From: Chiloscyllium plagiosum
Lineage: Eukaryota
Length of the DNA stretch: 64,000 nucleotides
Assembly: GCF_004010195.1 (NCBI RefSeq)
Contig: NC_057730.1
Coordinates: 32,334,271 to 32,398,270, forward strand
Direction of reading: 5' to 3'
Numbering within the stretch: the stretch's first letter is position 1; each line of letters opens with the position of its first letter. Positions 1-64,000 of the stretch are shown here, piece by piece. Made by a program: the position numbers and the translations under genes. The notes under the pieces are model-generated. The model was not told where the DNA came from. It was given only the letters and a program-made list of their open reading frames with translations, and made no database searches.

Positions 1-103
1 CATGCCCGAAACGTCGATTCTCCTGCTCCTTGGATGCTGCCTGACCTGCTGCGCTTTTCCAGCAACACATTTTCAGCTCTGATCTGCAGTCCTCACTTTC
101 TCC
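1..103 (+). mobile_element. Penelope-like element 3' terminal (pLTR) fragment
   Basis: Same sequence as the tail of the RT-bearing element at 44227-45793 (GCCCGAAACGTCGATTCTCCTGCTCC...GTCCTCACTTTCTCC). Confidence 0.8.
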
Positions 104-329
104 ACAAACGGTTTTTTGACCGACACGAACATCATGGGCCGAAGGGCCTCTTTTTATGCTGTTAAAAAACTATTTACTACGACACTGGGGTCAGGTCTCA
201 GGTTGAATGTCGCGTGGAGATCTGGAACTAGAGCTTTACTGAGCCCAAGCCTATTTTCTTTATTAACTACTCATATGTGAATATCAATATGTTATAATCT
301 GCCACCCTGCAGCTCCTCTGCCTCACTAC

Positions 330-483
330 CTGTGGGGCTCGGCCCAAACCGCAGCCTCACCCTGCCCTCTGGCCGCTCGCCACTCCCGGCCCTTCCACAC
401 AGGCCGGATCTCCAGCCTTCAGCCAGACCGAAAGGGACATACTGAAGCCGAAGCAGCCGAGGCCTCAGGGTTAACAACACCAT
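330..483 (-). CDS. EARS2: Mitochondrial glutamyl-tRNA synthetase, coding exon 1 (gene continues left of the window)
   Basis: ATG at 483-481 (CAAAATGG). Encodes MVLLTLRPRLLRLQYVPFGLAEGWRSGLCGRAGSGERPEGRVRLRFGPSPT-G: an Arg/Leu-rich presequence followed by the GluRS RF(A/G)PSPTG motif that precedes the HIGH-type motif. Phase-1 donor CAG|GTAGTG at 329. UBFD1, the human neighbour, is in the same window. Confidence 0.9.
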
Positions 484-802
484 TTTGGCGCAGGCGCCGC
501 TTCGGGACTGACTGAAGGGGAACAACTTCCTGTCTGTCCTTTCATTCTGAGGGCGTGGCTTCCGACCGTCAATCAATCACCAAGCCCCGCCTCGCGCAGG
601 CGCCGCTTCGGGACTGACTGAAGGGGAACAACTTCCTGTCTGTCCTTTCATTCCGAGGGCGTGGCTTCCGACCGTCAATCAATCACCAAGCCCCGCCTCG
701 CGCAGGCGCCGCTTCGGGACTGACTGAAGGAACAACTTCCGGTCTGTCCTGTCATTCGGAGGGCGTGGCTTCCGACTGTCAATCAATTCCGCCCCGCGCA
801 GG
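484..802 (-). promoter_or_regulatory. EARS2 promoter: NRF1-like, ETS/GABP, GC-box and PBX/PKNOX-like motifs in each repeat unit
   Basis: Each unit has GCGCAGGCGC (NRF1-like), ACTTCCTG or ACTTCCGG (ETS), GGGCGTGGC and GCCCCGCC-type GC boxes, and GTCAATCA (TGATTGAC). CpG-rich against an AT-rich background. Confidence 0.7.
488..802. repeat. Tandem triplication of a ~106-bp CpG-rich unit immediately upstream of the EARS2 ATG
   Basis: Unit start GCGCAGGCGCCGCTTCGGGACTGACTGAAGG recurs at 488, 594 and 700, with a GCGCAGG remnant at 796. Copies 1 and 2 differ by about one base; copy 3 is more diverged. Confidence 0.95.
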
Positions 803-1007
803 TGTGAGTCTGAGATTGATGGATGGAGAAAGAGGATGGGAGATTTGGAGAGATATAGAGAGAGTGTGTGTATCTCTCTGTCATGGTCGGAAAGACAGAG
901 AAGCTGAAAGAGAAATATCCTAGCAAGCGAAGGCGGCAACGAGAAACAAGAACAGTCAGTTACTGTGGCAGCCATAACTTTAACCTACAAAGAGACTATC
1001 AGCCACA

Positions 1008-1325
1008 AAGTTTGTGAGAAGATTTGTAGCTCGGGTGCTCGTTGTTGTGGTTCTGTTCGCCGAGCTGGGAATTTGTGTTGCAGACGTTTCGTCCCTGTCT
1101 AGGTGGCATCCTCAGTGTTTGGGAGCCTCCTGTGAAGCGCTTCTGTGATCTTTCCTCCGGCATTTATAGTGTGTGTGTGTGGCTACTAAGGATAGCTGGT
1201 CGTGTCGTTTCGTGGCTAGTTGGTGTTCATGGATGCGGACCGTTAGCTGTCTTCCTGTTTGTCCTATGTGGTGTTTTGTGCAGTCCTTGCATGGGATTTT
1301 GTACATTACATTGGTTTTGCTCATG
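1008..1325 (-). mobile_element. Penelope-like element fragment (second family): GIY-YIG endonuclease piece plus 3' tail
   Basis: ORF 1112-1336 has NVMYKIPCKDC..HIGQTGRQLTVRIHEH (PLE GIY-YIG). Hammerhead-like core at 1083-1115. Flanked by CTA(T/C)CAGCCACA at 996-1007 and 1326-1337. Confidence 0.85.
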
Positions 1326-1451
1326 CTACCAGCCACAGTCCTTTTGTAGTACTGTATTCCAAACTGGCATTTCTGACTACCATGTCACCAGACTACACAC
1401 AAAAAAAATGCAGAATTTGCTTTGTTTCCTTCTTTGTCCCCCTGTTTGACC

Positions 1452-1646
1452 AGGTGGATGGATGGTTGGTTTGCAATGCAGAGTGAGGCCAACAGCGTAG
1501 GTTCAATTCCTGCACTGGCTGAGGTTATAATCAAGGTTCTTCCTTCTCAACCTCCTCTTGCCTGAGGTGGTGACACTCAGGTTAAGCTGCCACTAGTCAT
1601 CTCTCTTTAATGAGTCTGGTAGGACCAGGGTGACTCTACCTTTACC
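1452..1646 (+). mobile_element. Degenerate tRNA-headed SINE
   Basis: B-box-like GGTTCAATTCC at ~1500; a related degenerate copy lies near 2815-2960. Confidence 0.4.
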
Positions 1647-1676
1647 CCTTTTTGAGACAAAGCATGATGTAGTTTA

Positions 1677-1801
1677 AGAGAAAGTGAGGACTGCAGATGC
1701 TGGAGATCAGAGCTGAAAATGTGTTGCTGGAAAAGCGCAGCAGGTCAGGCAGCATCCAAGGAGCAGGAGAATCGACGTTTCGGGCATGAGCCCTTCTTCA
1801 G
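1677..1801 (-). mobile_element. Short Penelope-like pLTR copy starting at the hammerhead core
   Basis: Reverse complement reads CTGAAGAAGGGCTCATGCCCGAAACGTCGATTCTCC...CTCACTTTCTC. Confidence 0.85.
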
Positions 1802-2104
1802 TTTGAATGATTGGCTGCAAGCTCTTCTATATCATTATTTCAATTTGCTGCACTACAAGGAGAACTACAATCTTTGAGGACAGTCTTTGAGACATTTTAT
1901 TTGTTCTCATCAGGCAGATTGGCCATTTGAGAGTTGGAGCAAGCAGGACCTGGCAGGGAAGACACTCTTCAGCCATTCGGGGACACTGTTGATTTTCCAA
2001 TTTTTCCTGAATGCTTGTGGAACTGGCTTCAAATAGTACACTAATGTTTGTTCAGTGGTCCTCCCATTGGAGGATGCAGTGGAGGCATTGCTAATAGAGT
2101 TTCT

Positions 2105-2323
2105 ATTAGGAGGCTGGAAGAACACAGCAAGCCAGGCAGCATCAGGAAGTGGAGAAGTTGATAGTTTGGGTATAACCCTTCTTCAAGAAGGGTTCATTCC
2201 TGAACAAGGGTTATACACAAAACATCTTTTTTTCCACCTCCTGATGCTACCTGGCTTGCTGTGTTCTTCTAGCCTCCTACTTGTCTATTTTGGATTCCAC
2301 TATCTGCAGTTTTCTTTCTCTAT
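2105..2323. mobile_element. Fold-back Penelope-derived insertion (two inverted pLTR pieces)
   Basis: Arms ~2107-2183 and ~2199-2279 are reverse complements; TAGAGTTTCT is duplicated at 2095-2104 and 2324-2333. Confidence 0.75.
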
Positions 2324-2423
2324 TAGAGTTTCTGTAAATTTCTTATATGTTGCTGATACAAGTCTAGGTCTCACTGTAGTACTGCTCTGTATACTAAATC
2401 TTTGGTTAACTTGGAGATGTCTT

Positions 2424-2542
2424 TGATGAAGAGCTCATGCTTGAAACGTCAACTCTCCTGCTCCTCAGATGCTGCCTGACCGGCTGTGCTTTTCCAGTAC
2501 CACACTTTTCAACTCTGATCTCCAGTCCTCACATCCTCCTAG
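2424..2542 (+). mobile_element. Short Penelope-like pLTR copy
   Basis: TGATGAAGAGCTCATGCTTGAAACGTCAACTCTCCTGCTCC..., a diverged member of the same family. Confidence 0.7.
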
Positions 2543-3099
2543 AGGTCTTTGTTGGACCACCCCATCACTGGTGACCCTTTAAAAGAGGAAGCTTCCAAGG
2601 TACATAAAATGCTACACATCGAAACAGTATACGTCAGTAGTCTGTTTCTCTACAATTACTTTTGAATTCACATCTACCAGACCAATTGCCCTTAAACATT
2701 TTGCTTCTGATGCTCCCTTCTCAAGTAATGAAAATCCATGGACCTCCCATTAGTATTTTCTTCTGCATATAAAAATGAGTTGTACAATCAAAAATTGAAA
2801 AGTATATAATTTCTGGGGATGATTAGCTCAGTTTTTTAGGCAGAGAGTGTGGTTCAGAAAAAAGTAACAGCCAACAATATGGATTGAATTCCTGTTCTGG
2901 TTGAGATATATTCGGAACTGTCTCCTTGCCTGATGTGATAGTTTCTGTTCAAGCTATGTAGCCGATCGACTCTCTTTAATAATGAAAAATGCCTACAATC
3001 CTTATAGACTATGATTATAATTTTGTTTTCCTCACATTGTGAAATTTGATGATGTTGAGCAATAATTCTGTACAAGCATTGACAATATGTGCGAATATC

Positions 3100-4025
3100 A
3101 TGGTCAATGTGGTTTAGTAAATTTGCAGATGCCACTAAAGTTGGTGGAGTTGTGGACAGTGTGGAAGATAAGCTGCAGAGCTGGGCTGGGAAGTGGCAAA
3201 TGGAGTTTAATGCAGAAAAATGTGAGGTGATTCACTTTGGAAGGAGTAACAGGAATACAGAGTACTGGGCTAATGTTAAGATTCTTGGTAGTGTGGATGA
3301 GCTGAAAGATCTCAGTGTCTATGTGCATAGATCCCTGAAAGTTGCCACCAAGGTTGATAGGGTTGTACGTACAGTGCATTTCGAAGCCATGAGATCATGT
3401 TGCAGCTGCACAAATCTCGCGTGTGGCTGCCCTTGGAGTATTGCATACAGTTCTGGTCACTGCATTATACAAAGCATGTGGAAGCATTGGAAAGGGTGCA
3501 GAGGAGATTTACCAGGATGTTGCCTGGTATGGAGGGAAGGTCTTATGAGGAAAGGCTGAAGGACTTGAGGCTGTTTTCTTTAGAGAGAATAAGGTTAAGA
3601 GGTGACTTAATAGAGACATACAAGATAATCAGAGGATTAGATAGGGTGGACAGGGAGAGCCTTATTCCTCAGATAGTGATGGCGAGCACAAAGGGACTAG
3701 ATTGTGTTGAGATATCCGGTCGGCATGGACGAGTTGGACCGAAGGGTCTGTTTCCGTGCTGTACATCTCTATGACTCTATAGCTTCAAATTGAAGGATGA
3801 AAGATATAGGACAGATGTCAGAGGTAGGTTCTTTACTCAGAGAGTAAAAAGGGCGTGGAGTGCCCTGCCTGCTACAGTAGCAGACTTGTCAACTTTAAGG
3901 GCATTTAAATGGTCATTGGATAAATATATCGATGACAATGGAATAGTGTAGATTAGATGGGCTTCAGATTGGTTTCATAGGTTGAGGGCCAAAAGGCTTG
4001 TACTGTGCTGTAATGTCCTATGTTC
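3100..4025 (+). mobile_element. CR1 LINE, 5'-truncated RT C-terminus and 3' UTR, degenerate
   Basis: KFADATK...WQMEFNAEKCEVIHFG and LEYCIQFWS...LERVQRRFTRMLPG...RLRGDLIETYKI in shifted frames. Confidence 0.9.
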
Positions 4026-4829
4026 TCCTGTCTCAGTGTATTGTTTTCATAGGTATCATTGCTGAAAATACAGCTTAACAGAAGTAGGTTGTACTAAATG
4101 GGACCAATTCATTAGAGCATTCACATCCGTAACCCTCATTGTCTTTATACACACAGACTTTTATCCATTGAACTTCATTCTAATATGTGTTGATAATTCA
4201 AATTGAAGTCAGCTTGCGCCATTCATAAAAGAGGGAAGGGATGTGGGGTTGGAGGAGGTGTGGGGAGGGGATGTAAAGAGACATTAATAATAAATTAGGC
4301 TTTGCACAGTCATCCAAAACATTTTTATTGGATCTTTGTTGGAGTGAAACATTTTTAAATTTTGCCAGCAGTTTGTTTCAATGTTGAACATTGTCAATGA
4401 CTGTTTCATAAAAGGAGAGAGATCAGATGTATCACAAGATTGAATGGGGCTAACTGTGATGGCTGTCGGTAGAAGCTGAGGAAGAAGGTCAAGAATAATG
4501 GTGTTTGAAGAGGCCACAGAGCTGTGGATCCCTAAGTAGTCAACGCCCAAGGCTTTTCCCAAAGGTTCTTATTTTAGCTGAGACCATTATGAAATCGGGA
4601 CTGTGTTTCAAAAGCTCTCAAATCACTTAGCTCAACAGAGGAGCTGAGTTCACATCTTAATTTACATTTTAAGAGATGATTACAAAACTGACTGCCTTTG
4701 ATATTATTATTGAATACAGGATTGTTTAGTTTTATGTAAGGTTGAAAGGTTTTCATGAAAGATTTCTTTCTGTATCATATTTATTAGGGCACGTTATTAG
4801 AGAAGATAATTGAATGTGAAAATTTATTG

Positions 4830-5435
4830 CAAGTTCAATTGAATACAAAAGTAGGAAGGTTATGAGTAAATTATTCAGGGCGTTGGTGAGACGAAATGTG
4901 GAATCCTATGCAAAGTATTGGTTACCTTATTTAAGGAATGGTGTAAATGTATGGCAGTTCAGAGAAGGTTTACCAAACTAATATCTGAAATGGGGATGGT
5001 GTCTTATGAGGAAAGGTTGAACAAGCTCAGTTTATATCCAGCAGAGATTAGAAGAGAAAGAGGCAACTTGACCAAAACACATAAAATCCTTAGGGGTCTT
5101 AATAGGTTGGATGTAGAAAGGATTCTCCTCTGAAGGAGAATCAGGAACAAGGAATCAATGTTTAAAGAATTAGGGGTTGTCCATTTAAACCAGAAATGAA
5201 GCTTTCATTTCTCTAAGAGGGTCATTAATCTTTGGAATCTCATGCTAGAATGGTAGTTGAAGCAGAGTTCTTAATTACTTTTAAGGCAGAAGTAGATAGA
5301 TTCTTGTTAAGCAAATGGGGTGAAAGATTATTGGGACAAGAGGGAATGTGGATGAGGTCACAATCAGATCAGCTATGATGCTGTTGATTGATGAATCAGG
5401 CTTGAGCTGCCAAATTGTCTATTCCTGGTCCTTGT
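4830..5435 (+). mobile_element. Old CR1 LINE 3' fragment
   Basis: AVQRRFTKLISEM..SYEERLNKLSLY..RGNL; CR1 C-terminal motifs. Confidence 0.8.
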
Positions 5436-6127
5436 AAATCTGTAAAGACTACATGCTTTAATATTGTTTATTTAAGGACTATGGACTGGAAAAACAAGAT
5501 AATGTTTTAAACAAAGGAGACTGAGTACATAGTTGCAGTTCTAAAAGTTACATTTACTGGAGCACATTGTGAGTTGTACACAGTGTTGCTTTCCCCTAGA
5601 ACAATGACAACAAAAGCGGACACCACAAAGCTGATGGGTTCTGAATTGGGGGAGACAACAATATTTTATTGCCTAATGAACAGATGACCACAGTTTATGG
5701 GGTTCATTGCAGCAGAGAATCATGCAGCCTGAAAAGATAAAGCATCAAAAAATCTCTCTCCTGTGTGAAGGTGCCAGGAGGTCTCCAGTAACAGCTAAAA
5801 TAAAACAGTTAAATAAAACAGCTGGAAATCTGAAACAGAAATTGATGGAGACACTCAGCAAGTCTGGGAGCATCCAGGAACAGCTAAATGGTTTTCAAAT
5901 ACCTTTCACTGCAAATCTCTATTAAAGGAAGAATAAAACACCTTTAGAGACTCAAAAAAAAGGTTAAATTCTCAACCAATAAATGAAGGACAGCATTGGT
6001 GTGCAAAGAACTTTGTCTCATTGGCAAAGAACTGAAAAGAAGACAAAGAGAACAACTGATTGAATCCTGTTGTCTAGACTGGTGCTATCAAACTACATTT
6101 CCTGATTGTTTCACTTTTTACACCCAA

Positions 6128-6650
6128 AATAGGAGCAGGAATAGGCCATTTGATCCCTTAAGCTTCATCCGCCATTCAAAATGATCGCAACTAATTGTCT
6201 ATCTCAAAGTCATACTCCCTTTCTCCGCCCATACCCTTTGACACCTTCAGCTTCTGGAAATGTATCCATTTCTTACTTAACTATATTCAATGACTTCATC
6301 TCCACAACCCTGTGGTACAAAGTTCCACAGGTTCACCACCCTTTGAGTAAGGAAGTTTCTCCACCTTTCCATCAAAATAGCCAACTGTGTATCTTGAGGC
6401 CCTTTGTTCCCCAGCCAAGGGAAACATCATCCTTGTATCCAATCTGTTAAGACCTGTCAGAAGTTTATAAATTTCAATGAGATCCCCCTTCATTTTTCCA
6501 AGCTCCACTGAATACAGGACCAGCTGACAACCTTCTAAGTAAAAACAAATCCTCACTTTGAATCTGTGTGGTTCCACCTTATTTTGAAATTGTGTCCCCG
6601 ATTCTAGATTCCCCAACCATCTTGTCTGCATCTCGCCTGTCTATCTCTTT
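6128..6650 (-). mobile_element. Old CR1 LINE 3' fragments
   Basis: ORF 6296-6631 contains MKGDLIEIYKLLTGLNRLD..MFPL. Confidence 0.7.
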
Positions 6651-7237
6651 AAGTGCGAGTTCTGAGTGATGGTGATGTCGATCACAATGAAGGGTACTAA
6701 GGCCAACAATGAACACTTCTGAAACTGCAGGAAGAGATGGTAATAATTTTTTCTTAGCTATATCAGGTGGTCTGTAGCAATCTTTTTTTTTCTGACCAAC
6801 AGCTGCAGCTTTTTTTTCATGCTAAATGCTCTGGGGATTTAAAAATCTTCAGATCAGAACAGTTAACAGACTTTAACCATCCACGAATCTGTAACTGTAG
6901 ATTAAGGCCTTTGGAACAGCAAAAATGGGGCCTGTTTAAATTCAGCACTAATTTGAAATGGTCTTGCTGAATTCAGGGTTCCAGTGCGTGTGACTCGTTC
7001 CCTGTCACCTTCCTCCTGCAGCAAAAATGGGATTTGCCGGAAATGGGGACAAAACTGCAAAGTCAAGCCAACTCCTCACAAAGTACACGGTCTCCGTTTC
7101 ATGGGAAGGCCCAGAGATCTGTTGCATTTAGCTCAGTTTAAAGCCACTTACACAGTTAAAATCAAGCACAAATAGAAAGAAGGTTGTGGATTTTAACCCA
7201 ACATTTAAAATGTTTCTGTGAAACCCAACCAGTCTCA

Positions 7238-7762
7238 GGTAGGAGAAAGTGAGAACTGCAGATGCTGGAAATCAGAGTCCAGAGTGTGGTGCTGGAAAAG
7301 CACAGCAGGTCAGGCAGCATTTGAGGATTAGGAGAATCGATGTTTCGAGCATAAGCCCTTCATCAGGAATGTGGGCTGGGGCACTGAGAGATAAATGGGG
7401 GTGGGGTGGGGAAGGTAGCTGGGAATGCAACAGGTAGATGAATGTGGGCGAGAAGGTGATAGGTTGGAGAGGAGGGTGGAGCAGATACATGGGAAACATG
7501 GTGGTTAGGTCAAGAGTGTGGGGCCAAGTTGGAGGCTTGGGACTGGGATGAGGTGGGGGGGAGGGGAAATGAGGAAACTGGTGAAATCTACATTAATCCC
7601 ATATATTTGCAGGGTCCACATTCCCTCTTGTCCTCCAGGCATCAGGTGGTTAGGGTTTGGCAATGCAGGAGGCCCAGGACACGTATGTCCTTGGTGGAGT
7701 GGGAGGGGAGTTGAGCCAGGGGGCAGTGGGGTTGGTTGATGCAGGTGTCCCAGAGATGTTCT
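7238..7762 (-). mobile_element. Penelope-like element 3' portion
   Basis: Tail with CTGATGAAGGGCTTATGCTCGAAACATC, plus G-rich upstream sequence resembling 44360-44516. Confidence 0.75.
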
Positions 7763-9080
7763 CATCCTTGTTTGAATTTATTGTAACAAAGCTGGTTTTA
7801 TATCATTTCTTGCTCCAATTTATTATTTAGAGTTGGGCAGTGAAGAATTTTCTCAAAAGTAATGACATACTTATTTTTAAGCCCACGCATATGTCATAAC
7901 ATGTCCAAACAGGTTGATTAAAAATATCTACTCTTATTTCATTCCTTTTCATCCCTGATAGCAATTGAGGATGCATATGAAAACTGCAGGGGCAAAGTTT
8001 CAGAAGTTTGTAGGCACCTACAGATATTTAAGATGTGCTAAGAGGATGATTTGAAAACAAAGATGAGAAGTTTAAAACTGGCCCAGATCAAGTATCTTAA
8101 GTGTGAGGTTTGCATTCTGACTTGTCCTAGAGACAGAAGATAGATAGAATGAATGACTAGCCTTTATAATGATGTGGATTTGTGACTTACACCTGCATCA
8201 AACAATGAGTGACCATTAACTGAAGGGGATCAGCACACATGGGGCTCCTGTCATTCCTGGGAGAGACCAAATGACAGTAACAAACTTGACTATTTAATTG
8301 TGAGCTATTATCAGATACTGTGCTTAAAATCTTTTCGAATCAACCTGTTCAGAGATGTTATTACACACTTCAGAATCTGATGGTATTTGAAACTGGGCAT
8401 GCTAACTTGCTTATATTTTGATTTACAAGGAATTAGCACTTGCTTATAAGCTCTCTGCATTGACAGCAATAATAGCTATTTTATGAGATCAGTCTTTGCA
8501 AGACACAAGAAAGATGCACGGGCATGAAAATAATCTTACAGTATAAAGTAATACTGTTAATCTATTTGAAATTTCCAGTGATATCAGCAGTTTTTATTTT
8601 AGTGCTTGCAGAAACTCTCAGGTTGAGTGACTGATAGCTTATTTCTCCTGTAACACTCGTTCCAGGTCAGTGCTTACCAAACTTCTCCATCCTGTACCTT
8701 GGATCAATTTCAAGGTTTGAAAATTGTCATGACCCCTGAGTAAGAACTGACAGCATGTCAGAGAAGGAGCACATCTCCATAGTGGCCATTGTTACCTCCA
8801 CTTTGGGAAGCCCTGTTGTAAGTTCAACCTGAAAGCACCAACATTGAGGACTGAAGAGTATTAAGGACTGGAAGTGTTGCAGTACATGAACTCCACCACC
8901 AGAGGCATTTACTGATTAAAATTGAACTCCCTCCAGTAGCAAAGAATAACTACTCTAACATACTCATCCACTCCTTGGATCCAAGGGATTTTCCCAAGTC
9001 CTGCAGATTCCAAAGCAGCAGATCCTGGAATTCATTCAGATTTGTGGAAATTCCTTGCCACATCCAGAAAAAAATGACAC

Positions 9081-9233
9081 TCAGAAATCTTGCAAGCCTG
9101 AAGCATTGTCTTCAATTTTCTCCACAATGAAAAAGGAAAGTGTGCCAATAAAACAGAATGTGGTCAGGATAAGGAGCTGTGATGACAGCACCAGATAATT
9201 GCTGTATCCGAAAGCCACTGCAGCAGAAATAGA
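9081..9233 (-). CDS. MFSD11: MFSD11-like transporter, coding exon 13 (last)
   Basis: SISAAVAFGYSNYLVLSSQLLILTTFCFIGTLSFFIVEKIEDNASGLQDF*; acceptor TTTCAG; resembles the MFSD11 C-terminus (SICAAVAFFYSNYL). Probably a paralogue rather than the 1:1 orthologue. Confidence 0.92.
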   Translation of the reverse strand, partial: SISAAVAFGYSNYLVLSSQLLILTTFCFIGTLSFFIVEKIEDNASGLQDF

Positions 9234-10124
9234 CTGAAAGCCAAGCAAAAAGAAAACAGTCACACAGAGCCAGTAACCATTTTCTCCATAAAGCTTCTGT
9301 ACACAAACATATGAAAAGGATCTGCCAAATTCCTCTCTGTCCATATGTGCTGCTGCCATTTCAAATAACCTAGCTAACATGCAAGAGACAGAAAAACCAG
9401 AGGTAATAAATGTGAGAAGAAATTTAAATAACTTGAGTGGAATTCCTTCCCTAATTTGCTAATCTGGGAGTAACCTGGAAACACGAGAGAAGCTACTCCT
9501 GTACCCATTAAAACATGCTTACTCAGAAAGATGTGCAGCTCCTGTTCAGGGAGTGCAGGGAGTCCATAATCAGCATAGTTTCACTCTGTTCCAAAACCGA
9601 ATAACTCTCACTGTCACTGAATACTTATTAACATGGTATCAAACTTCTTGACCAAAACAATTCCCACTTTTTCCTGTTCCTGCCCAGCTGGAAGTACCTT
9701 TCCTTCATCCTTTTAAAAGTCTAGAGCTGGGTTAGTTACTGACCATGGGCCTTTCCAAGGTCTTTGAAGTTACCGTACATGCAGAGGATTAAATGCATTA
9801 TACTATAATTGTACTGGATATTGGGGGTGTACCTTTGCTGTGTGTAACATAATGGTAGCTTTTGCCAACACTGGCAACTGTAAGCAACTACACATGTGCT
9901 CATTGGGGCATGCACAGTTTCAAGCACTGACATCATCATGTAGATTTTACATGTGGCCATGACCCCCTGAAATCTGTGCGTATGCAATTTAAAGCAGCAT
10001 GTAATGCGCAAGCATCAGTGTCAGCAAATGCTGTCTTTTGTAATTAAGTGTGATACACATTACATTGTAAATAAGTACAAAACAGCACCGGGAGGGTACA
10101 TGGGACCCACTATAAACCAACGGG

Positions 10125-10318
10125 AAATTGGCAGGGATCCCAGTTTGAAACAGCAGTGATGAAGGGAGATCTGGGTATAAGTCAGTGGGCAGAGAGTGGG
10201 GATCCCTTTGTAAAACAGCAGGAAGAGAGCAGGGATCTCAATATTAAAAATAAGAAGGTAGTGGGTATCCTGGTATAAAACAGCAGAAGGAGAGCAGCAA
10301 TCCTTGTTAAAAATAATA
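10125..10318. repeat. Degenerate ~32-bp minisatellite
   Basis: Recurrent GGGATCC...AAACAGCAG units in intron 12. Confidence 0.55.
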
Positions 10319-11137
10319 CACCTGTACACTTGGCATACTGTGTACAGCTACTGATGTGTTTGTCTTTTATAACTTTTTTGTGTTTCATATTATCAAGATA
10401 TCTTTTGGAAGAAATAAATTGCAATGATTCTTTAAGTATTTTTAAATTCTACTACACATTCTGGACACAATATCCAATTGGTTCTCACTTGTTTTCTAGT
10501 GAATACCACTGCATTATGGATACTGTGTGTATTGCAGGTCAGCATATGAATGTTGCAGACTGTGTTGTTCGTGGTACATTAAGAACATGGTTATAATACA
10601 TAGGTGAAGGGCAATATTTAATTAAGTGCTATATGTCACTATTTCTGAGCCAGGAAGTGTAGGTTCAAAGGTGTATAATCTCTGTGTGGATTGATTAGGA
10701 AATATCCTTAGAGCACTTCCAAAAAAGCAAGATTGTGCCATATCCACTGTCTGCTCAAGCCTTCCACAAGCAGTGGTACTGTGGGGGCTGGATTGCACAA
10801 TCACTCCTAAAGCACAAATTTAAATTTAAAATTTGCAAGCTTTGTTTTTGGGAGTTTTTTTCCTGTTATGGTGCTCTTTTTAATGGCTGTCTATTGTTTC
10901 ATTTGAATTAATATAAAGAAAGATTGCTTGACAATTTTATTTACGTTACCATTCCCCTTTTAAGGGGCTATTACTAGTTAGTTTTATTTAATTAGTTAAT
11001 TTGATTTTTTTGTTTGTTCATTTATTTGTATTATAAAGGAGACTTGACCCTTGAAGTGATCATTACTTAAATCAATTATTCATTTGTTAATTTCTTAAGT
11101 CACACATGTGTAAAGAGAGATGGCAGAATACTGTTTT

Positions 11138-11258
11138 AGGCAAAAGTGAGGACTGCAGATGCTAGAGATCAGAGTTGAGATTAGAATGGTGCTGGAAAAG
11201 CACAGCAGGTCAAGCAGCATCAGAGGAGCAGGAAAATTGACATTTTGGGCAAAAGCCC
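11138..11258 (-). mobile_element. Penelope-like pLTR tail (left half of a chimeric insertion)
   Basis: AAAGTGAGGACTGCAGATGCTAGAGATCAGAG...TTTTGGGCAAAAGCCC; same family as 1677-1801. Confidence 0.85.
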
Positions 11259-11327
11259 GGCTAGCTGAGTTGGTAGAGCATGCGACTCTTAATCTCAGGG
11301 TTGTGGATTCGAGCCTCCCGTTGGGTG
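11255..11327 (+). pseudogene. tRNA-Lys(CTT) pseudogene / retrocopy, full length 73 nt
   Basis: GCCCGGCTAGCTGAGTTGGTAGAGCATGCGACTCTTAATCTCAGGGTTGTGGATTCGAGCCTCCCGTTGGGTG; anticodon CTT at 11288-11290. About 8 differences from the common vertebrate tRNA-Lys-CTT (recalled), several breaking D, anticodon or T stems. Confidence 0.9.
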
Positions 11328-11625
11328 GAATACTGTTTTGGTCAGTTGGAAGCAGACATATGAATAGCTGCGCCGAAAGAAACAAACTGTCAAGAAAAAT
11401 ATTTCCATAGAGTTCCTACTTCACTATCTGGTATGGAGTCTATTTGTAACTTATTGTGATGTACAATGAATACTGTGTGTAATGGAAGTCCATGTAATTG
11501 TTTATTCGAAACTGCATGTACATCCTAAGTTAATGAGATGTTATTGGATACTGTGATTATAACTTAGCTCAGTGAGAATAAATTAAACACAGCATTGTTA
11601 GATTAGTTCTTTCTAATAACTGTAC

Positions 11626-11761
11626 CTGTACAAATTTGAAGATTGCAAAGGCTGGGCCACTTTGCTGTGGATACAGGATGCCAAGAATGCTATAGAGTTG
11701 AGTGTTGAAGCAACTGTCACCAAGGCCAAGGAGGAAGCTGCTTACCAATGCTGCAGAGGGA
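11626..11761 (-). CDS. MFSD11: MFSD11-like exon 12 (136 nt)
   Basis: PSAALVSSFLLGLGDSCFNTQLYSILGILYPQQSGPAFAIFKFVQ; CAG/GT sites; phase 2 to 0. Confidence 0.95.
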
Positions 11762-12205
11762 CTGGAAACACAATAACTGTTGTTGGTACTGTCCTGCCTG
11801 TGACACCAAGAATCATCATCAGCTATGAAACAATCTGATCCAGCTCTGAGTTCTTACGCTTCTATCACAATACTGTCTGTGCTCAATATCTGTCTAAACC
11901 CCAGTTCTGCTCAACACCTTGACTCTGCCCATAACCAATACTTCCAGACACCCCAAGTCTAGCTTATGTCCCAAAACAGCCCAAAACCTCTATTTTACCA
12001 TTCCCCCAATCTACCTGACTTCCCGATGCCAACTGGTACCCAAAATACTGCTCACAACTCGATCTCCAGTTGCTCAGAAGGTGATGCTGAGGCTTCACCT
12101 TGAACTGTTGGTTAATTGGCACAATGGTACAATTGTTACAATAATTGTATAACAATTGACAGTCTATTAGGCCAATTCAGAAGATAGTGAAGATTCAGTC
12201 ACATT

Positions 12206-14229
12206 GTCATAGAGATGTACAGCATGGAAACAGAGTCTTCGCCCAATTCGTCCATGCTGACCAAATATCCCAACCCAATCTAGTCCCACCTGCCAGCATC
12301 CAGCCATATCCATCCAAACCCTTCCTAATGAGAAAACCCTTCAAAATGTTGTAATCGTACTAGCCTCCACCACTTCCTCTGGCAGCCCATTTCACACACG
12401 CACCACCCTCAGCGAGAAATGGTTGCCCCTTAGGTCTCTTTTATATCTTTTCCCTCTCACTCTAAATCTATGCCCTCCAGTTCTGGACTTTCTCACCCCA
12501 GGAAAAAGACCTTTTCTATTTACCCTCTCCATGCCCCTCATGATTTTACAAACCTCTATAAGATCACCCCTCAGCCTCTGACGCTCCAGGGAAAACAGCC
12601 CCAGCCTGTTCAGCCTCTCCCTGTAGCTCAAATCCTCCAACCCTGGCAAAGTCCTTGTAAATCTTTTCTGAACCCTTTCAGTTTCACAACATCCTTCTGA
12701 TCGGAAGGAGACCAGAATTGCATGCAATATTCCAAAAATAGCCTAACCAATGTCCTGTACAGCTGCAACATGACTTCCTAACTCCTATACTCAATACTCT
12801 GACCAATAAAGGAAAGCATGCCAAATGCATTCTTCACTATCCTATCTGCTTGTGACTCTACTTTCAAGGAGCTCTTTGTTCAGCAACACTCCCTAGGACC
12901 TTAACATTAAGTGTATAAGTCCTGCTAAGATTTGCTTTCCCAAAAGGCAGCACCTCGCATTTATCTGAATTAAACTCCATCTGCCACTCCTCAGCCCATT
13001 GGCTCATCTGATCAAGATCCCATTGTAATCTGAGGTAACCTTCTTCGCTGTCTACTACCTCCAATTTTGGTGTCATCTGCAAACTTACTAACTGTACCTC
13101 TTATGCTCACATCTAAATCATTTATATAAATGACAAAAAGTAGAGGACCCAGCACCGATCCTTGTGGCACTCCACTGGTCACGGCCTCCAATCTGAAAAA
13201 CAACCGTCCACCACCACCCTCTGTCTTCTACCTTTGAGCCAGTTCTGTATCCAAATGGCTAGTTCTCCCTGTATTCCATGAGATCTAACCTTGCTAACCA
13301 GTATCCCATAGGGAACCTTGTTGAAAGCCTTACTGAAGTCCATATAGATCACATCTACCACTCTGCCCTCATCAATCCTCTTTGTTACTTCTTCAAAAAA
13401 TTCAATCAAGTTTGTGAGACATGATTTCCCACACACAAAGCCATGTTGACTATTCCTAATCAATCCTTGCCTTTCCAAATACGTGTACACCTTGTCCCTC
13501 AGGATTCCCTCCAACAACTTGCCTACCACCAATGTCAGGCTCACTGATCTATAGTTCCCTGGCTTGTCCTTACCACCTTTCTTAAAGAGTGGCACCACTT
13601 TAGCCAACCTCCAGTCATCTGGCGCTTCACCTGTGACTATCGATGATACAAATATCTCATCAAGAGGCCCAGCAATCACTTTTCTAGCTTCCCACAGGTA
13701 AGCTAGGTACATGTGATTAGGCCCTGGAGATTTATCCACCTTTATGCGTTTCAAGACATCCAGCACTTCCTCCTCTGTAATATGGACATTTTTCAAGATG
13801 TCACCATCTATTTCCCTACATTCTATATCTTCCATGTCCTTTTCCACAAGATGCAACACTGATGCAAAATACTCGTTTAGTATCTCCCCCATCTCCTGCG
13901 GCTCCTGTTGATCTTTGCGGGGCCCTATTCTCTCTCTCCCTACATAGCCTTTTGTCCTTAATACATTTGTAAAAACCCGTTGGATTCTCTTTAACTCTAT
14001 TTGCAAAGCTATCTCATGTCCCCTTTTTGCCCTCTTGATTTCCCTCCTACCGCCTTTATACTCTTCTAAGGATTCACTTGATCTATTCTGTCTATACCTG
14101 ACATACGCTTACTTCTTTTTATAATCAAACCCTCAATTTCTCTAGTCATGCAGCATTCTCTATACCTACCAGCCTCTCCTTTCACCCTTACAGGAATGTA
14201 TTGTCTCAGTACTCTCATTATCTCATTGC
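12206..14229 (-). mobile_element. CR1 LINE, ~2 kb 5'-truncated ORF2 (RT), frameshifted
   Basis: ORFs 13179-14006, 13012-13203, 12864-13082 and 12392-12727 give [36 protein letters not shown] and RGDLIEV. Confidence 0.97.
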
Positions 14230-14352
14230 TGTGGGTCGAGAGTTACATATAAGCCCAGACTGGTAAAGATAGCAGGCTTCCTTCCCTAAAGTGTGCCGGC
14301 TGGATTTTTGTCACATCCAGCAGTTTTGTATGGTCATTATTGCAGATATTAC

Positions 14353-14527
14353 CTGGGAGACAGATAGGGCTCATAGTGACCGCTGGTTGCACCACCTTTT
14401 GGTGCATCACCTGGGATTATAAGGAAGATCAGATAGAAAGCCAGAAAGTGCACAATGACTCCGAGAAGGATTGCTGAGGTACGTCGGAACTGATTATTGA
14501 TACACAGCAGCCCGAAGACCCCACCCC
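14353..14527 (-). CDS. MFSD11: MFSD11-like exon 11 (175 nt)
   Basis: GGVFGLLCINNQFRRTSAILLGVIVHFLAFYLIFLIIPGDAPKGGATSGHYEPYLSP; phase 1 to 2. Confidence 0.95.
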
Positions 14528-14685
14528 CTGTAACAGAGAGACACAGATTTAATATGTGATCACAACATTGACATCCAGCTGCTCACAAGTATTTCATTTC
14601 TAAACCGGCTAATTGAGCGGCTTAGTTAGTCACCCTATGTCCTACTAAGGTTTCATCAATACCCATTCTAGAGGGATACAGGGAA

Positions 14686-14709
14686 GTCTCTCTCTCTCTC
14701 TCTCTCTCT
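14686..14709. repeat. (CT)n microsatellite
   Basis: About 12 CT units. Confidence 0.9.
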
Positions 14710-14761
14710 GATTTTCAGCACCACAGACAACAACTTGCTCTCAACAAAAGAAAATGTGCTG

Positions 14762-15625
14762 ACCTTCATTTTGCATTTGTTCATGGGATGTGGATATTAC
14801 TGGCTGGGCCAGCATGTATAGTCCATCACTAGCTGCCCTTGAGAAGGTGGCGGAGAATTGTTTTCTTGAGCTGTTGCAGTACTTGGGGAGTAGGTACATT
14901 AACAATACTGTTAAAATAGCAGTTCCATGATCTTGACCCAGCAACAGCGAAGGAATGTATATAGTTCCAAATCAGGAAGGTGAGTGAATTGGAAAAGAAC
15001 TTGTTAATACATGGTGTTGCCCTTGATATTCTATATAGTAGAGATCGTGTGTTTGGAAGGTTTTCTTGAAAAGCATTGGTTGATTGCTGCAGGACAACTT
15101 GTAGATAATGCAAATAGCTACCACCGTTTGTCAGTGGTGAAGCAACTAAGTATAAATGATGGCAAATGGGGTGCAATGAAGAAACCTACTTTGTCATGCA
15201 TAGTATCGGTTTCTTGCATGTTATTGGACCTGCACTATCCAGGTAAGTGGAGAGTATTCCATCATGCACCTGACTTGTGCCTTGTAAATGTTGGACAGAC
15301 ACTGAGGAGAAAGAAAGTTATTCACCACAGAATTCTGAGCCTCCAACCTGTTCTTGTAGCTACTGCACTTGCGTGATTGATCCAGTTCAGTTCTGGTCAA
15401 TGGGAGTCCCCAGGATATTGATAATGAGGGATTCAGCAATGGAAATGCCATTAAATATCAAGGAGTGATTGTTGAGATGGTCATTGCCTTGCACTTGAAT
15501 GGAATAAATTATACTTGCCATTTATCAGCTCAAGCCTGGGTCTTGTCTTGATACATTTTGGGCATAGTCTGTTTCAACTGAGAGATCATGAATGGCAATG
15601 AACATTGTGCAATCATCAATGAACA
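14762..15625 (-). mobile_element. Old LINE (L2/CR1-clade) 3' portion
   Basis: YKAQVRCMMEYSPLTW motif. Same family as 23640-24640, 43400-43722 and 60930-61870. Confidence 0.7.
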
Positions 15626-16023
15626 TCTGTGAGAACTTGCAGCAATGAATGAGGAACTACTGTTAATCAGATTGTGGTCCATAACCCTGTGCTTTCCCAC
15701 TTTCTGACAGTTAATTCTAACCAAGGAAGTCATTTGGGCCATTGAACTGACAGGAACATGAAGAGACGAGTTAACCCATTAAGCCACTTTTCTGATATTT
15801 AGTTAGATCCAAGATGACCTTTAAGAGAGAGAATTCAGATTTTCACAACCTTTTCTGATTCCTGATTTCACAGAGAATGTAATGGTTTAGTTTTTATATT
15901 GTGCTACTTTGATCACCCTCACAGACTGTCTATACAACCTCTTACATTGCTCCCCAACATCTAACCTCCTCTGACCTCTCCATCCCACTCTCATGCACTC
16001 TTCCTGACATTTTTCATACTTAC

Positions 16024-16149
16024 CAAGAATCTCTCCAATGCCAATGAATATCCCCGAGAGACCAATCAGACCCTTGGCCATTGTCCCGAACTGTCTGGTG
16101 GCTCCAATGCATGTACCATACACCCCACTGTAAAAGGTCAGCACCAGGC
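16024..16149 (-). CDS. MFSD11: MFSD11-like exon 10 (126 nt)
   Basis: GLVLTFYSGVYGTCIGATRQFGTMAKGLIGLSGIFIGIGEIL; donor GTAAGT. Confidence 0.97.
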
Positions 16150-16657
16150 CTGGAACATGAAAGCCCCCAAAATAAAAGTTAATGAGGGACTGAGCAAATA
16201 AGATTCCAAGAGCAGGTACTGCACAAGTAAAGCTGCCTCTACACTGCCTTTTAAACATTATAATAATCTAATATTCGTCATCAGTTGTCCTTCCTGGTCC
16301 CTAATTGTTAATGTGGTTGAAGTATGGTGGATCCATGTACTTTAGGGACCGGATCAAACTGATATCAAAGTTAATCCCCTACAATGTCAGAGTGAGGGAT
16401 GCAGTGAGTGTCAGGGACTCGGGAGTGGGGGTGAATGTGAGGGGTGGTGGAAGTGAGGGCAGTGTAGGAGTAGATAAGAGATGGGGACAGTGTCAGGAAG
16501 AAGAGATCTGGGACACTATTGGGGTGGAGGAGACATCATCACCACTCCTCTGGTGGTACAGTTTAATTGTCAGATATCAATTCTCACAAAATGCAGTCTA
16601 CACACTCACTCCCTGCTATAAATTCACTCATCCATTGCCATACTCTCACTTACTTAC

Positions 16658-16723
16658 CACTATATGCAATTGGCATGCTCAGTAGCAACATGTTCTTTGT
16701 ACAAAACAACCTCAACATTGACC
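16658..16723 (-). CDS. MFSD11: MFSD11-like exon 9 (66 nt)
   Basis: RSMLRLFCTKNMLLLSMPIAYS; TTTTTCAG acceptor, GTAAGT donor; phase 1 to 1. Confidence 0.93.
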
Positions 16724-17183
16724 CTGAAAAAGAAATTGAACACAGTGAGAAGAGAGTGAATTTCTATATTAGCCATGAAAATTGAGGCTGAGAGGATTTC
16801 TCAGTTTCAGCCTTTGTATTCTGACCAATGATTGGGTCATTATACCAAGCACCAGAATCTCCAACATCACTTGTAGGGTCACGTCCCTGGGACATGTCTC
16901 TGACAGACCACATCATCTTCAGAGTCAAAGCAAAGGGTTTCCATCTCATTGAGTGTTCCAAGCCGCCCACATCTCAGAATACTCTTGTTACCCACAAACA
17001 CTATTCCACCCCATACTCTGCCCACTGAAACATTCAATCAATAATGCATAGATCCCATTGAAAACTCATTGTATTCCCCCAATTAATAATGTATCACCTT
17101 CCTCTTTTTAATCAATGACCAAGTATATCCCCAAATCACTAATCCACTGTACATCACAATCACTGTTCACCGTAGCCTATAAG

Positions 17184-17952
17184 ACATAAAACATAGAAAC
17201 AAAGGTAGACCATTCAGCCCATTGAGCCTGCTCTGCCATTTAATTGGAACATGACTGATCTGATAATCCACTTGCCTGTCTCCTCCATAGCCCTTGATTC
17301 CATTACTGATAAAACATCTGTCTTATCTCGACCTTGAAATTCTTAACAACCTGGCTTTTATAGCTTTCTGTACTAAAGAATTCCATACATTCACTACCTT
17401 CTGAAAAGAAAAAAATTCCATCTCATCTTTTTCTTAAATGGGCAATCCCTTACTCTGAGATTATGCCCTCTGGTCTTAGACTCTCCCATAACGGGAAACA
17501 ACCTCTCAGGCATCTATTCTGTCAAGTGCCCTGTGTTTCTTTGAGGTCACTTCTCATTCTTCTAAGCTCCAATATGTACAGGCCCAACTTCCTCAACTTC
17601 TATACATGAGAAAGTCCCTCCATACCCAGGATCAACCTAGAGAACCTTGTCTAGACTGCTTCTAATACTAGGCCAGCCAACCAAAACTGTTCGTACTATT
17701 GTAGGTGTCAACCGACTAGTTCCTTACATAGTTTTAGCAAGACCTGTTTATTTTTGCACTCCATTCCCTTTGAAATAAAGGCCATCAGTCGATTTGCTTT
17801 CTGTATTATCCACTAAACTTGTATGCCAGCTTTGTGATTTATGTATGAGGACACGCAAATCTGGCTATACTGTAGCTTTCTGCAGTCTTTCTCCATTTAA
17901 ATAATATTCAGCTCCTCTATTCTGTCTGCCAAAATGTATTACCTCAAATAAC
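17184..17952 (-). mobile_element. Old CR1 LINE 3' fragment
   Basis: EVIHFGRQNRGAEYYLNGERL; CATAAGACATA-type tail. Confidence 0.8.
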
Positions 17953-17954
17953 TG

Positions 17955-18285
17955 ACCCACTGTACAGCTCCAATCATGAACCCACATTGCATTTCCAATT
18001 GCTAACCCACCAAAGCTCTCAAACACATATACTTTACTCCAATCACTAACCCTCATACATTGCAAATCACTAACTGACCATACATACCAATCACTAACTC
18101 ACCTTAACCCGCCATTAACTAACCCACTCTACCCTCCAGTCTTTATCCCACCATATCCCTCAAGCATTAGTCCACCATACCCCTAAATTACTAATCTACT
18201 ATATCTTTCAATCACTCCTCAAGCACTAACCCGCTATGCCCCTCAAACACTATACCATTTTCTCCTGACTATGCCCACCACTAAA
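17955..18285. repeat. Low-complexity degenerate CACTAACCCAC-like repeat
   Basis: Repeated CACTAAC / CCAC / CCCTCA words, C/A-rich. Confidence 0.5.
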
Positions 18286-18378
18286 ATGTGTCAGTTCAGA
18301 ACCATATCTCATTTGAGAGCATTTAACAGGAACAGAAGTCCAGAATGAGTTAAGCATTTGTGAAGAGGAACAACTTAC

Positions 18379-18428
18379 TGAACTCTGATGTGATCTGATC
18401 CAGGGTCGACATCGCCTTCTCCTTAAAC
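18379..18428 (-). CDS. MFSD11: MFSD11-like exon 8 (50 nt)
   Basis: FKEKAMSTLDQITSEF; TAG acceptor, GTAAGT donor; the phase 2-to-1 change exactly bridges exons 7 and 9. Confidence 0.82.
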
Positions 18429-18489
18429 CTAGTCAACATTGAAACAAATCAGGTCTTTGTAAAGACTAATATTACATTCAAAAGTAAAG

Positions 18490-18890
18490 GAAGATTTGCA
18501 TTATACAGCACCTTCCACAACATCTGGATGTCCCAAAGTGCTTTGCAGCCAGCTACAGTCATTGTTGTAATGTAGGAAATGTGACATGGTGGCCACATCC
18601 AAAAACACATATGTGTTGTTCACAAAGATAATCTGTTTGAGGTGTTAGCTGAACAATAAACATGGATTAGGACAACAGGACAACACCCTTGTGCATGTCC
18701 GAAACAATGCCTCAGGATTCCTAACATCCCGAAATAAGATGAATGGGTGGATGGCATTTAAATTTGCCTTGCTCCTTAAAATTACACTGGACTGTCAGTC
18801 TGGACTTTGTGCTCAAGTCTTTAAAGTTGGACTTGAACCCAGATCTTCTGACTGTGAGACAGCAGCGCTATCCACAGAGCGATGTCTGGC
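18490..18890 (-). mobile_element. Deu-core SINE (SacSINE1/AmnSINE1-like), degenerate
   Basis: Reverse complement has TTTCCTACATTACAACAATGACT...AAAGCACTTTGGGACATCC; related to 45809-46100. Confidence 0.6.
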
Positions 18891-19118
18891 ATAAACGTGC
18901 TTTTAACAGATCATTTTTCCAATGTGTTTTTTTGGGGTTTTACACATTATTTATTTCAATATAGTGAGATCCTGATCTCAGCCTGGGTAATTGGGAACAG
19001 GGTAAGAGACTTTTTAGTGGCCAGTTTTAGAATTGCATGGCATTTATCTTCCTGAATTCAGAACCATCCATGATATATGGAGATGAGCCAATGCACTGGT
19101 TTTCACTTGAGTACTTAC

Positions 19119-19257
19119 AGCCTAGAATCAAGAAGTAGAGGATCATTGATCTCCGAGTGGTGGTGCAAGTGTTTGATGTTTTTCAGCGCAAGTAGGATGA
19201 CTGTCCCAACAAGAGAGATCACGAACAATACGATAAACAAAGTACTCCTGTCATGGT
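19119..19257 (-). CDS. MFSD11: MFSD11-like exon 7 (139 nt)
   Basis: DHDRSTLFIVLFVISLVGTVILLALKNIKHLHHHSEINDPLLLDSR; donor GTAAGT. Confidence 0.92.
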
Positions 19258-19443
19258 CTGATAAGTCAAAAAGAAAAATAAACTTGCATTTCCAAATTTT
19301 CCTTCATAATCTCAAGACATCTCAAAGTTCGAGATGTATAATAACATCTCCCTGAACAGTTTGATTATAAAATATCTACTTCACTAGTCACCGCTTGCCG
19401 CTCATAAAAAAAGAACAGTGCAGAATTTTAGGGCTGTTGTGGT

Positions 19444-19663
19444 TGTAGTGATAGTAACAAAGTCAGCCAAGTGAATTTCAAAGAATATGAGTTCCCTGAT
19501 TGGCGCTGTTAATCTGATCCAATCAGAAAGCCTTGGCTGACTGATAAGAATAGGAGGGTCAGGCATTCTATTCACTATGAGAGCTGGTTTGTTATCAAGG
19601 GCTCCCCAAGTGTAAAACAAGGGTGACTTGGTACTGGGATACCAGCTTCTTGGAGTTATTTCA
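19444..19663 (+). mobile_element. Probable solo LTR inserted in the head of a short SINE
   Basis: TG...CA termini (TGTAGTGATAGTAACA...GAGTTATTTCA), internal CCAATCA, flanked by GTGGT / GTGGC. Confidence 0.6.
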
Positions 19664-19770
19664 GTGGCGCAGTGGTAGTGTTCCTATTTCTGAGCGAGGA
19701 GGCCTGGATTCAAGTTCCACCTGCTCCGGGGGTGTGTCATTACATCTCTGAACAGATTGATTAGGAAAAA
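19664..19770 (+). mobile_element. Short (~110-bp) tRNA-headed SINE family
   Basis: GTGGCGCAGTGGTAGTG...GGATTCAAGTTCCACC...CATCTCTGAACAGATTGATTAG. Other copies near 10625-10705, 23072-23182, 26905-27020 and 58760-58840. Confidence 0.65.
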
Positions 19771-21879
19771 TGTGCAGAACTCCTTCAATACTATGTCAGC
19801 CTGATTATGGAACCATGTTGCTCATGATGGGCTCAAACCCATGATCTACTTATTCAGAAGCAAGTGATCTGACCCTGTATCCCAGGAGATATGTCCTATA
19901 CATATAGTACTCAGTGCCTGAGTAAGTGGAGGTTATAGTAGAATGATGCTATTGTCCCATTAGGGAGTTAGGAAGACCAAGTCAGACAGGGAGGCCCAGA
20001 CGGTTAGAAGGGTCAAGATAGTCAAGAAGGTCAAAGAGAAATAGCAGGGTACTGTCACTCGACTGCTAATCCAGAACCTCAGGCTGGTGTTCTAGGAACA
20101 TGGGTTCCAATCCCAGCATAGTAAATGGTGAAACTTGAAATCAACAACATCTATAATTAAAAACTCGCCTAATGTTGACACTGTAACCATTGCTGACTGT
20201 CATAAAAATGATTTTCTCATGCCCTTTAGTGCTGGAAATCTGACATCCATACCTGGTCTGGCCGATAGGCCTTCTTCAGTTCTATTTAACCATATAAAAT
20301 TCAAAATAAAAGGAATGAATCCAGACTACCTGACAGCAACTCAGGAACCAGAACCTATGACAGCAAACACAATCCTGTTGACTCTGTCAGGTCCTCCTTA
20401 CAACATCTGTGGGCATGTGCCATAGACTAGTCGTACTGACAGAATTTACAGGTAATGTTCCAGACACAATCATCACTCTACTGGGTACGTCCTGTCCCAT
20501 GAGTGCAGGAGTATATAGTTAGTACATAGTTGCCCTGGGAGTCTTCAACATTAATTCCAGACCCCATGAAGTCTCGTAGCATCAAGTAAAAAAAAGGGAA
20601 GGACACCAACTGCTAATTACCACCTACCGTTCCCTCTTTGGCTGGTGTATCAGTACTCAATCAAGTTAAACACTTTGGACCAAGCACTGAATATTCTGCC
20701 ATGAGAATCCCCAAGACCAGTTTGGTTGCACCTCTGCTGACCAAGCTGGCTTAGTTCTATAGGACATAGCTGCGAGACTGGATTTGCAGTAAGTGATGAG
20801 GGAACCAACAAGATGGGAAAACTGCATAGGTTCTACTCAACCTCACCAATCTATCTACTGTAGATATAACTGTACATGATATTTATAAGAGTGACCACTG
20901 CATAGTCCTTGGAGACAAAGCCCATCTTCACACCTTGGATATCACCAGCATCACATAATGCTATGCTGTCATCATGCTAAATGGGACAATCTTGGAACAG
21001 ATCTAGCCACTCAAACTGGGTATCCATGTAATGTTGTGGGCATTGATATCAGTAGAACTGTATTCAGCCACAATCTGTAATTTCCTGGCTGGACATATCT
21101 CCCACTGTGCCACTAGCATCAAGCTAGGAGATTAACCCTTGTTCAATGACAATCTCAGGAAGGCGTGCAAAGAGAAGCATTCCATTCAACTCTTGACCCC
21201 ATTGCAACCTTGGTTTGTTTAACAGACAAAGACACAAATGTTGAATTGTCAAATAAAAGATTTTCAGAGATTTATATATGTTTTATTGTAAACCAGTAGT
21301 GTAGCAGAATCACGATTTCTACTTTTTCCTTCTCATACCTTCCAACATTTCCCACCACAACACTCCACGCCCCCACAATCACTCCTATTTAAGAAGAACT
21401 CTGCTCTTTTTTAATGTAAATCAATTAACAATAAACTATTCACCAGCAGCAGTGTAACTATAACCAAAAACTCACCATCAAAAGGGAGAAATTGGGGGGG
21501 GATGGGGTTAAATCAAGTTGGAATTTGAGAGGATAATAAGACCATAAGTTATAGGAACAGAATTTGGCCATTTGGCCCATTCAGTATGCTCCACAATTCT
21601 ATCAGAACTGATATATTTCTCAACTCCATTCTCCTGCCTTCTCCCTAAAACCTTTGATTCCCTGACTAGTCAAGAACCTATCTACCTTGTCTTAAATACA
21701 GACAATGACTTGGCCTCCACAGTCTTCTGTGGCAATAAGTTCCACAGATTCACCATCCTCTCTAGGCCTCACAGTATTCTGTAAGCTTCAATAAGATCCC
21801 CCTCATCCTTCTAAACTCCATTGAGTACTAATCCAGGGTACTCAGCCACTTCTCATATGACAAGGTCTTCATCCCCTGA

Positions 21880-22145
21880 TGGACCCCAGCCATCATGGCC
21901 CACACCAATGCCGGAAAGCTTCCAGGGTGTTAGTGGACACTGTGTGCTACCTCTCCAAAGACACCTGGATATTGACATAACCATAAAAAGAGGCAGGGAG
22001 TTGTGAGCTGTAGATAGTTTGGCCAGGTCCAGATGTAGGCGCATGAGGAGATCTTCAGACTTTCCATCCACACCAGATGAAGAACTCTTTCTTACTTTTA
22101 GGGAAACCCAATCACCAAACAATAAGAAACAACTACTACCCAACA
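21880..22145 (-). mobile_element. Tx1/L1-clade LINE ORF2 3'-end relic
   Basis: SEDLLMRLHLDLAKLS resembles the Tx1-like C-terminal DLL.LLL.LAK motif. Confidence 0.45.
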
Positions 22146-23344
22146 GGGATAATGTGACAAGAACCCAATATCAACAACTGAAACAACAACAGTAGGGAAG
22201 GGCGGGAGGAAAGGGGGAGAATTAAATTAAAATAGAATTGGAGAGGAAAATAATACAGCCCAACCCCCGCATTTTTATATAATCTAATTCACCAAATAAA
22301 AGACCAATTAATGAACACTGCCCACCAAGGGCAGTGAAATAGGGACGGTAAGGAAGAAAGGCAGGGAATTAAATTAAAATGGAGTTGGAAGGCAAAATAA
22401 GGTATTTCTGAATGCATCATTGAATGGTGTTTTTTTCCACTACCAAATCACCCATGTTACTTGTTTCTTTTGTCCTCCATCACTAAATCACCTGTGTTTC
22501 TGGTCCAATTACCAATTTGCATACAAAGCTTACAGGGGTACCAATTTTTAAAAAATATTGTGTTTTATATCGAGAGGTGCTTTAATGCACAACTGAACAA
22601 TTCCTTTAACCACCAAATTACCTGTGTTACTTTTTTCTCCTTTATCTTCCACCACTAAATCAATTGTGTTTCTAATCGATTACCAGTATCATATGCAAAA
22701 CCCATCGGGACAGTGCAGTAACACCAAAAAGTGAGGAAAAGGAAGGGGGAGAGGATGGGGACTAAATCAAAATGGAACCAGTTTCTTTTTTCATTTTTAT
22801 TGCAGACCCACAACTTTTATACAAATTTTACTTTTATTTCAAATATTTTAAAAGAATGAAAAGCAATTTAGTTTTATAAGCAGACACATACAGAGCTCAG
22901 TTCTACCAGAGTGAAACTGCCATTACCACCTTTCACCAAACCACACTCATAAACAGCACAAACTTTTCCTTACACCTGACGGAATCACTTGGGACTAATA
23001 TTTTCAAGATGAACTAAAGGCTTCAGGCAACGTGCAATTTGTTTTGTACATTTTCTAATCAACCTGTTAAATGGCTCTTGTGATGCAGTGATAATTTCCT
23101 TATCTCTGGACCAGGAGACCTGGGTTTAAGTCCTACTTGAACTATGTACTAACATCTCTGATACAGGTTGCTTAGAAAATATCTTTTGGTTGACCATTAA
23201 AAGGTCTTGTATTTCTAATATTGACAACTCAACTACTGACAAAAGAACTGTACTCCAGAGATGAGGTGAGATTGACTGTCCTTGACATTAGGGGAGCATC
23301 TAATCAACTGGCATCAAGGAGCCCAAGAAAAAGTGGAGTTTAAA

Positions 23345-23639
23345 TTAGATTAGATTAGATACAACAAGTCCACACCGACCCGCCGAAGCGCAACCCACCC
23401 AGACCCCATTCTCCTACATTTACCCCTTCACCTAACACTACAGGCAATTTAGCATGGCCAATTCACCTAACCTGCACATTTTTGGATTGTGGGAGGAAAC
23501 CAGAGCACCCGGAGGAAACCCACGCAGACACAGGGAGAATGTGCAAACTCCACACAGTCAGTAGCCTGAGGCAGGAATTGAACCCAGGTCTCTGGTGCTG
23601 TGAGGCAGCAGTGCTAACCACTGTACCACCGTGCCGCCC
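23345..23639 (-). mobile_element. HE1-type (V-SINE) shark SINE
   Basis: tRNA head GGCGGCACGGTGGTACAGTGGTTAGCAC, V-domain TGTGTGGAGTTTGCACATTCTCCC, (AATCT)n tail. Confidence 0.9.
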
Positions 23640-24640
23640 GTTAATGGGGTTTAGAAGAAACCTGTTGCTGGTTGAAGTTATACCCAGCACAAAAGAAGAT
23701 GGCTGTAGTTGTTAGAGCCATCTCAGCTCCAGGACATCTCTGAAGGAGTTCCTCAAGGCAGTATCCTGGATCCAATCATCTTCAGTTGCTTCATCAATGA
23801 CCTATTCTCCATAATGAGATCAGAATGTGCACTGATAACTATCCAGCATCATTCAAGACACCTCACACTATAGCAGTCTATGTCCATTGACAGCAAATCC
23901 TGGATAAGTGGCCAGTAACATTTGTGCCACACAAGTGCAAGGCAAAGACCATCTCTAATAAGACTGAATCTAACCATCATGCCTTGGCATTCAATGGCAT
24001 TATCATCATTGAAACATCCTGGGCGTTACCATTGACCAGAACCTGAACTGAACCAGCCATATATATTTTGGTGACAAGAGCAGATCAGACACTAGGAAAG
24101 CTGTGACAAGTAACTCACCCATGTCTACTCAAAACCTGTTCACCATTTCCAAGGCACAGATCAGTAACATGGAACACTCACCGATTGCCTAGATGAGTGC
24201 AATTTCAATAATATTCAAGAAGCTTGACACCATTTGATGGGGACCCCATTCAACATCTTCAACCATTCCCTTCACTACTAACGCATAGTAGCGGCAGTGT
24301 GTGAAATCTACAAGATGATGTAACACACCAGATTGCTTTGATGTACTTTCCAACTTTCCACCACTACCATCTAGAAAGAAACAATCAGTGGATGCACGGG
24401 TACAGCCCTGCTTCCAGGGTCCCTTCCAAGCCACACATCATTCTGATTTGAAACTATATCTGTTCTGTCAATGTTGCTGGGTCAAGATTCTGGAATTCCC
24501 ATCCTAACAACACTGGTGTACATAAGCCCTAGGGACTGCAACAGTTCAAGAAGGCAGCTCACCATCTCCAGTACAATTAGAGATGGGCAATAAATCCTGG
24601 TCTGGCCAGTGATGTCCACATGCCACAAATGAATTCAAAC
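23640..24640 (+). mobile_element. Old LINE RT and 3' UTR, interrupted by the HE1 SINE
   Basis: GGAGTTCCTCAAGGCAGTATCCTGG (GVPQGSIL) at ~23745; family 3' tail at 24530-24640. Confidence 0.75.
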
Positions 24641-25011
24641 AAAATCTAGAGAAGCTGTGACAAACAGAGTCTGAGACTGTCAGGAGACTGAGTGGATCTA
24701 TATTAGAATGATTGAAATTACTAATATTGTCTAGAGAAATGTTGGGTTACCAAGTTGACATTTTGTTCAAGGTACCCAGAGGGTTAAATGCTCCCTTACC
24801 TCATCATGCCTGTCATCTCTTCCATTCGTCCAAACAGGTCCTTGTCATGCTGATCCTCCACCACTCCCTTCATGACCTCCCATTACCCCATACAGTCAAA
24901 AGCCCCATGCATCCCCAACGCCCTGACAAACTCTACCCATCACTGGTTTTCACATTTCCCCTTCTCTCTCACCTGAAAATGGTAAAGCTGGAAGCAAAGT
25001 CAATCCTTTAC

Positions 25012-25070
25012 CTGAGATCAATGTTATGTCTCTCCATTGGAGGTAAACATAGAGGTTTCCGAACAACATG
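25012..25070 (-). CDS. MFSD11: MFSD11-like exon 6 (59 nt)
   Basis: MLFGNLYVYLQWRDITLIS; TTTTACAG / GTAAAG. Confidence 0.93.
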
Positions 25071-25519
25071 CTGTAAAAATACATCAAACTTGTTAGTCAC
25101 CCAAAACAGAACATGAAGACTTAGATTCCCCACCACAGCAGGTCACCCTGAGACACAGATAAATAAAAGGAAGTGGCAGAATTGAAAAATCAATATCATA
25201 TCCATTTTGGTTCAGAACAGTATATTGATTTTCCAGTACACAGAATTATATGCAAATTACAACACCAAAATAGATCATTTGGTTCAACTGTTCAATGCTA
25301 GTATTTATCTTCAAAGTGAATCTTATCACTTAAAACAAATATAAACATAACAAGCTGAATGGCCTCCTTGCGTGCTGTATATTTCTATGATTCCATTAGG
25401 GAGAGGGATAGTCCAGGCTATTAGATTATACCAGGCACCATTATGGGCAAAGAAAGAATATTTAAGGGCCAGGTTATATCTATGTTGCCTAGTTCTTTTA
25501 GGAGTCTGCAGTTCTTTAC

Positions 25520-25616
25520 CTGGATTGTAACAGAGCCCAGAAGATCCCAGTATTCCTATTGATAGTGGTGCAGTCAGAGTTCAAGATAAGGAAGTTTCCC
25601 TGAGCAGTCCACAGCA
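25520..25616 (-). CDS. MFSD11: MFSD11-like exon 5 (97 nt)
   Basis: VLWTAQGNFLILNSDCTTINRNTGIFWALLQS (UNC93-family LWTAQG motif). Confidence 0.97.
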
Positions 25617-26019
25617 CTGAAAGAGAAGAAAGAACATGGGCAGAGTTGTCTCCTCAATGTGTACCACTGTACTGAGTTAACTGGCATATGGTGAGATAGT
25701 GATTGGGGCTACAACTGGGTTTAGAGACACTGGTGTGAGGAAGTGGGGAGGAAGCAGAAAGACTGTCAAGATTACCAATCCTATTACTGCTCTGGTTAAT
25801 AGGCATGCGGATATCAGTTCAGGCCATGACTAGAGTTATCTGCAAACTCTCCCTACCTTATTCGACTCACCATCCCTACTCTTCATGCCTCAATAGCATA
25901 TGGACCCTCATCCTCTGGGCACAAGCACAAAGATAGATACTTGTCTGAAACAGTTGACGAGGAGGCATCCCCAGGGTGTGGAGATAGTGGCAAGGCAGTT
26001 CCTCAGGAGAAGACAGCAG

Positions 26020-26355
26020 GGCAGCATGGTGGCTCAATGGTTAGCATTGATAGTGCCAGGGACCTGGGTTCGATTCCCCCTTCGGACGGCTGTCTGTGTG
26101 GAGTTTGCATGTTGTTCCCGGTGGGTCGTGTGGATTTCCTCTAAGTGCACTGCTTTCCTCCTACAGTCCAAAGATGTGCAGGTTGGGTGAATTGGCAATG
26201 GTAAATTGCCCATAGTGCCCAGGGATAAGTAGGTTAGGTGGATTAATCATAGGAAATGCACATTATAGGGTATGGTCTGGGTGGAATGCTCTGTGGAGGT
26301 TTGGTGCAGACTTGATGGGATGAATGGCCTGCTTCCTGGGGATTCTATGATTCTA
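26020..26355 (+). mobile_element. HE1-type SINE
   Basis: A/B boxes, V-domain, GATTCTATGATTCT tail. Confidence 0.85.
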
Positions 26356-26416
26356 CAATAGGAGATACAGAGAGACTAGGATTTGGAAATAAAGGTTCAG
26401 GATGCATTCTACTCAC

Positions 26417-26496
26417 CAGCTGCAGCAAATCCAATGAAGATGGACGTAATATAGAATGACCAAGTCATTGGCTTACTGAATGAAACCACGTAACCG
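26417..26496 (-). CDS. MFSD11: MFSD11-like exon 4 (80 nt)
   Basis: GYVVSFSKPMTWSFYITSIFIGFAAA; TTTTTCTCAG / GTGAGT. Confidence 0.95.
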
Positions 26497-28823
26497 CTGA
26501 GAAAAACAAAAAAAACACAACTACAATAAAAGGCAGGAACAAGGTCATCACTCTGAGCTTTACTGCAGATGCTTGTGGTACAGATGATCATAGAAACAAG
26601 AGGAGTGCATTGAGAATTCTCCCTCAAAATTCTCTTTTCCCCCAAATAGTGCAATGCCATAATTTATTTTCAAAAGCACCTATTTATAACCAGCCTGTAC
26701 TGGCTTCAACCTAGCACAATATAAGGATGTAAACTGCCAACTGAGCAACATTTCAGTTCCTTCAAGGGGTAAATGGGAATAATTGAAGTATTTTATCATT
26801 CACAATAAAATTTTTAAAAATGACCAGAATTAGTTTTGGATTTGATTGAACTAAGGACAGCTGAACACAATTTCCCACAATCCCCTAATCCCAACATTGG
26901 AAGGGACTCTTCTAGTACAGTGGACATGTCATGACGTCTGAGGCAAGAGTCCTGGGTTCAAATCCCACCTGCTCCAGAGGTGTGTAATAACATCTCTGAA
27001 CAGGTTGATTAGAAAATATCTGGAAAGCAGACCGAGAAGGGCTCTTGTGGCACAGTGGTATCCATCAATGTTCTTGATGCCTTTGCCTTACAGTTAGCTG
27101 GCCACCACGGGGAATGCAATGATCTGTTTCACCCTCCAACTTTATTTTGATTTATCCCCTTCCATCTCCCTACCCCTCCCTCACATTTGATGGTGTGCAT
27201 TGCCTGTAACAGACTTTGCATGTAAATGTCTAATTGGCTACATGGGTGATTTACTAGTGGCATTTAAAAGTTAAAAAGAAAAACAATTCACTGTGATTTT
27301 ATGATGGGAAAGCCATTCGGTTATAGGTAAGAGCACTTCCAGATTTACAAAAAGCAGGTCCAGAGATGAGTCTGCAGAACTTTCTAACCCAGGCAGGGAC
27401 TAACCTATGTATGTCAGAGTAATGGCGCTATTTTGGTGTTCAACAATAATTGATGTTCCTTTCCAGTCAAATTTCCTGAGTTATTAAACTCTGCAACATA
27501 AAATGATTGTCCACAGATTCTGGAACAAAACTTTTTCTCTGCTATGGTTCAGAATCTGGTGTCCAATCCACCCATGGGTTGGGGCTGTCTCCATGAACTT
27601 GGTGGTTAGGCCTTACCTGTAGCAGCACAGCTAAGTGAACAAACCAACAAAAAGGAGGCCAGATAATGGCACACTTACAGCAAAGTTGAAGGCCACTCAG
27701 CCTGTTGCACCTGTGCTGGTGGTAGAGCCCTTTCTTATTTTTCACTATTTAAATTTTATTCTTTTATCAATTTTGAATTATGAGGTAGAAATCACTGATG
27801 GACACTGAGTCAACTTAGATTTAAAAAAAGAATGGATCAGGAAGTCTTTGTTTATTATTGAGGCCAGGCCTGGAGGCTAATTGCAGGCTGAGCCTTGATT
27901 AAACACAGTGACCCGCCAGGAAAAGCAGATAACAGAAAATTGCTACCAACAAGGTCAGTACTTGGAAATTAGTTCCAGTAAGTCTGAAAGAGTCGCCATG
28001 TTCAATTAGATGGCAGCTGTTGAAAGGTGACTGAGATGTCAGGGAGTGTCTAACAGGGTTGAACCAGAATTAGTTGTTCTTTGGAACAACGTCATCTCAG
28101 AGGTTCTGGGCTATCACTGAGACAGCATGAAGATTTGAAAGCTCCCTGTCTACTCTGATATATCAATTTCCAGAAGCCTAAATAGAGGAGGAATTGCTGC
28201 CTTTGCCTGGGTGAACTGAGAACCCTGATCAACATTTCAGGAAAGAAAGATCAAGCAGTCCAGATTTATACCTGTGAACAATGCATTGTGAAGGACATTT
28301 ATGTAATCTGGCTAGTTTTGTTATTTCTTTTATTTATCTCTCAAATGTGTTTCTGTCTTTTGTGTGAATGAAACTGAAAACAAATGTTATGGGTTTAAAG
28401 CATAGAAGTTAATCAGCTTACTGTGCTGTCCAATTTTCTTTCAGCTAATGTTAGTTGGGGTTTCTGGACATTAATTCCTCACAAAGTCTAGTGTTGGTAA
28501 TGCAAAAGTCTGGTTAGGAACCATTGTAGTGACTATTTGGGGGTCTCTGATGGTTTAATTTGATGGTGTTATGAATACAGGGGTCAAAAGACTGCTTTGG
28601 TTCAGCTGTCTGTCTCTGTATGGTAGTACTGGCTCTTTAAAACTCTATCCAAATATAATCCCATTCTTTCTCATCATTGAGTGGATATAAGATTCAAAAG
28701 AACAAAGGATTGAAAGTTCCCAGGGTACATACTAGGAATATCAACTGAATTGATGGGGCCAAGTTTAACTTGAGTAGATATCAGCAGTATAAGAGATAAA
28801 AACCTACCAGGGTCCAGCATTAC

Positions 28824-28931
28824 CTGTAAACAACTCCACTGAAAACCATTGACATCTTCGGTCCAACAACTGCTACCACAGATGGTGCAATGAGATTAGA
28901 AGCTGAAAATACTCCATAAATAATGGCAAGG
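28824..28931 (-). CDS. MFSD11: MFSD11-like exon 3 (108 nt)
   Basis: LAIIYGVFSASNLIAPSVVAVVGPKMSMVFSGVVY; CCAG / GTAATG. Confidence 0.97.
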
Positions 28932-30127
28932 CTGGCAAAAGAAACATAAGGAAGTTTGATGCTTGGGCAGGCCATTTAATGTTCCATTCTTGCTCTTCCC
29001 ACTAGTACTGGCAACAACATTACATTCTCCCCTACCCGCTGGATCTCTTTCCACAACTGATGTGAAATTTACCCCATCGTGGGTGTCTGTAGAAAATGTT
29101 TCTTTTGAAACAGAAGTATGATGTGCTGCACATTAGGTTATACATTGGACAGATAGAAGGTGCTCATAATAATCAGGATGATTCAAACTGGCAGTAAGAC
29201 ACAGACAAGGCATGTTCATAGATTATACTGGGGAGCAGTTGGAAGCTAAGAAGTACATTTTTCAATCCCAAATCACACTAAGTATTGCTCAGACATCTTC
29301 TCTGTGCTCACCTACACTGGCTTCTGGTCCTACAATACCTAAATGTTAAAGTTCTCATTCTTGTTTTCAAATTGCCCTATAGCCTCATCCCTCCCTATCT
29401 GTAATCTTCTCTAGCTGTGCGTCCTTACGTGTTTTTTGCTAACTTCCAAATCAGGCATCTTGTTCATCCTGATATTAATTACTCCACCATTGGAGGCAAT
29501 GTGCCTGGTGTACTAAGCTTTGGAATTCCTTGTCTTAGCTTCTTTATTTCTCTATCTCCTTTGGGATGCTTCTTGAAACACATCTCTGACCAAACTTCTG
29601 GTCCCCTGTCCTAAATATCTCTTACTTTGTCTTGATGTCAAATTTTGTCTTGTTTGCCTTCGGACACTTTACCACATTAAATGTTCACTCTGGTCCCATC
29701 ATATGACCTCACAATGGCAAGGAATTATTCTGCTATGGATGAGGCTTATGGCTGAAATCAAGGTGCACATCCTGGGGAACATCAGATTTCCAGCACACCT
29801 CAGAGAACAGAGATCAGTGTGCCACACAAGCATTAATGCCAACCAAATCATGTGAAATTTGTCTTGTGTCTTCAGCAAAATTGAACTCTCTCACTTGAGG
29901 TGAGTTTGGTGATATGGGGTTTATTGCGTGGCATCCCTACGGCCTTGCTCCCTCCACCCTGATGAAGCCTGTGGACGTTTGGCAATTAATCAAATAATAT
30001 CGACCCCACTAAATCACCACCTGGAAGCATAGTGTAATGATTCAGAGATAGGTTGTGAGGTACCTCAGTCCACATATAATACTATAGACTGTTTCAGCAG
30101 TCAGTAAAGAGTCAAGATTTCTGGTAC

Positions 30128-30183
30128 CTGTTGTAACCGCTGCCGGAGAAACTGCTGTTGGTCAAACTCCTTATTACTGTTTG
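30128..30183 (-). CDS. MFSD11: MFSD11-like exon 2 (56 nt)
   Basis: QTVIRSLTNSSFSGSGYN; TTTTCAG / GTACCA. Confidence 0.93.
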
Positions 30184-31478
30184 CTGAAAAATAACAGTGA
30201 AAGGGTTTACATTTATAAATTTATCATAAATATCCACAACTGAAGCATATTCACATTACACTTCTTTGGTACACAAGGGCCAACCATTCCCCACATTGCT
30301 CGACCCCACAAGCAGGAATGAGATGTGTTTATTTGTTTTTAATAGCCTTGGTTGTGAATTGGATGTTGAATTACAGAATCAGGGAGGAGTCCCCTTTCAG
30401 TACTGAACTTTGGATCTTTAACATCTGCCCCAATTAGTAGAATGGACATTGGTTTAATGTTTAATGTTTTATCTGAAAGATGCCCTTATAACAGTACTGC
30501 ACCCTCTTAATACTCCAATGAAGAATCACCTTAAATTATGTGCTCAAAGTATGGCCTGTGGCCATATTATAGTTAGTAATGAATAAAGAAATAAAATATT
30601 TGGAAGAGGTAAATGTGAAAGTTAATAGATTCTAACTTTAGGTAAGGCTGACTCTAATGGCATGAATCAAAGACTGTTCACGGTAAAGTAGGATCATCTG
30701 TTCATGGGTGTAATGCCACTAATCAGTGGTAAGTGTTCAAAAAGTAATTTAATGTGATACAAAATCAATTTATTCCTTTAAAGGGCAGGGTTTCTATTTG
30801 CCTAAAATACAGACATAGACAACTAAAGAGGTGAGAAAACATTAAAAACTTCATTGCTGGTTCGCACCATGCTGGTGAACAGAAAGCATTTCCAAAAGAA
30901 ACAACAAAAGGACAAAACAGAAAGTCGAAGCTATGAAAGGAGGGTATTAAAATAAGCTTAAACTTTTACAATTACTTTGGGATAAGAAAGTGGTTGGTGT
31001 GTGTGCTGCCATCCATATCTTCTAATTGTGCGTTCTTTCCTTAAGGGTTACATGGTCTACTGTGTGCAATGGTAGCTACTTTCTAGTTCAATGGGAAGAG
31101 GCTTGAGGTGTAAACAATATGTGGTTTATTCCACCTCTGCAAATATATACAGGTCATAAGAATAGGTTCTACATCACTACAAAGACTGTTGGGAGGACAT
31201 GGCCTTAAGTCTGTCTCCCATGTGATCTTACTTCCCGTCCTATAAAGTCCTTATGATATTATTGCAGTGGGTGATGCTTACTTCACTGGGTCAAGTATTA
31301 ACCCTTTTGGATCCTTCTCAACGCTCAACAGTTGGAGTAATATGGTCCCCTTGAAAATATATAGGTGATATTGTGAACAAAAATAAGCAAATGACGGACA
31401 TACTGAATAGTTACTCTGTGTTAGGATTTACAGTAGAATGAAGGGACAGTATGCCAGACAGAATGGCACCAGACCCAG

Positions 31479-31582
31479 CCAGCATGGACTCAGATAGCAG
31501 CCCAGGTCAATGTCATTTCATCAAACAAGAGGAATGCACAGCAGAGCTTCAAGAAGGTAAGTGATCTTCTCAGCTTTGCAAG
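31479..31582 (+). mobile_element. Harbinger-type Myb/SANT-like exon relic
   Basis: In-frame PAWTQIAAQVNVISSNKRNAQQSFKKVSDLLSFA followed by AG|GTAAGT; resembles the W..IA..VN.....R...Q..KK..DL pattern. Confidence 0.6.
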
Positions 31583-32439
31583 GTAAGTGTCACTACCTTC
31601 TCTCTACTACCTCACACTTACTCTAACTCTGTCACTGCACACAACTCCCACCACTATCATTATCCACTGACCAACCATTGAAGTCAGATTGGTGTTGACT
31701 TGCCAAAACACTCCTTCCTGCAGTATCCCATGCTCTCCCATGCTGAAATATTTTTATTCATGTGATGAGAACATCGCTGGCTAGGTCAGTATTTATTGTT
31801 CGTTCCAAATTGCCCAGGGGGCAGTTAAGAGTCAACTACTGTGCTGTGGGTCTGGAGTCACATGTAAACCAGACTAGGTGAGGATGGCATTTTCCTTCCC
31901 TAAAGGACATTAGTGAACCAGATGGGTTTTCCAACAATTGCCAATAGTTTCATGGTCATCATTAAACACTTAATTCCAGATTTTTATTGAATTCAAATTC
32001 TATAACCATCTGCCCTGGGTCGATTCAAATACCCCCCACTAGGCCGTCACGTCTCCAATGTTATATTTTGGAACTGGCTTTAAATATAGTCTTTATTCCC
32101 TCAGTGTCACAGCATAATGCATCCCATCCCCAGTCTTGAGTTTCCCATTTTCCCAAACACAGCATGGATTGCTCCCTGATAATCCACCCTTGATTTTTAC
32201 CGCCCAAACCTTCAGGTGATCATGGCCAACCCCAGAATGATTTGCAAGGACAGCCCTGCATAAGCACAGTCTAGTTTCCTGACTGATTTAGTAATAATCC
32301 CAGACTGGTTGGACTTGACCTACAGGATTGACCATGGAACAGTCTCTGGACTAGAGGGACATGGATCCTGGGATCCTGATTGTATCAAATGCCTGACTGA
32401 TCGTGGCTCACCCCTTGCATTGAGATCAGACAATACACT

Positions 32440-33372
32440 TGACAAAATGTGGTGGCACGCCCTAACCATAGATCACCTTCAATCCTCGAACAAAATGGAT
32501 GAACTTAAAGCTAGGTTTACCTTCCGGAAGGGACTGAAAGACTGCCGTGTATTCTGTTTTACAGAGACATGGCTCACTCCTGCTATACCTGACTGTGCCT
32601 TAAAACCTGAAGGTTTCTCTATACTGTATATCACGTGGACTGCACAGCATTCGCAGGGTAGGGCAAGGGGCAATGGAGTCTGCCTCCTAATCAACACCCC
32701 CCGGCGCTCACTTACTGCACATCAGATCTAGAGTATCTAACAGTGAAATGCAGTCACTACTATCTGCCACACGAGTTCACCTCCGCCATCCTAAAAGCAC
32801 AGTAACAGACTTCATTAGCAATTGTATAGAGGACTACGTGCCAAAGAAGTCAATCTGTGTGTTCTCCAACTGGAAACAATGGATGAACCAGGAAATCTAT
32901 TGTCTACTGAAGATCAGGCATGTGGCATTCAGATGACCTGGACCTTTACAGGAAATCCAAATACGAGCTCTGCAGGGCCATTAGAGATGCCAAGAGCCAA
33001 TGCTGGGCTAAGTTAGAGACACAAACTAGCCACACACCCGCCATCTGTGGCAAGGTCTACACGACACAATGGGCTACAAAATGAAGCAGAACAGAATAGT
33101 GAACAAAAGTACATCCCTCCCTGATGTGCTCAGTGCTTTTTACACTCAGTTCGAACAGAAAGGCAGTGAAATGTTGTTACCTGACCCGACAGCCTCAGAC
33201 ACACCTATTCTCTCGGTCACCATGACAAAAGTCAAATTGGCCTTCTTGAAAGTGAATCCATGGAAAACGATGAAGTCCCCAACTGTGCACTCAGATCCTG
33301 TGCAAACCAACTGGGAAGAGTATTCGCTGACATCTTTAACCTTTCCTTGCTACAATCTGAAGTCCTCACCTG
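32440..33372 (+). mobile_element. Rex1/Babar-type LINE fragment (APE endonuclease to RT start), broken
   Basis: FCFTETWLTPAIPD, GNGVCLLIN, KQWMN, LRSCANQLGRVFADIFNLSL. Confidence 0.8.
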
Positions 33373-33399
33373 CCCGGGATTCATTAGCCTTACTCGTAA

Positions 33400-33865
33400 G
33401 ACGCCTCGCATTGAAATAAATGCAGTTGAATTCATCAGAATTACCTTGTTATCTGTCTTGCTCTTGTATGCCTTTTCCAATTAACTTGCTATTTTCGGAT
33501 TCCGAAGCACCTTCATCTGTCTTTCAACTTTTACTGCAACTGAGGACCCCCAAGTCTCCTAAAATAGAACTAGCAAATTTCCCTCCCAGAATACTGGTCC
33601 CTTTCCAGTTCAGGTGAAACCCATCCCTTTTGAATAGGTCTTCTCTGCCCCAGAAGAAGTCCCAATGATCCAAAAATCTGAATCCTTGCACATTGCACCA
33701 CCTATTCAACCATTGATTTATTTGCCCTATGCTGTTATTCCTATTCTCACCAGAATGCGACACCAGGAGTAAACCAGAGATTACTACCTTTGAGATTCTG
33801 CTTAACCTTCTACCTAACCTCTTCTATTCACTCTGCTAAATCTTAACCCTTTCCCTAACAATGCC
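33400..33865 (-). mobile_element. CR1 ORF1 esterase (SGNH-like) fragment
   Basis: NQWLNRWCNVQGFRFLDHWDFFWGREDLFKRDGFHLNWKGTSILGG. Confidence 0.8.
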
Positions 33866-34329
33866 ATTCCTCCAGTGTGTACCAACAAGTTCTTATCAGA
33901 TCTGTTTGAAGTCTGTCCCCTTTAGCATGTTAGTAGTGACACACTACACGATGGAGTGTCTCTTCAATGTGAAAATGAAACTTTCTTTCCAGAATGCTGG
34001 TGTACTGGTCACTCCTACCAATACTGTTAATGAGGGATGCATCTGTAACAGGTAGATCAGGGAGTATGAGTTAAAGTAGATTTATCACCTGACACAGATT
34101 CGGTCTAGCAGCTATGTCTTGTAGGACACGGCTAGCTTGGTCAATAGTGGTGCTACTGAGCCACTCTTTGTGAAGGACCTTGAAGTCCACCACTCAGAGT
34201 ACATTCTGTGCCCTTGCTATCTTCACCTGTAGTGTTCAAAATGGAGGAGTACTGATTTATCAGCTGACTGTGATACACATGGCTTACTATACATCAGTGC
34301 ACACAATATATAACACAGTCAGGTTCTTA

Positions 34330-34788
34330 TAGAGTCATAGTCATTGACACATACAGCATGAAACATACTCTTCGGTCCAACCTGTGCATGCCAAACATAA
34401 TCCTAAACTAAACTAGTGCTACCTGCCTGCTCCTGGCTTATATTCCTCCAAGCCTTTCCTATTCTTGTACTTATCTAAATGTCTTTTAAATGTTGTAACT
34501 GTGCCCACATCCACCACTTTCTCAGAAGTTCATTCCACAAGTGAACCCTCTGTGTAAAAAATTTGCCCCTCGTGTCCTTTTTAAAACTCTCTCCTCTCAT
34601 CTTAAAAATAAGCCCCCACAAGACTTGAAATCCCCCATCCAAGGAAAAAGACACCTACCATTAACCCTACCTATACCCTCATGATTTTATAAACCTCTAT
34701 AAGGTCACCATACAATTTCCAATGCTCAAGGGAAAAAAGTCCCAGCCTTTCTTTATAACTCAAACCTTTCATACCCAGCAACATCCAT
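34330..34788 (-). mobile_element. CR1 LINE 3' end
   Basis: TAGAGTCATAG tail; similar to 12206-12650. Confidence 0.8.
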
Positions 34789-36913
34789 CTTTGTGATTCA
34801 AATCTGTTTTTGAAATTTGTTTACAACACTAATTATTTACAATGCAAGAATATCACAGAATTATGCACATTCTGGGTTCTAAGTTTACTGCGTTACAGCA
34901 AATTACACACATATAGATAATTGACTACACTGACTCCATTGCATTGAGAGAATTACTGCAGGAGAGCAGAACATCCACATGTACAAACCTGATTGGTTTG
35001 AATCTGTGCCATAAGACAACAAGTAGTGCCCCAAGTCGTACTGATCTTTTTTACCTTCAACAATTCTGACATTCAATATGGTTCTTCTGATTCACTATTT
35101 CAAACTAAGCCTGAATTGTGGAACACATTCCATGGGCTGAAAGGTCATAGTCATAGTCATGTCTTCTTCTGTTCTAGTACTAAGAACTAATTTATGGCCT
35201 CTTGTCATTAATCAGTGGAATTAATGTTTCAACATATAATTTTAAGCTTTCCCAGAATATGGAATACTTGTTGGATGTTCACACACTCTGTGTACTCCTT
35301 TGACTACAGACTTAAATTTCAGCTTTCATGTAGTAATTCTTAATTCTCAACCTTGCCATCATCCTGATGCATCTACGCTGTAGCTATCATACAGAGAAGG
35401 AAAGAGAAAAAAAGTGAGAGAGAGAGATGAAACATGTTCATAAGCAAAGATATAATGTTAAGTTTATCGAAACACTGTGTGCTTGTAGTTATGAGTAGGG
35501 ACTTGAGTGACTGAAACAATCTGTAATTGAGCAGAGAGGGGATTTTTTGAAGTTTGTATTGGTATAGAAAGATTTGAAGGTACAAGGCTATAGGAAGAGA
35601 GCTAGGCAATTGGATTGCTTTTGGTTGTTTGAGCAGTGAGCCAGCATAGATATGACTGGCCTACTCTGTGCTGTAAACATAATATGGTTCTGAACAGCAA
35701 GTTAAATTGAGATGTGCCCTGTGACTCCTGTTCAAATGATGTCATGATCATGGGTTGCTGGTGGGAGATAATGTTATTTAAAGAACAGAGTTTCTGTTGT
35801 GTCCCAGTCATGAATTGATGAGTAAATAGCAACAGTAGCCAATTATTTCAGTTTCTTCTGTAAGGTCTGTTTGTCCCCTCAATTCCAGATGGCTTCTTGC
35901 CATCACTCCTCCAGCATTTCATTCTTTAGAAATGGGATGCACAGTGAATGTTTGCTGACTGTTTGACTATGGTGGGCATAAACCTCTTCCCTGTTAGAAG
36001 CCTGAGGATTCCCTTGTCCTCACCCACCAATCTACAGCGTTTTTGTCACCTCCAGCATATGTCATCAGTAAACACGTCTTCCATCCCTTATCAACACCCT
36101 GTGTTCACTTCTCAGTCACCCCCAACATCCTTCTTCCCATAGTAATTTCCCATGGAAGCACAGGAGAAGCAATCTGTCCTGTTCTGTATGTTTTTACCAG
36201 TGAAGATCACAACCCACTTTCCAGGTGAAAAACAGATTTACTTAAACTTTTTTTCTAATCTAACGTATTGTATTTACTGCTCACAATACTTTGGGAAAAG
36301 TAAGAGCAGGTTGGGTGTTCAGTCAGTTATTCAGGCCGCAAAGATGACACCAGAGTATCCAGCAACCTGTAATTTTAATTCTCTGATTCATTCCTACTCC
36401 GACCTCTCCTACGCGGATCCAACCAAACTCAAATAAACTCCACGAACCTCGATTAGGAACGTTTTGCAGTCTTTCCGGGTCCAACACTAAGTCCAACAGT
36501 TTCAAATCACAAGCTCTGCCCCTTGTGTTTTGGACAGCAACTGTTGGTGGTAAATTCTACCCTGTCCATTCAAACTTAAACAATTACATCTATTATTTAT
36601 TTGTTAACATCTCTCTTTGCACTGTAATATCTTCGTTTTTAATTGTTCCTCATTCCACAGACCTTGCAGCTTGTTCTTTAAACCTCGCCTTTCACCGCTT
36701 TGTTTATAAACTATTACATCTCAAATCATTTTAAGGAAACTTTACAAACCTGAAACTTTAAGTCCGTTTCTCTCTCCACAGATGGTGAACATTTCTGCCC
36801 GTATTTCAAGTTTCCAGCACCGAAAACAAAGTACTTAGCCCTTGTAATAGAGCTTAGCAATGGATTCGCTCTCCCTGGGATTCGCTGCCCATGTCAACTG
36901 GGCTAACACTCAC

Positions 36914-37003
36914 CTCTATGTTCCCGCAGGTAGTGAAGGCGGTGAAGATGAGCATGAAGCCGATACCCAGGAGGTAAACATTGATCACCTTGCGATCGCC
37001 CAT
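36914..37003 (-). CDS. MFSD11: MFSD11-like first coding exon (90 nt CDS)
   Basis: MGDRKVINVYLLGIGFMLIFTAFTTCGNIE; donor GAG|GTGAGT. The 13 exons sum to 1335 nt (444 aa + stop) with no frameshift. Confidence 0.93.
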
Positions 37004-37072
37004 TGAGACACTGAACGGTGCAGCAGCAGCTGATAGTTAAAGAGAGTGGAGATTACTCTGTCCATCAGAGAG

Positions 37073-37082
37073 AGGGGCGGGG
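37073..37082. promoter_or_regulatory. GC box upstream of the MFSD11-like start codon
   Basis: GGGGCGGGG about 70 nt upstream of the ATG; no CpG island. Confidence 0.35.
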
Positions 37083-38051
37083 TTTGTTGCGTGAGACTGT
37101 CCCTCACTCACCAGCACCACTAATCCAGAATCTGGTTTCCAGCATCTGCAGTCATTGTTTTTACCTCGTTGATTGATACCAGAGCATCTGGTTCCTCTCT
37201 GATTATTTTTTCTCTCTTATCCGGCATCCTGCAACTCATGGCCCCATAAACGAATTTATACATGGTCCAGTAGTCGACTTTGAAATGTATCACAGCGTAT
37301 CCTAATCCTCAACTGATAGTTTTTATACACGTTTCTCAACAGCAATATAGTTGCTGGCCAGTGAGCAAACTTCCCCCTACTAGTAGATGGTCATAAATCT
37401 TCCCGAGACCAGCTGAACACAGACTCGATGGAACCTGTGATCCCACTGACAGTGGCTTTACACCGAGCCACCAGCAGCTCTGAACAGAATCCTATTGTGC
37501 AGAAGGAAGCCATTTGGCCCATCGTAACAATGCTTTGAGGTCAGTCTTAACTCCGCAGCTCTTTCCCATATGCCATCTACAGCTATGGAAAATTAACATT
37601 TACAGTGAGAAAGACAATATTTGAAATAGGACAGGAACAATTCTGATAAGAGGTTGTCATCTTGAAATGTTTACTCTTTCTTTCTTCACAAATGCTACCT
37701 GATCTGTTGGGTACTTTCAGTGATAATCTTTGCACTGATTTCTTGCCTCCTTCAGATTATTGTTTAACAACCACAACCGGAGGTAGGTCATGAAATGGAA
37801 GGTGGATGGAAAGCAGGTTAAGGCAATGATAGATGGAAGAGATGAGGAAGTGGGTGACTAGTGCCAACATCTCTGTTTCTAGCCTGCAGCATTGCTCCAG
37901 CAAAGCTCAACCCAAACTGGAGGAACAATACTTTATCTTCTGCCCATGTGCTTAACAGTTGATTTTAACAATTTCAGAGTGTAAACACCCTCCTCCATGT
38001 TTGTCACTCAACCCCACAGTCTAAGATCCTGTTCTGTTGGTGTTCCCAGCA

Positions 38052-38212
38052 CAGAATGTGGTGCTGGAAAAGCACAGCAGGTCATCAGGAATGTGCTTCT
38101 TCATAAAGAGCTTATGCCCAAAATGGCGATTCTCCTGCTCCTCTGATGCTGCCTGACCTGCTGTGCTTTTCCAACACCACACTCTCGACCCTGATTTCCA
38201 GCATCTGCAATC
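38052..38212. mobile_element. Fold-back Penelope pLTR pair
   Basis: GTGGTGCTGGAAAAGCACAGCAGGTCA (~38058) inverted against TGACCTGCTGTGCTTTTCCAACACCAC (~38154). Confidence 0.65.
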
Positions 38213-38216
38213 CTCT

Positions 38217-38487
38217 GTGGCACAGTGGTTAGCACTGCTGCCTCACAGCGCCAGAGACCCGGGTTCCATTCCCGCCTCAGGCGACTGGCTGTGTGGAGTT
38301 TCCTCCGGGTGCTCCGGTTTCCTCCCACATTTCCAAAGATGTGCAGGTCTGGTGAATTGACCATGCTAAATTGCCCGTAGTGTCAGTGAAGGGGTAAATG
38401 TAGGGGTATGGGTGGGTTGCGCTTCGGCGGGTCAGTGTGGACTTGTTGGGCCAAAGGGCCTGTTTCCACACTGTAAGTAATCTAATC
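38217..38487 (+). mobile_element. HE1-type SINE (internal deletion)
   Basis: GTGGCACAGTGGTTAGCACTGCTGCCTCACAGCGCC...CTGTAAGTAATCTAATC. Confidence 0.85.
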
Positions 38488-40243
38488 CTCTCTTTCTCCT
38501 AGTTGTTCCCAGTGCAGACAACTTTGGCATAACAGCCTTCCAGTGTGGTGACCTCCCATCCTGGCCTAGCAGCTCCCCACCAGGTGTTGTGGCGTCCCAG
38601 GGTAGCCTCCCAGCGTGGCGTGGCATCCTCTGCCTAGCATGGTGGTCTGAAGCAATCTCCCAGCCTCATGATTCTCAATGTGAAGCCCTGCATGGTCTGG
38701 AGCCAAGACCTGATGCTGACTGGAGGCTCGGTGCCAGAGTGAATTGATTGGAAGACTCTTGTTCTGGACTTTTATTTCTGCAATGCTGGATATTTTATTT
38801 CTCTATTTTCCAAGATCTTGTAACTAAAGAAGCTGTACTGAGGTATCTTTGTAACGAAGATGGAGCTATACGTGGCGACATATAAACTTTTCACTGTACC
38901 CATGAGTATATGTGATAATGAAGCTAATTCACTCATTCATTCTATTTCCAACATTTCTACATTTTTCTACATATCTACATATCTCCCTTTCAGCTTATCA
39001 TCAATTCCTTTGTTGCCTCTCCATTTGTCTCTCTCTCTCTCTGTTCATGTATCCTACTCAATTCCTGCTATTCACCCCCATCATCAGCGTAAATACCTTT
39101 CCCATCTGGTTTCAGTCCTGACAAAGGGTCACTAGATTTGAAATGTTAATTTAGGTTTTCTCTCTACAGATACTGCCAGACCTACTAATCATATCCAGCA
39201 TGTTCGGTTTTTGTTTCAGATCTCCAGTGTCTGCAGATCTTTATTTTATTATAGTAATATAGGAAACCTGGAGTGAATGAGAGTAAATGAGAGAAGACAT
39301 GCATTCAATCATGAGAGTTGAGGATCATGAATTTTGAGAGCAGATGTGGACAAAAGCAGAGTGAAGTGAGTGTGAGTGAGGAGAGAGAAGAACTTACCCT
39401 CATCGAGCAAACAAGGTTATTGACTTCTTTAAAAGCTGAAAGAACTGCAGATGTTGTAAATCAGAAATAAAAACAGAAGTTGCTGGAAAAGCTCAGCAGG
39501 TCTGGCAGCACCTGTGAGCTCTGTAGACGGGTCATTGGACCCGAAACATTAATATTGCTTTTTTTGCCACATTGCTGGGCATTGTTCTGGTTTGTGGTCA
39601 CTGCATTGATGCAGGAAGCAACTTTGGATAAGGCTGGCAGGATCTTGTCCATGGTGTCCTCTGGAAATCCTGAGGAAACAGGACGGCTCTCCTTTGCACC
39701 AGTAGCCAGTACTTCCACTATAGATAGCAGAAGATAGTATGGGTAGGGTATCATAGAGCCCTGGTGCATAGATAATGAGATGAACTGTACAGATTAGCTT
39801 GGAAAAACTCACTAGAATTTCATGGAGAGAACCCCTCCATGAAACTCGCCAAAATTAACATTTAACTAATTACTAATAAAATTCAGCCCGATGACTTTAT
39901 TTATAAAGCTCAGAATCCTGTAAGAGTTATCATTTGCTTTCTCAACGTGTCCTACCACCTTTAAGGATTTGAGCCCATAAAATCCAGGTCCCTCTGACCC
40001 TGCATTCCAGTTAGAATTGTTTCCTTTACTTTACACAACCTTTCCTCAGTCTTCCTACCAAAAGATGTCGCTTTAAATTTTACTACATTAAATTTGATTT
40101 GCTACATGTTTGCCCATTCCACTGATATGTCTATATCATTTTCAAGTCTATTGCTATCCTCTTCACAGTTCACAATATTTCCATGCCTTATGACACCTGC
40201 AAATTTTGAATTTGTGCCCTATTGATCAACGCTGAATTTAGGT

Positions 40244-40368
40244 TCCTGAAGAAGGGCTTATGCCCGAAACGTCGATTCTCCTGCTCCTTTGATGCTGCCT
40301 GACCTGCTGCCTTTTCCAGCAACACATTTTTCAGCTCTGATCTCCAGTATCTGCAGTCCTCACTTTTT
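40244..40368 (+). mobile_element. Short Penelope-like pLTR copy with intact hammerhead core
   Basis: CTGAAGAAGGGCTTATGCCCGAAACGTC at 40246-40273; flanks CCCTAT(T/A)GATCAAC at 40217-40230 and 40369-40382. Confidence 0.85.
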
Positions 40369-41224
40369 CCCTATAGATCAACATCTAGGTCTATATTATG
40401 TGTCAAGTACAACAGTGGTTCTAATATGGTATTGACCTCCAGGATACCCCACTGCATACTTTCCTACTTTCCTAATTTATGCAAAGCCCAAACCACAAAA
40501 AATAACTATTATTTAAAAAATAATCCATTTGCATCTGTCATTCAGTCAAGTATTTTCTGTACTGCCACTGCTTCTTTTATTCCATGGGTTTCAAATTTAG
40601 AAGTAAAAGTGTTATGTGGCACTTTATCAAAATACTTTTGGAGGTCTAAGTACACCCATCAACTGCATTATGTTTGTTAACAGTCTTTATTACTTCATTG
40701 TAAGTCTCAACTAAATGAACTCTCAGCTCCAGGAACCCATGACAGATTTTTTTGAAAGCATATGTTTAGTTTCTAGTTTGTTCCTTTGCAAGGAAACACA
40801 CACGGCTGTCTGGGATTATGATGAGGCATCTACATATACTGACTCATTGGTTCCTTGCCAATGTGAACCAACTGTCTGCACTGTTTATTCTGTACATAAT
40901 GGCAATAGAATTCAGTTCACATGGTTTCTAGAGTAAGTAGGAATTGGGTAAGAATCCTTAATGAAATGGGAACCATTACTGATTCAATTAAAATCAAGGG
41001 AAGATTTACACTCATTACATATTTTCACAACCTCACAAAACATTTTATAAACTAATAAAGTACTTTTGAAATGTTCAAACCACAGGATAATAGGACAATA
41101 CAGGACAAAACATGGTCATTCAGTCCATTGTAACTGAGCTGGCATTTTAAAGTGCTAGGGAATTAGTGCTAATACCCTACTTTTTTCTCATAACCCTGTG
41201 AATGTTTTCCTTTAAACATTTAGA

Positions 41225-41480
41225 ATAGATTAGATTCCCTACAGTGTGGAAACAGGCCCATTGGCCCAACCAGTCCACACCGACCCACCGAAGAGTAACC
41301 CAACCAGACCCACTTCCCTCTGACTAGTGCACCTAACACTATGGGCAATTTAGCATGGCCAATTCACCTGCCCATCTTTGGACTGTGGGAGGAAACTGGA
41401 GCACCCGGAGAAACCCACGCAGACACGGGGAGAATGTGCAAACTCCACACAGACGGTTGCCCAAAGATGGAATTGAACCT
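41225..41480 (-). mobile_element. HE1-type SINE
   Basis: V-domain and tail as in the other copies. Confidence 0.85.
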
Positions 41481-42260
41481 GGTTATCCAACACCATTTTG
41501 AAAGATGCCATTGATTGTGCTTCCACCCCACCCTCTTTCAGGTAGTACATTCTTGACCATAACAACTCTGCATATTTTTCCCTTTTCACCTCTTTTGTAT
41601 AGTAGCTAATTTATGCAAAGCCCAAACCACAAACAATGAGTTAATAATGAGCAGAAGGGATTCGTGAGAATGGTTCCAGGCATGAGGGAATTCAATTGTG
41701 AAGATAGATTGGAGATTTAGGACTCTTCCTTGGAAAAGACTGAGGGGCGATCTGAGAAAATTATTCAAATTCATGAAGTGTCTGGACAGAGTAGATAGGG
41801 AGAAATTGTTCTTGCTTGTGAAAGGATCACGAAAGAGAGGGCACAGATTTGGATAGGAAAGTGTTGGAGAGATATGGGCCAGGAGCGGACAGGTCGAACA
41901 AGTTTAGTTTGGGATTATGTTTGGCGTGGACTGGTTTAACCGAAAGGTCTGTTTCCATGCTGTGTCACTCTATGACTCTATTTAAGGCACTTGGTAAAAG
42001 AAGCAAAAATAATTTTACTGAAAACTTTTTCATGTCGTGGATGGATAAGATCTGGAATGCATTGCCTGAAGGTATAGTAAAGCAATATTCAACTAAATCC
42101 ATGCCATTTTGAAAATAAAGAATGTGCATTGTTACAGGAAGAAGGCAGAAGAATGGCATTGAGTGAAATTTTCATTCAGAGATCTTTTGCCAACATAATG
42201 GTCTGAATTCTCTATAATGATAAATGAACACTTTTAGAGATGTTGGTTGTGAAAGTAATA

Positions 42261-42834
42261 TAGAGTCACAGACATTTACAGCACGGAACCAGACCTTTCG
42301 GTCCAACTCGTCCATGCCAACCAAATATCCCAACCTAATCTAGTCCCATTTGCCAGCACTTGGCCCATATCCCTCTAAACCCTTCCAATTCATATATACA
42401 TCCAGATGCCTTATAAATGTTGCAATTGTACCAGCCTCCACCACTTCCTCTGGCAGCTCATTCCATACACACACCACCCTCTGTGTGAAAATGTTGCCCC
42501 TTAGGTCTCTTTTATATCTTTCCCCTCTCACCCTAAACCTATGCCCTCTTGTTCTGGACTACGCCACCACAGGGAAAAGACTTTGTCTATTTATCCTATC
42601 CATGCCCCTCATGAGTTTATAAACCTCTACGAGACATCCCTCAGCCTTCGATGCTTCAAGGAAAACAGCCCCAGCCCATTCAACCTCTCCCTATAGCTCA
42701 AATCCTCCAACCCTGGTAATAGCCTTGTAAATTTTTTTTGAACCCTTTCAAGTTTCACAATATCCTTCTGATAGGAAGGAGACCAGAATTGCACGCAATA
42801 TTCCAACAGTGGCCTAACCAATGTCCTGTACAGC
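42261..42834 (-). mobile_element. CR1 LINE 3' end
   Basis: [14 protein letters not shown]...[10 protein letters not shown]; RYKRDLRGNIFTQRVVCVWNELP. Confidence 0.9.
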
Positions 42835-42849
42835 TTTTCAGCAGTCTAA

Positions 42850-43400
42850 TTCTCTTTATCAATAATCAAGGAAAAAAACTTCTTCACTACTGTGAGTCAA
42901 ATAACCCATCCATATTCATACTACTGCAACAGTTTTAATACCCATTTATTTTCCTTTTTTCTCTGAGAATTCCTGAGTAGTTCCTCCTGCTGCAATTGGT
43001 CTCTCCTTTAACTTTCAGAAAGTGGCTTCATTTGTACAGTCTTATTACAATAGAAGCATATCCTTATCTTTATAACATATTTAGGTTCTAGTTTTTCCTT
43101 TATGACTTTGGAGGTCCTTCTCTTTGTTCCCAAAACCTAATACTATTTCCCAACATATAACTGTTGACTGCATAACATATAATAGATATCTGCCAGAAAT
43201 GATGCTTCCCAGAGCTTTGATACTTGACGCTCATCTAAATAAGATTTAAGGTTTACTGGAATACTATTTTGGAATTCTTCCATTAGCATGATTGCTTTCA
43301 CATTTTCAATTATTTTCTTGCTGACTTCAGTGATTGAAACCACTAATCTCATAAAATGTATTTTGTTTTGCAAATTCTTGATTTCTTTTTTGTAATCTTA
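42850..43400 (-). mobile_element. Gypsy (Gmr1-like) gag relic
   Basis: MLMEEFQNSIPVNLKSYLDERQVSKLWEASFLADIY, then a CFYCNK zinc-knuckle start at ~43040-43060. Confidence 0.6.
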
Positions 43401-44226
43401 CAGCCAAACAATGACCATCATCAGCAAGAGAGAATCTAACCATCGCTCCTTCACTTTCATTGACATTAGTATCACTGAATCTTCCACTATCGAAATCCTG
43501 AGAGTTACCATTGACCAGATACTGAACTGGATTAGCATGAAAATACTGTGACCACAAAAGCAGGTCAGAGGCTAAGAGTTCTGTGGCAGGTAACTCACCT
43601 CGTTTCTCTCAATATCTATTCAAGGCACAATCAGGAATGTGATGGAATACTCCCCATTTGCCTGGATGACTGCAGCTCCAACAACACTCAAGAAGCTTGA
43701 CATGATCCAGCACAAAGCAGACTAAGACATTAGGAAGATGTCATCTTCTCTTTTACAAATATGGATTTTTAAATTATCTATTTAACAGAGCAGATTGGGC
43801 TTTTGTTTGATATTTATTGCAGTGATTGCCTGAATTTTGTGCTCATGTCTGAAATTTGTGACACAGAAAGAAAGGAGCTACAACTGTATCAAGGCTGACA
43901 CAGATTTAAACACCACAACATCACCTCTGCCACTAAAGATCAAAAGGCAGCGTGAATCTTAAACCTGGAGCAAGGTTAGGTTGCAATAATGGGCCCTATT
44001 TTAATTTTGTGCAAGAAGATCGATTTTGAATCAGTTGAAATCTCATGGCAATAATTCGGCAGGAACTGTTATCACAGCCCCACTGCTAACATGCTTTACC
44101 ATGTCACTGTGGCTTAAGTGGTCCCATTCATGTTTCTGAGTTACAGATTCTCAATTCAGGTATCCAATCTAGGGTTTAAATACAAAAATACGCATCTGAA
44201 GGAGTGCTGCACTTGTTTAAAGTGCT

Positions 44227-45793
44227 CGAGGAGAAAGTGAGGACTGCAGATGCTGGAGATCAGAGCTGAAAATGTGTTGCTGGAAAAGCGCAGCAGGTCA
44301 GGCAGCATCCAAGGAACAGGAGAATCAACGTTTCGGGCATAAGCCCTTCTTCAGGAATGAGGAAAGTGTGTCCAGCAGGCTAAGATAAAAGGTAGAGAGG
44401 AGGGACTTGTGGGAGGGGCGTTGGAGATGCGATAGGTGGAAGGAGGTCAAGGTGAGGGTGATAGGCCGGAGTGGGGTGGGGGCGGAGAGGTCAGGAAGAA
44501 GATTGCAGGTTAGGAANNNNNNNNNNNNNNNNNNNNNNNNNNNNNNNNNNNNNNNNNNNNNNNNNNNNNNNNNNNNNNNNNNNNNNNNNNNNNNNNNNNN
44601 NNNNNNNNNNNNNNNNNNNNNNNNNNNNNNNNNNNNNNNNNNNNNNNNNNNNNNNNNNNNNNNNNNNNNNNNNNNNNNNNNNNNNNNNNNNNNNNNNNNN
44701 NNNNNNNNNNNNNNNNNNNNNNNNNNNNNNNNNNNNNNNNNNNNNNNNNNNNNNNNNNNNNNNNNNNNNNNNNNNNNNNNNNNNNNNNNNNNNNNNNNNN
44801 NNNNNNNNNNNNNNNNNNNNNNNNNNNNNNNNNNNNNNNNNNNNNNNNNNNNNNNNNNNNNNNNNNNNNNNNNNNNNNNNNNNNNNNNNNNNNNNNNNNN
44901 NNNNNNNNNNNNNNNNNNNNNNNNNNNNNNNNNNNNNNNNNNNNNNNNNNNNNNNNNNNNNNNNNNNNNNNNNNNNNNNNNNNNNNNNNNNNNNNNNNNN
45001 NNNNNNNNNNNNNNNNNNNNNNNNNNNNNNNNNNNNNNNNNNNNNNNNNNNNNNNNNNNNNNNNNNNNNNNNNNNNNNNNNNNNNNNNNNNNNNNNNNNN
45101 NNNNNNNNNNNNNNNNNNNNNNNNNNNNNNNNNNNNNNNNNNNNNNNNNNNNNNNNNNNNNNNNNNNNNNNNNNNGGCGGAGTCGAAGGAGTTGGGAGAA
45201 TGGGATGGCGTTTTTACAGGGGGCAGGATGGGAGGTGGTGTAGTCCAGGTAGCTGTGGGAGTCGGTCGGTTTGTAGTAGATGTCCGTGTTGATTTGTTCG
45301 CCTGAGATAGAAATAGAAAGGTTGAGGAAGGGGAGGGAGGAATCTGAGATTGTCCAGGTGAATTTGAGGTCGGGGTGGAAGGTTTTGGTGAAGTGGATGA
45401 ACTGTTCAACTTCCTCGTGGGAGCACGAGGCGGCGCCGATATAGTCATCGATGTAGCGGAGGAAAAGGTGGGGGGTGGGGCCAGTGTAGCTGCGGAAGAT
45501 GGACTGTTCCACATATCCTACGAAGAGGCAGGCATAGCTGGAGCCCATGCGGGTGCCCATGGCTACTCCTTTGTTTTGGAGGAAGTGGGAGGATTGGAAA
45601 GAGAAGTTGTTCAGGGTGAGGACCAGTTCAGTCAGTCGCCCCTCCCACAAGTCCCTCCTCCCTACCTTTTATCTTAGCCTGCAGGACACACTTTCCTCAT
45701 TCCTGAAGAAGGGCTTATGCCCGAAACGTCGATTCTCATGTTCCTTGGATGCTGCCTGACCTGCTGCGCTTTTCCAGCAACACATTTTCAGCT
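44227..45793 (-). mobile_element. Penelope-like retroelement: RT core, 3' pLTR, inverted pLTR at its 5' end, 15-bp TSD
   Basis: NNFSF...GVAMGTRMG..YACLF...RYIDD...FLNL...YYKPTD..YLDYTTSHP is PLE RT. 45637-45793 is an inverted copy of ~44263-44420. CTTGTTTAAAGTGCT is duplicated at 44212-44226 and 45794-45808. Confidence 0.93.
44517..45175. other. Assembly gap (659 N)
   Basis: Run of N inside the Penelope element, where the GIY-YIG domain would be expected. Confidence 1.
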
Positions 45794-45808
45794 CTTGTTT
45801 AAAGTGCT

Positions 45809-46100
45809 GTCTTATTGATGAATCATTAAGTCAAAGGCAGCATTTATTTGCTTAGGAGGATGTAAAAAAACTCCCATGATGCTATTTTGAAGAAGAGCAG
45901 AGGAATTATCTGGTGTTCCATTCAACATGTATCCTGCAATCAACTTCATCAAAACTTTTTTTTATTGCCCGTTATCACATTGTTGTTCAGGGAGCTGGCT
46001 GCTGCATTTTCTACAATTTAAGAGACTATGCTTCAAAAATAATTTGTTGACTTTTAGATGGCCAGTCATGGTGAAAAGCATCATGCAAAAATGCAAGTCA
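45809..46100 (+). mobile_element. Deu-core SINE, 3' part (5' part at ~44130-44226, split by the Penelope element)
   Basis: GGAGTGCTGCAC|...GATGAATCATTAAG...CTATTTTGAAGAAGAGCAG...TTATCACATTGTTG...AAATGCAAGTC. Confidence 0.65.
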
Positions 46101-46858
46101 TTGATTTGAAACATGAGCCATGTTTCTCGAAAAGTGCTGCCAGACCAACTGAGTATTTCCAAGTATTTTCTGTTAAGTCTTAAGTCTTTGTTCCTCAGGT
46201 TGCAAAAGGAATGGAAGTGATGCACGGTCAGGATCACAGCTGTGTCTACTTTTATTCTCAGATCATAGACTTTCACCTTTCATCTTAAAACTTTCTGTCT
46301 AATGAACAACAAGTGGGTCTTTAAATGACCAGAAGGACAAATAAGATTTAATTTGCAAAACATGTTTAGGATGAAATCAAGACATTAGTATATATACTGG
46401 AGTTTGAAGGTGCGATAAACAGAGTTACCCTTAAAATTCCAAGTGCCTTTCATCCCAACCATCACTGAAGTGAAACTGAAATATGGGTCACAGATCGGTT
46501 TTGCTTGGATTCAATAGCATTCAGACCAGATCCTTAGGTTGCTATTTGGAGTGTCTGGGGTCAGTTTGAAGGAATGTGTTGGGGAGGGTGGTATTCCCAA
46601 GCTTTGCAGAGAAATTCCTTCATTTTTCCCTTTAAAAGGCTTTAGTAGTGATAAGTACACAAGTACGCTTGAGGCTTTCTGAAAACCCTTACTAAAGTTA
46701 TGATTGGGAACTGAACTCGTATATTTCTGGTCCTGAGGAAGGGTCACTGATTAACTCTGATTTCTCTCCACAGATGCTGTCAGATCTGCTGAGTTTTTCC
46801 AGCTTTTTCTGTTTTTGTTTATAGTTTCCAGCATCTGCAGTTCTTTGATTTTTTTTTA

Positions 46859-47523
46859 CAGCTTTCCCCAGGTTACGAATGCCTGACTTGCGAACGCCTG
46901 TATTTACAAACTAAAGCCTATGTTTTTAAAAAATTGAGTTACGTACAATGGTTTGTACTAACGAATGGGTGAACTACTTTGCGGGACGCTCAAAACACTA
47001 CGTGTTTTCAGTGGTTCGTCAGCCCAAGGGAGAACAATGCCACATTGTCATCCTCAATGACAATGATGTCTTAGACTTGCTTGAATCCCATGCTGAAGAA
47101 CTGACTAATGAGGACCTTATGGAGTTGGAGCAGCAGATGATAGCATTTGAGGAAGAAGGCTGGGCCTGAGAAACGCCAGAATCCAAGAAGGTTTTGACGA
47201 AGGAATTGAACATGGATGGCAAAGTTAGAAGAGCAAGATCCTAATGCAAAGAGGTTCACCAAAGTTTACCGGATAGTTGCCTACGGCCTCAGCTGCTACA
47301 AGGCCATCTCTCTTTCTCAATTACAAATACTGTGCTGTAATTACATTTATTATTATTACTACATTATATTTAAGATGTTTTAAGTAAAATATATACTATA
47401 TACTAAGACAAACATTTGACTAATTGACACTAGATGTGAACTGTAACTCTTCCGACTTACATACAAATTCGACTTAGGAACAGACTTAAAAATGGAACTT
47501 GTTCATAACCTGGGGACTTCCTG
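46859..47523 (+). mobile_element. Tigger/pogo DNA transposon, internally deleted
   Basis: TA|CAGCTTTCCCCAGGTTACGAA ... TTCATAACCTGGGGACTTCCTG|TA: imperfect TIRs with TA duplication. Internal DVLDLLESHAEELTNEDLMELEQQ is a Tigger transposase C-terminal motif. Confidence 0.85.
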
Positions 47524-48099
47524 TACATATATTTTTTATCTTCAGCCCACTTGAAGTATTGCAAATGGTGGAAACATTACCTAACTGTCCAAAGGGCCTT
47601 AGTCCTAGAAACAGTAAAAGTATCTCTGCCTTGGACCAAGAGTAGATTAATCCAAATGAGCAAAACCATGCACCCAGCTCAACTGCATAATTCCCTGAAG
47701 GACATGGGAAAGGTTCCTAGTGCTGGCAAATGGGACTAGATTAATTCAGGATATCTGGTCAGCATGGACAAGTTGGACTGAGGGGTCTGTTACCATGTGG
47801 TACACCTCTATGACATTTGTAAAGTTTTGATTATTATAAATGGGTCAACACTAAAGTAATTATAGTTAATTTTGATTATATCACGTTTATACGGTTGTGA
47901 ATACCTTTTAAAGAACCTTTAAGAGAATACCTGAGAGAAAATACTTTTTAAAATATTGAAAATAAAAAGTGTAGATTCACTAAATTGTCAGAAATGGTGT
48001 TAGGTTGATTACAGCTAACATAAAGACGACAGACCGAAAAAGCTCCTTCTGCAACCATTCCCTAAATCAATTCATAATTCACCAGGATTCCTTGACTGT

Positions 48100-48361
48100 G
48101 AACCACGCCCACCGGTTGCTAGGAGAGCACCCGGCTGCCAATCAATAAGTCTCCGCCCACCAACGACAGCAAACCACCAATCAACCGTGCGAGACCTGCC
48201 CATCACGTGACCGATCTCATGTCAATCATGAAGGAACGCGCCTGTGGGCGGTCTCAGATATGACGCCGTTGCTGGGAACTGCCAATCAATTTAGGGCGCT
48301 GGGCCAGGAAACGGATGTTGTCATCACGTTCCCAGCAGGCGCCGGGCTGTGAGGGACAGCG
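48100..48361 (+). promoter_or_regulatory. UBFD1 CpG-rich promoter / 5' UTR
   Basis: GC boxes at 48103-48112 and 48151-48160; CCAAT at 48138, 48177 and 48282; E-box TCACGTGAC at 48203-48211; RFX-like GTTGCT(A/G)GG at 48115 and 48268; TGACG at 48261. Confidence 0.75.
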
Positions 48362-48377
48362 ATGGCGGCTAGGGATG
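48362..48377 (+). CDS. UBFD1: UBFD1 coding exon 1 (MAARD-G)
   Basis: GCGATGGCG Kozak context at the end of the promoter; donor G|GTAGGT; phase 1 matches exon 2; human UBFD1 has a similar short first exon. Confidence 0.75.
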
Positions 48378-49189
48378 GTAGGTAGTGGTTATGGCCGAGT
48401 GCTGAGCTGGGTATCCCGGTCTGTCTGCAGAGAGACACTGCTCTCTTTGCTGTGCTGGTTGGTGTTGCATATGCATTCTCCCATTGTTGGGGTCCCACTA
48501 TCACGAGATGTGTTGAACAGAGACTCGAGGCCCAGTGTGATCAAGATGCAATCACTTGAGGAGAGTGGAGTTATCAGGAGACCAGGGTGCGAGGGACGTG
48601 TGGTGGGGCGGTGAGCTTGGAGACCCGGGTGTGAGGGATTTAGCTATGAGGTGTTCTGGTGGGAGACCAAGGTGCGAGGCATTTGGCATGGGCGTTGGGG
48701 AGAGGTTGTCTGAAACCCCAAGATGTGAGTGTTTTGGAGGTGGGTTTGGGGTGGACACCGAATGAAAGGAATTTTTTTTTAGGTGGGGGTAGACGTTGTT
48801 AGACGATAAGGGGCAAGGTAGCAGTGTATGAGGATGGTGTTGAGCTGGAGATCAGAATATGTAGGTGAAAATATTGACATCTTTGCTGGCTTCTCTGTAT
48901 AACAAAGTCATTGTAGGCAGGATGTGGTAACAGCTGAAGTTCTTTGCAGTTATGGAAGGTTCAGGACATTTTCAATTGCTTGAATCTTTTCTAAGAAAAG
49001 GTTCTGTTATTTTGGATACTGTGTATGAGTGCTTTGGGACAGTACAGATTGACTGATGGCTGGTGATTTTGAACTTATGGTCCCCAAAACATAGGGAATT
49101 GGCTCTGAGGAATAGAGGGTTTTCATAATCTGATGTCTGGGTTTTTTGTAGAGATTGATTTTGTCATAGAGCTGTATTACATGAAAACC

Positions 49190-49830
49190 GATCCTTTGGT
49201 CCATGCTGATGATATCCAACCTAATCTAGTCCCATTAGCCAGCACTTGGCCCATATTCCTCTAAATCCTTCCCATTCATATACCCATCCAGGTATCTCAA
49301 GTGTAATTTTACCATCTGCCTCTACTTTCTCTGACAGCGCAATCCATACACACACCATCCTCTTGGTGCAAAAAAGTGCACCTTTTAAATCTTTCCCCTG
49401 TCACCTTAAAACTATGCCCTCTAGTTTTGGACTCCCCCACCCTGGGAAAAAGACCTTATCTATTCACCCTATCTGTGCTCCTCATGATTTTATAAACCTC
49501 TAAGGTCACCTCAGTTTCTGACGCTCCAGGGAAAATAGCATCAGCTTATTCACCCTGTCTCTCTAGCTTAAACCCTTCAACCCTGGCACAAACCTTGTAA
49601 ATCTTTTCTGAACCCTTTTGAGTTTCAAAACCTCCTTCTTAAAGGAAGGAGACCAGAACTGCACACAATATTCCAAGTCGCTTAACCACTGTCCTGTACA
49701 GCTGTAATATGACCTCCCAACTCAATGCACTGACCAATACCAAACACCTTCACTATCCTGTCTACCTGGGACTCTACGTTCAAGGAACTATGAACATACA
49801 CTCCAAGGTCTCTTTATTCAGCAACACTTG
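49190..49830 (-). mobile_element. CR1 LINE 3' fragment
   Basis: Collinear with 12240-12900. Confidence 0.85.
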
Positions 49831-52800
49831 CAAAGATCTTATCATGATTTGCTATTGAATGTTGTATTTTGTAGCCATAGACATGCCAGATTTAGAGGAA
49901 TTCATAGTGTTCTGAGCAATTCACATGTTTTAAGGGCAGCAGCTGTTGAATGAAGTCTAAGGTTTGAATTTGAGAAACAGTAACCAATTTTGTCAGCTGT
50001 GTGAGGTTTCGTTAAGTTTGTTTTCTGTGAGTTGCTCAGTTTACTGGTGTAATTAAAAATGAACAATAGGTTTCTGACCTCTGGTTAAAGAAGAGAATGG
50101 GCAGAGATTGTGAAGAATACCAAAGAAAGTTGAGGTGACAGGTGTGTAATGACATACTTATGAGAACAACCATCAGAATAATCGGCTTGGATGATGAAAA
50201 AGTTGAAGTAGTCTGTCCAGTCTGTCTCATCCAGATCTAAGCTAATATGTCATCAGCAATGCCTCTTGCCACATTAGACAGAAAATAAACCCCTGTGAAA
50301 TACCAGGGAATTGCAGTAACTTGTATAAATAACAGCACTTATGCCACCCTTGCCTACTTCTGTAACTTGAGATCCTTAAAAATGAAACTTTTTTTGGAAG
50401 TTTTATGGTGAATCCAGACTTGCCTCATGTTCCATTCTGTTTGAGGTCATTGATTCAAAAGCATAACATCCTGGTTTCTGATCCAAATATTTTCAATACC
50501 CTCCAAGGCACATGGTTGTTCTCTAGTTAACAATAGAATTGAAGACCTGTATGGGTACTTGTAATAATTGGATTGTTATGAAAGCAAAAGTCACAAAAAA
50601 CTGGTTAATATAAAACGTCTGAAGAAGAGAACGATGTTTGGGTGGAGGGTGGTTTGAAGATTTTTTTTAATGTGTCCCAGTATTAATTTGTACAGAGTAG
50701 TCATTCCTTGTTTGAACAAAACTAGGTCTTGCTGGCATGCTTTAAGAAGAAACAGAAAGAACCACAAGGAGAATAGGTTAGAAATATTACTTCAAAAGTG
50801 AACTTGCATTATGGTGAGTTCTGCAGTGTGCCCATATTTGCTTCTTAGCTCAGTATGTTAAGTTGAAAAAGGTGATGGGTATAAAAACAAAAAGCTGTTA
50901 ACATTCAGCAGCCAAGGCAGCATCTAACGTTTCTTGTTGATGGCCTTTCAATGAAACAGATGTATATGGGATGAATTTCAAGCAGTTATGTTGAAGGGGA
51001 AAGCAGGAAGGAGAAGAACAAAAGAACAGGCAGATCTATAATTGACTGGCAGGAAGGAAAGACTGGATTTAAATGCATGGGAGGAGATCAGGGGAGTTTG
51101 TCCTTGTGCCAAGAAAAAAAGTAGTGACCAGATAAGGCAATACTGATAATAACATAATTAGGGTTGAAGGAGCAAGGAGAAAATTCAAAAGTAAGGAAAT
51201 TCTAGAGCTGGGACTCAGGCTTTGGTGGAGTAATTGAAGTCTGATTTGTAATTGCCTAGAATTGGAGCAGAGCTAAAATTTTGGTACATTGTAGGATGAG
51301 AAAGTGAGGCAGAGGTTTTAGTGAAAATTAACAAGGATGAGAATTTTAGAACTATTTAATCACTGCACTGTTTCAAATGTTACTGGTGATCTGTAGCTTT
51401 AGTTTAAACAGTTGGAATAGTTCTGTATAATAACTGATCTGGCATACAGATCTCCAGCAACATGTGACTGGAATGTCAACCAAAAAAATGAGCTGATGTC
51501 CTGAAGTAAAGCTTGGATCCACAGCCTTCTGATATGGGTGCTTCCACCTTTAAACAAAGTTAACCCTTTCATTCCTTGAATAAGTCACTTCAGATAAAAA
51601 AAAGTCACCTGAATCATTTATGAAGGTTTTGAGTTGTAGCAAAGTTTTGAATATAGGACAAAATTAAGCAGAATTTTCCTAATTACTTTTCAAATAATCA
51701 AAAGTTAATGTTCAACTATGAATAAAAATTGTATATTAATTTTTAAAATGAGAAAATTACATCTTCCCCAATCCCACAACTTGTTTTAAGGCGGTTCATT
51801 TATGAATTGTTTCTAGAACTAAATAAGTTTTTATTTTGTTTAAACAGGGAAGAAAGTCTGAATGTTTTCAACTTACGGAGAGCAACCGTTCTCTGCTATT
51901 TGGAAGTGATCAGTATTTTATCAATAAACGATGTCGTCTTGCATGTTGCTGCTGGATTAGATTCATGTGTAAGCATTGCATATAAGGAGGTAGACTATGT
52001 TTTAAAGCTGTGTGGAGCTAATTTAAGGAATGTGCACCATTGTCCAGTAGCTTATTCTGGCTACTTAGTGTGTGTATCTATAGGTTGTCCCCCTGCGCCA
52101 CCCCACCCCACAGAGCTGTCACAACTGAAGTTGGTCTTATCCTTGCCTAGAACATAAAGATGTTTTGTTGGGAAGCTATAACTGTCAAGTTATTGAATTG
52201 TTGGAAGGGATTCTTACTTTTTCGCTTTATAACACATTTTGAATACCTATTTAAGTTATAAGCCTCAAATCTATTCTGATGGCAGTGAATTGACAGACTG
52301 TGGGGTCTGTGATTGTTGTCGAGGCATGCACGTAGGTCAATAGAACATGAGAACTCTATCTTTTCATTGAATCATGTGTTGGGGTCTCTTAATACTTTGT
52401 ATGAAAGTTGGCACTGGTGATAATGCAAACCTAAGCAATTTATGTAGTCCAGAACTGATGCTTGGCAAAAAAAGGCCATATGAACAGCTGTAAACCCACA
52501 TCCTTCCTTGGATGTTGGTTTGACTGTTGAAGCTCCTATATTTTACAGCAAGTATATACCCTATGTTTATTTTAGAATGCTAATTGGATAAGGAATGTTT
52601 AGCACTTTAGAAGGGATGCTGTCCCTTTCTGTTGACATTGAGCTCTTTCAGTTTGGCGCTCTATAGCTAAACACCAAAAAACTGACATGGAAAATTTAGT
52701 TAGTAGGCTGTCTTATATTTTTGTTTGAACATCTTCTAATGCTTTAAATTAGAGGCTAAACATCCCTTTTCAAACAGTGCTTTCCAAATACTATCACAGG

Positions 52801-53591
52801 CCTTTACTGTACCAACTTAATTTTTTTTTGTAATTAATCTCTGCTAGAAATAACACTTTTAAAATGTTTCTGTAGTGATGTTTGTGAGCAGTTGAAGCAC
52901 GGCTAGAGAAGGATCTTTATAATATGTAAGCTGCATGGGGAAGTTCTGTACCTGATACTGGTAGAGGTGTACTCTGCTGGCTGCATGGGTGTTACAATTC
53001 TTTTTGTATTTGCAGATGTTTTGCTTTCGTTTGTTGTGTTTTTGATCTTTGGCTATTTTTGTAGGTAAGTGGCACAGCCTTGCCCTGGGCCTGCTATTAG
53101 TCTGCAAGCTGACCCGTATGAACCAATGATACGCAAACATTGACTTATTGATTTTATTTGACTGGAGGGGATAGTAATTGGGTTAAATGTTAGAAAAATT
53201 AATCTTCCATGGATTGACTGCTGTAAGATATCAGATCAAGATGTGGACTTAATGCAGGTACTGTCTTGGTCATTCTACCTTATTTTTGTTTAATTTAGTT
53301 GGTAATTTAACAGAGGTAATTTACGAATAGAAGAACCCTTCAGCAATGCATGTTTGATTGCTAGACAGTATTATGAAATGGCCAATTGTGGGAGAATATA
53401 GTTAATGTGAGTTCCATAAGCAATTTCCATTGTAATGTAGCAATTTTAAAGAGAAAGTTGACAAAAAACTAACAGGAATTCTGGTTCTGTGGATGTGAAA
53501 TTGACACAAGTTTTAATATTTTATAGATTAATTTGAATTCTGATATTCAGATAATTAATAACCTTCATTTTCTTTTCATGCTTAACTGTAG

Positions 53592-53879
53592 GGGCAGACA
53601 GTAGTGGAATGGAAACAGAGATTTGCAAAGACATCACCATTCAGAAAGAGAAACCAAGCTGTGGGACTGCTGGTGACGGAGATGCTCAAACCTTGCTGAC
53701 TGAGCAAATGGAGAATGAGAATGCACTTCCTCAAACTTCAGTTAGCAATGGTGGAGAGTCAAGTGCAGAAAAGGAAATGGTCGACCTGAAAATTATTTGG
53801 AACAAAAACAAATATGATTTGAGAGTTCCATTGGATAGTACAGGTGCAAGTTTGAAAGAAAAGATTCACGCACTCACAG
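53592..53879 (+). CDS. UBFD1: UBFD1 exon 2 (288 nt)
   Basis: ADSSGMETE...SVSNGGESSAEKEMVDLKIIWNKNKYDLRVPLDSTGASLKEKIHALT-G; start of the ubiquitin-like domain. Confidence 0.95.
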
Positions 53880-54932
53880 GTGTGTTTTACTGGAGCGGTT
53901 TGGTTCATATTAACTTTCCTGTCATGTTCTGCAGTTGAGGATCACAGATGACAGATGGTTGGACAATGCTAAACCTTGGTATACTGGGGAAAATGCTGGA
54001 GTGTCATTTTTGCCATTAATTGTCCTGAATTATATAGCATTTACAGTACAGAAAGGTGAATTCAGTTCAGTCTGTGGTGTTTATGCTTCACACAAGTATA
54101 TTTTCATCTCTCATTATCTCACTATCAGTATATCCTTTTATTCTTTTTCTCCCTTGTCTGTATAGCTTTCTCTTAAAGAATCCATGCAATTTTCATGTAT
54201 TGTGCAAATATGTACATGTAATTTGAGTTCCACTTTTTCATCCTCGTCTTGGTGAAGAAGGTTCTCCTGAATTGCTGTTTGGATTTGAAGACCTTGTATA
54301 TCTTGAATGGAGAGAACTCCTTTAAGTTACAGGAAGCAGGTTTTCTCTCTAGTCCTTGATACTTGTGTGGTCATTTCTCTCTCCCATTCAAAAAGGTACT
54401 GAGTTAATTGGATTTTCATTGTCGCAAACTGTAAATCAGAAGTTTGATTGCTACTATATAATGTTGTGCATTGTTAAATAGTTCATCAATGTATCTTGCC
54501 CTTGTTTTAACGTAATCCACCACCATGGAGAGATTTTTCTCAGTAATTTAGATATTTGGCACAAGAGTACAGTACAAAATACTGACTTGTGTATTAATTT
54601 GCTGTTTTCTCAGTCTTGTCAAGATCTTGAGTACCATTAAGGGAAACAGAAGTATTTATGCTGGTGCAATTGTTATTCTGACACTTGACTGTGCTCTACT
54701 GTCTCACATTTTGCTGTAATTACCCAAGAAATGTTGATGGAGCATTTTGTTGCATCTAAGTTGTGCTGTAGTTACCCTGGGAATATATGATTGTGCAGTG
54801 TAGAAAGAGCTTTAGTCTGTTTTCAGCCCATGCCTTAAAAATATTAAGTGCAGCCATAGAGGCAGCCTTAGGATATCATGCTGTACTGATACTGGCTGGT
54901 ACCTCTCACCATTGCCATGATGGCACCATGAC

Positions 54933-55270
54933 TGGCACGGTGGCTCAATGCATAGCACTTCTGCCTCACAGGGCCAGGGACCTGGGTTCAATTCTAGCCT
55001 CAGGCGACAGTCTGTGGAGTTTGCACATTCTCCCCATGTCTTCGTGAGTTTCCTCTGGGTGCCGCAGTTTCCTCCCACAATCCAAAGATGTGCAGGTTAG
55101 GTGAATTGGCCCTGCTAAATTGCTCATAGTGTTCAGGGAAGTGTAGGTTAGGTGCATTAGTCAGGGGTAAATGAGAGGAATGGGTTTGGGTGGGATACTC
55201 TTCGAAGGGTTGTTGTGGACTTGTTGGGCCAAATGGCCTATTTTCACACTGTAGGGATTCTATGATTCTT
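54933..55270 (+). mobile_element. HE1-type SINE
   Basis: GGCACGGTGGCTCAATG...GGTTCAATTC...TGTGGAGTTTGCACATTCTCCCC...GATTCTATGATTC. Confidence 0.88.
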
Positions 55271-55490
55271 TGATATGAGAGATGTATAATGTTGGAAACT
55301 TGGGAGGAAGAGACCAGGGATGAGTAATTATGTAGATAGCTCTGGGTGCAGGGGTTGGGGTGTAGATTTCATACCAGTTTTCTTATTTTCATTGATCCTG
55401 ACCTGATTCTCACTGGTCATAATAACGATGAGCATCTTATCCCAATTTTTCAAGGATTGGACTAAGATCAATACTCCTTTCTCTTTGCAG

Positions 55491-55699
55491 GTCTCACTCC
55501 TGCTATGCAGAAAGTTATGCACAAGGGTCTGCTCCAAGAAGATAAAACTTTACGTGAAATTAAAGTGACAAATGGTGCAAAAATAATGGTAATTGGATCA
55601 ACAATTAATGATGTTCTAGCGGTAAACACACCAAAGGAAGTGGTTCAACAAGAGGCCAAGGCTGAAGAGCCTAAAAAGGAACCCCTATGTAGGCAAAAG
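55491..55699 (+). CDS. UBFD1: UBFD1 exon 3 (209 nt)
   Basis: LTPAMQKVMHKGLLQEDKTLREIKVTNGAKIMVIGSTINDVLAVNTPKEVVQQEAKAEEPKKEPLCRQK; TTTGCAG / GTAAAG. Confidence 0.97.
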
Positions 55700-55772
55700 G
55701 TAAAGTGTTTTGTACAAAAAAAAACTACTGGATAACGTGAGAAGGAGGCTTTTTAGCTCCTTGAGGCTGTAG

Positions 55773-55810
55773 CAGATCATTGAGCCTGCAACAGATCATT
55801 GAGCCTGCAA
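55773..55810. repeat. Perfect 19-bp tandem duplication
   Basis: CAGATCATTGAGCCTGCAA x2. Confidence 0.9.
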
Positions 55811-57477
55811 CTGCAGTGGGGGCAAGCCACTCAGCCCCAGTGAGTCCACTGTCCGATCATAGCTGATCTGTAACTTTATTGTTTACTATCAATGCTCCAT
55901 CTTGACTCACCTATCCAACAAATTTTCATTTAGCTCACAGTATCTTAAGGGAGCAAGCGAAGCCTGATTATCTCCATGTTGTCCATGCTAGATTGCGTTT
56001 CTGACTTTATGAATTAGGAGCAGGAGAAAGCCATCAGGCACCTCTAAGCTCTGCTTTTCAGTAAGGTCACAGCTGATCTGATTGTGGCCTCACCACCACA
56101 CCCATTCCTTCCTTCTCCTCCCAACCCCGTGCCCCAAAAAAGTCATTTGTTATTCAAGAATCACATCCATCTCTGCCTTTAAGGGTATTCCATGCTCCTC
56201 CACATTTCACTCTGGGGAAACAGTTCTGAAGATACCTGACCCTCTGGAAGAAAATGTTACACTTAAATGGGAGGATTTTCTTATTTCTAAAATGTATACA
56301 TTGGTTTTAGTCTCTCCCACAAGGGAAATACATCCTTTTAAGTATCCACCCTGTAATGTTCTCTCAGTTTAATTCTTTTAAACTTAAATAGATACAAGCC
56401 CAGCCTTTCCTCGATTGCTGCAATTCAACTGCGATTTTTCTCACGCCGGCCATAAAATTCAAGTGTACGTTAAGTAAATCTCATCTGAATTGCTAATGCA
56501 TTTTAAATCTTTCCTTAAATAAGAAAACAATCCTTCTATAACTATAGCTAAACATCCCTCCTTTTATACTCTATTTGTCTTCTGACTCTCAGCAAGGGCA
56601 CTCTGCCTATATATGTATGATTCTGTAATTTCCAATTAAGTAAATGTGGACATACTCCCTTTTCCTCTCACTATATTCTTCTGCAAATGCTTGCTCACTC
56701 ACTCTTTATCTCCTTTCAGACTACTTCTGTTCTCTCAACTTTTTTTCCTACCTATCTTTGTATCATCAAATTTAGCAACCATACGTTTGGTACCTTCATC
56801 CAAGTAATTGAAAAAAGCTGTAAACAAATTGAACCTCAATCGGTGATCCTTGTGTACACCGCTTGTCATCTCCCAACCTCAATGGCCCATTTATGCATGC
56901 CCTCTGTTAACTAATCAATTACCTCTGCGTGATAAATACCACCCTCTACACATGAGCTCTTATTTGCATAGTAAATTTTGTGGCATCTTGTCAACTACTT
57001 TCTGGAAATCTAAATACATGTTCACAGGTTCTCCTTTATCCCAAGTTCCTCAAGAACTCTAAATTAGTCAAACATGACTTCTTTTCACACAACCATATTA
57101 ACTCTACCTGATTTGCATTAAGATTTATGTCTTGCTAGACTCTCTTGCAGTTTGTGTTGAGCTAGTGTCACTGTCTTCTCTAGTTTTGTGGATCAAGCTG
57201 CAGAAATAAAAGTGGATCTACTGAGACTCTAAGGATTCTTCACTATCAAACTCCTCAGACCTTTACAACCCTTGGTCATTTTATATGCAACTCCCTGTGG
57301 GATTCATGTGTAGGCTGCAATTGGAGGATAGCTCATTGCATTCCTTTGGGTTATATGCGTTTACAAGCCAGATATCTCTCCCTATCCTTTGCCAGACTGT
57401 AGTTCCTTCCGTTGGTATCTAATGAAGGCACAATTGACATCTGACTGGTCAATGGTTGAATGAGAGAAAATAGGAAC

Positions 57478-58452
57478 AGTCATAGATGTACAGCATGGAA
57501 ACTGACCCTTCGGTCCAACCCGTCCATGCTGACCCGATATCCCAACCCAATCTAGTCCCACCAGCCAGCACCCGTATCCTCCAAACCCTTTCTATTCATA
57601 TACCCATCCAAATGCCTCCTTAAATGTTGCAACTGTACCAGCCTCCACCACATCCTCTGGCAGCTCATTCCATACACGTACCACCCTCTGCGTGAAATAG
57701 TTGCCCCTTAGGTCTCTGATATCTTTCCCCTCTCACCCTAAACCTATGCCCTCTAGTTCTGGACTCCCTGACCCCAGGGAAAAGACTTTGTCTATTTTAT
57801 CCTATCCATACCCCTCATAACTTTGTAAACCTCTATAAGGTCACCACTCAGTCTCCGACGCTCCAGGGAAAACAGCCCCGGCCTGTTCAGCCTCTCCCCG
57901 AAGCTCAGATCCTCCAACCCTGGCAACATCCTTGTCAATCTCTTGTGAACCCTTTCAAGTTTCACAACATTTTTCCGATAGGAAGGAGACTAGAATTGCA
58001 CGCAATATTCCAACAGTGGCCTAACCAACGTCCTGTACAGCCGCAACATAACTTCCCAACTCCTGTACTCCATACTCCGACCAATAAAGGAAAGCATACC
58101 AAACGCCTTCTTCACTATCCTATCTACTGTGACTCCACTTTCAAGGAGCTATGAACCTGCACTCCAAGGTGTCTTTGTTCAGCAACGCTCCCTCGGACCA
58201 TGCCATTAAATGTATAAGTTCTGCTAAGATTTGCTTTCCCAAAATGCAGCACCCCGCATTTATCTGAATTAAACTCCATCTGCCACTTCTCCGCCCATTG
58301 GCCCATCTGGTCCAGACCCTGTTGTAATCTGAGGTAACCCTCTTCACTGTCCACTACACCTCCAATTTTGGTGTCATCTGCAAACTTACTAACTGTACCT
58401 CTTATGCTCGCATCCAAATCATTTATGTAAGTGTCAAAAAGTAGAGGGCCCA
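57478..58452 (-). mobile_element. CR1 LINE, 5'-truncated at the RT core
   Basis: LGPLLFDTYINDLD...[17 protein letters not shown]...WQMEFNSDKC. Confidence 0.93.
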
Positions 58453-60359
58453 GTCCTTCAAGTCTGCTATGCCATTCAATAATATCCTGGCTGATCATTC
58501 AACTGAATACCCTGTTCCCACTTTTTCCATATGTACTTTGATTACTTTAGCCCTAAGAACGATCTAACCCCTTTTTGAAGGCATTCATTGTTTTGGCCTC
58601 AATCAATTCTTTTTTTTCCCTGTGGCAAAGATTTTCACAACCTCACTACTCAAAGAAATTACCCCTCATCTCCGATCTAAATGGCCTACTCTGTGTCCTT
58701 AGATTGCGACCCCTAGTTCTCGGCATAAAGTAACTTTTCATAATTATAGAATGGTTACAGTGCAGGAGACCCATGTTAAAGTTCCAACTGCTCCAGAAGT
58801 GTGTAAAAACATTGCTGAACAAGTTGTCTAGAAAATATCTAGAATAGTTACAGCACAGAAGGGGCTATTGGGTCTTTTGTGTCTGTTTGGATAGTTTCAA
58901 AAACTATTCAGCTAGTCTCACTCACTCCATCCTGTTCCTGTAGTCCTACTTTTCAGATAATTGTCCATGTTTCCTTTTGAAGGTCTGCATTGAATTTGGC
59001 TCTGTTGCTTTCTCTGGCAGTGCATTTCAGGATTTAAATTTTTTAAAAATATTCTTTTCCCTCCTGCTGCCTTAGAGTATTTTGCCATTAATCTAAAATG
59101 TCTCTGTAGTTCTTGACCGTTCTCCCAATTGGAACCATTTCCTTTCTCTCTCCATTTGACCTGGATCTGATTACTTTTGAGCACCTCCATCAAATTTCCT
59201 CTCCACCTTCAATGATGAGAACAGCCCCAAGGTTACTAGTCTGTCCAGATATCTGGTTCCAAGGATTCTCAATCTTTTCTGCAAACTCTCCAATGTCTTC
59301 ACCCAGAAGTTCTGTTGAGGCCATACGTATGTTATATGCAGGTGGTTGATAACTTACTTTTGTACTCTGCCTCTAAATTAAGTTTTCTTTTAAACATTTG
59401 TTTCTTAATATGTCCAGCCAGCTTCAAAGATTCCTGTGCATACACTTCCATATTCTGTGCCTTTTTTAGAACTATATCCTTATGTTTGGTTGGAAGAACA
59501 GGATAGGTATCACTTTACAACTCTTTGTATTGAATTTCATCTGCCATGTATCTCCTATCACCATCCTCCTGTCAGTTCATTATACTCGTAGCTTTTACCA
59601 TCTGCAAATTTAGAAATTGTACTTCATCACCTTCCTCTGCATGGGTGGGGGTATGATTTAGAGAAAGGAACTCACTACACAGTCCAATGTCGTTAAATTT
59701 AAGCACTGTTGTAAAATAATGCCCATCCTTGGTGTACGCTGTTTGCTTAAAAAAAAATGGTGCTGCTTGTTTGCTTCCAGCAAAAATGTTTTTGCACCAG
59801 TGGAAAGAAGGCTCCCAAGAGACATTTCTTATTGAAGGTTCTCATTCTAAGGGGCATGGATAAACTAGAACTTAAATAAGGCGCACGCTGTCTGACTGTG
59901 GTACATACTTCAGCTCAGGGAGGTAGATACCTGGAATAGATTGCCTAAAGGAAGTAATTTGGGTTTGGAGGGATATGGGCCAGGTGCTGGCAGGTGGGAC
60001 TAGATTGGGTTGGGATATCTGGCCGGCATGGACGGGTTGGACCAAAGGGTATGTTTCCATGCTGAACATCTCTATGACTCTAGTCTTGGAGAGAACTTGG
60101 TGAAGTTGGGTAGCTTGTTTTTAATATTGTTCTGAGGCAGTTTAAGATGCAATTTATTGAATTTTGGGACTGTTAAGATGTACCTTTACGTATGTTCCTG
60201 CAGTTCACAGGAAGGGGTTCAGTAAAATACAACTGAGTGCTCTTTTCCATCACACTATCATTGGGGGAAATACTTTCAGACTGGCGTTTCAAGTGAGTTT
60301 ACTTAGCTGTGTCTTTGACATCTTATGATTTCATTGGCTGTTATTTTTTTTCCTTCTAG

Positions 60360-60425
60360 CAACACAGGAAAGTGTTAGACAAAGGAAAACCGGAAGATGT
60401 CATGCCATCCATTAAAGGTGTTAAG
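60360..60425 (+). CDS. UBFD1: UBFD1 exon 4 (66 nt)
   Basis: QHRKVLDKGKPEDVMPSIKGVK; TTCTAG / GTAAGT. Confidence 0.96.
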
Positions 60426-60929
60426 GTAAGTTGCTGCATTTGGTGTTTGTGCTTTATGAAAGATCCTTGGTGTTTCTACCTGTTGCCTATGATCGATAAG
60501 GATCTGCCTTATTTCTGAATTGAAAATTATGGGTTCAAAATCTACTGAAGATACTTGAGTGCAAGTATCCATGCTGACTCTCAGTACTGAGGGAGTCTTG
60601 CCATCTTTCAGCTATAGATCTCTCCACTGGTTGTGAAAAATCTCCTGAGAGATTTTTCCTGGCCATAATAGGAAGGGGAGCTCCTGCTGCTAATTTGTAA
60701 AATGTCTTTTGAAAATCCAGGTATATCAGATAGCTTGAGGAAGGTTGCAAACCAAAGAAAATCACTGACTGAGAAATCTGCCCATCACTGATCTTTTACT
60801 CATGAGAATTTTCAGACTGTATGCAGAGCTAAGCCCCATTTAGAGTACCTCATCAAAAATTGCAGAGACAAATGTAGGGTAAAGCTTTTTTTGACACTGA
60901 CAACTCTAGGACATCTCTGCAGCAGTAAC

Positions 60930-61870
60930 TGAGTAGTGTCCTTGGTTTAACCATCTTTAACTACTTCATCAATGACATTCCCTCCATCATAACATCATCA
61001 CCATTCACAAATCCTCACACAGAAGCAGTCCATACCAAAATGCAAAAAGATCTAGACAGTATCCAAACTTGAACTCTCAAATGAAAAGTAACATTTGTGC
61101 AGAACAAATAACAGGCAGTGATTATTTTCAACAAGAGAATTTTAACTCTTGCACCTTGACATTCAGTAGTATGTCACTGAATCCCCTGGAGGTTACTATT
61201 GACCTGAAATTCAACTGGACTAACCACGTAAGTATGATGGCTACAAGAACATGTCTGAGGCAATGAAAACAAAGAGCTGCAGATGCTGTATATCAGAAAC
61301 AAATAGAAGTTGCTGGAAAAGCTCAGCAGGTCTGGCAGCATCAGAACTGCTGAGCTTTTCTAGCAACCTCTTTCTTTTGAGGCAATGATTATAAGTAACT
61401 TAGCTCATGATTTGCCAAAGCCTGTCCACAAGGCACACGTCAGGAGAATGATGGAATGCTTCCCACTTCCCTGGTTGAGTACAGCTCTAACAACAATCAA
61501 GCTTGACATCAGAATAAACCATAACTGCAAATGTACAGACCCTCTATCACTGCTACTCAGCAGCAGAATGTACCATCTACAAGATGTGCTGCAGAATTTC
61601 ACCAAGATTCCATTTGCTTCCAAACAAATGACCATTGCCAACTAGAATTGCAGGATGGCAGATACATGAGAACATCACCTGCAAGTTCCCTTCCAAGTTA
61701 CTGAATGTCCAGGCTTGCAACTATATCACTCTTCCTTCTGTGTCACTGAGTCAAATTGTAGAATTCCCTCCCTTTAATATCTGTGTAAGTGTACCTATAC
61801 CAAATGGACTGTAGTGGTTCAAAAGGCAGCTCTCAACCATCAATTAGATATGGGCAGTAAATACATTGAA
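60930..61870 (+). mobile_element. Old LINE RT and 3' UTR containing a nested fold-back insertion
   Basis: HKAHVRRMMECFPLPW motif; same family as 23640-24640. Confidence 0.65.
61267..61377. mobile_element. Fold-back Penelope-derived mini-insertion with 11-bp TSD
   Basis: GTTGCTGGAAAAGCTCAGCAG / CTGCTGAGCTTTTCTAGCAAC inverted arms; TGAGGCAATGA at 61256-61266 and 61378-61388. Confidence 0.8.
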
Positions 61871-62176
61871 TTTTAAAAAAAATTCCATGAAGCAGTCCAA
61901 GATTGGCTTTTGAATAAAGGTCCTTGTATGCTTTGGTCTACTATACCCCCCACCCTGAACCCAAGTAGGCTGTATTGGTGTGATTGTCTACAAAGACAGT
62001 TTAATTTGTTGTATTTAAGTTTGTAATTTCCATTTTGCAATTTGGCTCCCCTAATGGTTGAGATTTGTAATTCTTGGAAGTGCTCACTCTAATGTGTTGA
62101 ATGGGGGTAGTCTGATAAGCCACTTTATCCTTCAAAGGGCTGTGATACTAACTGGTTCACCCTGAACATTCTGCAG

Positions 62177-62282
62177 GAGCGTTTACCGAGTGTACCGTTA
62201 TCGGGCATGTACAACAAGTCAAGTGGAAAAGTAAGGTTAACCTTCAAACTGGAGCAGGACCAGCTCTGGATTGGAACCAAGG
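62177..62282 (+). CDS. UBFD1: UBFD1 exon 5 (106 nt)
   Basis: ERLPSVPLSGMYNKSSGKVRLTFKLEQDQLWIGTK; CTGCAG / GTGAGT. Confidence 0.97.
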
Positions 62283-62332
62283 GTGAGTGTTACAGTACAT
62301 ATGTTGCTTTGATTTGCTAGGTATAATCAGTA

Positions 62333-63240
62333 GGTTTGCAGATGACATCAAAATTGGAAGTGTGGTAGACAACAAAGAAGGTTACCTCAATGCAATGGGA
62401 TCTTGATCAGATGGGCCAATGGGCTGAGGAGTGGCAGATGGAGTTTAATTTAGATAAATGAGAGATGCTGCATTTTGGAAAGGCAAATCAGAGCAGGACG
62501 TGTACACTTAATGGTAAGGTCCTAGGGAGTGTTGCTGAACAAAGAGACCTTGGAGTGCAGGTTCATAGCTCCTTGAAAGTGGAGTCACAAGTAGATAGGA
62601 TAGTGAAGAAAGCTGTTGGTATGCCTTCCTTTATTGGTCAGAATGCTGAGTAGATGAGTTGAGAGGTCATATTGTGGCTAAACATGACATTGGTTAGGCC
62701 ACTTTTGGAATATTGGGTGCAATTCTGGTCTCCTTACTATAGCAAGGATGTTGTGAAACATGAAAGGGTTCAGAAAAAATTTACAAGATTTACAAAGTAG
62801 GAGGATTTGAGCTACAGGGATATGCTGGGGCTGTTTTCCCTGAAGTGTGAGGCTGAGGGGTGATCTTATAGAGGTTTATAAAATTATGAGGAGCATGGAT
62901 GGGGTAAATAGACAAAGTATTATCCCTGTGGGCGGGGAGTGCAGAACCAAAGGGCATCGGTTTAGGGTGAGAGGGGAAAGATATAAAAGGGACCTATGGG
63001 GCAACTTTTTCATGCAGTGGAATGTGTGTGTATGGAATGAGCTGCCAGAGGAAGCGGTGGAGATTGGTTCAATTGCAACATTTAAAAGGCATCTGAATGG
63101 GTATATGAATAGGAAGCGTTCAGAGGGATATGGGCCAAATGCTGGGAAGCAGGACTAGATTAATTTAGGATATCTGGTTGGCATAGACGAGTTGGACCAA
63201 AGCGTCTGTTTCTGTGTTGTACATATCTAACTCTGACTCA
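62333..63240 (+). mobile_element. CR1 LINE, 5'-truncated, ~50 nt downstream of UBFD1 exon 5
   Basis: FADDIKI...LHFGKANQSRT...RLRGDLIEVYKIM...WNELPEE. Confidence 0.93.
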
Positions 63241-63588
63241 TTGCTCTCTTTTGGAACAAACCTTGTATGTGGAATGATGCTTGCACGTCCATTCTGAGGA
63301 ATCGTTAGAATATGCTTATGTAAGTGCAAATTTTTGCAGTGGAAGGTATCTGGGCAGTTTTCTTTTCTGGTGTCACCTATATTTTAAATGGACTTTCTGG
63401 CTGATTTTTTTTTAAAATTACTCCATCCTAAAATAGAATAGAAAACAAACTAGCTGAGAGCAATTGAAAAAAGTGGGTAAGTGAGATTAATTGGATAATT
63501 GGTTGAAAGTGTTCTTGGGAACAATAGCTAAATGGACTCCCTCAGTACAGAAGATTTTGTGGGTGACCATTGTTTTATTTTTTAACAG

Positions 63589-63671
63589 AGAGAACAGAAA
63601 AAATCCCTATGGGCTCTATCAAAAATGTGATCACTGAACCTATTGAAGGACATGAAGACTATCACATGATG
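63589..63671 (+). CDS. UBFD1: UBFD1 exon 6 (83 nt); final exon beyond the window
   Basis: RTEKIPMGSIKNVITEPIEGHEDYHMM; TTTAACAG / GTGAGT. Confidence 0.97.
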
Positions 63672-63931
63672 GTGAGTTCTGAGCCTAGTACCTGATGAAT
63701 ATGGAGGGCATAGGGTTTCTGGATAATTGGGTGTGTTGGTCTATAATTAATATGCATAAATGTTTTGAGGGTTTCCTGAATTGATATGGGATCTGTGGCA
63801 TATTTGGTTGAGCTGAGATGCTTGGAAGGTGGGAGATGGGAGAGTGATCGGGTATAATGGAGTCTGGCAGAAGAAAATCATAGATGTTTGTATTGGATCA
63901 GTTGAAGGAAGAATAGAGTATGTGATGGAAT

Positions 63932-64000
63932 GGGTAAAAACAATGACTGCAGATGCTGGAAACCAGAGTCTAGATTAGAGTGGTGCTGGAAAAGCGCAGC
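63932..64000 (-). mobile_element. Penelope-like pLTR tail, runs off the window
   Basis: GTAAAAACAATGACTGCAGATGCTGGAAACCAGAG...GCTGGAAAAGCGCAGC; same subfamily as 37110-37170. Confidence 0.75.

Follow-up and report, generated by a model that had tools for sequence, protein, structure and literature searches.

In Chiloscyllium plagiosum, MFSD11 has a second copy, MFSD11-B, which is intact and spliced and of a kind that is shared among cartilaginous fishes, ray-finned fishes, the coelacanth, and newts. The reading that we prefer overall, and hold with rather better than even confidence, is that this gene likely derives from a vertebrate whole-genome duplication and likely encodes a 12-helix MFS carrier of endosomes or lysosomes, with a predicted sorting signal that differs from that of the SRSF2-linked MFSD11 (MFSD11-A) and a predicted substrate site that has been altered. 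The gene is genuine though unexceptional: a hidden, probable ohnologue of a transporter that counts as an orphan in the available passages of PMC9333335, and one more member of the already known class of ohnologues that fishes and amphibians have retained but amniotes have apparently lost.

The gene occupies the minus strand of the window (the whole 64,000-nt stretch of chromosome C21 that was analysed) from position 37003 to 9081, where 13 exons specify a 444-aa protein of the MFSD11 family. The coding sequence of 1,335 nt (444 codons plus stop) has no internal stops and no frameshifts, and all 12 introns have GT-AG borders. The features of the gene and of its two neighbours are as follows.

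330 to 483, minus strand: EARS2 coding exon 1, ending in PSPTG
8339 to 9080, minus strand: MFSD11-B 3' UTR, to the extent reached by contigs; the real end may lie further
9081 to 9233, minus strand: MFSD11-B exon 13, coding portion through the stop; no YxxΦ at the C-terminus; transcript contig
11626 to 11761, minus strand: MFSD11-B exon 12; an annotated isoform has its acceptor 36 nt upstream, at 11797
14353 to 14527, minus strand: MFSD11-B exon 11; clade-specific FRRTS loop, TM8-TM9; gene model, transcript contig
16024 to 16149, minus strand: MFSD11-B exon 10; TM7, with Val251 replacing Glu, and TM8
16658 to 16723, minus strand: MFSD11-B exon 9; gene model
18379 to 18428, minus strand: MFSD11-B exon 8; 50 nt, required by the frame; length consistent with the transcript-contig gap
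19119 to 19257, minus strand: MFSD11-B exon 7; TM6 and disordered central loop with dileucine-like stretch; gene model, transcript contig
25012 to 25070, minus strand: MFSD11-B exon 6; gene model, transcript contigs
25520 to 25616, minus strand: MFSD11-B exon 5; gene model, transcript contigs
26417 to 26496, minus strand: MFSD11-B exon 4; gene model, transcript contigs
28824 to 28931, minus strand: MFSD11-B exon 3; gene model, transcript contigs
30128 to 30183, minus strand: MFSD11-B exon 2; gene model, transcript contigs
36914 to 37003, minus strand: MFSD11-B exon 1; ATG at 37003; TM1, with Thr24 where the family has Gln; gene model, transcript contigs
53592 to 63671, plus strand: UBFD1 coding exons in the window; ends approximate, the last exon lying beyond the window, to about 66 kb

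The product is identical at every residue to RefSeq XP_043567624.1 ('UNC93-like protein MFSD11 isoform X2'). A 2,069-nt transcript contig from one run lacks introns 1-5, cut out at the CT..AC ends of the model; a second run yields a contig of 2,093 nt with the same splicing across exons 1-6. The former additionally covers exons 7, 11, 12, and 13 and continues into the 3' UTR for 742 nt; exons 8-10 have no aligned pieces of their own, and the 241 contig letters between exons 11 and 7 match their summed length. The roughly 6% of one raw single-cell run that was read contained 0 reads of the gene, which has no weight either way. The runs behind both contigs are presumed to be RNA, although their records bear no RNA designation, and were taken as transcript because the joining of exons cannot come from genomic DNA. 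A 12-exon model omitting the 50-nt exon 8 yields a stop and was rejected. Gene model and spliced contigs together confirm the sequence-only reading, made before this analysis, in its description of an intact 13-exon, 444-aa MFSD11/UNC93-like ORF with canonical splice sites.

That reading had placed the gene between EARS2 exon 1 and UBFD1, and the flanks are as it described: EARS2 exon 1 runs from 483 to 330, the EARS2 exons downstream match the tRNA-synt_1c (PF00749) and, weakly, the anticodon-binding (PF19269) profiles, and the UBFD1 exons match the Pfam profiles ubiquitin and PH_UBFD1_C. The gene order on C21 is COG7-GGA-EARS2-[MFSD11-B]-UBFD1-ERN-PALB2-TNRC6. The shark genome contains exactly two MFSD11 loci, on C21 and C24 (one extra match, on C9, has E 0.06), and the C24 copy is the one that a search beside SRSF2 had been expected to reveal: it stands head-to-head with SRSF2, 947 nt apart, with JMJD6 ~54 kb off. 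The two proteins are 56% identical, and their alignment places the divergence where it had been described, in the N-terminus, central loop, and C-terminus. Intron positions were indeed kept, as had been supposed, with equal phases at 12/12 introns and shared alignment columns at 11 of them; the twelfth falls in the unalignable loop.

Phylogenetic analysis divides the jawed-vertebrate sequences into two sister clades. The tree comprised 32 rows, including 9 non-vertebrate or unnamed outgroup rows (coral, arthropods, unnamed), with no recognised lamprey, hagfish, amphioxus, tunicate, chimaera, or lungfish among the named rows. The window gene groups in clade B, and the C24 copy joins the MFSD11 of mammals, frogs, and teleosts in clade A; support is 100/100 for B, 96/90 for A, and 100/100 for A+B against the outgroups, and a second tree recovers the same two clades. 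Since both clades include sharks, ray-finned fishes, and tetrapods, the duplication is placed later than the divergence of invertebrates but earlier than that of sharks and bony fishes. The stem branch of B measures 0.29 substitutions per site, versus 0.07 for A. A shark-only duplication was rejected, as the log-likelihood falls by 112 units when all copies from sharks and rays are forced into one group (p-AU 3e-5). The claim that this is not the MFSD11 orthologue is thereby upheld: the window gene is not the sole MFSD11, a second copy being present on C24, and it lies in a separate clade outside the SRSF2-linked one, away from SRSF2, and without the C-terminal YxxΦ.

Clade B comprises sharks, rays, bichir, sturgeon, gar, teleosts, coelacanth, and newts. 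The gene is intact in more than 10 shark and ray species, and its orthologues include those of Polypterus (XP_039632145.1), gar (XP_006637134.1), Latimeria (XP_006013427.1), Anabas (XP_026208310.1), and Pleurodeles (XP_069065775.1); Anabas carries both A and B copies. The earlier description of a second transporter retained in sharks is correct for sharks, but the gene is not specific to them, being found also in rays, ray-finned fishes, coelacanth, and newts. No amniote or frog B copy was present among the matches listed (best 120 of 1,553 and best 150 of 2,648). When the newt protein was used in a region search for more tetrapod B copies, 11 matches came back and known B copies were missed, so that this negative is no evidence of absence. 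We consider it probable that B was lost in amniotes, and nothing here contradicts the loss in mammals that the sequence-only reading had proposed.

Databases label B plainly as 'MFSD11', and among the records found none is marked as a distinct paralogue. The second gene that had been termed uncharacterised is already annotated, but not as a separate paralogue. Two surveys, in the portions available of PMC4896477 and of PMC5627054 (supplement 2), give one MFSD11 per vertebrate, fishes included, and a second vertebrate MFSD11 was absent from titles and abstracts in literature searches whose coverage stopped short of subscription papers. A 2026 database of jawed-vertebrate ohnologues (PMC13450315) lacks 'MFSD11' in the one supplement seen, and its tables may list the pair. 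Ensembl gene trees may also display the A/B pair. As many fish 'MFSD11' records represent the other paralogue, fish expression or knockout data so named may concern the wrong gene.

A genome-duplication origin of the pair is likely because five other families pair C21 with C24, namely GGA (C21/C24/C39), iRhom (C21/C24), SoxE (C21/C24/C39), ERN (C21/C24), and TNRC6 (C21/C24/C39); this amounts to 5/5 of the multi-copy families tested, which were picked from the known human paralogon and not blind. On C21, GGA, ERN, and TNRC6 all lie no more than 0.35 Mb from MFSD11-B. The paralogon is one that we take to be chordate linkage group H. C21 (60 Mb) and C24 (56 Mb) are larger than C39 (28 Mb), which fits two alpha copies and one beta copy, i.e., 1R. 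The group H beta copy is arbitrarily assigned according to the available part of PMC7269912, and the passages seen of PMC10525774 do not settle 1R versus 2R for this pair. We suggest that genome doubling very probably produced the A/B pair, with 1R a likelier source than 2R. The sequence-only reading had called the gene a 2R-paralogon ohnologue; the GGA pair agrees with it, as do iRhom, SoxE, ERN, and TNRC6, but the MFSD11 pair may date to 1R.

A small-scale duplication (of a segment or of one gene) on the stem of the jawed vertebrates, with the chromosome pairing a coincidence, would accommodate the different genes adjacent to the two copies (SRSF2 and JMJD6 versus EARS2 and UBFD1) and the distance on C24 between copy A and the nearest tested paralogous partners (1.7 Mb for TNRC6 and 6.2 Mb for GGA), yet it seems improbable in the face of the consistent C21-C24 pairing, the proximity of GGA, ERN, and TNRC6 to the C21 gene, and introns that are fully conserved between the copies. 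That the window gene is a recent shark duplicate, a translocated orthologue, a pseudogene, or an assembly artefact has next to no probability, given the AU test, the intact gene across sharks and rays, the spliced contigs, and the distinct SRSF2-linked copy; no point in favour of any of these was found.

The two clades differ in their candidate sorting motifs, and the following counts are not independent, each pattern having probably arisen once. A C-terminal YxxΦ is present in 20/20 A sequences and in none of 124 B sequences (elasmobranch 0/15, bony-fish and newt 0/109), and an acidic dileucine of the form [DE]xxxL[LI] is present in the central loop of 109/109 bony-fish and newt B sequences, 0/16 A, and 0/16 elasmobranch B. 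The window protein carries neither canonical motif, its loop having the form E-x-x-x-x-L-L (E at -5 only), as in 11/16 elasmobranch rows. Among outgroup rows only 7/91 have a C-terminal YxxΦ (shuffled mean 2.1, maximum 5), which makes it a weak candidate for the ancestral state. AP adaptors bind both motif types. B would be sorted to endolysosomes via the dileucine of its cytosolic central loop, where A would use its C-terminal YxxΦ, a proposal drawn from motif patterns that we favour by a little. Tagged human MFSD11 is lysosomal in the part seen of PMC12130315.

A 98.9%-identical relative of the window protein matches Pfam UNC-93 (PF05978) with E 3e-104 and 349.5 bits against a cut-off of 22.9, and an AlphaFold2 model of B (pLDDT 83.8, pTM 0.84) predicts a 12-helix MFS fold with a disordered loop at 193-215; among its structural matches are MFS carriers at Z 30-37. 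A PDB sequence search gave 0 relatives at E 1, and ESM Atlas searches gave nothing beyond the family. Position 24 in TM1 is Gln in 16/16 A and 26/45 outgroup rows, but Thr in 122/125 B rows, and in a helical-face analysis Thr24 points to the polar side of TM1 (7 degrees). Position 251 in TM7 is Glu in all A and all bony-fish and newt B sequences, and Val or Met in 16/16 elasmobranch B; Val251 did not fall on the polar/conserved face of TM7, in an analysis in which the control Gln117 likewise failed. Elasmobranch B also lacks Asn327. The polar-core residues E288, Q117, and Q142 are conserved in every A and B row, D364, Q370, and Q394 are invariant among full-length B rows, and 119/121 B sequences have an FRRT[ST] or LRRTT loop. 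These clade-fixed differences point to residues of interest in human MFSD11, namely the C-terminal motif of YRSI type, which is likely a lysosomal signal, Gln in TM1, and Glu in TM7.

B might work as an alternating-access exporter of some small polar solute, its specificity changed by the TM1 Gln to Thr replacement, a view that we hold about as readily as we doubt it. The shark and ray copy, which lacks the TM7 Glu and the acidic residue at -4 of the dileucine, could conceivably differ from its bony-fish counterpart in coupling or sorting, although we lean slightly against this. B may instead be a membrane partner that transports nothing itself and acts as a chaperone or regulator, in the way that UNC93B1 serves Toll-like receptors and UNC-93/UNC93A are proposed to serve potassium channels. 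The top Foldseek match is UNC93B1 with TLR3 (7c76; E 1e-8, TM 0.68), UNC93B1 is a TLR chaperone and not a proven carrier in the passages seen of PMC8621210 on family roles, and the loss of the TM1 Gln, and in elasmobranchs of the TM7 Glu and Asn327, could mean relaxed transport. We nonetheless consider such a role unlikely, as the intramembrane polar residues named above are invariant in B and the carriers DgoT, FLVCR2, and SPNS2 outscore UNC93B1 in VIA-align (Z 34-37, up to 36.6, versus 29.8), even though a shared MFS fold alone shows no function. Less likely still is that B serves as a redundant spare for A, sharing its substrate and location, and that neutral drift accounts for the differences: the copies share about 55-60% identity and the same fold, and amniotes and perhaps frogs seem to do without B, but it has persisted in sharks, teleosts, and newts alike, with changes fixed across the clade at Thr24 and in the FRRT[ST]/LRRTT loop, and its stem branch is 4x that of A.

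A bolder extension of the carrier reading, which we regard as a long shot, is that after an early vertebrate doubling A and B divided both address labels (tail tyrosine versus loop dileucine) and substrates, and that shark and ray B, without the TM7 glutamate and the canonical dileucine, was retuned again into an uncoupled, possibly plasma-membrane carrier of organic osmolytes tied to urea/TMAO physiology. If this were true, nature would have supplied, in the A/B pair, a mutagenesis series from which human MFSD11 could be de-orphaned.

Among known systems, the closest to B is clade A MFSD11 of human and other jawed vertebrates (SRSF2-linked; TC 2.A.1.58.3, PF05978), with which it shares the 12-TM MFS fold, 13 coding exons, equal intron phases, 55-58% identity, and a conserved polar core. 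B differs from it in its clade and chromosome, an N-terminus two residues shorter, the missing C-terminal YxxΦ, the loop dileucine (in bony members), the TM1 Gln to Thr and loop GRNP to RRTS changes, and its absence from amniotes among the matches listed. The fish and newt records named 'UNC93-like protein MFSD11' are orthologous to the window gene, yet share their product name with clade A. UNC93B1 (PDB 7c76, 7c77) and UNC93A have the Pfam family in common with B, but are far older paralogues with 15% identity and roles as TLR chaperone or channel regulator. In the part available of PMC6115384, ern2 lies beside Ras-dva1, and mfsd11, tnrc6c, and rhbdf2 beside Ras-dva2; while mfsd11 serves there just as a synteny marker and Ras-dva is another gene family, Ras-dva1 and Ras-dva2 survive in fishes and amphibians and have gone from amniotes, a pattern that B seems to follow, apparently within the same paralogon.

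The window gene, which we call MFSD11-B, is a second copy of MFSD11 in this shark:

37003-9081, minus strand: MFSD11-B gene, 13 exons, 1,335 nt, 444 aa, every intron GT-AG

The complete 13-exon, 444-aa frame with canonical splice sites claimed by the sequence-only reading is borne out by these introns, by RefSeq XP_043567624.1, which is the product of this gene and identical at every residue, and by spliced contigs. Exons 1–6 are joined at the modelled splice sites in a 2,069-nt contig of sequencing run X1 and a 2,093-nt contig of run X2, runs that are tentatively taken to be RNA and give neither tissue nor expression level. The X1 contig also covers exons 7, 11, 12 and 13 with 742 nt of 3′ UTR, and the summed length of exons 8–10, which are not themselves listed as pieces, fits its 241-letter unlisted gap; the reading frame depends on inclusion of the 50-nt exon 8. 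The 444-aa form is the sole form in the transcript contigs examined. Annotation adds an isoform with the exon 12 acceptor 36 nt upstream (11797-11762; 12 more aa ahead of TM10) and one without exon 10 (16149-16024), in which much of TM7-8 is gone, the isoform proteins being P0001 and P0308. A 1,936-nt contig of X6 (9207-11160), a run under another organism code, spans most of intron 12, which suggests that this intron is retained or that the transcript can end differently at its 3′ side. The same intron holds a tRNA-like element (11255-11327, plus strand; 32.7 bits, slightly over the Rfam cut-off, with no ARAGORN call), which is probably a pseudogene derived from tRNA-Lys and lying within a repeat that it has entered. 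Introns are filled by decayed LINE and Penelope-like reverse-transcriptase fragments (12200-14130, 44300-45700 and elsewhere), and the stretch from the gene to UBFD1 is broken by a 659-N assembly gap at ~44.5-45.2 kb.

Searching the whole genome with the UNC-93 profile gave such exons at two loci only, the window on chromosome C21 and a locus on C24, and a full-protein query returned the same two with one extra match at E 0.06. The C24 gene is a second MFSD11 beside SRSF2, for which a search of this genome had been proposed: its start and the SRSF2 start codon are 947 nt apart on opposite strands, with JMJD6 ~54 kb off. It has 13 exons and encodes 451 aa, its 38-nt exon 8 being chosen by frame and similarity, without transcript support. 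The two proteins are 55.7% identical, and intron positions are kept as anticipated, with equal phase in 12/12 introns and equal alignment column in 11/12.

In a tree of 32 rows, hand-picked from ~300 fetched proteins (LG+G4, careful setting), the window gene groups with sharks, rays, coelacanth, newts and ray-finned fishes (clade B, support 100/100), and the C24 copy with teleost A, frogs and mammals (clade A, 96/90); A and B together are separated from 9 outgroup rows at 100/100. A 60-row quick mixture-model tree gave the same split; the window gene, as had been claimed, is not the orthologue of the SRSF2-linked MFSD11. A constraint uniting all cartilaginous-fish copies was rejected (p-AU 3e-5). 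The B stem is fourfold longer than that of A (0.29 vs 0.07), with a further 0.27 on the elasmobranch B stem. Newt placement within B is weakly supported, on a long branch; newt B proteins (P0131, P0293) have a stem of 0.66 and altered sites that are otherwise fixed (Ser or Ala at position 24, Arg189 to Gln), pointing to rapid change or relaxed selection, perhaps as a step towards the apparent absence of B from other tetrapods.

Retention in sharks was correctly read, but B is not limited to them. An exon 11 query matched 12 shark and ray proteins, at 71-100% identity, plus 7 human-type copies, 19 in all. Among the best 120 of 1,553 matches to the full-length protein are rays, bichir, sturgeon, gar, coelacanth and many teleosts; a clade-B profile outscores a clade-A profile in 120/120, a partly circular comparison as the profiles were built from 11 and 8 of our own rows, and the TM1 Thr marker is concordant in 120/121. 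When representatives of 50% clusters were searched exhaustively, a newt cluster (Pleurodeles, Lissotriton) came up as well among the best 150 of 2,648 matches. No tetrapod, chimaera or lungfish appears among the named rows of those best 120, some rows being unnamed; a chimaera protein would be expected to rank high there, and B in holocephalans is possibly lost or poorly annotated. The rows examined include B from carp, goldfish and other cyprinids and no zebrafish B record. Anabas has both copies (P0017 and P0062), whose records give the same longest-contig figure, which suggests that they lie on one chromosome.

Gene-family searches and 100 kb read either side of the window give the C21 order COG7, GGA (VHS, GAT and ear domains), EARS2, the window gene, UBFD1, ERN, PALB2 and TNRC6, confirming the EARS2 and UBFD1 flanks. 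We take this to be the human 16p12 block, with its ERN2-PALB2 part locally inverted; in human, EARS2 and UBFD1 presumably adjoin directly, head-to-head. At G000:C21:32.44-32.67 Mb, in the shark genome, ERN directly follows UBFD1 and PALB2 lies farther out, which indicates an inversion relative to the human order (UBFD1-NDUFAB1-PALB2-DCTN5-PLK1-ERN2).

The claimed paralogon pairing stands for GGA, with copies on C21, C24 and C39. SoxE and TNRC6 are likewise on all three and iRhom and ERN on C21 and C24, so that C21 and C24 pair in 5/5 families tried, picked from knowledge of the human paralogon; judged by their N-termini, the SoxE genes are presumably Sox8-like (C21), Sox9-like (C24) and Sox10-like (C39). 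C39 is half the size of C21 or C24, which fits C21 and C24 as a gene-rich pair parted at 1R, the first vertebrate genome doubling; on this, PMC7269912 gives the general scheme only. Beside this shared setting, origin of the A/B pair by small-scale duplication appears very unlikely.

The protein is modelled as a 12-helix MFS bundle (pLDDT 83.8, pTM 0.84) whose loop at 193-215 is disordered; UNC93B1 is the top Foldseek match, and DgoT, FLVCR2 and SPNS2 the top VIA-align matches (Z 34-37). The two standard AP-adaptor signals are YxxΦ and the acidic dileucine. In counts that take in isoforms and close kin, and whose patterns reflect single origins, the clades differ sharply: a C-terminal YxxΦ occurs in 20/20 A rows vs 0/124 B rows, and a loop [DE]xxxL[LI] in 109/109 bony-fish and newt B rows, 0/16 A, 0/16 elasmobranch B and 5/45 outgroup rows, the acidic residue at -5 of the loop motif being kept in 11/16 elasmobranch B rows; at position 24, in TM1, A and most outgroup rows have Gln where 122/125 B rows have Thr; and at position 251, in TM7, every A and every bony B row has Glu, with Val or Met in 16/16 elasmobranch B, where Asn327 is also lost. 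YxxΦ tails in 7/91 outgroup rows, vs a shuffled mean of 2.1, indicate only weakly which signal is ancestral. A helical-face test supports Thr24 facing a polar interior and gave no clear facing for position 251.

On the simplest reading, A and B would be endolysosomal MFS carriers, ohnologues (duplicates from genome doubling) that may be sorted by different signals and differ at one putative TM1 substrate-site residue, with further change of B in sharks and rays; the data establish the gene, its splicing, the tree, synteny and the motif distribution, and we infer location, substrate and coupling. Alternatively, MFSD11-B could be a non-transporting partner, which we consider rather unlikely, or plainly redundant with A, which seems quite improbable. 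Human MFSD11 carrying a tag is found at lysosomes (PMC12130315), and MFSD11 is still described as an orphan (PMC9333335).

Automatic annotation has picked up MFSD11-B, but gives it the orthologue's own name. PMC4896477 states that more than one MFSD11 copy was never found outside C. elegans, in species including zebrafish, stickleback and Tetraodon, and PMC5627054 has a single protein each for zebrafish, chicken and mouse. Literature searches, beyond whose reach lay the 2026 ohnologue database tables, found no paper on a second vertebrate MFSD11. MFSD11-B is a real ohnologue of an orphan transporter, distributed much more widely than sharks; as such it is apparently undescribed, and it is an ohnologue of a familiar kind.
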